From Perkinsela sp. CCAP 1560/9 (Eukaryota > Protista > Euglenozoa: Kinetoplastea), in contig CBFFSA010000007.1 of assembly GCA_965644495.1 (NCBI GenBank), forward strand, positions 124,001 through 188,000: DNA of 64,000 nucleotides, read 5' to 3'. The position numbers were made by a program, and so were the translations under genes. The first letter of the stretch is position 1; every line of letters begins with the position of its first letter. The notes under the pieces are model-generated. The model was not told the origin of the DNA. It did no database searches and saw only the letters and a list, made by a program, of their open reading frames with translations. This document shows, one piece after another, positions 1-64,000 of the stretch.

Positions 1-1368
1 TGTCATCTAGGTGAATATAGCAGAGACTATAACTGTGCGTACTCGCAACTGGTCCCGCTACTGGATCCCAATGATATTGTATTGGGTGGGTGGGATATTC
101 GCCCTGCGAATCTTTATAGAGCCATGAAGGCAGCAGCTGTTTTGGACTACGATTTACAGGTTCAATTGCAAGAGGAGATGGAGTTGCTTGCGCCACTTCC
201 CGGGTATTGTGATCCAAAGTTTATTGCGACGAATCAGTGCGATACCTCTACCCACACACTTCCCATAGAATGGACACTAGCCCGTGTGCTGCAACGTTTG
301 CGCGAAGACATTCGCACCTTTAAATCACAAAATAATGTTGATATCGTAACTGTTATGTGGACAGGAAATACCGAATCTTGCGTAGATCACACTGCTTTAC
401 AGTTTTCTACAGCCGAACATCTTCTTTGTGGTCTTCAGAAATCATCTCGAGGTGAGGGATTTCCTCCAAGTCTTCTGTACGCTACAGCTGCGATCCTGGA
501 GAACTCATCCTTCCTAAATGGTTCACCACAAAACACACTAGCCCCGGGGTTAGTGGACCTAGCTGAGCAAGTACGCCGAGCCCACATGTCTTCCGATATT
601 GCAGCATTGATTTCAGGAATGACTCCACAATATAGCAAGGGAAAAAGCCCATTTTTTATTGCTGGAGACGACTTCAAAACTGGGCAGACGAAACTCAAAG
701 GAGTTCTCTTGGACTTTTTCGTTGGAGCGGGCTTTCGACCCGAGTGTGTTGCTTCCTATAATCATTTGGGAAACAATGATGGGCTCAATTTAAGCGAGAA
801 ATCACAATTCGAATCCAAAGAAAGGAGCAAGAGCGCGCTGGTGGAACAAATTGTGCAATCTAATTCTTTGCTTTTTCGCGATGGATACCGCGGACCCGAC
901 CACACAGTCGTAATCAAGCACCTACCCTATGTGGGGGATTCAAAGCGAGCACTGGACGAGTATACTTTTAGCACGTTCATGAATGGAACACACACACTGG
1001 TCATGCATAATACCTGCGAGGACAGTCTTCTAGCTGCTGGCGTTATGATCGACATGCTCGTTCTCTGCGAACTGCTCACACGTGTTGGCGTTTCGTATCG
1101 TTCCGAAGTCAATGAGTATGATGACAAAGTCAGACCAGAGCAGAAAATTCTTTTACATGAGTATGCTCCCATGGATGTTTTAGCTTCGAACATGTTTGGT
1201 TATTTCCTAAAGGCCCCCAAAACAAGAATTCTCAACCGTACTATTCCTGAGGTTCATTCTCCGAGTCAACAGAAATTGTGTATCGAGAACTTTATTCGCG
1301 CTCTTGTCGGATTGGGACCTGAATCATATACACATCTAGAGCAATATGCATGTATGCAGCAAGTTTGA
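1..1368 (+). CDS. INO1: myo-inositol-1-phosphate synthase, 5'-truncated by window edge
   Basis: Frame is open from base 1 (..LVPLLDPNDIVLGGWDI); motifs VMWTGNTE, NGSPQNT, GDDFKTGQTK, SYNHLGNNDG, HNTCEDSLLA. Confidence 0.95.
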   Translation, partial: CHLGEYSRDYNCAYSQLVPLLDPNDIVLGGWDIRPANLYRAMKAAAVLDYDLQVQLQEEMELLAPLPGYCDPKFIATNQCDTSTHTLPIEWTLARVLQRLREDIRTFKSQNNVDIVTVMWTGNTESCVDHTALQFSTAEHLLCGLQKSSRGEGFPPSLLYATAAILENSSFLNGSPQNTLAPGLVDLAEQVRRAHMSSDIAALISGMTPQYSKGKSPFFIAGDDFKTGQTKLKGVLLDFFVGAGFRPECVASYNHLGNNDGLNLSEKSQFESKERSKSALVEQIVQSNSLLFRDGYRGPDHTVVIKHLPYVGDSKRALDEYTFSTFMNGTHTLVMHNTCEDSLLAAGVMIDMLVLCELLTRVGVSYRSEVNEYDDKVRPEQKILLHEYAPMDVLASNMFGYFLKAPKTRILNRTIPEVHSPSQQKLCIENFIRALVGLGPESYTHLEQYACMQQV

Positions 1369-1565
1369 TTTCTTTTTTGTGTTGTTCTACTTAGATCCGC
1401 TGTACTTAAGAGGATCATTGGGCTAAAGAAGGGTCTTTCTTCGGCTTACGCAGGTGTTCGGAAGTGTTTACGTATTGTAAGATTTTGTACAGCTCATGAT
1501 GAGCCTTACAGCTTTCTTATTTTCGTTACTATCTTTTTTATAAAAACATCGTATTCTAAGCCAGT

Positions 1566-2594
1566 ATGTCGTTCTTAGCCAGGCCTAGCCAAAAAACAGC
1601 CTCTAGACTTTGGCTACTTAGCCAAGGAGGAAGAATGCACTGCACTTCCAGACACCACGGATCGAACGCTATACTCACAATGCGAAATATGAATCGGACG
1701 AACGTCCAGTTACGCAGCGCAATCCGTTCCTGGATGCCTTTCGCATCCTCTTCTATTTCTAACATGCCACATGTTCAACAACATGTCGGCTGCGTTCCGA
1801 GTCGCTTTGCGTCCAATTTTGTACTTACTTCCCTTCCTACGTTACAGCAAACGCTCCGAATGCATTCCACGTCCAACACAGAGAACCAGAAAGCTTCTTC
1901 TGCAGAGGACTCGAAGGCAAGTTCAGAGGAAAATGAAAAGAGTCAAAAGGAGTTTGAAAATATGCACTTCATACGACGCGAGTACCTTGGCTTGCGCCAG
2001 GACATTCGTGAGTACCCCGACATCTACAATGCGGTGAACGCGTTCCAGTTCATTCTGTTCACCGTATTTTGCCTCAGCAGTACGGGTTCCAAAGCTGAGG
2101 AGGAGTTCTGGATCCGCATGTGTGGGATCGACCTCCAGTGGGGCTCACTCCTTGCTCCCCTGCTCCATGTATTCCTCACGACCAACTTTCTCTCCATGGC
2201 ATTTGCTATGCTTCTGTTGCACAATCTTGGCCATACGGTGATCCAGGCGGTCGGGGCTCCGTTCCTACTGCGGTACCTCTCAGTTGTAGCGTTAGGCTCC
2301 GGAGCTCTCATGTGTGGCATGAAGATGTTCTTCCCGAATATTGGACAAGGTGAAGTACAATATGGTCCATGGGATATAATTGTTGGTCTCTTCGTCGTGA
2401 GTGCTGCCACAAGTGGGTACTCCCCGCTGCAGCTGCTGGGGTCGTTTAGCGGATGGGTGAAGTATGCGGCGTTTCTTGGCGCAGGAGTAATCATGTACTA
2501 TGACTGGCAGCCCTGTGTGTTTGGATTTCTTGTGGCCTATGGGCTGCATCGCAGTGGAATCAGTCGTATTCCATCTACAGTGGCAGCGTCATGA
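1566..2594 (+). CDS. mitochondrial rhomboid-like membrane protein, probably catalytically inactive (TimRhom-like)
   Basis: Arg/Ser-rich presequence-like N-terminus, then about 6 hydrophobic segments with rhomboid-like spacing (LLHVFL, LHNLGHTV, YLSVVALGSG); no GxSG or catalytic His. Confidence 0.6.
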   Translation: MSFLARPSQKTASRLWLLSQGGRMHCTSRHHGSNAILTMRNMNRTNVQLRSAIRSWMPFASSSISNMPHVQQHVGCVPSRFASNFVLTSLPTLQQTLRMHSTSNTENQKASSAEDSKASSEENEKSQKEFENMHFIRREYLGLRQDIREYPDIYNAVNAFQFILFTVFCLSSTGSKAEEEFWIRMCGIDLQWGSLLAPLLHVFLTTNFLSMAFAMLLLHNLGHTVIQAVGAPFLLRYLSVVALGSGALMCGMKMFFPNIGQGEVQYGPWDIIVGLFVVSAATSGYSPLQLLGSFSGWVKYAAFLGAGVIMYYDWQPCVFGFLVAYGLHRSGISRIPSTVAAS

Positions 2595-2884
2595 CAGTGG
2601 ACGAGAGTGCAATGTAGTCGTGTGAAGGAAGATGCTAGTTTCGGCATCGACTACTAGGGTACGATAGATTGTTGTTTTAGTTCCTGTGTGCTACAAATGG
2701 TATTATACGATTGAGCTACCTATCCGGCATCACATAAATAAGGTCAGCTTTTAACTAACAAACATACATGTAGGAAAAGAAAACAGTTTTAAGAGCCTCT
2801 CATAATACTTGTAAGAATGTTAAGCTTATTTCTCAACTTATTTAATCTAGACACGCATATTCTAGAATACATTAAGGAAAGTAA

Positions 2885-3568
2885 ATGCCAAAAAAGTTCG
2901 GCATCAATGATAAAAGTGCAGCGTCTAGAGATCGAAATAACCAACGTAAGGAACGCGTAGCGCAAGAAAAGGCACAGGCAATAGAGAATGCAAATTGGAA
3001 AGAAACAGACAAACATGAAATAAAAAAAGCCGAGCGAATCGCTCAACGTGAAGCCAAGGAACTAGAACGTCTAGCACGTGAGGCCGAAAAGTCCGCATTG
3101 CGCCGTGCCGAGGAGAATGCGTTATCATCTTCATCTGCCCCTAAAAAGGTCACGCATTTTGAACTCCAAAGAGACTTAGAACGTACGTCATCTCGTAATC
3201 GAATGGCTCATTCCTCGTCTCAAAATTTTATCTCACCGGACGAGCACGCGAGTACGCTAATGAGTCACTCCACGTGCGCCACCAATGCTACCATTGCAGA
3301 TGACGCACAAGTCATAGCGTCAGGCTTTGATACGGTTTCCGACGCTCTTTCTGGACTTAGTGCACAACCGGATCGACACCCCGAACGTAGGATGAAAGCT
3401 GCATTCCTACAATACCAGTCGACTCATTTACCTAAATTAAAGCGTGATATACCCGGACTACGTCTGTCGCAATATAAACAAATGCTATGGGATAAATGGC
3501 TGAAGAGTCCGGAAAATCCCATTGTCCGAGCACACTTGACTAGTTTGGTGCACCAGAACCCAAAGTAG
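2885..3568 (+). CDS. CCDC124: CCDC124/Lso2-family ribosome-associated coiled-coil protein
   Basis: MPKKFGINDK start; C-terminal DRHPERRMKAA...PGLRLSQYKQMLW..W.KSPENP. Confidence 0.9.
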   Translation: MPKKFGINDKSAASRDRNNQRKERVAQEKAQAIENANWKETDKHEIKKAERIAQREAKELERLAREAEKSALRRAEENALSSSSAPKKVTHFELQRDLERTSSRNRMAHSSSQNFISPDEHASTLMSHSTCATNATIADDAQVIASGFDTVSDALSGLSAQPDRHPERRMKAAFLQYQSTHLPKLKRDIPGLRLSQYKQMLWDKWLKSPENPIVRAHLTSLVHQNPK

Positions 3569-3955
3569 TACCGCTAAGATTTCTGATGATTTCGGTTTGG
3601 AGTAAAAAAACATCACGAGATAAAATTTGCAATTACAGATTGCAATTACAAAACCGTACACCCATGTGGGCATGTACTCCCTGATGACCATACCTACATG
3701 TATCACTGACCATGTATGAACTCTGACAATGCATCATAGACCACCATATCTACCCGTAGAGTTCGTTCCTTGTGAAATTTCGTGCTGCCAAAACTACTTC
3801 ATAACCTACGTTTATCATAAATTATGAGTCCCTCATTAATATGCCAATTGTAATGTCAAGGAGACAAGGTTTACAAGCAGTGTGTTACTATGCTTAGGAA
3901 AACTATCTGTTTTCGATTATCCTATTCCATGAAAAGTCTATGATGGACTATCTGC

Positions 3956-4993
3956 ATGCTATCCCACAAAACTTTCATCAAGATAGATAGCTCATTGCGA
4001 AGCTCCGTAAAAGTTCTTGAATTCTTAGATGGATTATGCACTCAATGCCTCGCCCGTCTTAAACAGGACCATCCTGCTCATACACTCTTCCTGAACACTA
4101 GAGGTCGAGTACTCGCCGATGCATTAGTTCACCTTACGCCACGAGAAAACATTATTGTTGAGTGCGATGAGTCGCAGAGCCCTTTTTTGGTACAACATCT
4201 ACGCAAATTCGCAGAATATGCAACCATTCCTTTAGACATAAGCATAGCGTCAGACATGACGGTAGGAGTTTATTCGAAGAAGAGCGAACTTGAAGAAATA
4301 CCGTATCTGAAGAACATTTTACAAAGCTTATTGCTATTCCGCAAGACCGACGCCTTGCCTCAGACTAGACCAGACTTTTCTTTCGCTGCTCGTGATCCTC
4401 GCGCATCGCTTTCTCATATTCATCGTATCTACTTTAACAAGGATGAGACTCCGTCTTCCCGGTACGAAGAAAAGGACCTAGTTGGTCTAAGGGCATCAGC
4501 ATATCGTTCCTTACGGCATATGGAAGGAATTGCGGAAGGATCAGAAATTCAATATGAAAGAGCTTTACCAACAGAGTTCAATTTCGATCTACTAGGCAGC
4601 ATTTCCTACACAAAGGGTTGCTACTTGGGTCAAGAGCTTACAGCTAGAAGTCATTTTTCAGGTATTATAAGAAGAAGAGTTGTACCCTTTTATGTGCCGC
4701 ATCCAATTGCTGAGAGTCAAATCAATGGGAGTATTTCTGAAGCAATATCCCTGTTAGATTCGGAGGGTAAAGCCATTGGTAAAGTTATAGCGTTTCATAA
4801 GCAATGGGGACTGGCCTCATGTACATGTCATCCCCTTTTTCAGAGGGAATTCAATGACGTCGAGATCAATGCATCACTCTGCGCTACGTGGCAAGGTTAT
4901 TTACCTTGTCGACTTCAATATACGGAGAGCCAGACCCAGAGCAAAACCAAATGCTACCTGTATATTCCCTATTGGTGGCCTGACGATAGATAG
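3956..4993 (+). CDS. IBA57: IBA57/YgfZ folate-binding Fe-S cluster assembly factor
   Basis: FLNTRGRVLAD and signature ISYTKGCYLGQELTAR. Confidence 0.9.
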   Translation: MLSHKTFIKIDSSLRSSVKVLEFLDGLCTQCLARLKQDHPAHTLFLNTRGRVLADALVHLTPRENIIVECDESQSPFLVQHLRKFAEYATIPLDISIASDMTVGVYSKKSELEEIPYLKNILQSLLLFRKTDALPQTRPDFSFAARDPRASLSHIHRIYFNKDETPSSRYEEKDLVGLRASAYRSLRHMEGIAEGSEIQYERALPTEFNFDLLGSISYTKGCYLGQELTARSHFSGIIRRRVVPFYVPHPIAESQINGSISEAISLLDSEGKAIGKVIAFHKQWGLASCTCHPLFQREFNDVEINASLCATWQGYLPCRLQYTESQTQSKTKCYLYIPYWWPDDR

Positions 4994-5391
4994 AGCAAAG
5001 TTCTTAGTTACTAGTAATTCCAGTAAGAACAAGTCATGAAAATTTTTCATGACAGTTTTTCAAAAACTGCGGATGGAGTGCAAATTAATGACATTATGTA
5101 AAATTATACAAGGCCATGTGATATTACGCAACATGATGCAAGGCCGCGTCGGATCACGCAAGATATTCTTCTACTCGACACAGCGGGTAGAGATCAAAAT
5201 GAGATCACGCGAGGTCAGACCCATAGTTTCTTTGTACTTGGTTTGGGGGTATCTAATTTCTTTATTGGCATTTATCAGCTAGATGTTTAATGTATGATGA
5301 TATCTGATACTACATTGGGTGCAGTGTAACGAAAGTACTACTTCAACTCAATTGCATAATAGTATAGCTTTGTTGGATACTAAAAGATTGA

Positions 5392-6375
5392 ATGCTTCCG
5401 ACGCAACATGCTGACAATACGTTTTTATACCAAGTCGCAGGCCATGGTGACATCCTACATTCAGGAACGGACTCACAAAAAAGTTTGTCAGTGTGGAAAG
5501 TCGCGAGAAAGCATGAACTAGCATGTTACAATAAGATGTTGGCAAAAAACCACCCCTTACACAAGCTTTCCCACTACGTTCCACCCTTCTATGGGGAAGT
5601 CATCTCACCCTGTACGCAGAATGCTAATGATAATTGTCCATTACCTTATTCTGAGCCAAAAGTGTCTCATTCTTCATGTCGGATTTCAGCTGCTCCTAGA
5701 CTGTTTCAAAGCAAACGGTGCTTAGTCAGTCGCTTAGAAATGAAGAACATGGTGTCTTCATGTGGCAATCCTCAGGCTATGGATATTAAGCTGGGAAAAG
5801 TTCATCACAACCGAACAATGCACCCTGAGAAGGTGCAGGCGAGTAAGAAGAAAGTATCAGTGTGCACTTCAAGGGCATATGCATTGCGCATCTCCGGTGC
5901 TTCAGAAGTACATAATGCGAGACTCCGAGGACGCTCAGCTCAATCGTTGTTAGAATTACGTGACGTTCTGCAAGAATTCTTTCTTCGTTCTTCGATAGAC
6001 TGCTATAATAAATTTGCCCACGAAAGCACCGTGTTACATCAATCTATTCGCGAAATTACTTCCCTTCAAAATGCGCTGCGAAACATTACTCTGCATACCA
6101 GTTTTATATCATGTTCGGTTCTTATTACCCACGACGAATCTGCGAGTCATCGCACATCAGGTTGGAATTGCGCTGCAAAAGTCATTAATGCAAAGCTCAT
6201 CGATTTTGCGAATTGTGTTTCATCTTCCGAACACGGATTGCTTGATATTCATGTGGGTGCGGCTTACGGACTACGTATGTTGGCTACTCTTCTGCAACAC
6301 CTTTACCACAAGTCACTCTTTATTAACACCTATAGAACAGACACTCATAACATACATGTAGACATACATGTATGA
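5392..6375 (+). CDS. inositol polyphosphate kinase (IPMK/IP6K family)
   Basis: QVAGHG, PxxxDxKxG (PQAMDIKLG), SSLL-like SCSVLI, and LIDFA motifs. Confidence 0.8.
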   Translation: MLPTQHADNTFLYQVAGHGDILHSGTDSQKSLSVWKVARKHELACYNKMLAKNHPLHKLSHYVPPFYGEVISPCTQNANDNCPLPYSEPKVSHSSCRISAAPRLFQSKRCLVSRLEMKNMVSSCGNPQAMDIKLGKVHHNRTMHPEKVQASKKKVSVCTSRAYALRISGASEVHNARLRGRSAQSLLELRDVLQEFFLRSSIDCYNKFAHESTVLHQSIREITSLQNALRNITLHTSFISCSVLITHDESASHRTSGWNCAAKVINAKLIDFANCVSSSEHGLLDIHVGAAYGLRMLATLLQHLYHKSLFINTYRTDTHNIHVDIHV

Positions 6376-7873
6376 ATCATATCCACTAAGCCACAGTGCA
6401 AACGTTTATCGATACCTATGTTTCTACTGCTTCATGATTTTTTGGAACAAACCTGTCTTTGTACGCACCCAATCACTACTTCATTCTACACTAAAAAGAT
6501 TCGTGTAAGTGTATTTCTATTTAGTCTAACCTTCACTCGACTCTTTGATGCGTGAAATCGTCTCGATACAGGCCGGCCAGTGTGGAAATCAAATTGGTTC
6601 TAAGTTTTGGGAAGTGATATGCGATGAGCACAGCGTCGACCCGTCAGGCACGTATGTGGGTGACAATGATCGTCAGTTGGAGCGCATTAATGTGTACTTC
6701 AACGAAGCGACCGGAGGTCGATATGTTCCGCGTGCCGTGCTGATGGATCTGGAACCTGGTACAATGGACAGCGTTCGGGCTGGTCCGTATGGTCAAATCT
6801 TCCGCCCGGACAACTTTGTGTTTGGTCAGACTGGGGCCGGGAATAACTGGGCTAAGGGGCACTACACGGAGGGTGCTGAGCTCATTGATAGCGTACTGGA
6901 TGTTTGCCGCAAAGAGGCTGAAAGCTGTGACTGCCTGCAGGGATTTCAAATCTCACACTCCCTTGGTGGTGGGACAGGTTCAGGTACCGGAACTTTGTTG
7001 ATTTCCAAGCTCCGTGAGGAGTACCCGGACCGCATGATGCTCACATTTAGCGTGATTCCTTCGCCCAAAGTGTCTGACACCGTCGTGGAACCCTACAACA
7101 CAACTCTTTCGGTGCACCAACTCGTAGAGAACTCGGATGAATGTCTGTGCATTGACAATGAAGCGCTGTATGACATTTGCTTTCGTACCTTGAAGTTGAC
7201 GACTCCCACGTTTGGTGACCTGAATCATCTTGTGTCTGCGGTGATGTCCGGTGTGACGTGCTGTTTACGCTTTCCGGGACAGCTGAACTCCGACCTTCGC
7301 AAACTTGCGGTGAACCTGGTTCCATTTCCTCGCCTGCACTTCTTCATGGTCGGGTTTGCCCCCCTGACTTCTCGTGGCTCTCAGCAGTATCGCACATTTA
7401 CTGTTCCTGAGTTAACGCAGCAAATGTTTGACTACAAGAACATGATGTGTGCCGCGGACCCGCGACACGGACGCTATCTCACTGCATCCGCCCTGTTCCG
7501 TGGACGTCTCTCCACGAAGGAGGTTGATGAGCAGATGTTGAACGTGCAGAACAAGAACAGCTCGTACTTCATCGAGTGGATCCCGAACAACATCAAGAGC
7601 TCTGTGTGTGACGTCCCTCCGAAGGGGTTGAAGATGACGGTGACCTTTATCGGGAACAACACTTGCATCCAAGAAATGTTCCGTCGCGTGGCGGAGCAGT
7701 TCACTGCAATGTTTCGGCGAAAGGCTTTTCTTCACTGGTACACCGGAGAAGGGATGGATGAGATGGAATTCACGGAAGCGGAAAGCAACATGAACGACCT
7801 TGTGGCAGAATACCAACAATACCAGGATGCCGGGATCGAGGAGGAAGAACTCATTGACGAGCCGATGGCTGAA
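6321..7873 (+). repeat. duplicated segment A (copy B at ~9756-11324)
   Basis: CDS and ~130 nt upstream appear identical at offset 3451; a further ~100 nt upstream are similar with indels. Confidence 0.95.
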
Positions 7874-7882
7874 CAGCAGTGA
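6548..7882 (+). CDS. TUBB: beta-tubulin copy 1 (ends EPMAEQQ)
   Basis: MREIV start at ATG 6548; full beta-tubulin with kinetoplastid-like residues ([20 protein letters not shown]). Confidence 0.99.
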
Positions 7883-8416
7883 GGTTTTTAGTGACGGAAT
7901 ATTTTTTTCAAGTGTAGTAATATTTTGAGACAGCAGTGTAGTTAGTGTGTTTGGATTTTAAAATTTTGCTGGGATAGTGTTGCAATGTTTGAAATATTTT
8001 GGGCCCTAGAATTGGCGGAATGTTTGTGTGGTTTGGAAATTTAGTGACCTAAAGATTGTATAATGTTTGAAAGTATAACTCATTTTATTGATTTCCCATT
8101 CCCAAAACATGAATGTCTACTTTTTGTGCTTAGGATTGAGTTTTTATTAGATAGACAGTATTTGATGGATTATACCCGGCAGATGTATTATTAAACTTCA
8201 CCCTTGACTATTTTTGTGCCGGATATTTTTGTATGTAGAATGAAGCACATTTCAAATACTTGGTAGGACATTTGTGTATAATGTGTTTGACCATCGTGCG
8301 TGTATTAGGTATGCTTTTTATACCTATTTGAAGTTCATACGATTTCTTCTGTCTTTAGTGCATTATTACCGAGTCATATCCAACTTATATCCACCGAGAC
8401 CTTTGCTCCATTTTTA

Positions 8417-9721
8417 ATGCTGCGATTTGTAAGTCCCTTGTTTGCACATTCCAGGGAAAAACAGTCTGGATATCACCTGATGCGCGAACTGGGCAAAAAG
8501 AAATCCAAGTTACATGTGCAGGAAGCAATGACAACAAAAGATGCCTCGGGAACCGAAATTCGAAGTACTGGTACGCGAAGTCGTTTCACATACCGGACGT
8601 TCCGGCAACAGATGTCCAAGATTGAAGAGGTTTATGTTTGGGTTTGGTATCCATGGAGAGCGCATCCAGAGCACCCCGTTCCTGCCCTTCCTTGCCCTCG
8701 CACACTGAAGAACCTACACGGCGCGGTCGTAACTTCTTTGTCACCAAGACAGAAGCAAAATCGCGAAAATATGCTCTCTGGTGTAACTTTGCAAGCAACA
8801 GACGAAGCTCTAAGTTCAAAATTTTCTCAAAAACATCCTTTTCTTTCATACATTTGTGAGAAATTGAGGGACAAACCTAAAGGATTTCCATTTTGGTATA
8901 AGAAGTATCCCAGCACTCGGCATGCCTATGAAAACCGATTTGCAGTACCTAAAGAAATGCTAGACGGGTATGATAACGCCGAAATGAGACGAGCTTTTTC
9001 GTTTCCTAATATGCGGAACGGAGAAAAGCTACGTGCTGAAATTACAGCTATGTGCGAAAGGTATTGCCCTGATGATACGAGCCGTCGCTCCATTCCTGCC
9101 CGGTGCATTCGACTGGCAATATTCGTACGTGAGAAAAGGAATCATTTGCTCACCAATCCGAAAAATCATATAGGAAAACGTCAACTAGGAAATTTGGAAA
9201 GGGCACTACAAAATGCAATGCGCCGATGGAGAAAAGAGGATTTTCGAGGTTACTGGGAGTTTGTACGCGAGCATGATATGCTGGACATCATTCAACCTGA
9301 AAATCGAGTGAAATACCGATGGGGTATGTGGTGGCGTTCAGACTGGAGGTTCGGACACGCGCTGAGTTCAAGCACGACTGACTTTCTCGATCCAAGGGGA
9401 CTAATGGGGTGTGTAGAAACCGGTCGAAGTTGTGCCGAGGTGGCTCGGGATCTGGGATTATCCTACACGCGCACATTAAATACCAAGGAACGTAAGTATT
9501 TCGAGAGTAGAGCAACTTACTTCGAGAGACTCCAACAATTTAAATATGATCACGTTGAAGCGAACAGAGAGCGTGAACGCCAGGAATATCTTAATAAACT
9601 ACAAGCTTTATATCAAAGGAGAAGCGCTAGAAACCTCACCGTTGATATCCCTCGTAAGCTTCACCGGACAAAGAATATTAGTCTGCAGCGATGGAAGTGC
9701 TGGCGTCATGGCCCTATGTGA
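8417..9721 (+). CDS. extended mitochondrial small-subunit ribosomal protein uS15m-like
   Basis: Presequence-like MLRFV..; basic, Trp/Arg-rich; S15 core NHLLTNPKNHIGKRQL..L......RR.RKEDFRGY. Confidence 0.7.
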   Translation: MLRFVSPLFAHSREKQSGYHLMRELGKKKSKLHVQEAMTTKDASGTEIRSTGTRSRFTYRTFRQQMSKIEEVYVWVWYPWRAHPEHPVPALPCPRTLKNLHGAVVTSLSPRQKQNRENMLSGVTLQATDEALSSKFSQKHPFLSYICEKLRDKPKGFPFWYKKYPSTRHAYENRFAVPKEMLDGYDNAEMRRAFSFPNMRNGEKLRAEITAMCERYCPDDTSRRSIPARCIRLAIFVREKRNHLLTNPKNHIGKRQLGNLERALQNAMRRWRKEDFRGYWEFVREHDMLDIIQPENRVKYRWGMWWRSDWRFGHALSSSTTDFLDPRGLMGCVETGRSCAEVARDLGLSYTRTLNTKERKYFESRATYFERLQQFKYDHVEANRERERQEYLNKLQALYQRRSARNLTVDIPRKLHRTKNISLQRWKCWRHGPM

Positions 9722-9998
9722 GTATACAGTCCCTATGTTAATACGTATAGAAACTTATCAATACCTATAGAACAGATACTCATAACATACAGATACATGT
9801 ATGAATCATATCCACTAAGCCATAGTGCAAACGTTTATCGATACCTACACTGTATGTACTTACACTGTATGTTTCTACTGCTTCATGATTTTTTGGAACA
9901 AACCTGTCTTTGTACGCACCCAATCACTACTTCATTCTACACTAAAAAGATTCGTGTAAGTGTATTTCTATTTAGTCTAACCTTCACTCGACTCTTTG

Positions 9999-11327
9999 AT
10001 GCGTGAAATCGTCTCGATACAGGCCGGCCAGTGTGGAAATCAAATTGGTTCTAAGTTTTGGGAAGTGATATGCGATGAGCACAGCGTCGACCCGTCAGGC
10101 ACGTATGTGGGTGACAATGATCGTCAGTTGGAGCGCATTAATGTGTACTTCAACGAAGCGACCGGAGGTCGATATGTTCCGCGTGCCGTGCTGATGGATC
10201 TGGAACCTGGTACAATGGACAGCGTTCGGGCTGGTCCGTATGGTCAAATCTTCCGCCCGGACAACTTTGTGTTTGGTCAGACTGGGGCCGGGAATAACTG
10301 GGCTAAGGGGCACTACACGGAGGGTGCTGAGCTCATTGATAGCGTACTGGATGTTTGCCGCAAAGAGGCTGAAAGCTGTGACTGCCTGCAGGGATTTCAA
10401 ATCTCACACTCCCTTGGTGGTGGGACAGGTTCAGGTACCGGAACTTTGTTGATTTCCAAGCTCCGTGAGGAGTACCCGGACCGCATGATGCTCACATTTA
10501 GCGTGATTCCTTCGCCCAAAGTGTCTGACACCGTCGTGGAACCCTACAACACAACTCTTTCGGTGCACCAACTCGTAGAGAACTCGGATGAATGTCTGTG
10601 CATTGACAATGAAGCGCTGTATGACATTTGCTTTCGTACCTTGAAGTTGACGACTCCCACGTTTGGTGACCTGAATCATCTTGTGTCTGCGGTGATGTCC
10701 GGTGTGACGTGCTGTTTACGCTTTCCGGGACAGCTGAACTCCGACCTTCGCAAACTTGCGGTGAACCTGGTTCCATTTCCTCGCCTGCACTTCTTCATGG
10801 TCGGGTTTGCCCCCCTGACTTCTCGTGGCTCTCAGCAGTATCGCACATTTACTGTTCCTGAGTTAACGCAGCAAATGTTTGACTACAAGAACATGATGTG
10901 TGCCGCGGACCCGCGACACGGACGCTATCTCACTGCATCCGCCCTGTTCCGTGGACGTCTCTCCACGAAGGAGGTTGATGAGCAGATGTTGAACGTGCAG
11001 AACAAGAACAGCTCGTACTTCATCGAGTGGATCCCGAACAACATCAAGAGCTCTGTGTGTGACGTCCCTCCGAAGGGGTTGAAGATGACGGTGACCTTTA
11101 TCGGGAACAACACTTGCATCCAAGAAATGTTCCGTCGCGTGGCGGAGCAGTTCACTGCAATGTTTCGGCGAAAGGCTTTTCTTCACTGGTACACCGGAGA
11201 AGGGATGGATGAGATGGAATTCACGGAAGCGGAAAGCAACATGAACGACCTTGTGGCAGAATACCAACAATACCAGGATGCCGGGATCGAGGAGGAAGAA
11301 CTCATTGACGAGCCGATGGCTGAATAA
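9999..11327 (+). CDS. TUBB: beta-tubulin copy 2 (ends EPMAE)
   Basis: Same protein as copy 1 except TAA after ..MAE. Confidence 0.99.
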
Positions 11328-12420
11328 CATTAAAGAAAAGGAAGGTTGTAATTGATCGCTGAAGTGTTTGTTATGTAGTTCACAGTATTTTTGAAGTATG
11401 TAAAAAATAGTAGTTCATGTTGCTATATATCACGGTAGATTTGTACTAAGTATTTTATGTTTAATTTGCATGGGTAGAAAAAATACTTTTTTAACTTTGT
11501 TTTGTGTAATTTATTTCGTGGCTCACAAGTTGGACATAGACGTATTGCGTGAATTTATTCATTTGTTTTTTATACTGATGTCATCGCGAAAGAAGGAAAG
11601 GGAACGTCATGATTAAATTTTATAGTTATAAAGCGTACTTTATTTACTGTGTGCGCTGCTTTGCCGCATACACAGTTTCAGTGCACGCTGTTTTTATCAT
11701 CTTTTCGGACTATGTTTTTTCTCCTCTCTACGTATTGTTGTCGTGTACATGTTGTCTTGAATGTTTTTCTTGTTTCTTTATCTGCGCATCTTTAGTACTT
11801 TCTTGGTAAGACCTACATGTATCTTTCCACTCCTGCCTTCTTCACTCCTGCCTTCACGATGTCCTCCTTACGTGTTCAGTCGGGAAATAATTTTATCGGA
11901 GTTTGTTGAGTACGGAGAGCCGTCGATAGGGAATATTGGTTGTTGCGATCACAGAAGGAAAGACATGGCTCCAGGATCCCTGTATGGTTCGAGCCGAGCC
12001 CGGTTCAGACTTTCTTAGGTTCAGACTTTTGAAGGCCAGCGCATGCATGGCTTAAAACTTTAAATGTCATTTGTAATGATTCTCGCCATAGGTGTGCGAA
12101 ATGTTGCAGCAATGTTGGCCATTTAGGTGAAAGAGCTGCTGCAAGGCACACGAAGTACCTTTGGTTCATAAACGTGTCGAGGGGTTCATTTCTGAATTCG
12201 AGGATGGGGGTTGCCGTGCTTCAACGGGGTGAAGTCTTTGCGCAATGTGCGCGGGAATCCTAATGGGAATCCAGGGGGCCTAGTTGCACGAGAAGACTTG
12301 GAGAGGCGTCCCATAAGAATGCAAGTTGCAAATAAAAAAGGGACCGCAACTATTATAATCTATAACTTATACTATTATAGTCTATAACTCCATGTACTTA
12401 AACAAGAATTACGTTGTACA

Positions 12421-12453
12421 TACTTACAACGGTGTTCCGTGTTCCATGGAACC
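12421..12453. repeat. short dispersed repeat, inverted copy at 58477-58523
   Basis: tacttacaacggtgttccgtgttccatggaacc matches the reverse complement of ggttccatggaacacggaacac(..)ggaacaccgttgttagta. Confidence 0.75.
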
Positions 12454-12608
12454 AAAAACTATGGCTAAAAATACCGAGAAGTGCGCCCATTTTCTGTTTT
12501 TAAAGTTTTTCATTATTTCAAAAACAAATTTACTCTAATACAACTTATACACGTACATGTACTGTATGTCTACAGTACACTCCGACCTCCATTAAGTGTC
12601 CACGGAAA

Positions 12609-13133
12609 GGGGGGACTCGTTTATTGTTAACAATTTTTTCGAGCATTTTTTGCTAACAATAATCGAAATTTTACCCCCCAATGTTAACATTATACGAGTT
12701 GCAATGAAAGTTCGAATATTATTAACAATGAGGAGTATTTGGGCACTCTCTGGAGGTCGCTGAAGGTCACTGGCAATCGCCGGAGCTACTACAAACGACT
12801 CTCTAATGTCACCTTTTTAGGGAACTACGCAGTTTTCAATTGCTATACAGTTTCATCCAAAACTGAGTTATGCGAATCGAAGTGCGATGTCGGGTGAGGT
12901 ACCGTTTACTTGCCTTCTCAACGTTTTATCTCTGGAGGCTGCCATCGTCGGGCGACTGAAAGTCTGTTGTTTCAATAACATTATTTCGCATATCATTAAG
13001 CGCATCATTTTCCTTATCATGAACGCTATAAAGCATGACCATCGGGAACAAAAAAATTCAAAAGTCACACGAAAAAACCGAAATTAATTCATTGTTAACA
13101 ATAATCGAATGTTAATAATAAACGAGTCCCCCC
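12609..13133. mobile_element. MITE-like element, 525 bp, 24-bp TIR
   Basis: ggggggactcgtttattgttaaca ... tgttaataataaacgagtcccccc; internal repeats of (t)aacaat; TSD not clear (aaa left, tta right). Confidence 0.8.
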
Positions 13134-13312
13134 TTAAGTTTAATATTCATAAAAAGTAATAGAAAGGAGAGTAAACCCCTTGTACATTACTTATTAATTT
13201 ACATGAAGGTCTGCGGGTGAGGCCCAAATCATCAGTCGAGATCATCTTCGAGTCCCCTCACATAGTGCTTTTTCACATGTGCGTCAAGACCTTTTTTCCA
13301 TTCTATTCACGA

Positions 13313-13393
13313 TTCTCTTCAGGATGACACAGAGACTATTATTTTCGTAGACCTGTTTTGAAGAACACATGAAAATCCATGGTCTCGACTGAT
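13313..13393 (+). repeat. diverged partial copy of host repeat R
   Basis: gatgacacagagact..ttcgtagacc.gttttgaagaacacatgaaaatc..cgactgat matches 16946-17018 and 60887-60958. Confidence 0.8.
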
Positions 13394-13484
13394 TTTAAGT
13401 AGAATACATTAATAATCATTTAAATCAAAACAGTTTTTTTTGTAAATTTTTTGAACGCCTAAAAATTGTAGTCCTATACTGTTA

Positions 13485-14601
13485 GAGGGCTGAAACATCC
13501 CCACCCGCACCCACCCGCACCCACCCGCACCCAGTGCATCTTCAACGGCAAAGACTTAGCAAAATTTGGGAGATCCAGAAGGAACACGTTCGGGGTACTA
13601 CTCCCCGAGAGGGATGACCTTTTTTCAGTCAATGTGTACGAGTGCTTCACCATACGCGTTTTCTTTGCAGAATGCAGCCCAAAAGAAAGTGCGAGCTGTG
13701 CAGACTAAATGCCTTTCACAAAATGAACTTTATATCCTTACATTAACATAATTTAAGAAAATAATTTGGCGTTGTCCTTTTTTTTCGCGCGCTAGATCCT
13801 TCTTTCTCTGCTTTGACTTTATTTGCTTCAAAGCGCTCTCCTGAGCTCGCTTCTGACGCATCTCTGCCTGCGTCAATTTTGTGTACGTCTTACTTCCTTT
13901 GCGTCCGTGAGAAGGGCTTTTTCCAATTTTTGTGATACCACTGCGCTGTAAATCTTGTTTTACCTCTTCTCGGTACTCTCGTATAGCATCTTTATCTTTT
14001 TCGTCACCTTTCTGAAAATGACAAGAGCAAAAGTCTCGAGAAGCCCATTCTCTAACGACGGAATGCGTTGAATCCGAAGATTCTACGGAGTCGTCGTACA
14101 GTGTCACCTGGTGAACTTTCCAGTGCGTACACTCTGCATTCCAGAGCAACCCGAAAGTCTTTCGGGGGCAAATTGGGCACTGTTTCGTTCCTTCTGAGTC
14201 ATCTTCAGATACTCCAAACCTCTCCTCTCTTCTCAAAGGAATGTGGAGCACCTTCTTTAAGGTGTGTTGCACCCAATTTCGTAATCGATCAAAAATTTCC
14301 GAGTCTGCATGTCCGTAGGAACACGCCTCTACCTCACTATCCTTGGAGGGCAAATCGTCTATACGGAATACGTTTGAAAAAAGCATCGTAGTAAAACGGT
14401 ATTCGAGAAAAGATAAAAGAGATAAAATATGAAATATTTTATTATTTGCGTCCCTATAAAAAAATTTATGAGATATTATAAGTTTGCCAATATCTAGGTA
14501 TTGAGAAAAAATAAAAGAGGAAAAATATATAGAAAATTCACCCCTCCCCTAACTCAGCCGCACCCGGGCGCACCCAGACGCACCCACCTGTTTCAACGCT
14601 C
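13485..14601. mobile_element. TIR element with 3-bp TTA TSD (PIF/Harbinger- or Zator-like), CGCACCC subterminal repeats
   Basis: TTA|gagggctgaaaca ... tgtttcaacgctc|TTA; (c)cacccg arrays at 13501-13532 and 14558-14586. Confidence 0.75.
13730..14386 (-). CDS. 218-aa ORF inside the TTA element; Cys motifs and basic C-terminal tail
   Basis: ATG start, uninterrupted, CPIC..C.H..CSCH, Lys/Arg-rich end; the only credible intact minus-strand ORF. Confidence 0.5.
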   Translation of the reverse strand: MLFSNVFRIDDLPSKDSEVEACSYGHADSEIFDRLRNWVQHTLKKVLHIPLRREERFGVSEDDSEGTKQCPICPRKTFGLLWNAECTHWKVHQVTLYDDSVESSDSTHSVVREWASRDFCSCHFQKGDEKDKDAIREYREEVKQDLQRSGITKIGKSPSHGRKGSKTYTKLTQAEMRQKRAQESALKQIKSKQRKKDLAREKKGQRQIIFLNYVNVRI

Positions 14602-14995
14602 TTACACCCCGCTGATTTATCGTCAAATCTGGATTTTTGACTTTTTGGAAAATGAATAAGTCAAGGGGGTTGGAATCGTTCCCCTCCTTGACATATCCTC
14701 CTGGTTAAATTGTATAAAAGAAATTAACTTACTGATGGTATGGGTTCCTATTTCTTCGAAATGTACTGCATGAGTAAAATGTTTTCCTCCGTTCCAGTCA
14801 GAGTAGCAGAATTATTGATAATTTTTTCTGACTTTTTTCCAACTTTTTCAGTACGCATCACGGTTCGTAGTTTCAGTCATCTTATTTTCAATCTTATATT
14901 CATCTTATTTTCAATCTTTTCACATGCCGAAAAGCGTTGATCAATTATTCGAGTAATAGTTTGTGCATAACCCTGCAAATTCTATTTATTGGTTA

Positions 14996-15670
14996 ACCGC
15001 ATCGAAACCGCACCGAAACCGCGGTTTGCAAATCAAGAAGAGGCCCCTTTTAGGACTAGAAGTACAAGGGAATTTTTGATTTATAGGGAAGAAAGTTTGG
15101 CGACGGGCATTGTACGTTCATATTTATTAACTAGTTTCTATATTTGCGCAGAACATCATAGACTTAACTACTTTATATTAAGTACCTATATAATAGAGTG
15201 AACTGTGGGGTTGCTGATCCAATGCATTCTCGTCGAGAATGGCTTACAGAGCACATAGATCAGGATATACTCCAAAACCGCCACTCAAAAATGCAAAGTA
15301 GATTATCTCATTATTCTTTGTAACAGTATTCTTTGTAACAGTATTCTTTGTAACAGTATTCTTTGTAACAGTATTCTTTGTAACAGTATTCTTTGTAACA
15401 GTATTCTTTGTAACAGTATTCTTTGTAACAGTATTCTTTGTAACAGTATCATCTTTTGTGCTCAGTAGAAACATTTTTGCAGAAAAAAACAGTCTAAATA
15501 TGCATGAAACTTTGGATCCATGTTCTACATCCGCTGTTGTCGTCCCCACCACTTCTACGCTTGTCATCCTTCACCCCTTGGATCTTCACCTTGTCAGGTA
15601 CTCTTAAACCGCACCGAAACCGTACCGAAACCGTACTGAAACCGCACCGAAACACCACCCGCAGCCCCTA
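14996..15670. mobile_element. degenerate TIR-element end with GAAACCG(C/T)ACC subterminal repeats (hAT- or Harbinger-like)
   Basis: gaaaccgcacc arrays at 15004-15025 and 15606-15655, ending cgcagccccta(a); no matching left terminus found. Confidence 0.45.
15313..15447. repeat. perfect 15-bp minisatellite (attctttgtaacagt)x9
   Basis: Read directly; no spacers. Confidence 0.97.
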
Positions 15671-15672
15671 AT

Positions 15673-17147
15673 ATATTTATGTTGCGCATAGAAAACAAAA
15701 AGAATCTCTTCTCACAGGTTTGCTGTACGCTCCTTGAGGCTCCTCTTAATAATTTGCCTTCTTATAATACTGTACCCCCGCTACTTAATTGTCACCCCTC
15801 TACCCCCCCCCCCCCCCCTATTTAATTGTCCTTTTTGACAGAGCCTTGGGCACAAGGCGCCGCGAAGCGGCGCCATTTTTTTTATATTTTCATTTTTTCA
15901 TTTTCTAGTGTAATGTGATACGAGCACCTACCTATGAGCACCTACCTACGAGCACCTTATTACATCTTGTTACACAATATTTGGCTCATTTTTTTCAAAA
16001 AAATCCAAAAATCCAAATCATTCCGGATTACTCCGGACGGTCGCTGGCAAGCCAGACCCTTCACAGACAGATTTGGAAGTTCCGAGGCCGACGTCCTCTA
16101 CCAGTTTCCGCTTGTACAAAAAAACAGCACCAAAGTGCTGTTACCAAAACGTTGCGTCGACAAATTGTACGTCAACACGGCTCACCCAAGAGGTGTGATC
16201 CGGGGTAGGGAGCTGGTTCCCTGAGGGGAGGGTCCGGGACGGTCCTCCAAGTACTGGGCTTAGTCGGTTCTAAGCCCATCCTCTTAGAGTGATTCCGCCG
16301 GGAATTAAGCGATGAGCGGGTTTGAACTCGCCGTCTGAGCACCATGTGCTTCAAACTTTGAGTTCTTGCCGCTCCGCCACCTCCGCTTTCCCATTTTTGC
16401 ACTGATCCCAATCCCTTTCATCTCTTCCCCTACCGGAAAATGGTAACCCTTCAGTTGACTTCCATTCATCTTTCTCTCTTCCGGAAAACGTTAATGCTCC
16501 CGGTGATTACCCTTCATCTCTCCCCTTTCCTGGGAATGGCAACCTTCCCTCAGAGGCCTATTCATCGGACACGGGAACTACCTCAAATGAACAACGGGTT
16601 ACTGGTCCTCTGGGGCGTTGGGTGAGAATACGGCCTCCTGTCCCTCGGGTAGGGCCTCTAGAAAATCCTCTAGTGGTGCCCATCGTGAATTTTTTAGTGT
16701 CTCCGTTGGACCTACGCTTACATAAGAACGATAATAGCGGTTGGTAGAATAGAGTACAACATGCGGCGCGAAGCAGCGCAAAATTTCTTTCCCCTACTTT
16801 CTTCAAATTTTGCACCCCCCTATTTAATTGTCCTTTTTCCCGAAAAGCGGTGACAATTAAGTAGGGGGGGGGTACAGTAATAGAAACTACTACTAATTTC
16901 TATTACAAAAATTATTACGGCTGCTATGGTTCCACTTTCTTTCCTGATGACGCACAGACTAGATTATATTCGTAGACCTTTTTTGAAGAACACATGAAAA
17001 TCTGGTGTCCCGACTGATAGATTTGATATCTTTTTGTGTTGGCAAAATTGCATTAGCAAATAAAAATGTCAGCACATTCATTACCGTTACCCCCCTTAGA
17101 TATCCTAGGACGCTACTTATACTCTTTTGTGATGAAACCTCTGGGTC
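15673..17147 (+). repeat. host repeat R copy 1 (~370 bp), interrupted by the MITE at 15770-16877
   Basis: 15673-15769 plus 16878-17147 align with 59924-60006 plus 60797-61087. Confidence 0.9.
15770..16877. mobile_element. non-autonomous Tc1/mariner-type element, TA TSD, CTGTACCCC termini
   Basis: TA|ctgtacccccgctacttaattgtcacc ... ggtgacaattaagtagggggggggtacag|TA; empty site at ~60811-60825 has a single TA. Confidence 0.92.
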
Positions 17148-17302
17148 TCAGCTTTTCGTTACAACTTACAAGTAGAGTGTAAATACAAGTAGGGGAATAT
17201 CCACGTAACCATGTACTCTACGCGAAATTATTATTATTTATTGCAATGTACTATTTTTGTTTTTGGTTCGAAGCGGAACTATATTTTACTGTAAGTAGTA
17301 AC

Positions 17303-17782
17303 ATGACTTCAGAGTTCCAACACACTGATTCAAATCGCGACGATATTTTAATTTTTCATGAAGCCTTGAAGGCTCAAGAACAAGACGATATTGAAGTGGA
17401 CTTTGCATTACACGAAAAGGTGAATATTGAAGTGATTTCAAATACAGAGGGAAACCCACCAAACGGTAGTGAGCAAGGGAAAACTGCTGCGAGTGTTCTA
17501 CGAAGGACGCCGACAACAATTATTCACTTTAATCATGAGGATCACACATTAGGAAATATACTTCGTCATGCTCTTCACAGCCGTGTAGATGTCAATATTG
17601 CGGGCTATGTTATTCCACATCCTTTACAGCCGATGATGAAACTCCAGGTTCAAAGCGAAAAATATGGCCCTCAATTAGTCGCTGATGAGTTGGAAAAAAT
17701 TGCTTCTCTGTGCGAAGATTCTTGTAACGAATTTGAACTTGCGCTCAAAATATTTAGTTTAGGGATCAGCGAACAAGCCTAA
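17303..17782 (+). CDS. RNA polymerase small subunit, AC19/RPB11 family (probably Pol I/III AC19)
   Basis: HEDHTLGNILRHAL...AGYVIPHPLQP; likely start MTSEFQ (upstream ATG at 17246). Confidence 0.85.
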   Translation: MTSEFQHTDSNRDDILIFHEALKAQEQDDIEVDFALHEKVNIEVISNTEGNPPNGSEQGKTAASVLRRTPTTIIHFNHEDHTLGNILRHALHSRVDVNIAGYVIPHPLQPMMKLQVQSEKYGPQLVADELEKIASLCEDSCNEFELALKIFSLGISEQA

Positions 17783-18036
17783 TTCTAAGAACATGTAATG
17801 CTCTAAATTGTCTATACATCTGTATTTTCAATTATTTATTTACATATAAATGGAGCTGACGTGGTTTAAGTATTCCGAAAAGCTTGGAAATGCTGACTTC
17901 GACTATACGTAACTCTGCGAGAGCACTTCATTTTGACTCCCTACCATGTTTTTATGCCCACCCATGTATGTTTAAGGCCTCAAGCTAAGAAAGATTGAGT
18001 ATTGTTAGACTTTAAATTTGCATTACTATCAAACTT

Positions 18037-21000
18037 ATGTCAAGCTGTCCAGAGAAAATTGATGCGTTTGATGCGAATTCTACAGGTTCATCACTTGAGG
18101 TAGATGATGATACACAAGGGGACGTTTCTCTATTAGACTCAATCGCACCTATATCCCCCAAAAATTCGAAAGCAGACAGTATTAAGAATCCTACAACTGC
18201 TCTTAAAACAGCAGAAACTTGGACTCATCCCGCACTGAAAAAATTGGACGCCTCGCGTGTTTCTGCCAGTCCGAGAAATCCCGTCCCTCGTCACCCTGAG
18301 GTGATCAAAGATGAACAACACCAAATGAGCAACAAAGGTATTTTTATAAAAACTAGTGGTGAAATGCATCAAAATGACGAAGCAAAGCGTGGCACAACAT
18401 CAAAAAAGATTGACACTACCTCCGTTACACAGGTATCTCCGAAGGATGTACATATTTCAAAGGAAGAAACGGTCACATTGTTAGAGCAAGACGCTTTGGA
18501 AGAAATAATATTTGAAAAGTTGCAGACCAAGAGTCGAATCAACGAATATGAAGAGTCGTTACGTGAAAAAAAGAATGCATGTCAGGCAAATCTTTCGGAG
18601 GCTAAGCACGTTGCACAGTCGCTTCTTGCTGGAAAACGAGCTTTGGAAAAAAAGATAGCAATAAAACAAGTGGAAATAGATGGCTTCAGTACAGAGATGG
18701 GTCGATTAAGAAAGTCTTTTGAAGACCTTTCGACACAGTGTGAACACCTTCGTAACCTTGATTTTGAGGAGCTCCAGTGCTGGAAGCTCGTTGACAAAGC
18801 TAAAGGCGCACCTTGTCCGGCTTTTACAAGTGAAGCAGCGGAACATTCGACTTCTGAGGAATCATATTTGTACCCTATTCTCGGTGAATATGGTGTTATG
18901 TGTGACCCATATGAGGTCAAGAGTTCTTGCGTGTTCCAAGTTCTTCGGAACAATAACTTAAAAGAAGAAAAGGAATGTTTAATGCAGAAGAATGCCGAGA
19001 TATATAAACGTTTTGTCAAACTCTTTGCACCTAATCGCCATTTGTTCGGTTCTAAAGTAGGGTGGCGTCGACCAGCGAGAGATGAGAACTGTGTGGCAGA
19101 AAGAATTGAGGGTTTGTGTTCTCGCATTGGTTGCAAGTACCTGCATTTGGATGAAAATCCGGGTGATTGCGCTCTACTGGAGCTTCTCCGAGCGGCCCTT
19201 CATGCATTACGCACAAGATGCATAGGTTCCACTTTCTTTGCAGAAATTAATAAAGTTCTCGAGCTTACAAAAAAGCCATCGGAGGTTCTGTCATCAGTCC
19301 AGCAATTATTATGCTTCATACGGGAAAATAACATGGCCCACTTCCTTCTACTTGAAAATGAAGAAACTGTACAAGACAGTAATTCTACTGCACAGAAGGA
19401 GATGAACTACGTACATCAGCCGGAACAATGGTTTTCGGCACTCCGAAAAGAGCTGGAGCACAGCGTGGCTCCATCCGAAGCTGTGCAGTGGTTGTCCCGT
19501 GTACCGAACCTGGAAAAGTTGCACTTAATATTGGAAGATCAAACTGCGAAATTTCCGAAGAGCTGCCTGAATGATTTTCTACAGGCCCATTTGCAATGTA
19601 AATTGCGATACACTACTTGTTCCTGGCAATCTGAGCAATACATTATTGGGATGGATACGCTAGCGAAGGCGACAAGAAAGAAACCCCTGGAGCAAATGTT
19701 TTATTGTACTGAAGAAGTTAAACAAGAGTTATCCTTAACTCTATGTACAATGCTAGATTCGGCACAGTGGAACACGAACCCGCTTCTGTACATGGAGTGT
19801 CTTGCTGTTCTACTGGACAAAAGTTCTAATAAGCAAAAGTGCAATAAGAGATCGCTGATTAAATCGATGATTGCCATATGTCGCACAGCGACAGACAACC
19901 TAAAACGAGCAGAGTGCTTGTGTTTACAAGATATTTTTCTGAAGAAGGGGAACTCAGAAGGTTCTGCAGAAAAAGCTTTTCATGAAAACCGAAAGGATAC
20001 GACATTGGCATACTTTATTGCATTCTCTGTTGCACTGAATCTTTACTCGGATGAAGGATTAACTGAAGCGTTGGGCACTTTGCATCGCATTACATATTTT
20101 CCAGGTCAGTTTTATCCACTAAGCTTTGTCGAGCAGTTTAATATGTCAATCCTGCTAATAGCCGTCCTTTCTGGGTCTCTTTCCGGTGACGTATCAACTC
20201 TGAGTTGGGTATCAAAGGGATTCTTAAGCATTCATTTTTCCAGCAAAAAAATTAAAGAGTTACCGGCGCATTTATCCTTCGCTGTAAGAGGAGTGATCCA
20301 GCAAACCAAACAGTATCTACAAGCCGTAAAATCTAATGGATCGAATCGATTACATGCTCAGGCGCTTTGTATCTTGAACGGACTATCTATGGACTGGGAA
20401 TTGTCAAGTATGAAGTGTAGTGTCCGTGATATTTTGCACCATCACAGCCCTGAAGTGAATTTTTCGGACCTCGGACATGTGTTACGACTGTTTAAGCATG
20501 ACCATTTTTCAGAGCGGCAGATGTCGGATGTGATAAATATGTTGGACTTACACCCAGCTAAAGGAAACCCGGAGTTGTATTTTTTGATACGCACACTGCT
20601 TTCTCAGGGCCATAATTCATACGCCGCGTTGCTTGCTTCTGAGTTTACGACGAGATTTACGAAATCTTTCCGAACCAGCTCTGGGTGTCTTACCGTAGAC
20701 CACGCACGCGAATGGCTCAAGGGACGTAAGAGCGAAACGGCGAGTCACGACGTTTTGGGAATTACACTTCTTGCAGTCAACGAATGCTTACAGGGAAAGA
20801 AGGAAAGGGGTTCATCTCTATTGGACTTGTTGTTATCGAGACACGATTTATTTCGAGACTCTTCTTTGTTGGTATTTGTTCTTATGGAACGAATCAGCTG
20901 TACATTGGCGCTCAAAGACTCTGAGAATGACTTTTCCAGCGTAATAGAAAAAATTGTTGATTTTCCGCCATCATACCATTCAAAGGGCTACGATCGAAGT

Positions 21001-21261
21001 GGGTACGAAAATGAAGAGTTCGCCCTTGTTTTGGGTCCTACACGACCCTTATCTGCTATGCAATTCATCTTGCACATAATCCTTTCTTGGGTACAGCTAT
21101 CGAGTAAAAATGAAGAATCCAGACTGCGAAGAAAGTATTGGCATACGCTAGAAAAGAAATTGTATCGGTTACATCCGTCCACTTGGCATGCGGAAAAGAA
21201 AATGAACGCCGTGATGAACTTACATATGATACCGATGCCGACCATGAAGCACAGTAAGTGA
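18037..21261 (+). CDS. 1074-aa protein: disordered N-terminus, coiled coil, one CCCH-like finger, helical C-terminal region
   Basis: Long ORF; C-x8-C-x4-C-x3-H (CVAERIEGLCSRIGCKYLH). Confidence 0.7.
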   Translation: MSSCPEKIDAFDANSTGSSLEVDDDTQGDVSLLDSIAPISPKNSKADSIKNPTTALKTAETWTHPALKKLDASRVSASPRNPVPRHPEVIKDEQHQMSNKGIFIKTSGEMHQNDEAKRGTTSKKIDTTSVTQVSPKDVHISKEETVTLLEQDALEEIIFEKLQTKSRINEYEESLREKKNACQANLSEAKHVAQSLLAGKRALEKKIAIKQVEIDGFSTEMGRLRKSFEDLSTQCEHLRNLDFEELQCWKLVDKAKGAPCPAFTSEAAEHSTSEESYLYPILGEYGVMCDPYEVKSSCVFQVLRNNNLKEEKECLMQKNAEIYKRFVKLFAPNRHLFGSKVGWRRPARDENCVAERIEGLCSRIGCKYLHLDENPGDCALLELLRAALHALRTRCIGSTFFAEINKVLELTKKPSEVLSSVQQLLCFIRENNMAHFLLLENEETVQDSNSTAQKEMNYVHQPEQWFSALRKELEHSVAPSEAVQWLSRVPNLEKLHLILEDQTAKFPKSCLNDFLQAHLQCKLRYTTCSWQSEQYIIGMDTLAKATRKKPLEQMFYCTEEVKQELSLTLCTMLDSAQWNTNPLLYMECLAVLLDKSSNKQKCNKRSLIKSMIAICRTATDNLKRAECLCLQDIFLKKGNSEGSAEKAFHENRKDTTLAYFIAFSVALNLYSDEGLTEALGTLHRITYFPGQFYPLSFVEQFNMSILLIAVLSGSLSGDVSTLSWVSKGFLSIHFSSKKIKELPAHLSFAVRGVIQQTKQYLQAVKSNGSNRLHAQALCILNGLSMDWELSSMKCSVRDILHHHSPEVNFSDLGHVLRLFKHDHFSERQMSDVINMLDLHPAKGNPELYFLIRTLLSQGHNSYAALLASEFTTRFTKSFRTSSGCLTVDHAREWLKGRKSETASHDVLGITLLAVNECLQGKKERGSSLLDLLLSRHDLFRDSSLLVFVLMERISCTLALKDSENDFSSVIEKIVDFPPSYHSKGYDRSGYENEEFALVLGPTRPLSAMQFILHIILSWVQLSSKNEESRLRRKYWHTLEKKLYRLHPSTWHAEKKMNAVMNLHMIPMPTMKHSK

Positions 21262-21792
21262 AAGATGTTTCTTTCGAGAATGTTGAATAATTGTGTCGAT
21301 GATATTTAACTACGGGTGCATTGGAAAAGGTACGCATCTTTCAAGTTCTTCAGTATCTTCAAATATTACCGAAAATGGTATTCTGTAGCGTTTCAAACAC
21401 GCGTGTATTATTATGACTTTAGATTTATGCAAAGCTTCCTATAATTCAGCCGTTCTTCTACGTATACATGAACATGCGTCAATGAAAATGTGTTATTTTC
21501 CACCTAGTACACAATCATACAAACGAAATGAAGTTTTCGTTAGCGGCGAATACAATGTGACGAAAATAGATGTGTTACATCTGTATGTAGCATGCAGACA
21601 TCTACATGACTTGATCTGCATCCGTATAATCTCTTTTCGTGTACATGTATGTCTAACAAACATAGCACAAATGTTCATACCCCTGGTTAATAGAATATTA
21701 TTATTTTTCAAAGATCTGTTATTACTTAAAGTAATTTACTGTTACTACGCTAGTACTTTACAAATTAAAAACCAATTGTACTACACATTGTA

Positions 21793-22626
21793 ATGTCTGC
21801 ATGCGAAAGTAGTGGAGAGATGGGTTCACGATCATCAGAGGATGTGAAGGATCTAATTCATCAATGGCGACAAGAAACGACGGAAGTCGTTGAATTGGAA
21901 GATGAATTAGGAAATGTTGAATTAGAAATTCAAAAACTTCTCTTAGAAAAGGAGATGCTCGAAAAAGAAGTCGAAGCGCTTTGCCAGAATGAGAACGATG
22001 GGGGTTCTGATTGGGAACATCTGGAAGCCTTGCGTGAAGAACTTTTGGAATTGAACATGAACGCAGAAAGCGATCAAAAACATTCCCAAGAACTTGAAAA
22101 ATGGTGCAAGAACCGAAGTTCACGAAATAAGTTACACCTTGACTCCCTGCGAACCCGAGTTACCGCAGTGAGAGAAAGAGAGACCCAGATAGAAGGACTC
22201 TTGAAACTGACTGAAGATGTAGAGCATCAACAATTGGAAAATGAGCGATTAGAGAACGAAACACAAAAGGAAAAGGATGAACAGAAGGAGGCGTCCGCTT
22301 CACTAAGCATCGCACAGCATGCTAAACAAGGATTGCAGAAATGTAAGTCTCTGGCCGGTGATATCCGTGACATAGAGAAACTGCGATTGGAAGCCAAGGA
22401 AGATAAAGATATACTTTCTGACTTTCTTACTGCCAATCAACACCTGCATGAACGAGCCCAAGAGATATTGCGCAGATCATTACAAGCGAAAGATCTTGCT
22501 CAACCTATTTTACGGGATCGGACACAGAAACTGAGCTCAATACTCCGGGCCCTTGTAAGTCGCAGCTCGGCCGCGTCACTAGCAGGTATTGAAAAAGCCG
22601 TACGTAGCACGCACGACGTTTTATAG
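21793..22626 (+). CDS. coiled-coil protein, unknown
   Basis: 277 aa, E/L/K heptad-rich. Confidence 0.75.
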   Translation: MSACESSGEMGSRSSEDVKDLIHQWRQETTEVVELEDELGNVELEIQKLLLEKEMLEKEVEALCQNENDGGSDWEHLEALREELLELNMNAESDQKHSQELEKWCKNRSSRNKLHLDSLRTRVTAVRERETQIEGLLKLTEDVEHQQLENERLENETQKEKDEQKEASASLSIAQHAKQGLQKCKSLAGDIRDIEKLRLEAKEDKDILSDFLTANQHLHERAQEILRRSLQAKDLAQPILRDRTQKLSSILRALVSRSSAASLAGIEKAVRSTHDVL

Positions 22627-22733
22627 AAAATTTCAAACGCTGTGCCCGTTCTTTCACTAACATGCCGTACACTGAATGTGCGGGATGTAGTTTTTGCACT
22701 ATAATTCTGGTTTTAATATACTAGACGTACATA

Positions 22734-23472
22734 CAGTGGTGTTCAGCCTCTTTTAAACGTCCCCCCCCTACAGGTCTTGCATTTTGTTCGATTTTGGAAA
22801 TATTTTGTATGGCACTGTTTTTCGACCGAATCGTTCCGAATCCGAGGTCCTTTTCACTCGTGGACACCTGTATCATACCTAAACCGGAAAAAAACTGCAA
22901 AAAAGTCGATTCTTTTTTTCACAGAGTACACTTTTTTCAAAATTGGTATAAAGAAGCATCACCCCCTGTGCTTACCTTCCTGCCTCGTGTGCCCCGAGAT
23001 GCGCACGGCACTCACGATCGATTGAGAGCGACTTAAGTCCTATAAGACACTCGAAAAATTTCATAAACTTAGCCCCGGGTCCAAAATTGAAACTTTTCGC
23101 TTTTTTTCTGAAGATTAACCGGAAACGTTTAAGAATGCCTTCCGGAACTATCGTAAACGTTTACTTTTGGTCAAGGAGGCCAAAGGGCATATGACTAAAT
23201 ACTAGAGATTACTTTGCACTCCTTTTCCACGTCTTCTGACCTACTTTACTACTGTTCCTCATCCGAAACATTCAAAAAAATGAACCCAAAAAAGCTGTAA
23301 TTAGCTTTTTTGACCCCTACCTGGCTAGTGGGGGTATGGGGTCGCTCGAGTGAAAAGGACCTCGGACTCGGAACGATTGGGTCGAAAAACGGTGGTACAT
23401 CAAATATTTCCGAAATCGGACAAAATACAAGACCTGTAGGGGGGGGGGGGTAAAAGACGCTGAACACCACTG
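22734..23472. mobile_element. Tc1-type MITE, 739 bp, CAGTG termini, ~125-bp imperfect TIRs, TA TSD
   Basis: TA|cagtggtgttcagc..cgaggtccttttcactcg ... cgagtgaaaaggacctcg..gctgaacaccactg|TA. Confidence 0.93.
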
Positions 23473-23696
23473 TATGTATTCATGGTATCACCAAGATTTG
23501 AAAATTAGTGAATTGTATTCACACTGTACAAAATTCAAATATAAATTCATTCTCCATGCTCGACTGCATGCAACAGTTACGAATGCTGTTCGTAAAACTT
23601 TATCAACCCACGTTCAACCTTATTCGCCGAACTATGTTCACTATTTAGAACCAAACTTCACACCGTTTGGCGTGAGTTCCCCCCTCTTCTTCCGGA

Positions 23697-26600
23697 ATGG
23701 ACACCAAGCTACGCGTTGGGACGGGAAGCCCTTTAGCGACCCTCCCTTTTTCCTGGGCTTTAGAGCACTCTCTGCGTGCCTCGGCGCCCCCTTCTCCGCA
23801 AATTGGATTACGGGCCAGTACCCACAACCCCACCTCCCCCCTCGCCCTCTCACGCTGTTACGCCCACACCCACCCCGCGGCGAGTGTTGCCACATCCTCC
23901 CCTCGTGAGTTTATACGTCAGCGCACATCGGATATCTTTCGCAGGCCCTATGACCTCCCGCAGCCCTACGCCCTGGAGTCGCTCTGCGGCAACCTGTTCG
24001 GGAAGCTTCCACCGGACGTGGGCTTAACCCTCGCGGGGTCGCATTTCCCCAAGATGAGCTCATGCCCCTCCCTTCGAGAGCTTGTGGTGGAGGGCTACCC
24101 TGTGCTGCATCGTATGGAGTTGATACGGATTTTGTTGGAACACAGTATGACGGTGGAGGCCTCGATGCAAATGAGCGTGCTGGTGGATTCCCCGGGGTTT
24201 GTTTCGAGTGTGATCCCGCAGGAGTACTTGGATGCGCTGTGGGGCAGCATTACCCAGAAAGAAATCTTTTCACCCTCCTTGGTTGCGAGTTGGTTGGAAC
24301 GCATGCCAGAAAAGTGGAATCTTCCCGCGGAGATTGCCGTGCAGCTTATTATTCGACCGGTTGTGGCCCCGGTGACACTTGCGTATCGAGTAATCGAAAA
24401 ATACATGTCCGGAACTGCCTCGGAAAACCCCACCCCCTACCATGCCTTCTTTCTCGTGGCACATAACAGCTTAAGGACTCGTCTACTTAGCGCAACGGAC
24501 ACGGTCGCCGGAACCCAGCCCATGCGCTCGGGGAGTGCTATTCGAGGAGTCTTGCACTGGAATCTGATCTGGAGGGTTTTTCAAGGAATGAATAAGCGAA
24601 TCCCCAACTGGGCGCTTCAGCTTCCGGAGGAAGATGCGTCTGCGCTTGCAACTTCTCTTCTATCCGTCTTGTTGACTCACGCGCCCCCGATTTTATGTTT
24701 GTTTGTTGCCCGAAAGCTCGTAAAACTCGGGTGCCTGGGAGACGTGAGAAGCGCCGTGCTTATGATTCGACGACTTCCCAACAATTCCCTTCCGCAGTCG
24801 TCTGCTGTTGTTCAGCGGCTTTGCAATTGGCTCCTTCGCCGCTCATCATTTCACCGCAATATTCCTTTCGATGTATTCGCTGTCGCTACTTCACTTATTC
24901 GCCTGCAACTGTAGGATACTTTGGCAGACCTGTATAATAGATTGTTTGAGGGGATCTATAGTTATACCAAGGATCAAAAAGAACGGGTCGTGTCCACGTT
25001 TATAGATATGGTATGCCCGGAATGCGCGAACATTCTGAATGAGAAAAATGTTCATATTCGAAGACTTTGCCCGAATTGTTTCGCGAGGATCGAGAAAAAG
25101 TCTACCGAAGAGAAACCTTCCTACGAACCGACAAGCGAAGTCATTAAAGCCTCACGAGAAAAGCAAAAGGACACATACAAGGATCGGCTTAAAAATCTCC
25201 GCGATCAGCAAGTTGCAGGCGCTGTTACGGAAATACGTCGTCAAGATCCTTTGAAGTTTTTTCGCCATGAACTTTTAGAAGAGCGCACTTTGCCCACGAC
25301 AGCAACTATTGGAAGCCATCCGGTGAGCATATCTCTCCCCGCCGACCAACTCGATGTGAAGGACGTAGACGCAATTCGACAAATGGTATCGCGGAGACAA
25401 GAAATAGAGAGTCGTAAGATCGAGTTGGAGCGAGAAATTGCTCAAACAGGTAAGGTCCCCCAAGCGGCACGATCTAAGCTTCCTTCAGAGGCTTCGCTAA
25501 CCCCTTTACTGGAAATTCGGTCAAGAAAAGAACCCGAAAAAAATAAAAATGCTCTTGTGAGTGATTCTATCAACATGTCCGATTCGGAACCTTATTTGGT
25601 ACCAACATCACGTTGTGCATGGGATTGTGTCTGGTGTGAGGAAAGTAATTCTGAGGCAGCCCGAGTTGCATGCTCCGGCTGTGGAGCCGACACTGGACCC
25701 GAAGCCATTTGGCGGTCCTACAAATTCTGTCCCAGAGATTGCGCAAGCGAGGATTCAGGGAGCTCCGTTCCAAGTAATTTGCAAGAATTGTCATATCGGT
25801 TAAAACGAATAGAAACAAAATCTAGAGAAGAAGTCGTAGCTGCCGCTTACTGGCTTCTTCTTTTTCGAAAGAAATTTCTTCTTGAAGCATCAGAAAAGCA
25901 ACTTCATGGCCTGAATAACGCAGTACTGGCCTTATGTTCCAACACCGAGCGCGTCATGGCTGCATATATCTTCTTTAGGATTATTCCGAGTGCAGTGAGA
26001 TCTCGAGATTGCCTAAAACCTCTAATGACTCTTTTTGGTACAAATATCAGCGCACCCTTGTTGGAACAGGAAGAGCCTGGTTCAATAGCGCCGACACTTA
26101 TTATAGGCCCAGGCACCTGCCTAACGTGCTTTGATTTACAACACACCTGGAAACAGTGTCCCATTATCACACGTAGAATCTCTAATTCATCAGTATCAAA
26201 GGAAAGAAAAACTGTGCGAGGAATCTTTTCTGATAGTCCGCAGAAATTAGCCGAGCAAAATGAGCCTCTTAAGGTAAGCAAGCCCACCCTCAGTAGTGGT
26301 GAAGAAATACAACGTGGAATTGATCGATTATTGCTCGCAATTTCTCGAACTACCGAGTCAACTGCAAGAAGAACATTTTCAATATTCCTTGACAGCCCAG
26401 GGAGAAACATATTCTGCGAAACGCATCCAATAGAGGCTAACGTTTTTGTTCGACACCTTGCCGGACGCGGGCATTTCAAGCAAGCAGCCTACGTCCTTAA
26501 CCACATTCCTCGTCACCTTCGTGAAAATGAGTCGTACCAAGAGGTGGCTAAAAGATACAGTATATTACCCGACGAGATCGACCCCATGCTAAGGTATCGA

Positions 26601-28247
26601 AGATTGGGGGACCAAGATGCAAACCATCCCTTCTTTTCCCAAGTGTTTCAGGTATGCTGCATTTGTTTGACAGAAAAACATGTGTCCTTTTCTTGTCCCA
26701 TGCTGGAGTCCTGGTTTAAGGCAGAATTTTCTCCCCAAACCAGCAATCAGACTCTAAAAAAATTCAAAGGACTCACCGTAGGCCAAAACCAGGCTCTGGC
26801 TTTTGCATCCTCTGGCCCTGAGCGTCTTGCGGCATTTGTTAGGTTTCTTAAACGGAAACTATTCAGTTTAAAGGATATGAGCGAGCTCCGTGCTGTTGGT
26901 GATGGGATTAATGCTGCCATACAAGAATTAGTGCGTGTTGATCGTGCCAATGAAGCTGTGTCTATTTTGCTTCGTGTTCCACGTACTTGTATCACTCGCG
27001 AAACTCTTGAGCGTGTAATGGGCTATTACGGCACCGCGAAGGAGGACATTATGTACTGCTGGAAATCTTCTAATCGATTTCCTCTCGAACTTCTCCTACC
27101 TTCCACTGTGTGTTGGAGTTGTTTTCGCCCCGGACATCCGCTTTTACGATGTTTGGAGTACGAAAGTAAAACCCCCGATGTTCGAATACGTCGAATATTG
27201 GAAGGTCTTCTTGAGATTAACCAACCAACAGCGACTGCAGGTGCTGTAGATTATCTGTCCGGCCTTTATATACGCTGTCGTTACATTTCTGTCATACAAT
27301 CGCGGAGTATGTCCGAGTTGCTTGAGCGACTGCTTCTACAATGCCTACAACAGGGCGATGCCGTTCGGGGTTTTAAGGTATTTCGTTTGATGGCACATTG
27401 CTCTCCATCTACTACGGGGCATTTCTGGCGTCCCTTTCAAATCTCGGCGTCGGTTATGCATCACCTTACTCCCGACAAGCCGCTACAAGAACTCAGCACC
27501 ATACTGAAGCGAAATGGGGTATGTCCTATTTGCATGATTCGGGCCGACCACAACGTGGCGTGTCCCACTCTTCAAGCGGAGCAAGATCTTGGACGGAATA
27601 TGCTAGCGATTTTTCGCATGGAAATGCTACTTGGGGACGAAGTGGATGCCCGCCATATCGTTCCAGGGGAGCTACCACGTCATACTATTGTCGACCGACT
27701 GGCCAATATTGTGATTCGCTACCAAAACCATCTGCCGTATCATATTCCTCACGTACGGGTGGCTATTAACGCGATTGGTTGTCATTACTTTGTTGATAAC
27801 TATGACGTGGCTCGGGGCATGACAATATTACAAGCGATTCCTATGCAATATAGAAAACCTTTACTCTATCATCGCTGTCTTCAAGCATTTGGTCTCAGCG
27901 ATGCGAAAATGATTCACAATGTTCGGACTCGATTAGCACCCCACGTAGACTTGGACGAAATAGTTTTCCTAGACCCTGTCCCGGAAGATTTATTTGCACT
28001 ACGTGAGACACCAAATCTTTGTCACAATTGCTGGCGTTTCGGACATGATTCCAAGTCGTGTCCAAATGCCGATGATCCTTTGTTGTGCGCTTTGCAAACC
28101 GTTACCCCGGTGCAAATATTTAATTTTCAACGCCTAATAGCAGAGGTTGATGCGGTACAGTGCGACTTTGAGACAACGCATGGTATGCTAGTAGGGACAC
28201 GATGCCCATTGATGCCGGATATCGAATCATGTGTACCTTCACGTTAG
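23697..28247 (+). CDS. large multi-zinc-knuckle protein; one frame interrupted by TAG at 24912-24914 (listed as 405-aa and 1108-aa ORFs)
   Basis: ..caa ctg TAG gat act ttg gca.. stays in frame; RanBP2-like WDCVWCEESN..CSGC plus five CxxC-x4/5-H-x3/4-C knuckles. Confidence 0.7.
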
Positions 28248-28555
28248 TGAAACTTTATTTTCTTGTGTGTACATCAGTGGTAGTTGTGTGAATTGCATGG
28301 TACATGTAGTCGTGACACGTCTACTATGGTACACGCTATGAGTGGTTTTGATTTATTAAACGCAAAGCAATGAAACCTAAAACCGGGTACACTGATTTCT
28401 TTCTTGATACACGACCCATAATTTAATTTAGTGTCGAAACCTCAATAGGAAATTGTTTTATGCGAGCGCGTCGATTAGATACCGAATTTTGAAACCTGAA
28501 AGATTACTTGCTTTATAGTCAGTTCATTTCTTTTTTTATAGATTCATCATTCGTA

Positions 28556-28888
28556 ATGGAACCCAATATTAAGAAGGAAGCATATCGCGTGGAGGCCTGT
28601 ACCGCGGCAGCGCAGAACACATGTTTTGATCTCTGCGTTGATTATTTCAATCCCTCCACACGAATGGGAAACTCATGGAAACGTTTTCAGCATGTTGTGA
28701 TGTCCTTGCCGACAATTTGGGAAAGTGACCCGATCCCCAATGATGCGGAGGACAATTCTTTAACTGAGGGTGAAGCACGATGTATGGAACGATGCTCTGT
28801 GAAATATTTTCAGGCGCATCGTATACTTGAGAATATCACACAAAATACCAACTCGAAGTCTCCACTACCGCCCAGTACTATGCTCTAA
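28556..28888 (+). CDS. small Tim chaperone (twin CX3C; Tim8/9/10/13 family)
   Basis: CFDLC and LTEGEARCMERCSVKY. Confidence 0.8.
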   Translation: MEPNIKKEAYRVEACTAAAQNTCFDLCVDYFNPSTRMGNSWKRFQHVVMSLPTIWESDPIPNDAEDNSLTEGEARCMERCSVKYFQAHRILENITQNTNSKSPLPPSTML

Positions 28889-29192
28889 CAAGATCGACAG
28901 GAATTCATCCCTCCATAAGTCAGGTGTCAAATTTCGAAAAACAGTCAACTTCCTGTATTACGTGTTGTATGGTTTCCGTGCAACCTCACCCCTGAACTAG
29001 AATTAGACGCACGTCAAGCGAGTAATCAGGTCCTCATACCTGTAAGAACATAAATAGTTTACCATCATCTACACAATCACCTATCATCTTCTTCTGCACA
29101 CTGTATTCGTTTTTCTGTATTGCTAACCCTTTCTTAGAAATTAAAAATTCTACTGGACAGATTTCTTTCTACTTTTTTAGTGTTCATAAATT

Positions 29193-29726
29193 ATGATCTC
29201 ATCGAACCGATTTGGTTCAGGATCCACTGCCTCAACGGAACATGGTGGACTCCCCCCTGCTCAGTTTGACAAAGTCGCGGAGAGGGACGTGAAGCCACCC
29301 TTTCCCATGCGCAACGTGTACTGTTTGACAGCCCTTCCACAGTACGCTGCTGATCCTCTCTCTCAGAATATCAGTATCGAAATGTTATGTTGGGAACACC
29401 TTCAGCAGCAGCGTTTGAGGCGACAGTCTGGGCCTGCCTCCTCCGGGTTATTTGGCTCGGCATCTCCTGAGGCGCTCTCTCCGCTGCTACAATCGTTTTC
29501 ATCGGCCAAACCTACAGGGGGTGGAGGGGCACCGGTGGGGAGTGTAGGGGGCGCTCCCTCTCTTGAGTGGCCCAATCGCCCGACCTCTGGATTCGGAACC
29601 TCACCACCCATGCAAGGTTCGACAAATACTGCGTCCGGGAGCACCCTGTTTGGTACCGCTCCTAGCGGCACGCTTGAGAAGACATCTATTTCCTCACCCT
29701 TTAGCTCTACCGGATTTAAGTGGTAG
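29193..29726 (+). CDS. small FG-nucleoporin-like protein with GLEBS-like motif
   Basis: VYCLTALPQY..SIEMLCWEHLQ resembles the Nup98/Nup116 GLEBS motif; RFG, GLFG, GFG, LFG in Ser/Gly/Pro-rich sequence. Confidence 0.65.
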   Translation: MISSNRFGSGSTASTEHGGLPPAQFDKVAERDVKPPFPMRNVYCLTALPQYAADPLSQNISIEMLCWEHLQQQRLRRQSGPASSGLFGSASPEALSPLLQSFSSAKPTGGGGAPVGSVGGAPSLEWPNRPTSGFGTSPPMQGSTNTASGSTLFGTAPSGTLEKTSISSPFSSTGFKW

Positions 29727-30018
29727 TGTCCCCTCAACTGCAAGTATTTAATGATCGCGCCTACAACCACCATGTAGTATACGAAGCAGGATTATTTCAT
29801 GTGAAATTTTTGTTAACGGATTGTTTTTGCTTGGAATAATCATTTCAAGTCACAATATTCGATTCAACTTAGAATATGTTGGGGCGAAAATTAGACTACG
29901 TACAAGATAAAAAAGTCCCGAAACAAGGGTGTACGGGAGAACCGTAAATAAACCATTAAGGAAACAATTTTTACAGAAAAAATAGCCAAACCACACCTTC
30001 CTTAGATTCTAAGAATCC

Positions 30019-33000
30019 ATGTCCTGGGGAAATCCATCCGGTGCATGGGGAGGCGCCCCAAATCCAAACCCCACTCCAACCGGCTGGGGATCGACCACGA
30101 GCACAACCCCAGGGCCCACCGCTTCCCCATGGGGAAGCAGCCAACCTGCCCAACCCAGCTGGGGAGCCCCACCCACTCTGGGGGCGACCAAACCCGCCTG
30201 GGGGTCGTCCACCACCTCGAGCGCCCCCGCACCGTGGTCCGGGCTCCCCACAACGGCAACCACAACCACCCCGGGCTCCGGATCCCATCCCTGGGGGGGC
30301 GTCGCCCCCTCTGCTGCTGTTTCATCCGTACCCGCGCCTACGCCCTGGGGAGCCCAGCCCCCACGCGCTGCGCCCTCCCCCCCCCTCTGGGGCAGCGCCC
30401 CCACGACAGGGATCACCGCGACGCCTGCCGGTATGGGCTCGAGCCCCGGCAACGCGTGGGGGAGTGGTGGGGGCAGGAGTAGTGCTCCCCCGAGTACGGG
30501 ACCCGGGGGGTGGGGGACTCAACTCGCCGGGAGTGCCCCAACCTCCGGGGCAGGCTGGGGTGGTTCGACCTCGGGAGGAGCCCCCTCGAGTGGGACACCG
30601 GGCTGGGGGACAGCCCCGGGAGCCCCCGTGAAGCCTGCTGGGGCTGGGGCCACGCCGTGGGGGAGTACGAGCACGGGGAGTAGTGGTACAGGGGGGTGGG
30701 GAGGGATGGGGGGAGGTGTGACGGGACTGGGCTCCACGACGACACAGACCTCTCCGTTTGGTACGGCCTCTGGGACACAGCCTCCTGCATGGGGAGGAGG
30801 GACTGGGGGGTTGGGAACGACGGGGAGTGGAGGTTCGGTTGCAACGGTCAGTGGATGGGGTGCGGGTCCGACCCAGCCCGCTGCGAGTAGCACGCTGAGT
30901 ACCTCTGGAACCTCCTGGGGGTTGGGTGCGAAGCCAGCTACGAGTTCGTGGTCCACAACCGCGACTTCAGGAGTTCTTTCTGGAACCACACCGTTTGGCA
31001 GTTCTCAGACGACGTTGTCCAGCTCCACACCCGGGCCTTCCCTTGGTTCTTCGGCGCCATGGGCTCCCACCAAACCATCGGCTCCTTGGGGGGGCAGTGG
31101 GACGAGCGGGTCGGCGTGGCCCTCCCTGGGTGGATCTTTGCAGCCATCCGCGGTCCCTGCCGTGCCCTCGTTTGCGCCTCCCGCGAGTGCACCCACAGGG
31201 CCTGTGCTAGATCTAGTTCGTCACCCCTATGGGAACCTTCTGGAGGCTTCCGGGGAGAAGTTGCGCGCTATGAGCGAATCTAAACCTTTGGCCCACACGC
31301 AGAGCATCCCACGTTCCCTAGTGACGCGTTCTCGTTCCCAAGTACATCGGCTGCCGACACATGAAAAAGCGAAAAATCAGCACAGTGAACGACAGCAAAC
31401 GCCATTGACCTTGAGCACGGGTCATATACCCACTCTACAAATAGATGCAGAAGCATTGAGGAGATCAGCTTCCACTGTACGTGTGCGACGAAATGTTGAT
31501 ACTTCTTCGGAAGAAGAATTCGGAGCCGTGAAGAAACTTTCTTTACTAACCCCGCAACCAAGAGAGAACCACACGCCTGTTTGTGAACCCAACGAGCGTC
31601 CTACATGTGTGCGAGCGGGAGGATTTCCAACACTTGTGGATACGACGCATATTGGCATACTCCCAAGTCTTGATGAGCTGCAGAGTCGAACGCCGAATTC
31701 CTTAAAGGCGGTGCCCAACTTTGTTATCTATAGAAAAGACGGAAAATTGCAGGTCAACTTCTTGGAACCTGTTGACCTTACGGGCTGCACGCTTGATGAG
31801 TGTGTACGTTTGCAAAGTAGCGGTCATGTGACTTTTCCACCCGCTTCCTCATTACAAATTCCTGCGCTAGTCCTTGTTCGTGGATTAATCGGCCTTTCAC
31901 AGGATGACGTTCAAGAAAAATGCTTTCAGGATGGTAATGTATTTGTAGACTTTCTCAAGGAGAATGGCACGGACACACTAGTGTACTTAACTAATGCAGA
32001 TTCCAGCTATGAAATACCTGACTTGTACAACCGCACCAATCGCTACGCCATCAACCAAGTTTTCCCGATTCAGCATGACTCGTTCCCAGGTGGTGACATT
32101 AGTTCCAAAGAGTTGCTCCCGACTGCTCTAGAATCGAATGAAGAAATCAAGAAAGCCCCAGTTTGGTCTAAAACGAGCAAACAAACTATGAACTACGACG
32201 TGTTTCTTCCACGTAAAGAAGCTGATTCTAAAATTAGACCCTTCGATGGAGCTTCAGCTCGGGATCTCCGAGACGGATATTCGGTACTTTACAGACCACG
32301 TGCGGAGGCGGAAAACGCGATTGATCTTCACGACCACGCTTATACACCTGCAGAAAGATTGAGCATACCAGAAAATTTTATGTCGCATGCTGATGTATCG
32401 GATTTTGCAGAAACAAATTCATCAGAAGAGCAGATTTGGCTCGAGGATATTGACTTTCGAACAATGGAGCCAGATAGAGATTTTTCTGCCAGTATATCAC
32501 ATGATTTAATTCGTAATTTTAGCACAGAATCTCGAGCTCTGCTTAAAAATGTGCGCGGAAACTGGTCAAAGGAAGGTTTGCTGTGCATTCCGTCGGGTGC
32601 AATGTTGGGACGAAAACACGTTCAAGCGAGCAGCATTTACTCAATGCGCTCTATCGCCACGTCATTCGACGTCGGTGATTTGGTTACCGCTTTTTCTTAC
32701 ATACAGTCTTGCACGAAACCACGTGATGAATTTCCGAGCACGGCGTCGAAAAGAAATGTTTGCTTCCGTACAGAAACTACAGAGGGAAAAAACCTACTCG
32801 CATCTCTACATGCCCTGGTAACACCCAAACTGCACGACTACAAAAATTTGAGCCCGGAAATTGCGCTCAACGATTTACTTAGAGAGACAATGGAAGAGGC
32901 CATTGGATTACTTCGCTCCTGGTTCGAATTAGAAGGAAGCGTATGTATGGAAGACAAAGATTATGAGGAAACTTATAACGAAGGTATGCGGCGACAAAAT

Positions 33001-34035
33001 ATTCAAGATTGGTTGGGTGAGTGCGTGAAAAGAACAGCTGGAAGTCCCCGCTTCCCAGGAAAACCACTATTCAGTCTTTTGCTGAAAAGAAGAACTACAG
33101 AGGCAGTTGAGCTTTGTATTTCAATGTCAAAGCCCGAACTTGCGGCGATTCTTGCTGGGACTGGATACGGCGCCGTTAGTAACGCCACTGATTGTGCCCG
33201 TTCATATCTGAACGAAAAGTATGAAGAATTATCCGACGATCACAAATCATGTTTAAAGCTAGCCGCTGGAGATCTCGACGAACTTCTGGACGAATGTCAA
33301 TTTCAATATAAAGAGGGAAAGGTAAGACGAAATCCACTGGGAGCAGATTGGCATCATTTGCTGGGTGCCTACATGTGGTATTGTGCTCCCTGTTCTTGGT
33401 CTTTGCGGAAGTGTTTTTCTAGCTTTAGAGATGCCTTACGGAATTGTAAGGAACTCAAAAATGGTAGATATAATTCATTCGAGAGAGTAGTACCGCATTA
33501 CGCCTTTCTAGGAGATGTCTTGAGCGATTCTGGTAACGACTTTTCAATAAAAATTGCCAAGAGCGCAATGAAACGGAAGGATATTACGTATCTCTTGCTT
33601 CAGCATTTTTGTGAACAACAGCCCGATTTTTGGAACTATCTCTTGGTTCCTTTTTGCCACTCCCCTTATCCCTTGGATTACTTGTTGCCTACTATCATTG
33701 TTCTAGTTCTAAGGTCCAATTCTTGTGCCCCAGATCAAGTAGCAGATTCAATACTACTACGTTGCATTACACAACTGGAGCACCTACAAGCACATGATTG
33801 CAGTATGACATTGATGACACTTCTATGTAATGAAGAAATTCGACAAAAACAGAGCGAGGAGTATATTCTTCGTAATGCTACTTACTTTAATAAGAGAGAA
33901 GCCGGATCGATATATGATCTTGATGTAAATAGTCACGCGCAAGCCGATACTAGCGGTGTAACAACGACCGGGGTGCAGAGTAAAACTGTGGACGTGGTCA
34001 GAGAGGTACGGAGTGCAGTACACAACCGTATGTAG
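30019..34035 (+). CDS. NUP98: Nup98-Nup96 (Nup145/TbNup158-like) nucleoporin with WG repeat domain
   Basis: Low-complexity repeat N-terminus; APD-like PSLDEL...VPNFVIYR..VNFLEPVDLTGCTLDE; Nup96-like LFSLLL....EAVEL....LAAILA and DWHHLLGAYMWY. Confidence 0.85.
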   Translation: MSWGNPSGAWGGAPNPNPTPTGWGSTTSTTPGPTASPWGSSQPAQPSWGAPPTLGATKPAWGSSTTSSAPAPWSGLPTTATTTTPGSGSHPWGGVAPSAAVSSVPAPTPWGAQPPRAAPSPPLWGSAPTTGITATPAGMGSSPGNAWGSGGGRSSAPPSTGPGGWGTQLAGSAPTSGAGWGGSTSGGAPSSGTPGWGTAPGAPVKPAGAGATPWGSTSTGSSGTGGWGGMGGGVTGLGSTTTQTSPFGTASGTQPPAWGGGTGGLGTTGSGGSVATVSGWGAGPTQPAASSTLSTSGTSWGLGAKPATSSWSTTATSGVLSGTTPFGSSQTTLSSSTPGPSLGSSAPWAPTKPSAPWGGSGTSGSAWPSLGGSLQPSAVPAVPSFAPPASAPTGPVLDLVRHPYGNLLEASGEKLRAMSESKPLAHTQSIPRSLVTRSRSQVHRLPTHEKAKNQHSERQQTPLTLSTGHIPTLQIDAEALRRSASTVRVRRNVDTSSEEEFGAVKKLSLLTPQPRENHTPVCEPNERPTCVRAGGFPTLVDTTHIGILPSLDELQSRTPNSLKAVPNFVIYRKDGKLQVNFLEPVDLTGCTLDECVRLQSSGHVTFPPASSLQIPALVLVRGLIGLSQDDVQEKCFQDGNVFVDFLKENGTDTLVYLTNADSSYEIPDLYNRTNRYAINQVFPIQHDSFPGGDISSKELLPTALESNEEIKKAPVWSKTSKQTMNYDVFLPRKEADSKIRPFDGASARDLRDGYSVLYRPRAEAENAIDLHDHAYTPAERLSIPENFMSHADVSDFAETNSSEEQIWLEDIDFRTMEPDRDFSASISHDLIRNFSTESRALLKNVRGNWSKEGLLCIPSGAMLGRKHVQASSIYSMRSIATSFDVGDLVTAFSYIQSCTKPRDEFPSTASKRNVCFRTETTEGKNLLASLHALVTPKLHDYKNLSPEIALNDLLRETMEEAIGLLRSWFELEGSVCMEDKDYEETYNEGMRRQNIQDWLGECVKRTAGSPRFPGKPLFSLLLKRRTTEAVELCISMSKPELAAILAGTGYGAVSNATDCARSYLNEKYEELSDDHKSCLKLAAGDLDELLDECQFQYKEGKVRRNPLGADWHHLLGAYMWYCAPCSWSLRKCFSSFRDALRNCKELKNGRYNSFERVVPHYAFLGDVLSDSGNDFSIKIAKSAMKRKDITYLLLQHFCEQQPDFWNYLLVPFCHSPYPLDYLLPTIIVLVLRSNSCAPDQVADSILLRCITQLEHLQAHDCSMTLMTLLCNEEIRQKQSEEYILRNATYFNKREAGSIYDLDVNSHAQADTSGVTTTGVQSKTVDVVREVRSAVHNRM

Positions 34036-34482
34036 TTATCAAAGTCGTCCAACAAATGACTAGTATACAATGTATCTAATGATAATCTTATGCTCTCCGG
34101 GCACTGCATTCCGTCAAAAGTTGAACGGTAAGAGATTTAACAGTTTCCATTTTTTGTAATTTTATTGCACAGTGTGTGCCGTAAAAATGCAACCTTTCAT
34201 ACACATGAAGGGCATTTTTATTGTAATAGACAACTTGAACGATGCCGACCTTTGAAAACACTGAGAAAAACACGAAGAAACATCCAAGTCACCTAAAATG
34301 AACTATCAACGCTATTTAAATTCACCATTCCGGCCGCAATGCTTTTTGATGTAACATGTACAGCTTATTTGTTCGACGCGTCCTCGAACCTGTCTTCAGT
34401 GTTTTGTACTTAATTTCACATATTTTTTATTTGTTCCTTTTCCACAGAATTCTGCTGCACTGCATTCCGTGATCAAATTTCA

Positions 34483-35586
34483 ATGACCGCAAGGAAGAGC
34501 AACAGAGACCAAGAGACTAAAAATTCTTCTACACTCGGAGTTGGTGAAGCTCGCGCATTTGCAGAAGATTGTTTGAAGAACGAAAAGTTTGATGAGGCCA
34601 AGAGGGCGTACGAGTACATTATTTTGCAGGAGCCTACTTGTCATGAGACAATGGAGGCCCTTGCTGATCTATTTCAGTATGAATTTGGTGATTTCAAGGA
34701 AGCGCAAAAATATTACGAGAAAGCGATACTACTGAGTCCAGAAAATGGTGCCGAGAAGTATATGAACTATGCAGAATTGCTGTGTCAAGTACCTTCCACA
34801 ACTCCCATGAGAAAACAAAGGGGTTCACAACCACAACGTACCCCAGAGGCCTTATTTCAAAAAGGAATTGACCTTTGCGAAAAACTTGCTAAGGATTTGA
34901 ACACCGAGAGTAGGGACAGCGCAGTCGAAGAGGCTAGAAAAGCTGTGCAGGGTGTTGTTGCGCTCATAGAGTATTTTCTTAGCAAGTGGGAAAAGAACGA
35001 TGCAGCGATAGGTCTCAAGCAAAAAATACCAACACAACAGCATGGTGTGAAAATCACGAACCTTCTGGAATACGCAGAGCGTTTAGCTGAAACCTATGAG
35101 TGCTCGAGGACAGAGATTGCAAGACTTTCGGCACTGTATTGGGGGCTATGCGCTACTCCAAGTGACAGTGCCCTTGAGAACTGTCGGCACCATAGCCTTA
35201 TATTCCTGAAACATCTTCCCGAAACTATGGATATCGAACGTCCAAGCTTTGGTACAATTTTCGAGTTCGTACGAGATATTTTACTTGGCAGACTGAATAT
35301 GTATGAGGAGGCATGGAATACCACACTTGATCTCAACTTGGAAGATGAACTTAATATTGATGTTTACGAGTTGCTTGCACTAATTCGTCTTCGTGCAGGA
35401 TGCCCAGTTCATGCTATTGATATTATTAAGTATAGTAAGCAGATGCTGGAAGAATCTAGTGATGAACAAGGATCGGATTGTTACGTAATTGATGAAGCAA
35501 CGAAGGAGTTAAAGAAAAGAGGGCTTACTTATGACTGGGAGACCAATGTGGAACTTAACCCCTTGGAGTGTCTCCGAGAATCCTAG
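34483..35586 (+). CDS. TPR protein, ACL4-like (uL4 assembly chaperone)
   Basis: TPR helices; KAILLSPENGAEKYMNYAEL..FQKGI. Confidence 0.6.
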   Translation: MTARKSNRDQETKNSSTLGVGEARAFAEDCLKNEKFDEAKRAYEYIILQEPTCHETMEALADLFQYEFGDFKEAQKYYEKAILLSPENGAEKYMNYAELLCQVPSTTPMRKQRGSQPQRTPEALFQKGIDLCEKLAKDLNTESRDSAVEEARKAVQGVVALIEYFLSKWEKNDAAIGLKQKIPTQQHGVKITNLLEYAERLAETYECSRTEIARLSALYWGLCATPSDSALENCRHHSLIFLKHLPETMDIERPSFGTIFEFVRDILLGRLNMYEEAWNTTLDLNLEDELNIDVYELLALIRLRAGCPVHAIDIIKYSKQMLEESSDEQGSDCYVIDEATKELKKRGLTYDWETNVELNPLECLRES

Positions 35587-35755
35587 ACGAGCCCCATATT
35601 CCTTTTTGCTTTATATCAAGATTTTTTTCTTAGCCTAACGTAAGCACCATTTTTCTTTATGCTAGGATCATTTGCAGAAATGTTTTGCAGTTCTAGTATT
35701 GTTTTAGTGTTGCAGACTTAGCGCAATTTACGTTTTGTAGTTTTAGAAATTATTG

Positions 35756-38700
35756 ATGGCACCGCAGCGCCATCTCGTACTGCAGAAGCAATTTTACTTT
35801 GAAACATATTTTACTACCATTTTCATACGATCAGCGTTATCAATGAAACAAGGAAAGATGAGATTTCCTCTTGAGGCAGTTCATTGCAGACCCAAAGTGA
35901 GAAGTGCGCTATATTCGAATGACCTTGAAATGCAAGTTCTGGACTGTACACAATACATTAGGCCGCCAAGTCCTGGGATTTCCGTAGTTTCCCATATCGA
36001 AGTTCCAGTTATCCGCCTATACGGGTGTACCATGAGTGGCCACTCGGTTCTTTTGCATGTATATAATTTTGAGCCATATCTTTGGATCGAAGCCCCTCCC
36101 CAATGGAACGCTTCACAGCATATGGAGTATTTTCGGCAATCGCTCAATACCATGTTGGCGCCTCAGACGCGTTCTCCCGGAACCATCGTTCGAATTGAAG
36201 AACATGAGAGGGATTCCCTGCTCTACCACTCCGTGTCTGAAAACTCGAAAAAGAGTTTTCTAAAGCTTGTGTGTCAGCTTCCCGGACAAATACCAAAGGT
36301 GCGCACTGCAGTCGAAGGTGCATTGACCCTGCCACGATTGTGGAACGGCCAAAGGAATTTTCTCACATATGAGTCGAATGTACTGTTTCCTCTTCGTTTT
36401 CTTGTTGATTTGGACATTGGCGGCAGTAGTTGGGTACGAATACCGAAAGGAAAATTCCGCGAGACGCAGCCTCGCGTATCAAACTGCCAAGTTGAACTGG
36501 ATGTCTCACAATCAGTTATTGAGTCCTTCGAGGCTACGGGCGAGTGGATGAAAATAGCCCCCTTTCGTATATTATCTCTTGATATCGAATGTCAGGGACG
36601 AAAAGGGTATTTTCCGGAAGCAAGTCGAGATCCAGTCATTCAGATTGCAGTACATGGTACAACAGCCCATGGAACAGGGCATCGATCCTCAGAAGAGACT
36701 GCTGAAGAGAATGAATCCTTTGATGACGAACAAGTTGCGTGTAACAAAGTGTTCACCTTGGGATCTTGCGCCAGTATCGCCAGTTGTCATGTTCACAGCT
36801 ATGAGAATGAAAAAGACATGCTGATTGCCTTTTCAGACTTTTTGTCTACGTATGACCCAGATTTCCTCACGGGGTATAACATTTCGAACTTTGATTTTCC
36901 GTACCTTATGGAGCGAGCAACAACACTGCAAATTGCTAGCCGTTTTAGTACATGGGGTAGAATTCTTGACGAACGGACAAGCGTCAGGGACAAGTCGTTT
37001 AGCTCCAAACAGCAAGGAAACCGTGTCTATAAGGAATTAATCTGCGATGGACGTATTGTGCTGGATGTTATGCTATGTGTTCAACGAGACTACAAATTGC
37101 GATCATACTCGCTAAACAGTGTTTCACAGTCTTTTCTTGGAGAACAAAAGGAAGACGTTCACCATTCTATTATCTCTGATTTGCAGAACGGAAATGAGGA
37201 AACTCGCCGACGTTTAGCGGTTTACTGTCTAAAAGATGCGGTACTTCCTGTTCGGCTAATTGAAAAGCTAATGTTGCTTATCAATAACATTGAAATGGCT
37301 CGAGTTTCCGGAGTTCCCATAGGCTGGCTTCTAGAGCGGGGACAGCAAATTAAGGTTTTTTCACAGATGTTACGCAAGGCGCAGAAAAAGCAATTGCTCT
37401 TTCCTGCAGTTGAGAGATACACCCCTAGCGAAGAAGGAGTTGGTTTTGAAGGTGCTACGGTGATTGAACCTAAACGTGGTTACTACGAAGAACCGATTGC
37501 GACACTCGATTTCGCTTCTCTGTACCCCTCCATTATGATGGCTTATAACTTGTGCTACTCCACATTGGTTCGTCCTTCTGAAGTAGGAAAGTTGCCATCC
37601 GATTCCTATACGACAACTCCATCTGGGCATGTGTTTGTCAAGCCGGAGCGATTCCGAGGTATCCTGCCCCAAATATTAGAAGAATTTCTCACTGCGAGAA
37701 AGGCAGCAAAAGCGGCCATGAAACATGCTACGACCCCTCTTGAACACGCAGTGTTAAATGGGCGACAACTAGCTCTCAAAATCAGTGCCAATAGCGTGTA
37801 CGGTTTTACCGGTGCGCAAGTAGGTAAGTTACCATGTCTTGAAATCAGTTCCTCAGTAACTTCTTATGGGCGCACAATGATAGAAAAAACTAAGGAACTT
37901 GTAGAGCAACACTATAGTACTGCAGAAGGTTATGAGAAAGATGCACAAGTTATTTACGGTGATACAGATTCCGTGATGGTAAATTTTCGGGCATCCGATT
38001 CCTCAGCTTCTGACTGCGTAAAACTGGAGAAGTCGATGAAATTAGGCAAAGAGGCCGCGTCACTGGTAACAAGCAATTTTCCTTCTCCAATTAAACTGGA
38101 ATTCGAAAAAGTATACTTTCCGTACATGTTGATGAATAAGAAACGGTACGCTGGTCTTCTGTGGACTCAACCGGATAAGTACGATAAGCTGGATGTTAAA
38201 GGGATTGAAGCCGTTCGACGTGACAATTGTCCTCTAGTTGCTAATATCGTAAGCACCGTTCTGAATCGAATACTCATCGAACGAAGCATACCTCGTGCAG
38301 TTGACTTCGTGAAGAAAACTATCAGCGACATGCTAATGAATCGTCTTGACATTTCACACCTTGTGATATCGAAAACATTCTCAAAAGCCGAAGATGAATA
38401 CGTAGCGAAACAGGCTCATATAGCTTTGGTCGAAAGAATGCGCAAAAGAGATCCAGCTACAGCTCCCGTTGTTGGCGATCGTGTAGCATATGTCATTGTC
38501 AAAGGTCCGAAGGGAGCGAAAGCGTATGAAAAATCGGAGGACCCTCTTTATGTTCTAGAGCACAATATTGCCATTGACGCGAATCACTATTTGGAGCATC
38601 AGCTTGCTCTGCCGTTGCAAAGACTTTTTGAAGGAATTATAGACAAACCCGAATCGCTTGTGAATGGAGATCATACCCGGCACATATCTGTCAGTACGCC

Positions 38701-39037
38701 AAGCAAGGCAGCCGGGGGTATTATGAAGTTTGCTAAAGTTAATTTACAGTGCCTGGCTTGCCGTACCGCGATGAAGCCAGGTGAAAAGGGTGCTGTTTGT
38801 AAAGCTTGCGAGCCCATCGCGTCAGAGGTCTACTTACGCATACTTGAAAAACGAAATCATTATGAAACTATGTTCGGTCGGGTTTGGACGCAGTGTCAAC
38901 GTTGCCAAGGCTCTCTACACCAGGAGGTGCTGTGTACCAGTAGGGATTGTCCAGTCTTCTACATGCGAAAAAAAGTTCAGTCAGTGCTAAAGGAGGAGCA
39001 ATCCTTCCTGGATCGATTCGGACACGTTGAGTGGTAA
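35756..39037 (+). CDS. POLD1: DNA polymerase delta catalytic subunit (true start may be 35843)
   Basis: Exo DIEC; LDFASLYPSIM, KISANSVYGFTG, YGDTDS; C-terminal CysA and CysB. Confidence 0.98.
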   Translation: MAPQRHLVLQKQFYFETYFTTIFIRSALSMKQGKMRFPLEAVHCRPKVRSALYSNDLEMQVLDCTQYIRPPSPGISVVSHIEVPVIRLYGCTMSGHSVLLHVYNFEPYLWIEAPPQWNASQHMEYFRQSLNTMLAPQTRSPGTIVRIEEHERDSLLYHSVSENSKKSFLKLVCQLPGQIPKVRTAVEGALTLPRLWNGQRNFLTYESNVLFPLRFLVDLDIGGSSWVRIPKGKFRETQPRVSNCQVELDVSQSVIESFEATGEWMKIAPFRILSLDIECQGRKGYFPEASRDPVIQIAVHGTTAHGTGHRSSEETAEENESFDDEQVACNKVFTLGSCASIASCHVHSYENEKDMLIAFSDFLSTYDPDFLTGYNISNFDFPYLMERATTLQIASRFSTWGRILDERTSVRDKSFSSKQQGNRVYKELICDGRIVLDVMLCVQRDYKLRSYSLNSVSQSFLGEQKEDVHHSIISDLQNGNEETRRRLAVYCLKDAVLPVRLIEKLMLLINNIEMARVSGVPIGWLLERGQQIKVFSQMLRKAQKKQLLFPAVERYTPSEEGVGFEGATVIEPKRGYYEEPIATLDFASLYPSIMMAYNLCYSTLVRPSEVGKLPSDSYTTTPSGHVFVKPERFRGILPQILEEFLTARKAAKAAMKHATTPLEHAVLNGRQLALKISANSVYGFTGAQVGKLPCLEISSSVTSYGRTMIEKTKELVEQHYSTAEGYEKDAQVIYGDTDSVMVNFRASDSSASDCVKLEKSMKLGKEAASLVTSNFPSPIKLEFEKVYFPYMLMNKKRYAGLLWTQPDKYDKLDVKGIEAVRRDNCPLVANIVSTVLNRILIERSIPRAVDFVKKTISDMLMNRLDISHLVISKTFSKAEDEYVAKQAHIALVERMRKRDPATAPVVGDRVAYVIVKGPKGAKAYEKSEDPLYVLEHNIAIDANHYLEHQLALPLQRLFEGIIDKPESLVNGDHTRHISVSTPSKAAGGIMKFAKVNLQCLACRTAMKPGEKGAVCKACEPIASEVYLRILEKRNHYETMFGRVWTQCQRCQGSLHQEVLCTSRDCPVFYMRKKVQSVLKEEQSFLDRFGHVEW

Positions 39038-39485
39038 ACACATATTGGTGTCTTAAAAAATCAATTTTGGACCACCGGAAACATATTGCCTTTGTCTGAT
39101 GTTTATTCCCCGATGACCGTAACGAAAAAATATAACAGAAGTTGAGCTTGAGTACATTGTGCGTATATTTCGAGCTCTCAGGTGCATAGTAGCTAGACCT
39201 AGTAGCTGTTTATTCTATACAGTGTATATAGAAGCGCGACCATTAGAACGTACAAGACAAATTCTGAACAAATATCATCTTGTGAAAGATTGGAGATAAT
39301 GTATTCGGTTGATAGACTAAATCGAAAATAGAACTACAACGTACGAATTCGATTCGCATACTTAATTTGCGTATGAGGATTTTCTATATTTTGTTTTGTG
39401 ACATTCAGCGGATCGAAACTTTGTGGTTATTTTTTTCTTGACAGGAACACAATGCCTGGTGTGGCTTAACAGTCTTTCAAGTGCT

Positions 39486-40331
39486 ATGGCTAGACCGAAG
39501 AAACCGAGAAACTCCTCTGAGACCGCCCAGCTAGCAGCAAGGCTTGAAAGCGATTCTTGTGAAAAATATTTCCAGGAAATCAACCTCTTGATACCTACTC
39601 CACATCGTCGTCGTATCGTTATCGGCAGTGTTGCGGAATGGTTGGGAGATGATGCAAAGACAACTGTCACCCACAACTGGGTGTGTTACGTGCGAGCTGG
39701 TACAGACGAGGACCCAACTCTTCAGTACATATCGTCGGTCCGTTTCCGAATGCACGAGTCTGTCCCTAACCCGATTCGTGTGATTGCCTCCCCTGGTCCT
39801 TATGAGGTCCAGGAACAGGCCTGGGGAGAATTCGAGATTCATATTGACATATTCTTTGTCGATGCAACAGTTCCTCCCTACGAGACGTGTCACATGCTAC
39901 GTCTTCGAAGTCCACCAACGCATGACCCTATATCTTTTTTTCCTTCCCCAGAATCGGGAGTGAAAACGACTACACCGGAAGATGTGGAAATTTATGATTC
40001 GGCGTTGAAGTATTCTCTAGATCCCGTTGTTTCTGAATTTCATGACGAATTGTTGTTCATTAAGCCTTCGGCAATTCTTCTTAAGGCTTTAAATAGTGAA
40101 AGACAGATGCAAAAGAGACAAACGGAGGATGTTAAATCGAATTTCCTGGCACTACAAGAGCGGGAGGCGTCATATGTCAAGTCCTTGTTGGACTCCGTAA
40201 ACGATGAGGTAATCATGCTTTTACAACAGTCTGAATCTACTTTCCAATCATTTGAGACACTTCGCGGAGAATTCGACAAAGGCTTGCAGGATTTGGAAGG
40301 GAGGCTGCAGTATCCGCAACTAAACACATGA
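39486..40331 (+). CDS. YEATS-domain protein (Yaf9/GAS41-like)
   Basis: THNWVCYVR, VRFRMHESVPNPIRV, PYEVQEQAWGEFEI; C-terminal coiled coil. Confidence 0.88.
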   Translation: MARPKKPRNSSETAQLAARLESDSCEKYFQEINLLIPTPHRRRIVIGSVAEWLGDDAKTTVTHNWVCYVRAGTDEDPTLQYISSVRFRMHESVPNPIRVIASPGPYEVQEQAWGEFEIHIDIFFVDATVPPYETCHMLRLRSPPTHDPISFFPSPESGVKTTTPEDVEIYDSALKYSLDPVVSEFHDELLFIKPSAILLKALNSERQMQKRQTEDVKSNFLALQEREASYVKSLLDSVNDEVIMLLQQSESTFQSFETLRGEFDKGLQDLEGRLQYPQLNT

Positions 40332-40636
40332 TCAACATTCCGAGCTGGTCTCCGCAAGATTCATTTAAGACCGTAATACAAACGCAACCATGTTTTCTTC
40401 AGTGGCATATTTCTAGAAAAATCGAAAATTGTTCTTTACCTAGTTCTTCGTGTGCCTTCACCCAAAGGGATTGGTAAGCTGCCCAGAAAGGAGAACCTAT
40501 ACTTGACAAACCCCATAAGAAATCGTGTTGTATTGTGTAATGTCTCTCTTCATTCATATATTTTCTGTTTGTATTGATTCTCTTGTTTTCTATCGAAATA
40601 TGGTCATTGATTTTGATACCGAAATATTACTAGATC

Positions 40637-41938
40637 ATGGAAAAATTACCAGGAACGTCATCGTGGCGCCCGATTTTTGATTGGTGTCGCAAAACATTGC
40701 GTTGCCACCCGCGGTACGAGATGAGAAATTCGATCGGATTGCCCAACACTCTGGTTGACCCTTTTCAACTGAATTCAGCCACCATTCGAGTCTTGCGAGA
40801 GACCAAATCTATGATACAAAGACTTGGAGGCTATTGCTTGCCATCTCCACTTTCAAAGACTTCCACAAACCGCTTTTCAGACCACGCGCAACATGCTCAG
40901 CTGCCGGTGAACTATACCACTATATGCTCCTGGAACTGCTTACAAGATTTGCAGTCATTTCGCAAAGCAGTTGGCATTGACCTGCCGGTCGATTACACTA
41001 CGGAGGAGCTTGCAGCCACACATGTGACAGATCTGCATGCTCAATGCGCAGCAAGTGGTCTTGCTCCGGGGGCTTTTATAGGGACTATGAATTCAATCCC
41101 TTACCAATATGGATCTCAGGGCACATGGGACGGTATATCGCATGTTTTACTGCCCGGAGTTTCCCGAGAAAGATTGGCTCGTTCAAAAATAGTATTTCTT
41201 GCTTGTGACGGTGTTCTTTTTTCCGAAAAAGCAAGAAATTTTATTAAACATATTTCTCATCAGCACACAGGCAAACTTAGACTTCCTTCGAAAATTTGTT
41301 CTCTTCCGCATCGATTGCTTGAACATTTAATATGTTCTCCAAGATATAGCAGCAAAAGCTTGCTGTTAAAAAACGTTTATTACAATCATGCACTTTACGA
41401 ATGGCAAAAATACGATCCTGACATACATTTTGTGATGATTGATCATCTGCAATGGTTTGATGCTGAATGCTTCCGGGACTTACTTTTGTACCCTCTTCGT
41501 GTTGTTGGCTCCGTTGGACATGGCGCTCGGCTTCGCGGAGTCCTGGCATGGCTAAAGCAAGTCATGGGTGCTCATCTCGGAATAGAAAATGTCAAGTTTA
41601 TTATTTTAGATGCCGTCGAAGCACCATACTTTAAGCATAGATTGTCCTCATTTAATGATAACAGAATTCGTGAACGGGAGGGTATTTGCCTTCCCCGACC
41701 CTTATTTACGGTTAAAGGGGGGTCTTTTTTGGTGAAAAACCTGGAGCCGGTGCAACGGCTTTTAGAAAATTCTCGGTATTCTACCTCCCTTGAAACGGTT
41801 TTGGAACAAAACGATATTCAGGAGAACTGTAAATCGTTTTGGAAAAGTACTAATTATGATTTGGAAGTGGAGCCAGACAAACCCCCGGAGCACTTCAGAA
41901 TCCTTACAAACCGTAAGACCCAGGCTAAAAATATGTAG
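40637..41938 (+). CDS. hypothetical protein, 433 aa
   Basis: Long ATG ORF on the coding strand after a pyrimidine-rich spacer; no family recognised. Confidence 0.7.
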   Translation: MEKLPGTSSWRPIFDWCRKTLRCHPRYEMRNSIGLPNTLVDPFQLNSATIRVLRETKSMIQRLGGYCLPSPLSKTSTNRFSDHAQHAQLPVNYTTICSWNCLQDLQSFRKAVGIDLPVDYTTEELAATHVTDLHAQCAASGLAPGAFIGTMNSIPYQYGSQGTWDGISHVLLPGVSRERLARSKIVFLACDGVLFSEKARNFIKHISHQHTGKLRLPSKICSLPHRLLEHLICSPRYSSKSLLLKNVYYNHALYEWQKYDPDIHFVMIDHLQWFDAECFRDLLLYPLRVVGSVGHGARLRGVLAWLKQVMGAHLGIENVKFIILDAVEAPYFKHRLSSFNDNRIREREGICLPRPLFTVKGGSFLVKNLEPVQRLLENSRYSTSLETVLEQNDIQENCKSFWKSTNYDLEVEPDKPPEHFRILTNRKTQAKNM

Positions 41939-42295
41939 CATGTTCTACGGGAAAGCAGAAACGGAATGACTGAAGGAATCATCCTTTGTTGCAACTGTAA
42001 ACTTTATTTTCTTAAATAGATGTGACATTATGTAGTATATAACTTGCCGTGTTATATTTTCCCATTTTTTGTGAAACAGATGAAGAGAATTCACTCAGAC
42101 TTTTTCTTTCGTCGCAAATACAATACATTCGTTGTATAATATAGCTTTTTATTTTTCACTTTCTTAGCTTGCCAATTCACATTCTTTTATGTTTTTTCCA
42201 GACGTGAAGTTTATCTCAACGTCACATTAGGTATAATTTCTTCAAGGGAGGTTTCATACTGTCATTACTAAATCAGTGTCCCACTTACCATATTA

Positions 42296-42938
42296 CTCCC
42301 CTCCCTATCCTAGCGTTGCCCCGGTACCCCCCCTCCTAGCGTTGCTTTTGAGGATAACTAATCCTGCCGCGAAGCGGCAGATTTTTTTTTTCGTTCTTTT
42401 TTTTCCGAGTTTTATATTCATGAAGACATTTTTTTATCGATTTTAATAATTTATCAATCCCATGCTATTACTGTCATTAGCCATTAGTCTCACTATATTA
42501 CCATCTTAGAATCGTCATCGACATGTCTAGAGATTCACTTGAAAATCGTGGCCCGATGAGCAAGTACATTATTCGAAATCTCCCATTGCCAAGAATCGGA
42601 GGCGTTGCAAGTGAGATTACTTCTACTACAATCCCAGCAACGGTACCCTTTTCCACTGAGGCGCTAGGATGCAAACCCTCAAAAATACTGACCATGCAAG
42701 AAAAACTCGTCGTTTGCAGATCTTCACTATCTACGAAGGAATTGAGCGAGAAATATGGCACTTCCACACAAAGCATTAGAAAAATAAAAGAAGTGGGTGA
42801 AAAGGAATATCAGGCGCGTGTCAACCGGGATGGCAAGAACCGAAAGCGAGATTATTGGGCCCCTGGTTTTTACCCCCCCCCCCCTCCTAGCGTTGCTTTT
42901 CACCAAAACCAGGCAACGCTAGGATAGGGGGGGGGGAG
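42296..42938. mobile_element. TA-TSD MITE, 643 bp, CTCCC termini, with HTH-like ORF remnant
   Basis: TA|ctcccctccctatcctagcgttgcc ... ggcaacgctaggataggggggggggag|TA; internal direct repeat cccctcctagcgttgctttt. Confidence 0.9.
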
Positions 42939-43183
42939 TACGAAGGTATAGGTACAGGGGTTTCAGTTGATCCCCTCACGGAAACAGGGGTTCTACAGGG
43001 ATTTTTTTACGAAGTGATCAACATTAGATTTATTCAATATTCACGTTATTAACTTTTTCATTTACCTTAGAATACTTTAACCACAGTATTCTTTTCCGCA
43101 TATTGTTTTTTCTTGCTGGAGCTCGCATCTTTTGATTTTATCGTTTCATCGCCTTCCTTTCACCGCCCAACTTCAAAACAAAA

Positions 43184-44824
43184 ATGCTCACCTGTGGAAT
43201 ATGTTTTGAAATTATGAAAGACCCTGTCGTGCTGCTCTGCGGCGACGCCTTTTGCGCAACGTGTCTGAGAGGTCACATGGAGCGTCACGCAGGCCCGGAG
43301 GGCGCGCTTTGCTTCATGTGTCACAAAGTCTCCCCCGGAGTTACCGTACAAACCGTCTCACGGTACCGTAGCCCTGAATTAGCCGCGCGTATCCGTGAGC
43401 TGCTGGGCACTGATTCTTCCGAGGCAGCAACGTGCGAGTGGTGCGAGGAGAAGCCCCCGACGCAGTACTGTGCCCTGTGTAACTACGCCCTGTGTGCGGA
43501 GTGCACTGTCGCGGTACATAAGAATAGTGCGAAGCGCAACCACAGCACGTTCTCCCTACAGGATGGACGGAAGCCTACAGGGTCCGCAGGGGGGTGTCAC
43601 AAATGTAACCAGAAAGGTCATGAGGAGTACCGCGCGGAATTCTTTTGTGTACAATGTCAAACCACTGTTTGTGTGTATTGCCTACAAGTGGGTCATCACC
43701 GAGGCCATGAGAATATCTCCGTAGCGGATGCCGCGGCGGATGTGCGTCAGCAGCTATCTCGTCAAGTTGAGGAAGTGATTCAAATCAAGAACTCAATTGA
43801 TGCCGCGGGTAAAGAGCTCAATCGTGTCACTTACCATTATGAAGATACGTATGATCATGTTGAACAAGCTCTAACAGAGCGCTTTGCGTACTACCAGCAA
43901 CAGTTGCTGCGAAAAGAATCTGAAGTGCGCGAGGTGTTACAGGGACTGCGTTCACAAGGAGACCGCGTTATCGCAGAATGTAGAAAAGAAACATTGCTAC
44001 AGATGGATAAATTGAATGAAACTATTGCGCGCGGAAGGCATTTTCAGAGTTCCGCAAGCGACACGGATGTGATTGAAAATCGTGTTGCGTTAAACACATT
44101 TCAAAACTTGGAAGCACCTTGCATCCAAGGTGGTGGCTTCCATTTTAAGGATCCTGGAGAGTTGAATCTTGGCGATGTAGGAGTCAGTCTTGACATATCT
44201 GAAATAGAAAGTGCTAACACAGTTCCGAAATCTTTAAGGGCCCCCGTATCCGCCAAATCAGTATCTTCCGACCCAATGCGCCGTGAAGCAGGTGCAGGAC
44301 GCACGCCAATATACACTGAGAAACCTTCGCATACGTCGGCTGCGTTGCCTAAAGCGAAACTTAGTTTTCCCGAGGATCGTGAAGTAAAAATACACAATTT
44401 ACCCGAAGGTCAACAGTTCGTTTGTTCCGAAACGTTATCGACACCCCAAATTGGAATGAGAGCGAAAGAATCTTTCATGGAAGGTGTGCACTCATGGAGT
44501 GTTCGTATTACCCGTGAGTTTAAAGGTGGAATTGGGCTGGTGTGCCTTGGGGGAACTTCTGAGGCTCAAACAGGGGAAGCATTAGTATGGCGCCCGGCAA
44601 AGCAGCTTGTGGAGGGTCGGTTGGGTGTCCCTACTGAATTAAGTCGCCGACATCCAATTCCTCGATCGGGTGATACATTGCACTTTACATTCGATAGTGA
44701 AAGGCGCGTGCTAAAAGTGGCTCATAACGATACCCCGCGTGGGGTGCTTGTGGAACATGTCCCCGGGTGGGTTGCTCCGTGTCTGATTTTTACGTCTGGA
44801 GATAGTGTCACTGTACTGAACTGA
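43184..44824 (+). CDS. TRIM-like E3 ligase: RING, two B-boxes, coiled coil, SPRY-like domain
   Basis: CGICF..PVVLLCGDAFCATC..CFMC; CEWCEE..CALC..LCAEC..H; CVQC..VCVYC..HRGH; GVHSWSVRI..IGLV..GDTLHFTFD..WVAPCL. Confidence 0.85.
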   Translation: MLTCGICFEIMKDPVVLLCGDAFCATCLRGHMERHAGPEGALCFMCHKVSPGVTVQTVSRYRSPELAARIRELLGTDSSEAATCEWCEEKPPTQYCALCNYALCAECTVAVHKNSAKRNHSTFSLQDGRKPTGSAGGCHKCNQKGHEEYRAEFFCVQCQTTVCVYCLQVGHHRGHENISVADAAADVRQQLSRQVEEVIQIKNSIDAAGKELNRVTYHYEDTYDHVEQALTERFAYYQQQLLRKESEVREVLQGLRSQGDRVIAECRKETLLQMDKLNETIARGRHFQSSASDTDVIENRVALNTFQNLEAPCIQGGGFHFKDPGELNLGDVGVSLDISEIESANTVPKSLRAPVSAKSVSSDPMRREAGAGRTPIYTEKPSHTSAALPKAKLSFPEDREVKIHNLPEGQQFVCSETLSTPQIGMRAKESFMEGVHSWSVRITREFKGGIGLVCLGGTSEAQTGEALVWRPAKQLVEGRLGVPTELSRRHPIPRSGDTLHFTFDSERRVLKVAHNDTPRGVLVEHVPGWVAPCLIFTSGDSVTVLN

Positions 44825-45160
44825 TAAGTACCGGGACGCAGGTCATAAAAGCCATAAAAGTGGGAGAACGAAAACAGGTGCAGTTAAATTGTGTGGTAAT
44901 TATGCATTTCAGTTCTGAATGTACATGCTACAGAGCATGAAGAGAATGAACTGGGGTACGAGCCCAAGCACTGGATAATAAGCAAACAACATGTATGCTC
45001 ATGTATGTAGTTGATCATTCGTAGTGATTCAAGGAAAAGAACGAATACTACCCTTATTGTCATGATTTCTTTGATCGCTGTAAAGATAAGAATTTTGTTC
45101 ATTGACTAAGAATATTGTGTATCAGTACATGTGTACGATTACCTTTTTTATACCTTTCTG

Positions 45161-48100
45161 ATGCATATAAAAACCATCGCTATAGCAGGTTTTAAGTCCT
45201 ATCGCGAGCAAATCTTTGAAACGCCCTTCAGCGCAAAACACAATGTTGTAGTAGGCAAGAATGGGAGTGGAAAATCGAATTTTTTCAATGCGATTCTCTT
45301 TGTTCTTTCAGAAAAATATTCTTCTTTGAGGCAAAGTGAAAGGAAAGACCTTTTGCATGCCACTGCAGGTTCTCCTTCACTAAGTGCGTATGTGGAAATC
45401 ACGTTCGACAATTCGGATGGCCGACTTGTCATTCCTGGCATGGCGGAGGAAAAAGAGATACGCATTCGACGAACTGTAGGTATACAAAAGGATGAATTTC
45501 GTGTAAATGATAAGGCAATATCGGCTCAAGATGTAAGACAACTCCTTGAAAGTGCTGGTTTTTCCTCTGCAAATCCCTACTACGTAGTAGAACAAGGTCG
45601 AATTGTTCGGCTAACCAATATGGGTGATACAGAGAGATTGGAACTTCTGAAAGAGGTGGCAGGAACCAAGGTATACGAAGATCGTCGCATTGAATCTATG
45701 CACATCCTTGAGGAAGCCAAAGAAAAGAGAGAAAAAATAGATGAAACTATCCTAAAAGTCGAATCGCGGCTAAAGGAGGTTGAATCCGAAAGAGATGAAT
45801 GGAGAACCTTTCAAGCGTTGGAGCAGAGGAGAAAAGCACTGGAGTATAGCTTATATGCCAAGGAAAGCAAAAAAGTGGACCTTGAGCTTGAGGATCTTGA
45901 AAACAGCAAACGCGACTTAACAACTTCCCATGATGCTCAATTAGAAAAAACTAAAGAGCTGCAGAAACAAATGCAGGAAGCAGAAAGAGAAGTTTCGAAA
46001 GCATCACGTGCGTTAACTGCCCTTGACGAAGAAAAACTGTCTCTTGAAACTGAGCGATTGAAGTTAGTTAAGCTCCTTGCTGAACTGCAATTGTCTTCAA
46101 AGCATGCAACAAACACGGTTTCTGCCTCAGATTCTGAACTCGCAACTTTGAAGCGAGAACTCAAAAGCACCGCAGTTTCTATCGAAAAAACTAAAAAGGA
46201 ACTTGATGCCAAGTCGAAGATACTGGAAAATCATATGTCACATACCGGAAAAGAAGAAGGCAGCTTAATTCAACGTGAATCCCGTTTATTTCAACTTCAA
46301 ACGAAGAGAGGACGACAAAGGCTATTCCATTCTAAGACAGAACGCGACAAATGGCTACATGACGAGATTCTCAAAACTGAAAAGTTACTTAAAGAGCATG
46401 AAAAAGAATTCAAATCGCTTCTGGAAGAAGAAAAACGACTAGAAACTGAATTAAGTGAGGAAATGGGTCTTGTTGAGAAACAGAAGACATCAATAGAAAA
46501 ACAAGAGACAATCGCATCGAAAACGGAAACATTGGCACTGGAAGCCATTAAAAGTCGAGATTCTTTTCACAACGAGCGAAGGATCCTTTTTCAAAAAATT
46601 CACGATGCGGAGAAGAAACTACGTGCGCAACGAGACGATCAAGAGAGAGCCCAGCATCTGCTGAATAAAACGTTTTCAAGTCACGAAATTCGTCAAGGCT
46701 TGGCTAGTATGCAGGAGTCCTTGAATGAAATTGGTGAGAAGAAGCTCAAGTCATCCGTTCACGGCTCCGTTATGGAGCTTTTTTTATGCGATCAGCGTTT
46801 CTATACTGCCGTTGAGACAACTGGGGGGAATGCTCTGCTGAGCGTCGTCGTTGATACATTCGAAGATGGTGCAAAAATTCTTGCGCACATGAACAAACAC
46901 AATAAACCTGGACGTGTCACGTTTCTTCCACTAGATACTTGCCGAGGAAAAAAGAAGGATCTGCCACACACAAGTGACGTGGTTCCTCTCATAGACCAAC
47001 TTCGATTCAAAGAAAAGCACCAGGTAATCTTTGCGGAGCTATTTGGTCGCACGGCGTTAGCTTCATCCTTGGATTCTGCTGCTACAGCCTCCAAGCAATA
47101 CAATTGTGACGCAGTGACTTTAGATGGAGACCAAGTCAATAGAAAAGGAGGTATCCAAGGAGGATATCGGGTCACGACGTCCAGGTTGCAAGCCCATGCA
47201 GACTTAATCAGCTTAAAAGCGGACTGTGAGCGCAGCACTTCCACTCTCCACGAACTTCGTCAGAGTTTAGCCACTCTTGAAAAGAAAATCGCGTCACAAC
47301 TACACGACTCAGAAGCCGCCTCAGAGAAAAGTGAGACTATGGTTGAAGAAATAAGAAATGCTCACCGTGAAAAACGTCGGGTGTATGAACATATTACCCG
47401 TAATCAACAACAACTACTCCGTACAAGAGAAGCAATTGGTACAACTAACAGTTCATTAGCAGACGTGAAGGGGAAAGTTATTACCTTTCGAGCTGAGTTA
47501 AAGGAAGATTTTCAATCCCGCATGGGTGATGACGACGAGAAGGAGCTTGACCAACTCATGAGTCAAGTTAGTGAACAAAAGAAGCAAGTGTCCAATGAAA
47601 AGCAAAAAACTGCTACACTTTCAACAGAGGTACAAGTGTTAGAAGATACGTTAAATTCTTTGCGCAAACAATTGGATTCGGTACAGGACCGAAGTACGTG
47701 TTTACAGCATACCTCAGAGCGAACCAAGAATCATCGGATCAACTCAGAGCTCGGTTCCGTCGAAGTGGAGGTACGTGATATTACAAACCGAATTGTCAAT
47801 GTTGAGAATGAAATCGCAGATCTTACTAAAAGGAAACAGGAAAATGAAAAGATATTTCAAGAAAAAAATTCCAACGAATTACAATACACTCGCGAAATGC
47901 AATCCGGAGGCGAAGATTTCGATAAATATATTACCAAGAAGGCTTTACTAGGCCAACAATTTGATGAGCTGAAGTTCAAGTTGGAACGAGTAGGTGTCAT
48001 TCCGAGCAACCTATCAGAGTATGATGCAATGAGCGAAACAACTATTAGAACCGAGCTTAAGAAGTGTTCCGAAAAGTTACGATCCTTTACCCACGTTAAT

Positions 48101-48769
48101 CGCAAAGCATTGGAGCAGTATACTCAATTGGAAGAAAATTTTAACGAGCTAGTAGAAAAACGAGCTGTTACTGAAAGAGAGCTTACTTCAATCCGAGAAA
48201 TGATGCTTAAACTTGATGCACAGAAGGACGAGACTATTGAGCGAACGGTGAAGCAAGTGCAGTTTCAGTTTGAGAAGGTCTTTTTGGAACTTGTAACAGC
48301 AAAAGGAGCATCAGCTGAATTACAACTGTTGCGATCAAAGGAATCACCAGGTAAAACTGGTGTGGAAGGATACTCTGGTATTCGCATTCGTATAAGCTTT
48401 GGACTCGGCACACCGGTGTCAGAATTAGCGCAACTTTCCGGAGGACAAAAGTCTCTCGTTGCTTTGTCTCTTATATTCGCGATTCAGAGGTGTGATCCGG
48501 CTCCGTTCTATTTATTCGATGAAATTGATGCTGCCTTGGACGAGGCATACCGTAGCAGCGTCGCGCAAATGATCAAGCGGCAATGCGAGGGCGCTCAATT
48601 CATTACGGCTACATTCAAACAGGAGATGCTTGACGTGGCTGATAAGGTTTATGGCATCGTTTTTCGCAATCGCGTGAGCAGAATCCAAGAAATTACTCAC
48701 GAAGAGGGGTCGGCGCTTTTACGCAAGGCAGCGCAGGAACGGCAGGACAGCACTAAAGAGAAGACGTAA
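45161..48769 (+). CDS. SMC3: cohesin subunit SMC3
   Basis: GFKSY, VVGKNGSGKSNFF, hinge, LSGGQKSLVALSLIFAIQRCDPAPFYLFDEIDAALD. Confidence 0.98.
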   Translation: MHIKTIAIAGFKSYREQIFETPFSAKHNVVVGKNGSGKSNFFNAILFVLSEKYSSLRQSERKDLLHATAGSPSLSAYVEITFDNSDGRLVIPGMAEEKEIRIRRTVGIQKDEFRVNDKAISAQDVRQLLESAGFSSANPYYVVEQGRIVRLTNMGDTERLELLKEVAGTKVYEDRRIESMHILEEAKEKREKIDETILKVESRLKEVESERDEWRTFQALEQRRKALEYSLYAKESKKVDLELEDLENSKRDLTTSHDAQLEKTKELQKQMQEAEREVSKASRALTALDEEKLSLETERLKLVKLLAELQLSSKHATNTVSASDSELATLKRELKSTAVSIEKTKKELDAKSKILENHMSHTGKEEGSLIQRESRLFQLQTKRGRQRLFHSKTERDKWLHDEILKTEKLLKEHEKEFKSLLEEEKRLETELSEEMGLVEKQKTSIEKQETIASKTETLALEAIKSRDSFHNERRILFQKIHDAEKKLRAQRDDQERAQHLLNKTFSSHEIRQGLASMQESLNEIGEKKLKSSVHGSVMELFLCDQRFYTAVETTGGNALLSVVVDTFEDGAKILAHMNKHNKPGRVTFLPLDTCRGKKKDLPHTSDVVPLIDQLRFKEKHQVIFAELFGRTALASSLDSAATASKQYNCDAVTLDGDQVNRKGGIQGGYRVTTSRLQAHADLISLKADCERSTSTLHELRQSLATLEKKIASQLHDSEAASEKSETMVEEIRNAHREKRRVYEHITRNQQQLLRTREAIGTTNSSLADVKGKVITFRAELKEDFQSRMGDDDEKELDQLMSQVSEQKKQVSNEKQKTATLSTEVQVLEDTLNSLRKQLDSVQDRSTCLQHTSERTKNHRINSELGSVEVEVRDITNRIVNVENEIADLTKRKQENEKIFQEKNSNELQYTREMQSGGEDFDKYITKKALLGQQFDELKFKLERVGVIPSNLSEYDAMSETTIRTELKKCSEKLRSFTHVNRKALEQYTQLEENFNELVEKRAVTERELTSIREMMLKLDAQKDETIERTVKQVQFQFEKVFLELVTAKGASAELQLLRSKESPGKTGVEGYSGIRIRISFGLGTPVSELAQLSGGQKSLVALSLIFAIQRCDPAPFYLFDEIDAALDEAYRSSVAQMIKRQCEGAQFITATFKQEMLDVADKVYGIVFRNRVSRIQEITHEEGSALLRKAAQERQDSTKEKT

Positions 48770-49323
48770 AGACCGCTTCTTCAATTGCGCGAATAGCAAA
48801 TTTTGGACTTTTAGTCGAGCAAAATTTATAGTCAGGATTTACTATTATTATCTTTTCAGACATCAATATTGCTTTGTACCTTTGTACGATTCGTACGATA
48901 TCGTACCCTTGTACGATTCGTGTGTCGTTATTAAATATAGTGATAACATGCGCTGTATATGTATGTGTTGGGATGGGTTGCCTGCATACGCGTTCACGTT
49001 ATGTATAAAGTGCACATACATTTCTAAGACCTTTTGCTTTGCAATATAGGCTTCACGAATTCAAAATCAATGAACTTTAGATAATTCAATAGACAACAAT
49101 GTTATCTCATTTTCCAATGGCTTTATGTCAATCACTGCAAATGTTTTAGTAGTATCATTGGGTCAATTGGGATACCACAGAGTTCCGGCACAGTAAACAT
49201 CTTCATTTGTTTTGTTTAACCATTTGACATAATTGATTGTGTGCTTCTATGATTTGAGCACTATGCAGTGTTTTTCTCATTGTAATTTTACTTTCCTACA
49301 GTATTGGGCTACCATTTTTGAAC

Positions 49324-51639
49324 ATGTGCTGCGCAAAAAGAACCACCTCCGTTACTGTAGTGGAGTATCTGTTATTTGTTATCGCCTGCGTAATTTGCAC
49401 TAATACCAAGCTTTATCCCGCTGCATACATTGACTCCCTAGATGTAGAATCCTTTGTACCCGATGACGGTAGCGACTTTCACGCTGGCACAGTGAACAAA
49501 CGAAGCAGGCACCAGTCTAAGGTAAAGCTTATTGGTATTCACCTTAATGCTTCGGCACCTGATGATACAATTCAGACACCGGCAACATTGAGTACGGAGT
49601 TGAATCAAGTATTTGAAAACGCAATTCGCCTTCTTTTTGCGAATACATCAACCTCAACATCTGTCCGGCTATGCGCATCAGCACATTGTGAGGAGCAAAG
49701 AATCGAAATCGGTGGCACAGACTCCGTCATAAATGCTGCGCCACATGCAAGTATTCCCCCCCTTCGCGCGGACCAAGTGATTAACGCAATCGACCTTCTC
49801 CAAAAATGTGCAGATCAAGGCCACTCCACTGCCCAATTTCTCCTGGGAGTGGCCCACAGCTTTGGAATCGCCACTCCTCTTTCCCCAGCAAAAGCCGTAA
49901 CCTACCACACCTTCTCCGCTCGCGACCACAACACCCTTGGGGCCCTAGCCATGGCTCTTCGTCACGACATTGGGCTCCACGTACCGCCAAGTTGCGTGTC
50001 CAGTCACCGGGAGTACCACCGGGTGGCTCGTTCCCTTATCCACGGCCGCCCCTACCCCACCCCCCGGGCGGTCGTCCGGCAGCAGCGTCTCGGTCACCAC
50101 CTCGAGGGCTACGCCACAAGTCTTCTGGGGCTCGACGGCACCGAGCTCCTCCCCTCCGCGACCGATGCCGACTTCCTGGCCTACCATCACCAGGCGGCGA
50201 AAAACGGGGAGGAGAAATCCATGATGAGTCTGGGCCTGATTTATGTGTTTGGGCTGCACGGGGCCGCGCAGAATGGGGAGCGCGCGGTGACCTACTTTGC
50301 GCAGGCCGCCCAGGAGGACTACACACCGGCGTATGGTGCGCTGGGTCAGGTTTATCTCTATGGCGTGGAGTCCGTATGTGGGGCTGTCGCACGAAATGCG
50401 ACGCTCGCGAAACAGTATTTCGTGCTGGGCGCGGAGGAAAAGGACCCCATGTCGCTCGCAGGGTTGGGATATTTAGAGCTTCATCCGGAGTTGTTTGGTG
50501 AAAGGCCAGAGGTGTCACCAAATTTGAAAAATCATAGTTACGCTCGTCGAATGTTTTCAAAGGCGGCTGACCTTGGTAGCGCTGAGGCGATGTACAATCT
50601 TGCAATAATGCATTTGGAAGGGGCAGGGGGTTCCACACCACGACCTGAAAGGGCGATGGAATTGCTCTTACGAGCAACACAAAGAAAACACGCACCAGCA
50701 ATGTATAAATTGGCGCAATTGTCGGGTGCAAAGCCCGACCTTAGCCCTGGAGAATGTATCTTCTCGCGCGAATTGTTTAAGACGGTAGCCTCCCAACATG
50801 ATGTGCTTGAAATGATGGAAGATGCTCATCAAGCATTTCTATGTGGTGATCACACTAGAGCCCTGTTGAGGTATCTTATCTTATCCGAATTAGGATACGA
50901 TGTGGCCCATATGAATGCGGCGTACATTCTAGAGGATAGGATCAGTAATGCGGACTTGGGGATTCTTTTTAGTACACCCTTGCCCAGGGTTGAGCCTCTC
51001 GCTGGAGTAATAGAGAGGGATTCACATAATTCGAACGCTAAACAGCAGCAGCAAACGAACTATAGGCATACACTTTTACACATTCTTCTCCAAAGATCCG
51101 CAAAACAAGGAAATACCGCAGCTATTCTACGTCTTGGTGATTTGTACTTTCGTGGCGAAGGTTGCGAAACTAATTATAGAATCGCTGAAAATTTCTACGA
51201 GGAAGCTTCCCGCCATCATAATGCCGAGGCTGCGTACAATCTCGGGTACATGCATCACTATGGCATCGGCACTACTCGAGATGCACACTTGGCTAAGAGA
51301 TATTATAATTTGGCTGCGAATTATGATCCTGCCATGAAGTTTCCAATGTATTCAGTGGTAGCGTGGCTACACGTTGAAGAATGGTGGAAGCATCCGTGGG
51401 CAGGTTTTCCATCACTAGATGAGCCTGCACACCTTCAGAACGTGTCTACAGTTTTTAATGCAGAATCAAACTTGTTATCTGATGAGGACAAACGCATCAA
51501 GAGTAAGGATTTGTTCTCACAGTATTATGACACACTGATGAATTGTTTTGCCGTAGAGAACCTCGAAATTCTGGAAACAGCAACCCTTTATTTTCTGATC
51601 ACAACACTTATGTTTTTGCTGTATGTAAAGTCAAGATAG
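49324..51639 (+). CDS. SEL1L: SEL1L/Hrd3-like ERAD component
   Basis: Signal-like N-terminus, many Sel1 repeats, AYNLGYMHHYGIG..RDAHLAKRYY, hydrophobic C-terminus. Confidence 0.88.
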   Translation: MCCAKRTTSVTVVEYLLFVIACVICTNTKLYPAAYIDSLDVESFVPDDGSDFHAGTVNKRSRHQSKVKLIGIHLNASAPDDTIQTPATLSTELNQVFENAIRLLFANTSTSTSVRLCASAHCEEQRIEIGGTDSVINAAPHASIPPLRADQVINAIDLLQKCADQGHSTAQFLLGVAHSFGIATPLSPAKAVTYHTFSARDHNTLGALAMALRHDIGLHVPPSCVSSHREYHRVARSLIHGRPYPTPRAVVRQQRLGHHLEGYATSLLGLDGTELLPSATDADFLAYHHQAAKNGEEKSMMSLGLIYVFGLHGAAQNGERAVTYFAQAAQEDYTPAYGALGQVYLYGVESVCGAVARNATLAKQYFVLGAEEKDPMSLAGLGYLELHPELFGERPEVSPNLKNHSYARRMFSKAADLGSAEAMYNLAIMHLEGAGGSTPRPERAMELLLRATQRKHAPAMYKLAQLSGAKPDLSPGECIFSRELFKTVASQHDVLEMMEDAHQAFLCGDHTRALLRYLILSELGYDVAHMNAAYILEDRISNADLGILFSTPLPRVEPLAGVIERDSHNSNAKQQQQTNYRHTLLHILLQRSAKQGNTAAILRLGDLYFRGEGCETNYRIAENFYEEASRHHNAEAAYNLGYMHHYGIGTTRDAHLAKRYYNLAANYDPAMKFPMYSVVAWLHVEEWWKHPWAGFPSLDEPAHLQNVSTVFNAESNLLSDEDKRIKSKDLFSQYYDTLMNCFAVENLEILETATLYFLITTLMFLLYVKSR

Positions 51640-52000
51640 CGATCTACCTATGAGGTACGATTAGGTCCTAATCGTCGAATTTTTATCACTTCGAAAATGA
51701 CGTTCTTGTAGCTTTTATCGCATCCCCCCTATATCGTTATGATAACGATATAGTACGTTAGAGAGAAGTTATCCTTAACAAATGAAACGTGTTTGTTTTG
51801 AAAGCTTTGCTACTTTCCTTTGTATAAATGGTATAGTACATTTTAACGAATATTTCAAATGATTTTGATTTGAAAACGTTCAGGAATTCATCCTTTCTTG
51901 CCTTTCTTTAATACCTTAACCACATACACTTACATTAGTAAACGAAATTTAGAGACTTACTACAAAGATAAAGTCTTTTTGATCAAATCGTCTATTAAAA

Positions 52001-54079
52001 ATGAGTGTCCCACTTCTACACAACCCATTTCGAGACCAAAACGCACCGAACAGCGCGATCACATCCGATTCTTCATCGATATCGGAGAGATTTAATTCAG
52101 ACAATGTAAAAGAATCTCAAAGGCCGTGGAATACCGAGAGCAGGTCTTCGTTTCATCACCATTTAAAGAACATTTCCCCTGACCTATACCAAAAATTGAA
52201 TCCTGGTTCTCATGTTCAAGATACGAACTTTAGAGCTCCTGAAAAGAACCAGATATCCGCCAGTAAGGATGAAAACGTTACACAGAAAGCTGACTCTGCT
52301 CCAGATAGTTCCTCTGATGGATCGCAAGCAGTTCCACTTTTTCACCGCTTTGCAACGGGAATTGGCACGAATTTGGGAGAATCTCTGGGTATTTCCCATA
52401 CTACACTACTACAAAAAAAGTTACAAAACTTCTTTGACGCTTTTACGCCTTCCAATGCCCCAGAATCAAAACTTAGGAAAGATGAGTGTCCTGTTCCTGG
52501 ATTTACGCCACCGATCCCTTTGTCTGCATCCGAGCAGAGAAAAGAGATGCTTCGCCTCTATAAGGTAGTAAATACTAAAGCTGCCCAACAAGCTATGCGC
52601 AAGTCGGAAGTTGAGTTAGAGTATCATCAAGCGTGCGCATCTCAAGCGGAATTGCGTCAAATTCTTCATGACCTACAAAAAGATCATGATACCATGGACG
52701 CTGATTTAGTAAAATGGGAACAGCAAGCTAATCGATGTTCTGCATTGTCACAGGAACAAGAAAAGCTGAAGCAAACTTTCCGAGATTTGGAGTTACAAAG
52801 AAAAGAGTTTGATGCATCGTTTGCTTCTCGAACCAAGCAGTGCGAAACGGAACTTGAAAGTCTACGATCAATATTGACAATGTTAAGCGCCCAGGTGTCT
52901 GAAAAGGATGTAGACCTCGAAGCCCTCAGGACTGATGTCGGCGTCGCAGAGGAAGGAAGCGTGCGCTTGTCATCGTTGGATACGGCTACTGAGACCATGG
53001 AGAAGGAGCTTCAATCTTTACAAATTGATGTTGATATCATTAAACAACGTTACACACATGAATTAGAGGCTTCAGAAAGCGAAAATGAAAGCTTTCGTTC
53101 GCTTACGCAAGAATTGGAACAAGAAGTTTCGAGATCCCGCAAGATGAGGGCTGGTGTTGAACATCTCATACAAAAAGTGGATTCTGTCCCGGAAACGACG
53201 ATTTCAAATTTGAACAACTATGTAGCGTTTTCAAAACAAGCATTCGCGGAAGCGAATACTATAATTTCGGACTGTAAAGACGCAATTCAATCGGTTTCTA
53301 AGGAGACAAGTGCTGTTCATGAACTAATGTTTCCTGCGGATGTTGCAATAGAAAAGTTCGCCGAGAAATTGAAAGTAAGAGACCAGTCTCACTCCAGATT
53401 TCTAGGAAAAATCCAAGCACCCGTAAATCCAAACATCAGGAAAAATCAACAATTGATTACCACTGAACATATTGCGTCACATTCTGCTTCACCGGACTTA
53501 GCAACGGATACTTCAATGCATCTTTCTCTAGATCCCGATAGTGAAAGAAAGGCTCTGTTCGGTGAGCTTTCCCAAGAACTGGGCAATTCTTCTGTTTTTC
53601 AGTCAGTTGTTCTTTATGAGGCCGAAGAAAACACTTTGCGCGGTGAAACTGAAGGGAGGAAAATTAACGAGCAGAACACAACCTCTACGTCGCATTTGTT
53701 GTTAAAGAATGGAACGGGGGAGATGCACCTTGATGATAATACTGCTCCAAATGAATATGTTACGAATATAATGGAAACTTCAACCTTTTTTGAGCTTCCT
53801 TCCACAACTCCGTCCGATGTGCTGCCTTCATTTCCACCAGGATTGAATTTACCTTTCAATGACTCGTTACCCTCGCAGGTATCCGAATATTGCGCTGGAA
53901 AGACGATGTCTCAAGTGAAAAACGTAACACAAGCTTCTAGCAGCGAAGCAGAATTTGACCCGGATCGTACCATTTTATTCGTGGAAGACGATCATCCACA
54001 AAATAAGAACTCTCGTGATGAGAATAGTACGAGCGAGTTTCCCATGTCGAACAAACGTTGGAAATTTGACTACAAATAA
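52001..54079 (+). CDS. coiled-coil protein with disordered ends, unknown
   Basis: 692-aa ORF with central heptad-rich region. Confidence 0.75.
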   Translation: MSVPLLHNPFRDQNAPNSAITSDSSSISERFNSDNVKESQRPWNTESRSSFHHHLKNISPDLYQKLNPGSHVQDTNFRAPEKNQISASKDENVTQKADSAPDSSSDGSQAVPLFHRFATGIGTNLGESLGISHTTLLQKKLQNFFDAFTPSNAPESKLRKDECPVPGFTPPIPLSASEQRKEMLRLYKVVNTKAAQQAMRKSEVELEYHQACASQAELRQILHDLQKDHDTMDADLVKWEQQANRCSALSQEQEKLKQTFRDLELQRKEFDASFASRTKQCETELESLRSILTMLSAQVSEKDVDLEALRTDVGVAEEGSVRLSSLDTATETMEKELQSLQIDVDIIKQRYTHELEASESENESFRSLTQELEQEVSRSRKMRAGVEHLIQKVDSVPETTISNLNNYVAFSKQAFAEANTIISDCKDAIQSVSKETSAVHELMFPADVAIEKFAEKLKVRDQSHSRFLGKIQAPVNPNIRKNQQLITTEHIASHSASPDLATDTSMHLSLDPDSERKALFGELSQELGNSSVFQSVVLYEAEENTLRGETEGRKINEQNTTSTSHLLLKNGTGEMHLDDNTAPNEYVTNIMETSTFFELPSTTPSDVLPSFPPGLNLPFNDSLPSQVSEYCAGKTMSQVKNVTQASSSEAEFDPDRTILFVEDDHPQNKNSRDENSTSEFPMSNKRWKFDYK

Positions 54080-54856
54080 AAAGGCCGCATGTACATGTGC
54101 TGTGACCTGTTGCTACGCCTTAGTGCCGCCAAAAAAGTGGAAAACTATTCTTTCAATAAGTTACTTACTGTGCCCCGAATGAAGCCTTAGGTAGAGCTAG
54201 AATAAGTGAAGAGTTCTGGACGAACGTCGAAGAAAGTGTTTTTCTAGTTTTTGAATAGTTCAGATCAGTAAGTACAACTCATGCTTTTTTCTGTGCTGCC
54301 CACTAGTGATGCATTTCTTTTTGTCATTATTTTCTGAAAGTAACCTTAATATCATCAAAAGTATATTTTCGTTTCTTTTAATGAACAAAGTAAAGAAATT
54401 GTTTCCTTTTTTTCATTCAAAGATTCTCTTGATTCAAACCATGTAGATTTTCATATTCTCTTTATTCGAACGTTAGTCGTATCCTCAATTTTTGGCACCG
54501 AGCGCGTATGGACTGACCAGGAACTTGTATTTTAGAAAAATTTCATAAATATCTTACTGTATAGAGAACTACTATAACTTCGACTTCATACTTTGTGAAT
54601 ATCATAGGACACTGTAAATGAGAGTCCTAGAATGCGTACGGTTAGAAATCAGAAAAGAATTTTATTTTTGCATTTACTTCTTATAACAAACTCTGTTCTT
54701 CATCGATGCATCACATTTCCGAGATTTCACACACTTTTTTCTTTTCTCTCCACAAAAAAGAACATCTCATTTCATCACTACCACCCCTTCTACCACCCCA
54801 TCACTACCACCCCATCACTTCCACCCCTTCTCCATGACCCTCTAATCCCCACTACC

Positions 54857-56089
54857 ATGTCAACCCCTCTATGGTGGGAACTCCGCCGTTGGTTCTCCCT
54901 GCCCCCCTCCCCCCTCCGGGCCCGTCGCGCCGGAGCCCACCCCCGCATGTGGCGCCCCGACCACCTCCTCCGCAACCTCCCCAGCTCCCTCACCGGGGAC
55001 GAAGTCAAGGCCGTGGCCTACCGCCCCCTCCCCCCGGCCCACACCGTGGAGGCCGAGGAGGACTTCCACACCAACTGTGTCCTCCACCGGGAGTACTACC
55101 CCCCCGAGTCCCGCACCCACTTCGGCACCGAGCTCGCCCCCGTGGCCTACTCCCCCACCGAGCGCGCGAGCCTCATGACCCGACTGGCGGACCAGAAACA
55201 GGCCGAGGAGCGGTCCGCCCACCGCACCCACGACACCAGCGCCCAGGTCGGGAAGCAAATCCGTTTCGCCCCCGGGGAGGATGACGGGCAGCACGGCCCC
55301 GTCTCCGGGGTCGCGTACGAGATGGATGACCGCCGTCGGGGGTTCCTGGAGGCCCTCGCGGGGGTCCTCCCGGGCCGGGAGGCGTTGCAGGAGGCGTGTG
55401 GGCTGATCTACGGGTGTGACTCCTATGAGGGGAAACAAGGCTGGTTGGCCATGTTTTTTGGTACCCATGATGATGGGCTGGAGCAACTCTCGGAGAAGAT
55501 TGCGAATTTGCAGGAGGATGCGAGGGATCTGGCAAAGGATGAAGCGATGCAAATGAATGAGGCGGAGGCGAGGGAGGGTCCGATTCCGAATGAGTATGTG
55601 GAGTATACTCCGGTGTATAAGTCGTACTTGCAGTACTGCCGTGGGGAGACGCGTACACCTTACTGTGAAAGTGATCTAGGAGACACAGGTCTGCTATCGC
55701 TGTACCAAGAACGACTGCGTTGGAGGAAAATATTTGACAAACTTACGGGAAATTTGCACATGGAATCTAGCACGGCATTTGATGAGATCCAAGGCGGGTG
55801 CAAATACTCCAGCAAGTCGACTGCTAAAAAAGTTGCTGTACATTCCTGCGCTCACCTGAAGAATCTTAACCTTACGGAGCAAGAAAAGATTGATGTGGAG
55901 CGTTTGGACCACCAGCTACGTACACTACGACTTTTCGATGCAAAGAAAGTCGAAATTCAACGTGAACTCGTGACCAGAGTAAATCTTGGGGTTGGAGGAA
56001 GTGTTACCCCAGATTATACACTTGGCAGTCCGCATACGACACCGGGAAATCCTCAGGATCCATTAAACCCTTTGGGAGGAAATATGTGA
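54857..56089 (+). CDS. hypothetical protein, possibly mitochondrial
   Basis: Likely start MSTPLWWELRRWF (Arg-rich); ORF track extends to 54632. Confidence 0.7.
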   Translation: MSTPLWWELRRWFSLPPSPLRARRAGAHPRMWRPDHLLRNLPSSLTGDEVKAVAYRPLPPAHTVEAEEDFHTNCVLHREYYPPESRTHFGTELAPVAYSPTERASLMTRLADQKQAEERSAHRTHDTSAQVGKQIRFAPGEDDGQHGPVSGVAYEMDDRRRGFLEALAGVLPGREALQEACGLIYGCDSYEGKQGWLAMFFGTHDDGLEQLSEKIANLQEDARDLAKDEAMQMNEAEAREGPIPNEYVEYTPVYKSYLQYCRGETRTPYCESDLGDTGLLSLYQERLRWRKIFDKLTGNLHMESSTAFDEIQGGCKYSSKSTAKKVAVHSCAHLKNLNLTEQEKIDVERLDHQLRTLRLFDAKKVEIQRELVTRVNLGVGGSVTPDYTLGSPHTTPGNPQDPLNPLGGNM

Positions 56090-56280
56090 AGGGAATATAA
56101 GGGCTGTATTTGTAACGAAATATTTGTGTTACGATACGCAGTAGTAATCATGAAGCAAAAAAAAACGGTTTCATGACGGTAAAGTGGCGCATATGCAACT
56201 GATTTCCTCGTTGATCTACACTGTCGGTACTGTTATGATAAGTAGCTACTTGTATGCGTAGTTGAAATAAAATTTCTTTC

Positions 56281-56865
56281 ATGCCAAATTGTTTAGCCAC
56301 GGATGCAGTGGCGAAGCCGAGTACTCTAACACGTTTTAAGACCCTGGGAGATTCACGAAACGTGAATGCGCACGAAGAAGACGCAGGAGTGGAGAGACAT
56401 AATGCAGTACTGCAACGTACACTAACGAAAGCCTCAAGTTTACTCAGTTGGATATGTAAAGATGCCGACGAAGCTTGGCGTGTAGCACATGCATACTCCA
56501 CTGTTGAAAAATGCAAGGTGCTGGTTGCACAGGACACAACTCGAAGCACTCTGTTAAAACAAATTTTTGGTTCTCTACCGGGCGGATCCATGGCATTCCG
56601 ACTTAATCGATTACCCGATGGGAAATATGCCGTCCGCAGTGCGGATCTGTTGTATACAGTTCATCTGGATGAGTGGAACGCAATATGTTCTCCACCATTA
56701 ACGAACCAAGAGAAGAAAAGAAAGGCAATATTTGTTTCGGATTCTGCTGCATATTGCCCGCTGTGTTATGAAGAACAAGATAGCCTTGAAGCTGCCAGAG
56801 CACATCTTCTATCAGCCTGTCTACGACGGCTTGCAGTGGTTACTGACCCTCCGATTCTTTTTTAA
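56281..56865 (+). CDS. hypothetical protein with C-terminal C2HC zinc finger
   Basis: YCPLC-x12-HLLSAC. Confidence 0.6.
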   Translation: MPNCLATDAVAKPSTLTRFKTLGDSRNVNAHEEDAGVERHNAVLQRTLTKASSLLSWICKDADEAWRVAHAYSTVEKCKVLVAQDTTRSTLLKQIFGSLPGGSMAFRLNRLPDGKYAVRSADLLYTVHLDEWNAICSPPLTNQEKKRKAIFVSDSAAYCPLCYEEQDSLEAARAHLLSACLRRLAVVTDPPILF

Positions 56866-57032
56866 TATTCATCAAGATATTGTACCAGCTGATATATAGA
56901 GCAAAAGTTTGAGGACTTTATTGTCTCGTATCGTTCCCCTTCGCTCATTCAGCTAAGCAAGACAACTTTCTTCTAAATTTTAATTTATACATGTGATTTT
57001 ATAGATATTCGTCGCACAACCATCGTTACTCC

Positions 57033-58274
57033 ATGACAAGCTATTCATCCATACGATTTTTTGTAAATCCTTTTTCGACGCCACTGAAATTACTGGATTC
57101 TTCTCCCAAAGTAGATCATGAAGAGGCAGTTAAGGAACTTTTGCTATCGTTACATAATGGGTTAGCAGACGAGAAAAGGGAAGCGTACCTTTCCCACAAT
57201 TACACTCTTTATACCGGACTAGGAGGTATTACATTCACTTATTGGGAGCTTTATCGCAGGAGTGGAAAAAGCGAATATTTGAAGAGAGCAAAAGATTTGC
57301 TAGAGCCTTGTCTTCAGTGGCTACTTTCATGTGATCGACATCGTTCTGACGTTTCTACCTTTTTTTGTGGCGACGTCGGCATACTTGTTACCGCAATCTG
57401 TGTGTCGTGTGCACAAGGACTAACACATAAAAGTGTGCGTTATTTTGATCTTTTGCAAGCAAGAGGGTGGAAAATAAAGTCTTTGAGAGAAAATTGCGAC
57501 GAACTGTTATATGGTCGTGCGGGATATTTGTATGCATTATTCTATATCTGCCGGCACACATTTTTCTCGCTGCCCAGTGAATTAGTACAACGCCTGATTT
57601 CTCAAATTTTAGCCAATGCAGAATTCAGCTCTGAGTTTGGTAGTATCTGGTATTGGCATGGAAAACCGTATTTGGGGGCCGCGCATGGCACAGCAGGAAT
57701 TTTACATGTCTTGTGGCATGCATATCCCATTCTTGAATGTGCCCAAAAAGACTTTATACAAAAATCTACGCTATCTCTCTGCAGAGCCTGCACCCGGCAC
57801 GCGGGTCTTCCGAATTGCGCGGAGTCGGGGAGTAAAAATTTATTAGTACACTTCTGTCATGGAGCTCCAGGTGCGATTCTACTTTTTTGTACTGCGTATA
57901 GATATTTTCCGTTCAAAGAGTACCTGGAAACTGCCGAGACACTTGCTTCTGTCGTCTGGGAATACGGGTTGCTTCGTAAAGGGGGAGGCCTTTGCCACGG
58001 AGTTGCAGGAAACGCATATTCCTTTTTAGCTTTATACAGAACTACACAAAAACTATGCTATCTCCATGCTGCAACTCACTTCGCCTATGTAATGCGACAT
58101 TCTCATGCTTGGGCTGAATCATGTTCAGCATACGATGACCCGCAACGACTGAAGCGCGGCCAGGCCGACCATAAATTGAGCCTTATGGAAGGTGAAGCAG
58201 GATCAGCCCTATTTTTCTCCGACATGAACAACCCTATGAATTCCGCTTTTCCAGGAGTGGAGCTCGCATGTTAA
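57033..58274 (+). CDS. LANCL: LanC-like protein (LANCL/GCR2)
   Basis: LYTGLGG, DELLYGRAGY, YLGAAHG, HFCHGAPG, GLCHGVAGNAY. Confidence 0.93.
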   Translation: MTSYSSIRFFVNPFSTPLKLLDSSPKVDHEEAVKELLLSLHNGLADEKREAYLSHNYTLYTGLGGITFTYWELYRRSGKSEYLKRAKDLLEPCLQWLLSCDRHRSDVSTFFCGDVGILVTAICVSCAQGLTHKSVRYFDLLQARGWKIKSLRENCDELLYGRAGYLYALFYICRHTFFSLPSELVQRLISQILANAEFSSEFGSIWYWHGKPYLGAAHGTAGILHVLWHAYPILECAQKDFIQKSTLSLCRACTRHAGLPNCAESGSKNLLVHFCHGAPGAILLFCTAYRYFPFKEYLETAETLASVVWEYGLLRKGGGLCHGVAGNAYSFLALYRTTQKLCYLHAATHFAYVMRHSHAWAESCSAYDDPQRLKRGQADHKLSLMEGEAGSALFFSDMNNPMNSAFPGVELAC

Positions 58275-58523
58275 TCCTTTCTCGATACACGTAGTTTACC
58301 GCCAGCCTATCACATTTCCTAATTCCCCCAATTACTCCTCTCGGTGAAACCTTGCGAAAACCGAATAAACTTTTGTGAAATGCCAAGAAACGCGAAATGT
58401 CATCCGAAACGGATGCCTCCGGGATTATTTGAGATGCCTAAAACGGACACTTGAAAACCTTATTACCATACGTTGTGGTTCCATGGAACACGGAACACTG
58501 CTTCGGGAACACCGTTGTTAGTA

Positions 58524-59625
58524 CAGTGACGAAAAAAAAAATATTTTGTTAAAAATATTTTGTTAAGGGACTATCCTTGAAATGAAAGACGAATAGTTAT
58601 CATAGTATATGGGGGTTATGTAGGGGTATGTACCATCACACTGACCGTGAGGGTCGTTACCTATGAAGCAGCTTCTACGGGGACCTGTAACACCTTTAAG
58701 TTAAAACTATTATTGAGACTTTTCTTTTGATTTTTTTCGAGTGAAGTTTTTTTGATAAAAAGATGGATTATTTCGTGATTAATAACGGTAAAAACAAGGT
58801 AAAACTAATACTTTGTATGCCCCCCTTTCGCAGCAATCACCGCTCTCACACGGCGAGGCATGTTGCTCACTGTGGACGCGCATAGGGCACTGGGAAGTGC
58901 GTCCCACACAACTTTGGCCCGTCCTCAAACTCAATCATTCCCTCGGGGTCCTTCATACAAGCAGAGAGACGCCGTTTCAAATGGCCCCACATGTTCTCAA
59001 TAGGATTGAGATCTGGGGATTGCGGGGGCCACTTCAAAACCACATAGCTTTGGCTTGACAACCACTTGCTTGTGTGTTTTGGGTCATTGGTGAGTCTGTA
59101 GTTAGTATCTGGAGATATGTGCGGGTGTCTGTGAATCGCTGTGGGCTGATGTGATTCGCCGTGAGTAGCTGTGAGTATTTTTTTTTCGTCGGAAGACCCC
59201 GAAGAAAGTATCATCGCCATTCGTTCATCCCTTTGCTCTTTAACACTTTTCGATGCAGTTCCCTTGTACGTTACCCACATGCGGCGCAACGTTTTCGATA
59301 GAACGGATGTCGCCAGGGGGAAGCTCACGACGAAAATATTCCGCAACAGAAGTTGCCGCACGACGACTTTCGACTTACCCACAGTAAAGCTTCGCTGTAT
59401 TATGCAGAGCACCTGGGCCACAAATGCGAATGTCAGTTTTCGTTGGCATACTGTCCACCCTTCGTAGACACAGCATGCTTCTTGGACTCTTTTTTGGTCT
59501 AACCCACGCTTCGCACACTTTGCCACAACTTCGGGGCTCAAGGTCTGATGATCTTGCGGCTTATTGCAGGAGGGGCAAATGTTGCATCCAACAGGCACAC
59601 AAAACTCAGAACAATGTTCACACAT
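58524..59625 (-). pseudogene. decayed Tc1 transposon: transposase C-terminus plus one terminus
   Basis: NDPKHTS..WPPQSPDLNPIENMWGHLKRRL, frameshift near 58915, then WDALP..NMPRRVRAVIAAKGGHTKY* (stop 58807-58805); TA|CAGTG at 58522-58528. Confidence 0.92.
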
Positions 59626-60006
59626 TTCAAGTGAAGCTCATTGCTCACTGGTGTGCTCGTTGCTGCAACCAAGGCAGGAGGGGGGAGTCCGTCACGGAAC
59701 TGCGTCAACTTATCGCAGTGAAAACAGTGTAAACGCACATACCGTATAATGTGTCAACATCTTTGCAGCGACCAACGATGCCACATGCTGGATTACATGT
59801 CGATCCGATTTAAGGAAGCCCGTGAATAGTTTGCCATCGAGGAGATATTCCAAGAGTTAAGCTTCTGGTTGCATCCCCTGCTCCTTCATCCGAAACTCAC
59901 ACAGAACGCGAATTTGGTCATACATATTTATGTTGCGCATAGAAAACAAAAAGAATCTCTTCCACAGGCTTACTGTACGCTCCATGAGGCTTAAAAGGTC
60001 CTCTTA

Positions 60007-60796
60007 GAGGGGTGGACCGCCAAAATTACGATTACGTGGCGCACCCGGCCGCACCCAGCCGCACCCGCTAAACCTAAGCTGTTTCAATGGGCGAAAACAC
60101 TTGGCGAATTTTTGGACGCCTGAGCGTCCGCTTTGAGTCCGAACTTTTTGGTCTTGGATAGAGGCAGGTGATTTTTCAAGAGGCGCATGGTAAAGCGAAA
60201 CTGACATTGTTTGCAAATCAAGAACACATCATCCGACAAAAATAGTGATTTGGGGGGCTATTGCAGGCAACGGGCAAGGAGTAGGAGTGAAATGTTGTTT
60301 AGTCCCACTTTTTCCAGTCTTCTGAAGCAAGTTGAATGTTTTTTAAGATTTCCTTGTAATTGTTCACTCACTGCAGACGAATCGCCAATATATGCTCCTA
60401 GAGTTTTTATCGTCTGAGATGCTGCCCTAACTCCTTCGCTCTTCAGCTTGTCGGGTACCTGTGTCATGCTTAGGCCTCCGAACCATACGCATTTTTCTTT
60501 CGCCATTTTAACTTGTTTTTCGTCGAGAAGCTCGTGTAGCCTTTTGAAGGCCTTTGCGATTGAGTCGGGATTTTCGGATGCCAACTTTACCCCACCTGGT
60601 TTACGTTTCTGGAGGCAAGGCCCAACTGTAAGCGAAGCCCACATCTGGAGGTAAAAGCTCCCGTTCGCGAGCAAGGCCCTACTGTGAGCGTAGCCCTGGG
60701 ACAAAATTATTTTTTTTGTAGAACTGTATTTATATTTTGAGCCGCACCCGACCGCACCCGGCCGCACCCGCTCGCACCGAGCCCGGTTCACCCCTC
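60007..60796. mobile_element. TIR element with TTA TSD and CGCACCC subterminal repeats, carrying a retroelement fragment
   Basis: TTA|gaggggtggaccg ... cggttcacccctc|TTA; empty site cctcTTAataatttgcc at 15742-15758. Confidence 0.9.
60190..60600 (-). pseudogene. fragment of non-LTR retrotransposon RT/thumb region, CRE/SLACS-like
   Basis: AFKRLHELL..KMAKEKC..IKTLGAYIGDSSAVSEQL..LLLLARC resembles the CRE-clade post-YxDD region (LN..KC, LG.PIG, LLLR.C); stop at 60260-60258. Confidence 0.6.
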
Positions 60797-61253
60797 TTAA
60801 TAATTTGCCTTCTTATAATAATTAAAACTATTAATAATTTCTATTACAAAAATTATTACGGCTACTATGGTTCCACTTTCTTTCCTGATGACGCACAGAC
60901 TACATATATTCGTAGACCTTTTTTGAAGAACACATGAAAATCTGTTGTCCCGACTGATAAGATTTGATATGCTTTTGTCTTGGCAAAATTGCATTTGCAA
61001 ATAAAAGTGTCAGTACATTCATTCCCGTTACCCCCTTAGATATCCTAGTACGCTACTTATCCTCTTTTGTGATGAAACCTCTGGGTCACGAGAGGATAAG
61101 TAGCGTACTAGTTTACAGAGAAATTATTCAGAATCTTTTCTTAAAAAATTCATTCGTAAAATTTTTAAGAGTTATTATATGTAACTCTTTGTGTATAACT
61201 CAGTTATACACAGTTGATGTGAGGCCCAATGTGAGATTACGAGAGAATACGTA

Positions 61254-61317
61254 AGATCATGCGAGATCACGTGAGATCATGCGAGATCACGCGAAATCAT
61301 GCGAGATCACGCGAGAT
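61254..61317. repeat. degenerate 10-bp tandem repeat (gagatca(c/t)gc)x~6
   Basis: Read directly. Confidence 0.85.
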
Positions 61318-61544
61318 TAAACCCGATTTATACCCGGAGCCCCTTAGTTATATTCAGAAATACATACATGTACATCGGTAGATACAGTTCAATATGAGTG
61401 TCAGTACATCAATATCCTATATTAGTAGTTGAACTACCAAGTTTAACGATCCGCTCTTAGTAGTAGTACTATTGTTTCGAAATGGATTTCTCCGCCACGC
61501 TAGTCGCCATTGACATCTCCTTACAACGTGGCAACACCCGAATA

Positions 61545-61864
61545 CTGTACCCCCCCTAGTTATCTGTCCCACGTCACCCCCATAGTTATCTGTCACTTTT
61601 TAAAAATAGGCAAAATACTTTCTTCCAAAAAAAATCAAAAAATGAAACTAACAGTATTTCTTTTTGTGTTTCAAGCGAATGGTCGTGCGTGGTACTATTA
61701 CAAACCGTTTCTGATTCTATGTTCTGACTTTTTTTTTGTGACAGAACCCCTCCCTAGTTATCTGTCGCACACTGATCCGCCTAGTTATCTGTCACACCCC
61801 TATCCCCCCTAGTTATCTGTCACTACTTTTCGCGAAAAGGTGACAGAAATCTAGGGGGGTACAG
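61545..61864. mobile_element. TA-TSD MITE, 320 bp, CTGTACCCC termini (relative of 15770-16877)
   Basis: TA|ctgtaccccccctagttatctgtc ... gacagaaatctaggggggtacag|TA; five copies of tagttatctgtc. Confidence 0.9.
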
Positions 61865-61909
61865 TACGTCCTCATATTTTTCGACCTAGTTTTATTTCCG
61901 TTTAACCCC

Positions 61910-62371
61910 ATGTTTGGTGTTGAAAATGATAACGAAGAGGCTTGGGAGATAGCACTTCACAACTCCTTGTCACAAACCATCAACAAGATGCGATGGGATC
62001 AATATATGATTCGTGAAAATGTGCGCCGTACCGGAGTAGCAATGCTTCCTGCGTTTCTCGTTGATGGATGCAAATTCGAAATTACTCCAGAGGTAAAATC
62101 TCAGAAGCATACGCCGCCTTTACGTAGATTGGAAGATATCACATCTGAATCTGCACTTCAGATACGACAGTCAGCATTATTGGGGGGTGCGGTAAGCTCA
62201 ATAGGTCTCGCGGGAGGTGCTCTCTATTTGGCTAAGACAAAATTGATTTTTTTCGCGTTTGCCCCGTGGATGATAGCACTTTCCTACATATCGTATACAA
62301 AGTACGAGGAAGGATCGATGGAGCTCAAGTATCTCCGAAAACGTAGTAGTTTACGAAAAAGGTTAAAATAA
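61910..62371 (+). CDS. small two-TM membrane protein, unknown
   Basis: 153-aa ATG ORF with two hydrophobic segments and a basic tail. Confidence 0.65.
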   Translation: MFGVENDNEEAWEIALHNSLSQTINKMRWDQYMIRENVRRTGVAMLPAFLVDGCKFEITPEVKSQKHTPPLRRLEDITSESALQIRQSALLGGAVSSIGLAGGALYLAKTKLIFFAFAPWMIALSYISYTKYEEGSMELKYLRKRSSLRKRLK

Positions 62372-62953
62372 TTTCACGGCGGTCACGACACAACTAATGA
62401 AAAGAAAGAGCAATGCTTTTTCTTTGCTAATGTTGTTTTAAACAAAACCTATAACCATATCAATGTCCGGTTCCTCCTCATAGGCCTTCCCTGAATTCAG
62501 GATATACAGCTTTCATCATAATACCACTGTTTCTTTTCAAGGTGCCGAACTTACATACCAGGTGGAGAGCAAATGAATTTTTGAATAAAGCAATCCGAAG
62601 AATTTTTTCAAAAAATTCGCGGGTGTTTCAGCAGCTATCTCGGTAAGGATGGTTATCAGTTAAGGATGGAAAATGAAAACAATAGTTCCACAATTGCCGG
62701 TTAGAGTTTCTGTGTCATTTTGCGTAAGTTGTGTTAAAAACAAGTGTCAATAAACGTATAGATTGGTCATAAATTTTGATGAACCATACAGAGTAGATTG
62801 GCTACACTTAATCTTTATTGCAGTCCTGAGCTTATACCCTTACTTGCGGAGGGTATCAGTGGGACTCATGAAAGAAGACCAAAAATAATCAGCAAACTTG
62901 GTCGAGGCTGAGTGATCAAATATAAATTGGGCAAATTTGGGAAAAAAAATGCC

Positions 62954-63030
62954 CAGGAATGTCCAAGAATCCTCAGGAATGTCCAAGAATCCTCAGGAAT
63001 GTCCAAGAATCCTCAGGAATGTCCAAGAAT
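62954..63030. repeat. 20-bp tandem repeat (caggaatgtccaagaatcct)x~3.9
   Basis: Read directly. Confidence 0.95.
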
Positions 63031-63575
63031 GCGGGGTAGATAAGAAAACCGGCGATGTGGTAGTTTAGATGAGCACTTATTCGAAAGAATTTTCCACTTC
63101 TTCATCGGTATGATGCCGGCCTCGTACACAGATAATGAAATATTTTGGCATTTGTTTGGGGGTTCTATGGGCTTTGCCTGACACAAGCGGCCCCAAGGCA
63201 TCATACCTTCCGCTGTACTTTTGGTGCACCACCACTTCGCGCTCATGTGTTGCGGTGCCTTGTATACTTTCTTGTAGCATATAACTTTAGCAGGGCTACC
63301 GGCTTGTGACCTTTCATCCATTCGATGCATTCCGCCTCGGTACAAAGATCAACTTTGCTTAATGTGAGGCCGCGCCAAGAAGACCCAGAACACCCTTGTC
63401 AAGGCATAAAAAATCATTAAAAGTCTCAAAATGAGCCTAGTAGATTAAAAGGATGATATTTGTTTGGTTCAAAAACGTGAAAAATGTACAGTGTTATGTT
63501 TACCGGTGAAATGGTTATTAAGGATAAAAGTAATTAAGGCAGAACGGATTTAAAAACTAATTATTGCCTTAATTA

Positions 63576-63670
63576 GGCTCTTCGTTAAACGCGGTGGTTG
63601 TTTTCAACTTAGAAGTCACTCATGCTGCGCGCTTCGCATTGAAAACTACCACCGCGTTTAACGAAGAGCC
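63576..63670. mobile_element. 95-bp mini-MITE/hairpin, 32-bp arms, TA flanks
   Basis: ggctcttcgttaaacgcggtggttgttttcaa pairs with ttgaaaactaccaccgcgtttaacgaagagcc (1 mismatch). Confidence 0.75.
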
Positions 63671-64000
63671 TAAAAAAGAAAATTTGGCCAGGAAAGCTGA
63701 AGAAAACGGAAAGATTATAGCCAAAAATACCCGATTTTTGGGAAAAAATGGGGTGATTTTTCCGTATTTTAGCTCTCAGAGCACTGAATCCGACATTAGC
63801 GCGTGGGAAATCACTCGTAGGCATGAATGAAAGCCTAGCGAACGTATTGGGTAGAGAATACGACTCCAACCACACCATTCTCTCGACCCAAAAAGGCCCC
63901 TTGGGGTCCGAAAAATACCTTTTCACCTTTTTTAGTCAAAAATGGGCCATTTTCGCGGGCATAACACGGCTCGAAGAAGAGATTGCCTGCGAAAACAACT

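What the first reader, a model, noticed from the sequence alone, without database searches (positions are those of the whole stretch)
1980..55650. Recurring GC-rich islands with a C/A-to-G/T strand-skew flip, inside unrelated genes: candidate replication origins
Seen: in an otherwise AT-leaning cluster, 0.6-0.9 kb GC-rich islands recur with the same polarity. The + strand is C(A)-rich on the left and G(T)-rich on the right, with flips near 24.0, 30.45, 50.2 and 55.3 kb and weaker ones near 2.3 and 43.4 kb. The bias sits at synonymous third positions and in UTR, so protein need does not explain it. All genes are on +, so gene orientation does not explain it either. Established: leading strands tend to be G/T-rich, so a negative-to-positive skew switch marks bidirectional origins. 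Divergent R-loop or initiation sites give the same polarity. Inference: these are fixed-position, sequence-imprinted origins or initiation elements every ~5-20 kb, unlike the sparse origins mapped at cluster boundaries in trypanosomatids.
Basis: partly seen in the sequence, partly recalled or inferred. Interest (0 to 1): 0.85.

Follow-up and report, generated by a model that had tools for sequence, protein, structure and literature searches.

The report
C-to-G mirror islands inside Perkinsela genes
In a kinetoplastid that lives inside an amoeba, hundreds of roughly 1-kb spots inside ordinary genes have drifted to C-rich on one side and G-rich on the other, strongly enough to shift the proteins' amino acids; they most likely mark fixed DNA-replication start sites, but no experiment has shown this.

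Summary
The islands are real. The genome is a Perkinsela (amoeba endosymbiont). Four flips (24.08, 30.43, 50.19, 55.27 kb) pass a within-gene permutation test; the weak ones (2.3, 43.4 kb) do not on their own. At four-fold sites C rises from 0.20 to 0.51 left of the centre and G from 0.20 to 0.51 right of it. A and T fall together, so the claimed A-to-T flip is absent. The skew vanishes beyond about 1 kb. Genome-wide, C-then-G patterns outnumber G-then-C 2678 to 376. Three other Perkinsela lineages show the same polarity, mostly at other positions. Symmetric GC-biased gene conversion is rejected; strand-specific A/T-to-G gain fits. There is no centre motif. Best reading: mutational footprints of fixed two-way replication origins (0.42), with the polarity of the Leishmania major origin/centromere sites. 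Rivals are recombination-break hotspots with strand-biased repair (0.25) and two-way transcription initiation or R-loops (0.15). The pattern is its own reverse complement, so a both-strand check cannot discriminate. New here: a second haplotype shows no excess polymorphism in islands and only a weak link to homozygous-tract edges. The scan noted these islands on other DNA of this genome.

The parts
23681..24788 (.). Island 1; C-to-G flip at about 24076, 379 nt into an unnamed 405-aa gene (23697-24914 +)
   Evidence: four-fold C:G 37:21 left, 18:28 right; permutation p 0.009
30013..31357 (.). Island 2; flip at about 30426, 407 nt into the Nup98-96 gene (30019-34035 +); the left edge of the homozygous tract lies here
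   Evidence: C:G 52:21 left, 25:45 right; p 0.001
49741..50504 (.). Island 3; flip at about 50192, 868 nt into a Sel1-repeat gene (49324-51639 +)
   Evidence: C:G 41:16 left, 15:32 right; p 0.001
54809..55633 (.). Island 4, strongest in the window (GC3 up to 0.97); flip at about 55274 in a gene whose only homologs found are Perkinsela-type (ORF 54632-56089 +; true start probably near 54849)
   Evidence: C:G 64:13 left, 16:34 right; p 0.001
2035..2541 (.). Weak island, flip at about 2310 in an unnamed gene (1566-2594 +); not significant alone
   Evidence: p 0.11
43231..43685 (.). Weak island, flip at about 43375 in a RING/B-box gene (43184-44824 +); not significant alone
   Evidence: p 0.18
30269..56863 (.). 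Tract with no substitution against the second haplotype assembly (one 7-nt insertion near 54902), between tracts at about 0.5-1% divergence
   Evidence: run contigs agree over 49700-55690 except one A/G at 55486
35756..39037 (+). DNA polymerase delta gene: control. No island here, but a long one in its orthologs in two other Perkinsela lineages

Best explanation
The islands are long-term mutational footprints of fixed, two-way replication origins inside genes. Shown: each strand gains G, at the cost of A and T alike and not of C, over about 0.5-0.8 kb on the 3' side of a centre. The two arms are equally strong, the effect needs no G neighbours, and it spills into codon positions 1-2. Inferred: the G-gaining strand is the one laid down outward from the centre (the leading strand, whose parental copy is the exposed lagging template). 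Some origin-proximal step, such as error-prone or poorly corrected synthesis around the polymerase switch, or damage bypass on the unwound strand, raises A-to-G and T-to-G about five-fold. The resulting G4-prone arms may then help keep the origin in place. Sites persist long enough to approach equilibrium and move between lineages.
For: Arm symmetry: outgoing strand G 0.35 top-right and 0.37 bottom-left, C unchanged at 0.20. A one-parameter A/T-to-G mutation model (factor about 5) is 270-290 AIC units better than symmetric gBGC and 14-56 better than selection for G alone. G or C gain persists without like neighbours (log odds ratio 1.1-1.25). No shared 6-8-mer at centres and little specific folding (mean z -0.9). 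G3 G4 motifs in 9 of 26 outgoing arms, 0 incoming, 0 in background. Same polarity and G4 layout as L. major origin sites, even inside unidirectional clusters (PMC7511235). Human origins carry a local initiation-linked mutational footprint that reproduces GC rise, skews and G4 in simulation (PMC9645720). Same polarity in three other Perkinsela lineages with shifted positions; vertebrate origins also turn over fast (title of PMC6547456). MCM family present.
Against: No replication data exist here. No replicon-wide skew between islands (errors of 0.03-0.05 would hide a small one). No T skew, unlike L. major. T. brucei SNS-seq origins have the opposite G4 polarity and are intergenic. The size of the shift (up to 100% GC at four-fold sites over more than 1 kb in L002) exceeds any origin footprint I know of. 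A two-parameter selection model fits as well as or better than the mutation model. SNP density in island coding DNA (13/2403) equals background (139/27891).
Confidence: 0.42

Rival explanations
1. Stable double-strand-break (recombination) hotspots with strand-biased mismatch repair. In heteroduplex on either side of the break, G wins G:T and G:A mismatches while other mismatches are restored, which drives A/T to G on the newly made strand only.
For: Arm length of 0.5-0.8 kb suits resection and conversion tracts (own knowledge). Near-total loss of A/T at strong sites is typical of a fixation bias. SPO11 and MutS homologs are present. One homozygous-tract edge lies 158 bp from the 30426 flip and three others 1.6-1.9 kb from a flip. 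In the right arm C/T at two-fold sites stays at background (0.38 v 0.41) while T falls at four-fold sites.
Against: Symmetric gBGC is rejected and the A/T-to-G drive model fits worse than the mutation model in all three zones tried. Tract-edge association is not significant (P 0.06-0.14, six edges). Human hotspot flanks lose C and A from single-stranded DNA (PMC7615360), which by my inference gives the opposite polarity at resected ends. The strand-biased repair rule is ad hoc.
Confidence: 0.25
2. Internal two-way RNA polymerase II initiation or pausing sites. R-loops on both sides leave, or select for, a G-rich non-template strand, as at CpG-island promoters or trypanosome GT-rich start regions.
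For: All 14 centres lie within 900 nt of the first ATG (binomial p 0.0007; within-gene p 0.03). G/T-rich coding-strand elements drive T. brucei transcription (PMC5579346). Polarity is what divergent transcription predicts.
Against: T. brucei start regions are 4:1 sense-biased and T-rich, whereas these arms are equal and have no T gain. Initiation inside essential single-copy coding sequences (RPS6, proteasome alpha, eIF4E) would truncate them. T. brucei R-loops do not follow positive GC skew (PMC6294496). An apparent divergent switch in relative L001 (4043-4921) has no island (a single case). Divergent switches of this genome were not in my sample.
Confidence: 0.15
3. Selection on DNA or RNA structure (paired G4 arms, nucleosome placement, or a 5' mRNA hairpin) for a function other than replication, possibly tied to base J.
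For: The two-parameter selection model ties or wins. Enrichment is somewhat stronger in runs (log odds ratio 1.7-2.1). JBP1- and JBP2-like genes are present. Three of 13 islands fold better than gradient-matched shuffles (z below -2.3).
Against: Gain is largely context-free, shifts amino-acid use and breaks up a FolD domain with C-run and G-run expansions. Positions are not kept between lineages. A hairpin would form equally with G-then-C order.
Confidence: 0.1
4. Artefact or protein-driven composition (low-complexity domains, codon bias of highly expressed genes, assembly error).
For: Nup98 repeats and one acidic gene are low-complexity; tubulin has gene-wide GC3 of 0.62.
Against: Holds at four-fold sites within single codon families, with low-complexity genes removed, in independent assemblies and genome-wide. 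The same amino acid takes C-ending codons on the left and G-ending on the right.
Confidence: 0.02

Closest known systems
Leishmania major AcH3/base J/KKT1 origin-centromere sites (PMC7511235)
   Same: Kinetoplastid; highly local negative-to-positive G skew; G4 on the reverse strand upstream and the forward strand downstream; seen even within unidirectional clusters.
   Different: One per chromosome, between transcription units, with T skew. Here hundreds, inside coding sequence, about 1 kb, with a GC peak and no T skew.
Vertebrate constitutive origins with local skew inversion and initiation mutagenesis (PMC6547456, PMC9645720)
   Same: Local GC rise, skew inversion, G4 motifs, proposed mutational cause, turnover between species.
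   Different: [quoted passage not shown]
Trypanosoma brucei stranded SNS-seq origins (PMC13179062)
   Same: Kinetoplastid origins flanked by strand-specific G4.
   Different: [quoted passage not shown]
gBGC recombination hotspots; human meiotic break mutagenesis (PMC7615360)
   Same: About 1-kb GC peaks (own knowledge) and mirror-image strand asymmetry around a centre.
   Different: gBGC favours G and C equally on both strands, which is rejected here; the human asymmetry is loss of C and A from single-stranded DNA.
T. brucei GT-rich dispersed promoters (PMC5579346)
   Same: G-rich strand pointing away from the start.
   Different: G and T homopolymers, directional, at cluster starts; not symmetric islands in coding sequence.

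Membership tests
Replication origin (eukaryotic) | Nascent-strand initiation or ORC/MCM loading at the site | not testable with these tools
   No SNS, BrdU, Okazaki or ChIP data for this organism
Replication origin (eukaryotic) | Replicon-wide leading/lagging skew between sites | tested here: not met
   Four-fold GC skew within about 0.1 of zero beyond 1.2 kb; a very small skew is not excluded
L. major origin-centromere sites | Local negative-to-positive G skew with G4 reverse-left, forward-right | tested here: met
L. major origin-centromere sites | T skew flips as well | tested here: not met
   p 0.12, trend opposite
L. major origin-centromere sites | One per chromosome, outside genes | tested here: not met
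   At least 11 strong loci in C1 1-480 kb; all centres examined are in coding sequence
L. major origin-centromere sites | Base J, AcH3 and KKT1 marks | not testable with these tools
   Only the JBP genes were shown present
T. brucei SNS-seq origins | Intergenic, poly(dA)/poly(dT) flanks, plus-strand G4 upstream | tested here: not met
gBGC hotspot | Strand-symmetric weak-to-strong gain | tested here: not met
   Right-arm two-fold C/(C+T) 0.38 v 0.41 background; AIC about 280-300 worse than the best model
Recombination hotspot | Excess of exchange points at the site | tested here: inconclusive
   Four of six tract edges within 2 kb, P 0.06; mean log distance P 0.14
Recombination hotspot | SPO11 breaks at the site | not testable with these tools
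   SPO11 domain present; no break map
Trypanosome GT-rich transcription start region | Directional G- and T-rich coding-strand elements | tested here: not met
   Arms equal, no T gain
Trypanosome GT-rich transcription start region | Located at cluster starts / divergent switches | not tested

The most novel reading that the evidence does not exclude
Perkinsela has hundreds of fixed intragenic sites where an undescribed two-way DNA process (origin firing with a G-inserting synthesis or repair step, or a strand-biased conversion) converts A and T to G on the outward strand so strongly that it rewrites codons and proteins. Its origin or break map could then be read from sequence alone and followed across lineages.
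Probability: 0.5. Interest if true: 0.85.

Novelty: new variant of a known kind. Interest (0 to 1): 0.7.

Why it matters
How kinetoplastids choose origins is disputed: one strong site per chromosome versus thousands of weak ones. If these islands are origins, an early-branching kinetoplastid offers several hundred sequence-readable candidates and a direct test. Whatever the cause, it is an unusually strong, local, strand-specific A/T-to-G bias that overrides codon usage and shifts amino acids (Pro 0.077 left, Gly and Val about 0.09 right, against 0.045-0.06), which matters for mutation-spectrum work and for phylogenies built on Perkinsela proteins. I found no paper describing it in Perkinsela (open-access library only).

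Tried and rejected
Centre motif: top 6-8-mers no better than gradient-matched shuffles. Specific hairpin: mean z -0.9. Homopolymer pattern C7..G7 was swamped by transposon repeats and gave the reverse ratio (169 v 263), so I used a period-3 pattern. The second assembly (ERZ24900291) was fetched only over stretches I already held, to compare haplotypes. Homolog searches for the 23697 and 49324 proteins returned only this organism; the JGI scan found nothing. No run is on record as RNA, and contigs show no starts or strands. Two hotspot papers were not held. Hypermutation: island SNP density not raised. Lineage-specific amino-acid changes in the 54632 gene lean to C on the left (11 to C, 4 from C) but are too few and are similar outside the island. 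G-rich-only patches in C1 (418.2, 434.3 kb) share a repeated sequence and were set aside. CpG is not enriched (o/e 0.93), so these are not CpG islands.
Full report
Organism. The window is G000:C7:124001-188000 of a 21-Mb, 110-contig assembly. Genes are intronless and co-directional. The only homologs found for the 54632 protein are a Perkinsela sp. CCAP 1560/4 cluster and two ENA assemblies. The RPS6 protein of this genome is identical to one in a Paramoeba atlantica transcriptome. I infer a Perkinsela endosymbiont of P. atlantica. Perkinsela has polycistronic, intron-free genes and meiotic genes (PMC5601477).

Data held. The 64-kb window and C1:300001-500000. Beyond that I used only count-type searches of the genome, loci of three related lineages, and a second assembly over stretches already held.

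Observation. Four GC peaks with a C-to-G flip lie at 24076, 30426, 50192 and 55274. Permuting four-fold third positions within each gene and re-picking the centre gives p 0.009, 0.001, 0.001, 0.001; the flips at 2310 and 43375 give 0.11 and 0.18. Among 99 genes, 16 reach GC3 >= 0.72 against 0.03 expected; two are tubulins with gene-wide bias and one is an acidic low-complexity gene. Pooled, four-fold C is 0.51 left of centre and G 0.51 right, against 0.20 each in background. The outer arms (300-600 bp), outside the window used to pick centres, keep the skew: C149:G58 left, G209:C102 right. A and T fall together and do not flip. Skew is gone beyond about 1 kb. Genome-wide, a period-3 C-then-G pattern matches 2678 times against 376 for its reverse. 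About 11 strong loci lie in the first 480 kb of C1; scaling from the local count suggests several hundred islands, a rough figure.

Anatomy. Read outward from the centre, each strand has A 0.22, C 0.20, G 0.36, T 0.21, and the two arms are alike. So only G rises, on the strand running away from the centre. This pattern is its own reverse complement. Its presence in both + and - clusters is therefore automatic and does not separate origins from gene-relative causes. All 14 centres are in coding sequence, 95-868 nt from the first ATG, an offset too variable for a fixed splice-linked distance. Host genes are unrelated: Nup98-96, Sel1, RING/B-box, mitochondrial carrier, eIF4E, proteasome alpha, RPS6, an RTC-family gene, FolD. 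Codon positions 1-2 shift too, even with low-complexity genes removed: Pro 0.077 left, Gly 0.095 and Val 0.092 right, Lys and Asn roughly halved. In the FolD domain at C1:360.1-360.6 kb in-frame C-run and G-run expansions interrupt the protein. There is no centre motif and little specific folding. G3 G4 motifs occur in 9 of 26 outgoing arms, none incoming, none in background.

What force. Gain of the favoured base persists without like neighbours (log odds ratio 1.1-1.25, against 1.7-2.1 within runs), so selection for G-runs is not needed. Equilibrium models fitted to four-fold and two-fold sites reject symmetric gBGC by about 280-300 AIC units. The best one-parameter model raises A-to-G and T-to-G mutation about five-fold on the outward strand. 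A two-parameter selection model ties or wins by up to 15 units. These fits assume equilibrium, independent sites and equal islands, so mutation and selection are not separated.

Relatives. Two lineages (L001, L002) have longer, stronger domains of the same polarity. In L002 the polymerase delta gene climbs from 35% to 100% four-fold GC with C excess, then flips to G near codon 880; the G000 ortholog has no island. The 54632 gene has an island in G000, L001 and L002 but not in the CCAP 1560/4-like L003, which has a weaker one in another gene. The process is shared across the Perkinsela lineages sampled, and sites turn over. The comparison rests on about 21 kb per lineage.

Second haplotype. Against assembly ERZ24900291 the window has no substitution at 1-3914 and 30269-56863 and about 0.5-1% elsewhere; C1 436-498 kb alternates likewise. 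Contigs of three runs show one difference in 6 kb of the identical tract, so it is most likely true homozygosity and not a phase switch. One edge lies 158 bp from the 30426 flip and three lie 1.6-1.9 kb from a flip, but over six edges this is not significant (P 0.06-0.14). SNP density in island coding DNA equals background (0.54% v 0.50%). The single run difference, 55486 A/G, is a synonymous A/G site in a right arm; one site proves nothing.

Mechanism. Origins, breaks and two-way transcription all give mirror symmetry. For origins: the polarity and G4 layout match L. major origin-centromere sites (PMC7511235), and human origins carry a local footprint able to build GC, skew and G4 (PMC9645720). 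Against: no T skew, no replicon-wide skew, and opposite polarity at T. brucei SNS origins (PMC13179062). From memory, the leading strand is C/A-rich in budding yeasts, so G-rich leading strands are not a eukaryotic rule. For breaks: arm length, near-complete loss of A/T, SPO11 and MutS genes and the one close tract edge. Against: ordinary gBGC fails, and single-strand damage at human hotspots removes C and A (PMC7615360), which I infer gives the opposite polarity. For transcription: the 5' bias. Against: equal arms, no T gain, position inside essential reading frames. I put origins at 0.42, break hotspots at 0.25, transcription/R-loops at 0.15, structural selection at 0.10. Every step from composition to function is inferred.

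Novelty. Skew inversions at origins are known, including in a kinetoplastid. Hundreds of intragenic, G-only, protein-shifting islands are not described in the papers I could search. It fails the membership tests for L. major and T. brucei origin types and for gBGC hotspots, while working most like the first. Earlier notes of this scan report the same islands elsewhere in this genome; I read them after my tests, and they are not independent support.

Noticed in passing
window 1-3914, 30269-56863; C1 435999-444984, 470169-487073, 488051-497891: Two assemblies of this Perkinsela alternate between identical tracts and tracts 0.5-1% divergent, about half and half: a loss-of-heterozygosity mosaic suggesting mitotic conversion or inbreeding in a diploid endosymbiont.
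   Followed up: partly
L027:3027-5291 (inserted at window 5339-5340): Haplotype-specific 2.27-kb element with 25-nt perfect terminal inverted repeats and a TA target duplication; the same end occurs near C1:418.8 kb. It points to a recently active DNA transposon, whereas published Perkinsela Merlin copies lack TIRs (PMC8101967). Its two ORFs have no Pfam match.
   Followed up: partly
window 5392-6375: The inositol polyphosphate kinase allele of the other haplotype has a premature stop (5698) and many missense changes, right behind that insertion; probably a decaying allele.
   Followed up: no
window 11300-17200 and 58300-64000; L024:1-453; L027:12823-13923: Gene-poor patches with short tandem and inverted repeats, a DDE_3 transposase fragment (58867-59625, minus strand), and Merlin/IS1595 and DDE_1 ORFs in the other haplotype.
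   Followed up: no
L010:76-570 (C1:360076-360570): Strongest island seen; it is a FolD NAD(P)-binding domain fused in frame to an upstream repeat ORF and interrupted by C-run and G-run expansions.
   Followed up: partly
window 6548-7882 and 9999-11327: Two beta-tubulin copies separated by an unrelated gene, with gene-wide GC3 0.62 and G-rich 3' flanks; alpha-tubulin-like matches lie on other contigs.
   Followed up: no
window 17266, 20757, 24914: Other haplotype has a stop early in the RPB11-like ORF (a later start is called), a one-base insertion in the 18037 gene and a lost stop that extends the 23697 protein by 43 aa; real alleles or assembly errors.
   Followed up: no
C1:466031-466333 and 487074-488050 (L020, L022): Short hyper-divergent patches between haplotypes: about 23 SNPs in 300 bp, and 18 SNPs in 1 kb inside an otherwise identical tract.
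   Followed up: no
C1:418143-418660 and 434200-434390 (L015, L017): One-sided G-rich tails that follow a shared repeated sequence; a different class from the islands.
   Followed up: no

What the first reader, a model, noticed from the sequence alone, without database searches (positions are those of the whole stretch)
30019..31150. A 'WG-nucleoporin': Nup98-96 repeat domain uses Trp-Gly instead of Phe-Gly
Seen: the first ~375 aa hold about 19 WG dipeptides (SWG, AWG, PWG, GWG) and only 2 FG, in Ser/Thr/Gly/Pro spacers typical of FG domains, fused to APD- and Nup96-like domains. Established: Nup98-family barriers are built from FG/GLFG repeats, and WG/GW repeats are known Argonaute hooks. Inference: a wholesale F-to-W swap in a permeability-barrier domain, implying altered phase behaviour or transport-receptor binding, or an Argonaute platform at the pore. 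The region coincides with a GC-rich skew island, so GC pressure (TTY to TGG) may have helped.
Basis: partly seen in the sequence, partly recalled or inferred. Interest (0 to 1): 0.8.

Follow-up and report, generated by a model that had tools for sequence, protein, structure and literature searches.

The report
Tryptophan-glycine nuclear pore repeat domain
In this divergent kinetoplastid the nuclear-pore protein Nup98-96, and also Nup62, carry Trp-Gly repeats where all other known relatives carry Phe-Gly repeats. This is a natural exception to a rule thought to hold for all eukaryotes and can be tested directly at the bench.

Summary
ORF 30019-34035 (1338 aa) is the orthologue of TbNup158/Nup98-96. 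It has a Pfam Nup96 match (E 1e-17), a non-cleaving autoproteolytic domain (APD; family profile against PDB Nup98 APDs, E 1e-20 to 1e-23), and its named homologues are trypanosomatid Nup158.

- **Repeat domain:** the first 375 aa hold 23 Trp, 19 WG and only 2 FG. They have no Tyr, Asp or Glu. Shuffling gives 5.1 WG on average, and 0 of 20000 shuffles reach 19.
- **Position:** the domain sits exactly where relatives have their FG domain, from the start codon to a conserved PYGN landmark.
- **Relatives:** Bodo saltans, a metagenomic bodonid-like contig, T. vivax and Novymonas have 32-57 FG and 0-1 WG. One unnamed relative (P0006) mixes GGWG and GGFG in the same repeat unit.
- **Nup62:** the Nup62 orthologue of this genome, on another contig, also has 12-13 WG followed by 5 FG.
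- **GC island:** the W-using stretches lie in synonymous GC islands (GC3 0.61-0.65 against about 0.40-0.47).
- **Upstream ORF:** ORF 29193-29726 keeps the FG repeats and the GLEBS motif (the Gle2/Rae1-binding motif of Nup98). Bodo has the same split.

Best reading: WG acts as the FG-equivalent cohesive and receptor-docking motif. The Argonaute-hook idea is untested; Piwi genes are present. No RNA evidence could be obtained. I class it as a new variant of a known kind.

The parts
30019..34035 (+). ORF-B, 1338 aa: Nup98-96/TbNup158 orthologue (WG repeat domain, linker, non-cleaving APD, Nup96 alpha-solenoid)
   Evidence: The first in-frame ATG after the stop at 30010-30012 is 30019. The true 5' end was not verified by RNA.
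30019..31143 (+). WG repeat domain (aa 1-375): 19 WG, 2 FG, 23 W, charge-depleted, S/T/G/P/A spacers
   Evidence: It is the positional homologue of the FG domains of Bodo saltans, L013, T. vivax and Novymonas.
31225..31236 (+). PYGN landmark (aa 403-406, context LDLVRHPYGNLLE) that ends the repeat domain in all kinetoplastid orthologues
   Evidence: relatives have LPDF..KPYGN.LL at the same architectural position.
31591..32028 (+). Nup98-type autoproteolytic domain (APD), without the HF/S catalytic motif
   Evidence: Pfam PF04096 E 4.6e-5 at aa 548-600. Alignment A1. The family profile hits PDB Nup98/Nup116/Nup145N APDs at E 1e-13 to 4e-23. No [HY]F[ST] in aa 520-760.
33067..33885 (+). Nup96 alpha-solenoid domain (aa 1017-1289)
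   Evidence: Pfam PF12110, E 1.1e-17, 64.5 bits against a cut-off of 25.
29193..29726 (+). ORF-A, 177 aa: residual FG repeats (RFG, LFG, GFG, LFG) flanking a GLEBS motif. This is the ancestral N-terminal part of Nup98-96, now on its own reading frame.
29319..29408 (+). GLEBS-like core (CLTALPQYAADPLSQNISIEMLCWEHLQ)
   Evidence: The same signature occurs in Cavostelium Nup98-96 (SITAMPQYQTKSFEELRWEDIQ) and in P0006. BLASTP to the Bodo upstream ORF core gives E 0.003.
29727..30018 (.). 292-nt AT-rich spacer (GC 0.36) with stops in all frames, ending in a pyrimidine tract plus AG just before the ATG. Intergenic-like, probably a trans-splice acceptor region.
   Evidence: unique in the genome; GC like other intergenic regions; no convincing in-frame GT-AG at the end of ORF-A.
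30000..31200 (.). GC-rich island covering the WG domain, with GC enrichment also at synonymous sites
   Evidence: GC3 is 0.645 against 0.405. GC3 per 100 codons runs 67, 71, 60, 57 and then about 40.

Best explanation
ORF-B encodes this kinetoplastid's single Nup98-96 (TbNup158-type) nucleoporin. It is an uncleaved protein whose Nup96 solenoid sits in the outer ring and whose N-terminal disordered domain projects into the pore channel.

In this lineage the cohesive hydrophobic motif of that domain has changed from Phe-Gly to Trp-Gly. About one [P/S/A/G]-W-G-[G/S/A/T] motif occurs per 15 residues, in an uncharged Ser/Thr/Gly/Pro/Ala spacer. The same change has happened in the N-terminal half of the Nup62 orthologue. 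This points to a change in the pore's repeat grammar in at least two nucleoporins, not an oddity of one gene.

I infer that the WG motifs do what FG motifs do elsewhere. They would stick to each other to condense the permeability barrier, and they would provide docking sites for transport receptors, which must then have adapted to an indole side chain.

I further infer a likely cause. Both W-using stretches lie in local islands of synonymous GC enrichment, which this genome also has in ordinary genes. Trp (TGG) is the only aromatic residue with a GC-rich codon. A GC-biased substitution process, combined with selection to keep aromatic stickers and avoid charge, would therefore push TTY towards TGG, for example through TTG (Leu). 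It would also push Asn/Gln spacers towards Ser/Thr/Pro/Ala/Gly. The lower motif density (1 per 15.5 residues against 1 per 8-12 in relatives) fits a stickier residue.

Shown here: identity of the protein, the motif counts, positional homology, the parallel in Nup62, the GC3 island, and rarity among relatives. Inferred: barrier and receptor-binding function, receptor co-adaptation, and the GC-driven route.
For: - **Identity:** Pfam Nup96 E 1e-17 with a weak APD match. The APD family profile hits PDB Nup98 APDs at E 1e-20 to 4e-23. An exhaustive HMMER search returns kinetoplastid Nup158 proteins: T. vivax, T. conorhini, Novymonas, Phytomonas and Bodo saltans.
- **Motif statistics:** 19 WG observed against 5.07 expected, with 0 of 20000 shuffles reaching 19.
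- **Positional homology:** the repeats run from the start codon to the PYGN landmark, as in Bodo (MRGGFGQQ...PYGN) and other relatives.
- **Nup98-type grammar:** 1 acidic and 7 basic residues in 402 aa, and no Tyr. Compare the features listed in PMC9918544.
- **Parallel in Nup62:** 12 WG in aa 1-400 against 2.65 expected (0 of 20000 shuffles), then 5 FG.
- **Natural F/W interchange:** P0006 uses GGWGK/GGWGA and GGFGK/GGFGA as the same repeat unit.
- **Relatives:** 26-57 FG and 0-2 WG.
- **GC3:** 0.645 in the WG domain against 0.405 in the rest. In Nup62 the WG part is 0.608, the FG part 0.474 and the coiled coil 0.464. Bodo and L013 FG domains show no GC3 excess. Similar GC3 islands occur in ordinary genes.
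- **Genetic code:** standard for W and F in DNA polymerase delta.
Against: - There is no transcript, proteomic or localisation evidence.
- Engineered YG phases exclude native importins (PMC9918544). An aromatic swap is therefore not automatically compatible with transport receptors, and no receptor adaptation was examined here.
- WG/GW runs in disordered regions are also the known signature of Argonaute hooks, and the genome has Piwi genes.
- Only two nucleoporins of this genome were examined. My genome-wide motif scans were too noisy to list all FG/WG domains.
- The protein sits on a very long branch, so relaxed constraint cannot be excluded.
- One relative's alanine-rich repeat domain (P0020, 160 Ala in 560 aa; its DNA was not examined) has no W, so GC-rich coding alone, if that domain has it, would not be sufficient.
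Confidence: 0.62

Rival explanations
1. The WG domain is an Argonaute hook. The Trp residues would insert into the Trp-binding pockets of the Piwi domain and tether RNAi machinery at the nuclear pore, and they would not build the barrier. A dual role is also possible.
For: WG/GW motifs flanked by small residues in a disordered region are the defining look of Ago hooks (established knowledge; GW182 references cited in PMC4622936). The genome encodes Piwi-domain proteins: three identical 973-aa tandem copies and two 926-aa copies.
Against: The same F-to-W change occurs in a second, unrelated FG nucleoporin (Nup62) at the place of its FG domain, and it runs on into FG repeats. P0006 uses W and F interchangeably in one repeat unit. 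The domain is the positional homologue of relatives' FG domain, and it shows the extreme depletion of acidic residues typical of cohesive Nup98 domains. No Ago-specific feature was found.
Confidence: 0.1
2. The WG domain is a drifting, largely functionless by-product of a GC-biased island in a fast-evolving gene. The working barrier would be supplied by other nucleoporins that still use FG.
For: The protein sits on a very long branch, about 4 substitutions per site. GC3 islands are a regional feature that also hits ordinary genes. Earlier first-stage notes list other candidate FG nucleoporins in this genome (unchecked).
Against: Pure drift under GC pressure would not keep 19 of 23 Trp followed by Gly, a regular spacing of about 15 residues, zero acidic residues and an open frame of 375 codons. 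It would also not produce the same grammar independently in Nup62. Arg (a GC-rich codon) is almost absent, which indicates selection against charge.
Confidence: 0.15
3. The WG reading is an artefact: a wrong frame in GC-rich DNA, an assembly error, or a non-coding or intronic stretch wrongly joined to the real gene.
For: GC-rich DNA keeps several frames open: a 196-aa ORF in another frame and a 156-aa ORF on the minus strand overlap the region. The assembly has at least one domain split over two frames (Nup54-like). The automatic gene model P0001 starts only at aa 204. No RNA evidence was obtained.
Against: The WG frame is continuous with the APD/Nup96 frame for 1338 codons. The motif is periodic and context-specific and far above the shuffle expectation. 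The alternative frames give Pro/Arg-rich sequence without repeats. An unlinked gene on another contig shows the same grammar in frame with its Nsp1_C domain.
Confidence: 0.04

Closest known systems
TbNup158 (Trypanosoma brucei) and kinetoplastid Nup158 orthologues; Nup98-96 / Nup145 in general
   Same: The order is the same: repeat domain, PYGN linker, APD without catalytic residues, Nup96 solenoid. It is a single uncleaved FG/alpha-solenoid protein as described for TbNup158 (PMC4758718). These proteins are the best sequence matches.
   Different: Relatives have 26-57 FG (mostly GGFG with Gln-, Asn- or Ala-rich spacers) and 0-2 WG. This protein has 19 WG and 2 FG with Ser/Thr/Pro/Gly/Ala spacers and a lower motif density. 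The GLEBS part is on a separate upstream ORF, as in Bodo saltans.
Cohesive Nup98 FG domains as characterised by Ng et al. 2023 (PMC9918544)
   Same: Uncharged low-complexity domain with regularly spaced hydrophobic-Gly motifs, selection against acidic residues and Tyr, placed N-terminal to the APD anchor.
   Different: That paper lists selection against tryptophan as a feature conserved across all eukaryotic clades. Here Trp is the main sticker. GLFG motifs are absent.
Tetrahymena MicNup98A/B with NIFN instead of GLFG repeats
   Same: A natural Nup98 homologue whose repeat motif departs from the canonical one, thought to change transport specificity (PMC5450191, PMC8421043).
   Different: NIFN keeps Phe. 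It is a paralogue-specific variant used to tell two nuclei apart. Here the aromatic residue itself is changed, in the only Nup98-96 gene and also in Nup62.
GW/WG Argonaute-hook proteins (GW182/TNRC6 and similar)
   Same: Many Trp residues next to Gly and small residues in a long disordered region.
   Different: Those proteins are not pore components. Here the repeats replace an FG domain in two nucleoporins and are mixed with FG. Binding to Argonaute was not tested.
P0006, an unnamed kinetoplastid-like Nup158 from a public run (Logan)
   Same: A natural Nup98-96 orthologue that uses Trp in its repeats: 11 WG, as GGWGK/GGWGA.
   Different: It is still mostly FG (22) with some YG. The W and F units are otherwise identical, the spacers are Ala-rich, the GLEBS motif is in the same ORF, and it does not group with this protein in the tree.

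Membership tests
Nup98-96 / Nup145 / TbNup158 | C-terminal Nup96 (Nup145C) alpha-solenoid domain | tested here: met
   PF12110, E 1.1e-17, 64.5 bits (cut-off 25), aa 1017-1289.
Nup98-96 / Nup145 / TbNup158 | Nup98-type autoproteolytic domain (peptidase S59 fold) | tested here: met
   PF04096 alone is marginal (24 bits against a cut-off of 28.4; 27.6-28.4 in the six-frame search). A profile of this segment plus 14 homologues hits PDB Nup98, Nup116 and Nup145N APDs at E 1e-13 to 4e-23.
Nup98-96 / Nup145 / TbNup158 | Catalytic HF/S (or YF/S) self-cleavage site | tested here: not met
   No [HY]F[ST] in aa 520-760. TbNup158 likewise lacks the catalytic residues (PMC4758718), so this matches the kinetoplastid subfamily.
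Nup98-96 / Nup145 / TbNup158 | Closest homologues are Nup98-96 orthologues | tested here: met
   The exhaustive HMMER search returns 17 homologues, all with an APD/Nup96-type match. The named ones are trypanosomatid and Bodo Nup158-like proteins. It is the only APD match in the genome.
Nup98-96 / Nup145 / TbNup158 | GLEBS (Gle2/Rae1-binding) motif within the N-terminal repeat region | tested here: inconclusive
   A GLEBS signature is present, but on the separate upstream ORF-A. Whether the two ORFs are joined in the mRNA could not be tested. Bodo saltans has the same split.
Nup98-96 / Nup145 / TbNup158 | FG (GLFG/GGFG) repeat domain N-terminal to the APD | tested here: not met
   2 FG against 19 WG in aa 1-375. 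The domain is present and positionally homologous, but its motif is WG.
Cohesive Nup98-type FG domain (features listed in PMC9918544) | Extreme depletion of charged, especially acidic, residues, and of Tyr | tested here: met
   1 D+E, 7 K+R and 0 Y in 402 aa.
Cohesive Nup98-type FG domain (features listed in PMC9918544) | About one hydrophobic motif per 12 residues; total length 500-700 residues | tested here: inconclusive
   One aromatic residue per 15.5 residues. The domain is 402 aa, or 579 aa if ORF-A is counted.
Cohesive Nup98-type FG domain (features listed in PMC9918544) | Selection against tryptophan; prevalence of GLFG | tested here: not met
   23 W and no GLFG.
Cohesive Nup98-type FG domain (features listed in PMC9918544) | Phase separation into a selective barrier that admits transport receptors | not testable with these tools
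   Needs recombinant protein assays.
Argonaute-hook GW/WG proteins | Multiple W flanked by G or small residues in a disordered region | tested here: met
   19 WG and 6 GW in 375 aa.
Argonaute-hook GW/WG proteins | An Argonaute/Piwi partner is encoded in the genome | tested here: met
   PF02171 hits of 118.5 bits (three tandem copies) and 29.9 bits (two copies).
Argonaute-hook GW/WG proteins | Physical binding of the Trp residues to Piwi-domain pockets | not testable with these tools
   Needs pull-down or structural work.

The most novel reading that the evidence does not exclude
This organism runs a nuclear-pore permeability barrier built largely from Trp-Gly rather than Phe-Gly motifs, in at least Nup98-96 and Nup62. 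Its transport receptors would have co-adapted to bind indole side chains. That would show that FG is not chemically obligatory for a natural pore. It would also give a natural partner set (WG domains plus their own receptors) for testing why nearly all eukaryotes settled on Phe.
Probability: 0.45. Interest if true: 0.85.

Novelty: new variant of a known kind. Interest (0 to 1): 0.72.

Why it matters
FG repeats are treated as the universal chemistry of nuclear-pore selectivity. Recent biophysical work states that Nup98 FG domains of all eukaryotic clades select against tryptophan, and that swapping Phe for Tyr shuts out native transport receptors (PMC9918544). A natural lineage in which two core barrier nucleoporins use Trp-Gly would be the first natural counter-example.

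It offers a ready-made test of how far barrier cohesion and receptor recognition depend on the identity of the aromatic residue, using co-evolved WG domains and receptors. It also gives a concrete case where a regional mutational bias (synonymous GC islands) may have reshaped the sequence grammar of a disordered, phase-separating domain.

There is a practical point as well. Surveys that identify pore proteins by counting FG motifs would miss these proteins. Public gene models of several kinetoplastid orthologues start downstream of the repeat domain, which hides such variation.

Tried and rejected
- **Word-index protein searches.** I searched with the C-terminal part, the WG domain and the Nup62 coiled coil. 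Each found only the genome's own models. Only the exhaustive HMMER search reached relatives.
- **RNA evidence.** Expression, the 5' end, and splicing against fission remain untested.
- **Genome-wide motif scans.** Degenerate DNA patterns for triple WG and triple FG were swamped by G-rich simple sequence. The FG scan was also swamped by the antisense of a PSPVPN-repeat gene. The scans recovered the Nup98-96 WG domain but not Nup62, so they cannot give a census of FG/WG domains.
- **Pfam Nucleoporin_FG (PF13634).** It gave only a weak false hit in a CHCH protein.
- **Self-search.** The WG domain used as a protein query against its own genome found only itself.
- **Nup54-like hit.** It has no repeat domain and was uninformative.
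- **ESM Atlas.** The feature search gave no usable hit.
- **BLASTP of ORF-A against P0006 and T. vivax.** It missed the short GLEBS motif, and phmmer against the PDB gave nothing. A signature search and the Bodo comparison did find the motif.
- **Cis-intron joining ORF-A to ORF-B.** In-frame GT-AG pairs exist by chance (14), but none has a convincing donor at the end of ORF-A. The spacer is unique, so it is not a mobile element.
- **Tree.** This protein sits on a branch too long to place, and the careful search did not finish. I draw no conclusion about a single or double origin of W usage.
- **Altered genetic code.** Rejected.
Full report
**Observation**

The + strand ORF 30019-34035 is open for 1338 codons. 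Its first 375 residues contain 23 Trp. Nineteen of these are followed by Gly, and there are only 2 FG. The stretch has no Tyr, Asp or Glu, 4 Lys and 2 Arg, and is dominated by Gly, Ser, Thr, Pro and Ala. The other 963 residues have an ordinary make-up (9 W, 35 F, no WG).

With the composition held fixed, shuffling gives 5.07 WG on average, and none of 20000 shuffles reaches 19. Trp is preceded by P/G/A/S, and WG is followed by G/S/A/T. There is about one aromatic residue per 15.5 residues.

The stretch coincides with a GC-rich island: GC is 0.68-0.70 against about 0.44, and the GC skew flips from -0.17 to +0.23. The DNA has no strong internal repeats, so this is not a recent tandem expansion. 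TGG and TTY align with conserved Trp and Phe in the neighbouring DNA polymerase delta gene, so the genetic code is standard.

**Identity of the protein**

- Pfam gives Nup96 (E 1.1e-17, aa 1017-1289) and a sub-threshold Nucleoporin2/APD match at aa 548-600. It is the only APD match in the 21-Mb genome.
- An exhaustive HMMER search with aa 421-1338 found 17 homologues. The named ones are Nup158-type proteins of Trypanosoma vivax, T. conorhini, Novymonas, Phytomonas and Bodo saltans, plus an amoebozoan Nup98-96.
- A profile of the APD segment with 14 homologues hits solved Nup98, Nup116 and Nup145N APDs at E 1e-13 to 4e-23.
- There is no HF/S cleavage motif. TbNup158 likewise lacks the catalytic residues (PMC4758718).

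This is therefore the kinetoplastid Nup98-96 orthologue. Earlier notes of this scan call the organism an early-branching, spliced-leader-using kinetoplastid. The orthologue set is consistent with that.

**Is the WG domain the counterpart of an FG domain?**

Yes, by position. In every orthologue with a complete reading frame, the repeats end at a conserved landmark, LPDF..KPYGN.LL. Here the landmark reads LDLVRHPYGNLLE at aa 403.

In Bodo saltans the gene starts MRGGFGQQ and carries 32 FG and no W up to PYGN. Here it starts MSWGNPSGAWGG.

The public model of the best-scoring relative (P0002) is truncated. On its contig the real frame is 1410 aa with 45 FG, a GLEBS motif, the APD and Nup96.

| Protein | FG | WG |
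|---|---|---|
| This protein (ORF-B) | 3 | 19 |
| L013 (metagenome contig) | 45 | 1 |
| T. vivax | 54 | 0 |
| Novymonas | 57 | 1 |
| P0020 | 37 | 0 |
| P0003 | 26 | 1 |
| Cavostelium | 45 | 2 |
| Bodo saltans (repeat domain only, up to PYGN) | 32 | 0 |

One relative is mixed. P0006, an unnamed 1482-aa protein from a public run, has 11 WG, 22 FG and 6 YG. It uses GGWGK/GGWGA and GGFGK/GGFGA as the same Ala-rich unit. This shows that F and W can stand in for each other in a natural Nup158 repeat. It also shows that W usage is rare among orthologues but not unique.

In a quick tree P0006 groups with L013 and P0003. This protein sits on a branch of about 4 substitutions per site and cannot be placed.

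**The change is not confined to this gene**

The Nsp1_C family search found the Nup62 orthologue on another contig. Its full frame starts MSGFPQPSPSPWG. It has 12 WG in aa 1-400 (expected 2.65; 0 of 20000 shuffles reach 12), and then 5 FG before the coiled coil.

**The GC island**

- GC3 is 0.645 in the WG domain and 0.405 in the rest of the gene. Neighbouring genes are at about 0.41.
- In Nup62 the WG part has GC3 0.608, the FG part 0.474 and the coiled coil 0.464.
- The FG domains of Bodo and L013 have no GC3 excess over the rest of their genes.
- Comparable GC3 islands (65-95% over 200-400 codons) occur in ordinary, non-repetitive genes of the window.

The island is therefore a regional property of this genome, not a consequence of the repeats. 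Among aromatic residues only Trp has a GC-rich codon. A GC-biased process, with selection for aromatic stickers and against charge, would favour W over F or Y and S/T/P/A/G over N/Q spacers. That is the difference seen between this domain and GGFGQQQQ-type relatives. This step is inference. One relative's alanine-rich repeat domain (P0020; its DNA was not examined) has no W, so GC-rich coding alone, if that domain has it, would not be enough.

**The upstream ORF**

ORF 29193-29726 (177 aa) has RFG, LFG, GFG and LFG motifs around a GLEBS signature, CLTALPQY...ISIEMLCWEHLQ. This matches the motif of Cavostelium and P0006 and the core of three GLEBS-like motifs in the Bodo upstream ORF (BLASTP E 0.003).

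It is separated from ORF-B by 292 nt of unique, AT-rich sequence with stops in all frames. The spacer ends in a pyrimidine tract and AG.

Bodo saltans has the same layout: a GLEBS ORF, a stop, 117 nt of pyrimidine-rich spacer, then the ATG of the FG-APD-Nup96 gene. L013 and P0006 keep everything in one frame.

A real gene fission is therefore more likely than an assembly error or an intron. It needs RNA data, which I could not obtain.

**How it most likely works**

The WG domain keeps the grammar that Ng et al. describe for cohesive Nup98 domains. That grammar is an uncharged low-complexity sequence with strong selection against acidic residues and Tyr, and with evenly spaced hydrophobic-Gly motifs. 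It breaks their stated universal selection against tryptophan (PMC9918544).

The most economical reading is that WG is the functional equivalent of FG, both for cohesion and for receptor docking. A stickier residue would be used at lower density.

The same paper shows that a YG phase still forms and is selective but excludes native importins. A working WG pore would therefore imply adapted receptors. I did not test that.

The Argonaute-hook reading cannot be excluded. WG runs look like hooks, and Piwi genes exist. But it does not explain the parallel change in Nup62, the mixing with FG, or the positional homology.

**Novelty**

Full-text searches for WG repeats or tryptophan in nucleoporins found nothing reporting such a protein. 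WG appears only as the Argonaute motif or as a control motif in a bioinformatic study. The nearest natural precedent for a changed Nup98 motif is Tetrahymena MicNup98 with NIFN, which keeps Phe. I class this as a new variant of a known kind.

**Limits**

- There is no expression or localisation evidence.
- Only two nucleoporins of the genome were examined.
- The motif scans could not give a census.
- The first ATG is assumed to be the start.

Noticed in passing
L048 (Bodo saltans CYKH01002220.1) 3322-3960 and 4077-7862: Bodo saltans has the same split as this window. A 212-aa ORF with three GLEBS-like motifs ends in TGA. After 117 nt of pyrimidine-rich spacer, the FG-APD-Nup96 gene starts. The GLEBS/Nup98-96 fission therefore looks real and older than this genome. 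L013 and P0006 keep one ORF.
   Followed up: partly
window ORFs starting 23697, 43184, 49324 (codons 200-400), 54632 (codons 100-300): Local islands of very high synonymous GC (GC3 63-95% against a background near 40%) occur inside ordinary, non-repetitive genes. It is a regional genome feature of unknown cause, possibly biased gene conversion.
   Followed up: partly
L046 (G000:C3:578500-583400) nt 1418-3775: The Nup62/Nsp1 orthologue has 12-13 WG in its N-terminal 400 aa, then 5 FG, then the Nsp1_C coiled coil. Its WG part is also a GC3 island.
   Followed up: yes
L049 (G000:C67:14500-23500) 2206-5598 (+): A Cys-rich, PSPVPN-repeat, membrane-anchored protein of 1130 aa. Its antisense strand reads as a perfect-looking (GFGTGEG)n FG repeat of 966 aa, which is a trap for motif-based FG nucleoporin scans.
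   Followed up: yes
G000:C1:751033-751409 (-), L010/L011: The Nup54 Pfam match is split over two overlapping reading frames (profile positions 5-63 and 63-134). This could be a frameshift, an assembly indel or a broken gene. There is no repeat domain upstream.
   Followed up: no
G000:C7:654678-682871 (L001-L003): Three identical 973-aa Piwi-domain ORFs lie in tandem about 11-13 kb apart. Two further identical weaker copies lie on C11 and C21.
   Followed up: no
P0001, P0002 (L013), P0009 (L048): Public automatic gene models of this protein and of two relatives start downstream of the repeat domain. Protein-level surveys would therefore miss their FG/WG domains.
   Followed up: yes
G000:C1:748935-750035: A long tandem array of an 18-nt G-rich unit (TGGGGGTAGGGGTAGTCG) lies next to the Nup54-like locus.
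   Followed up: no
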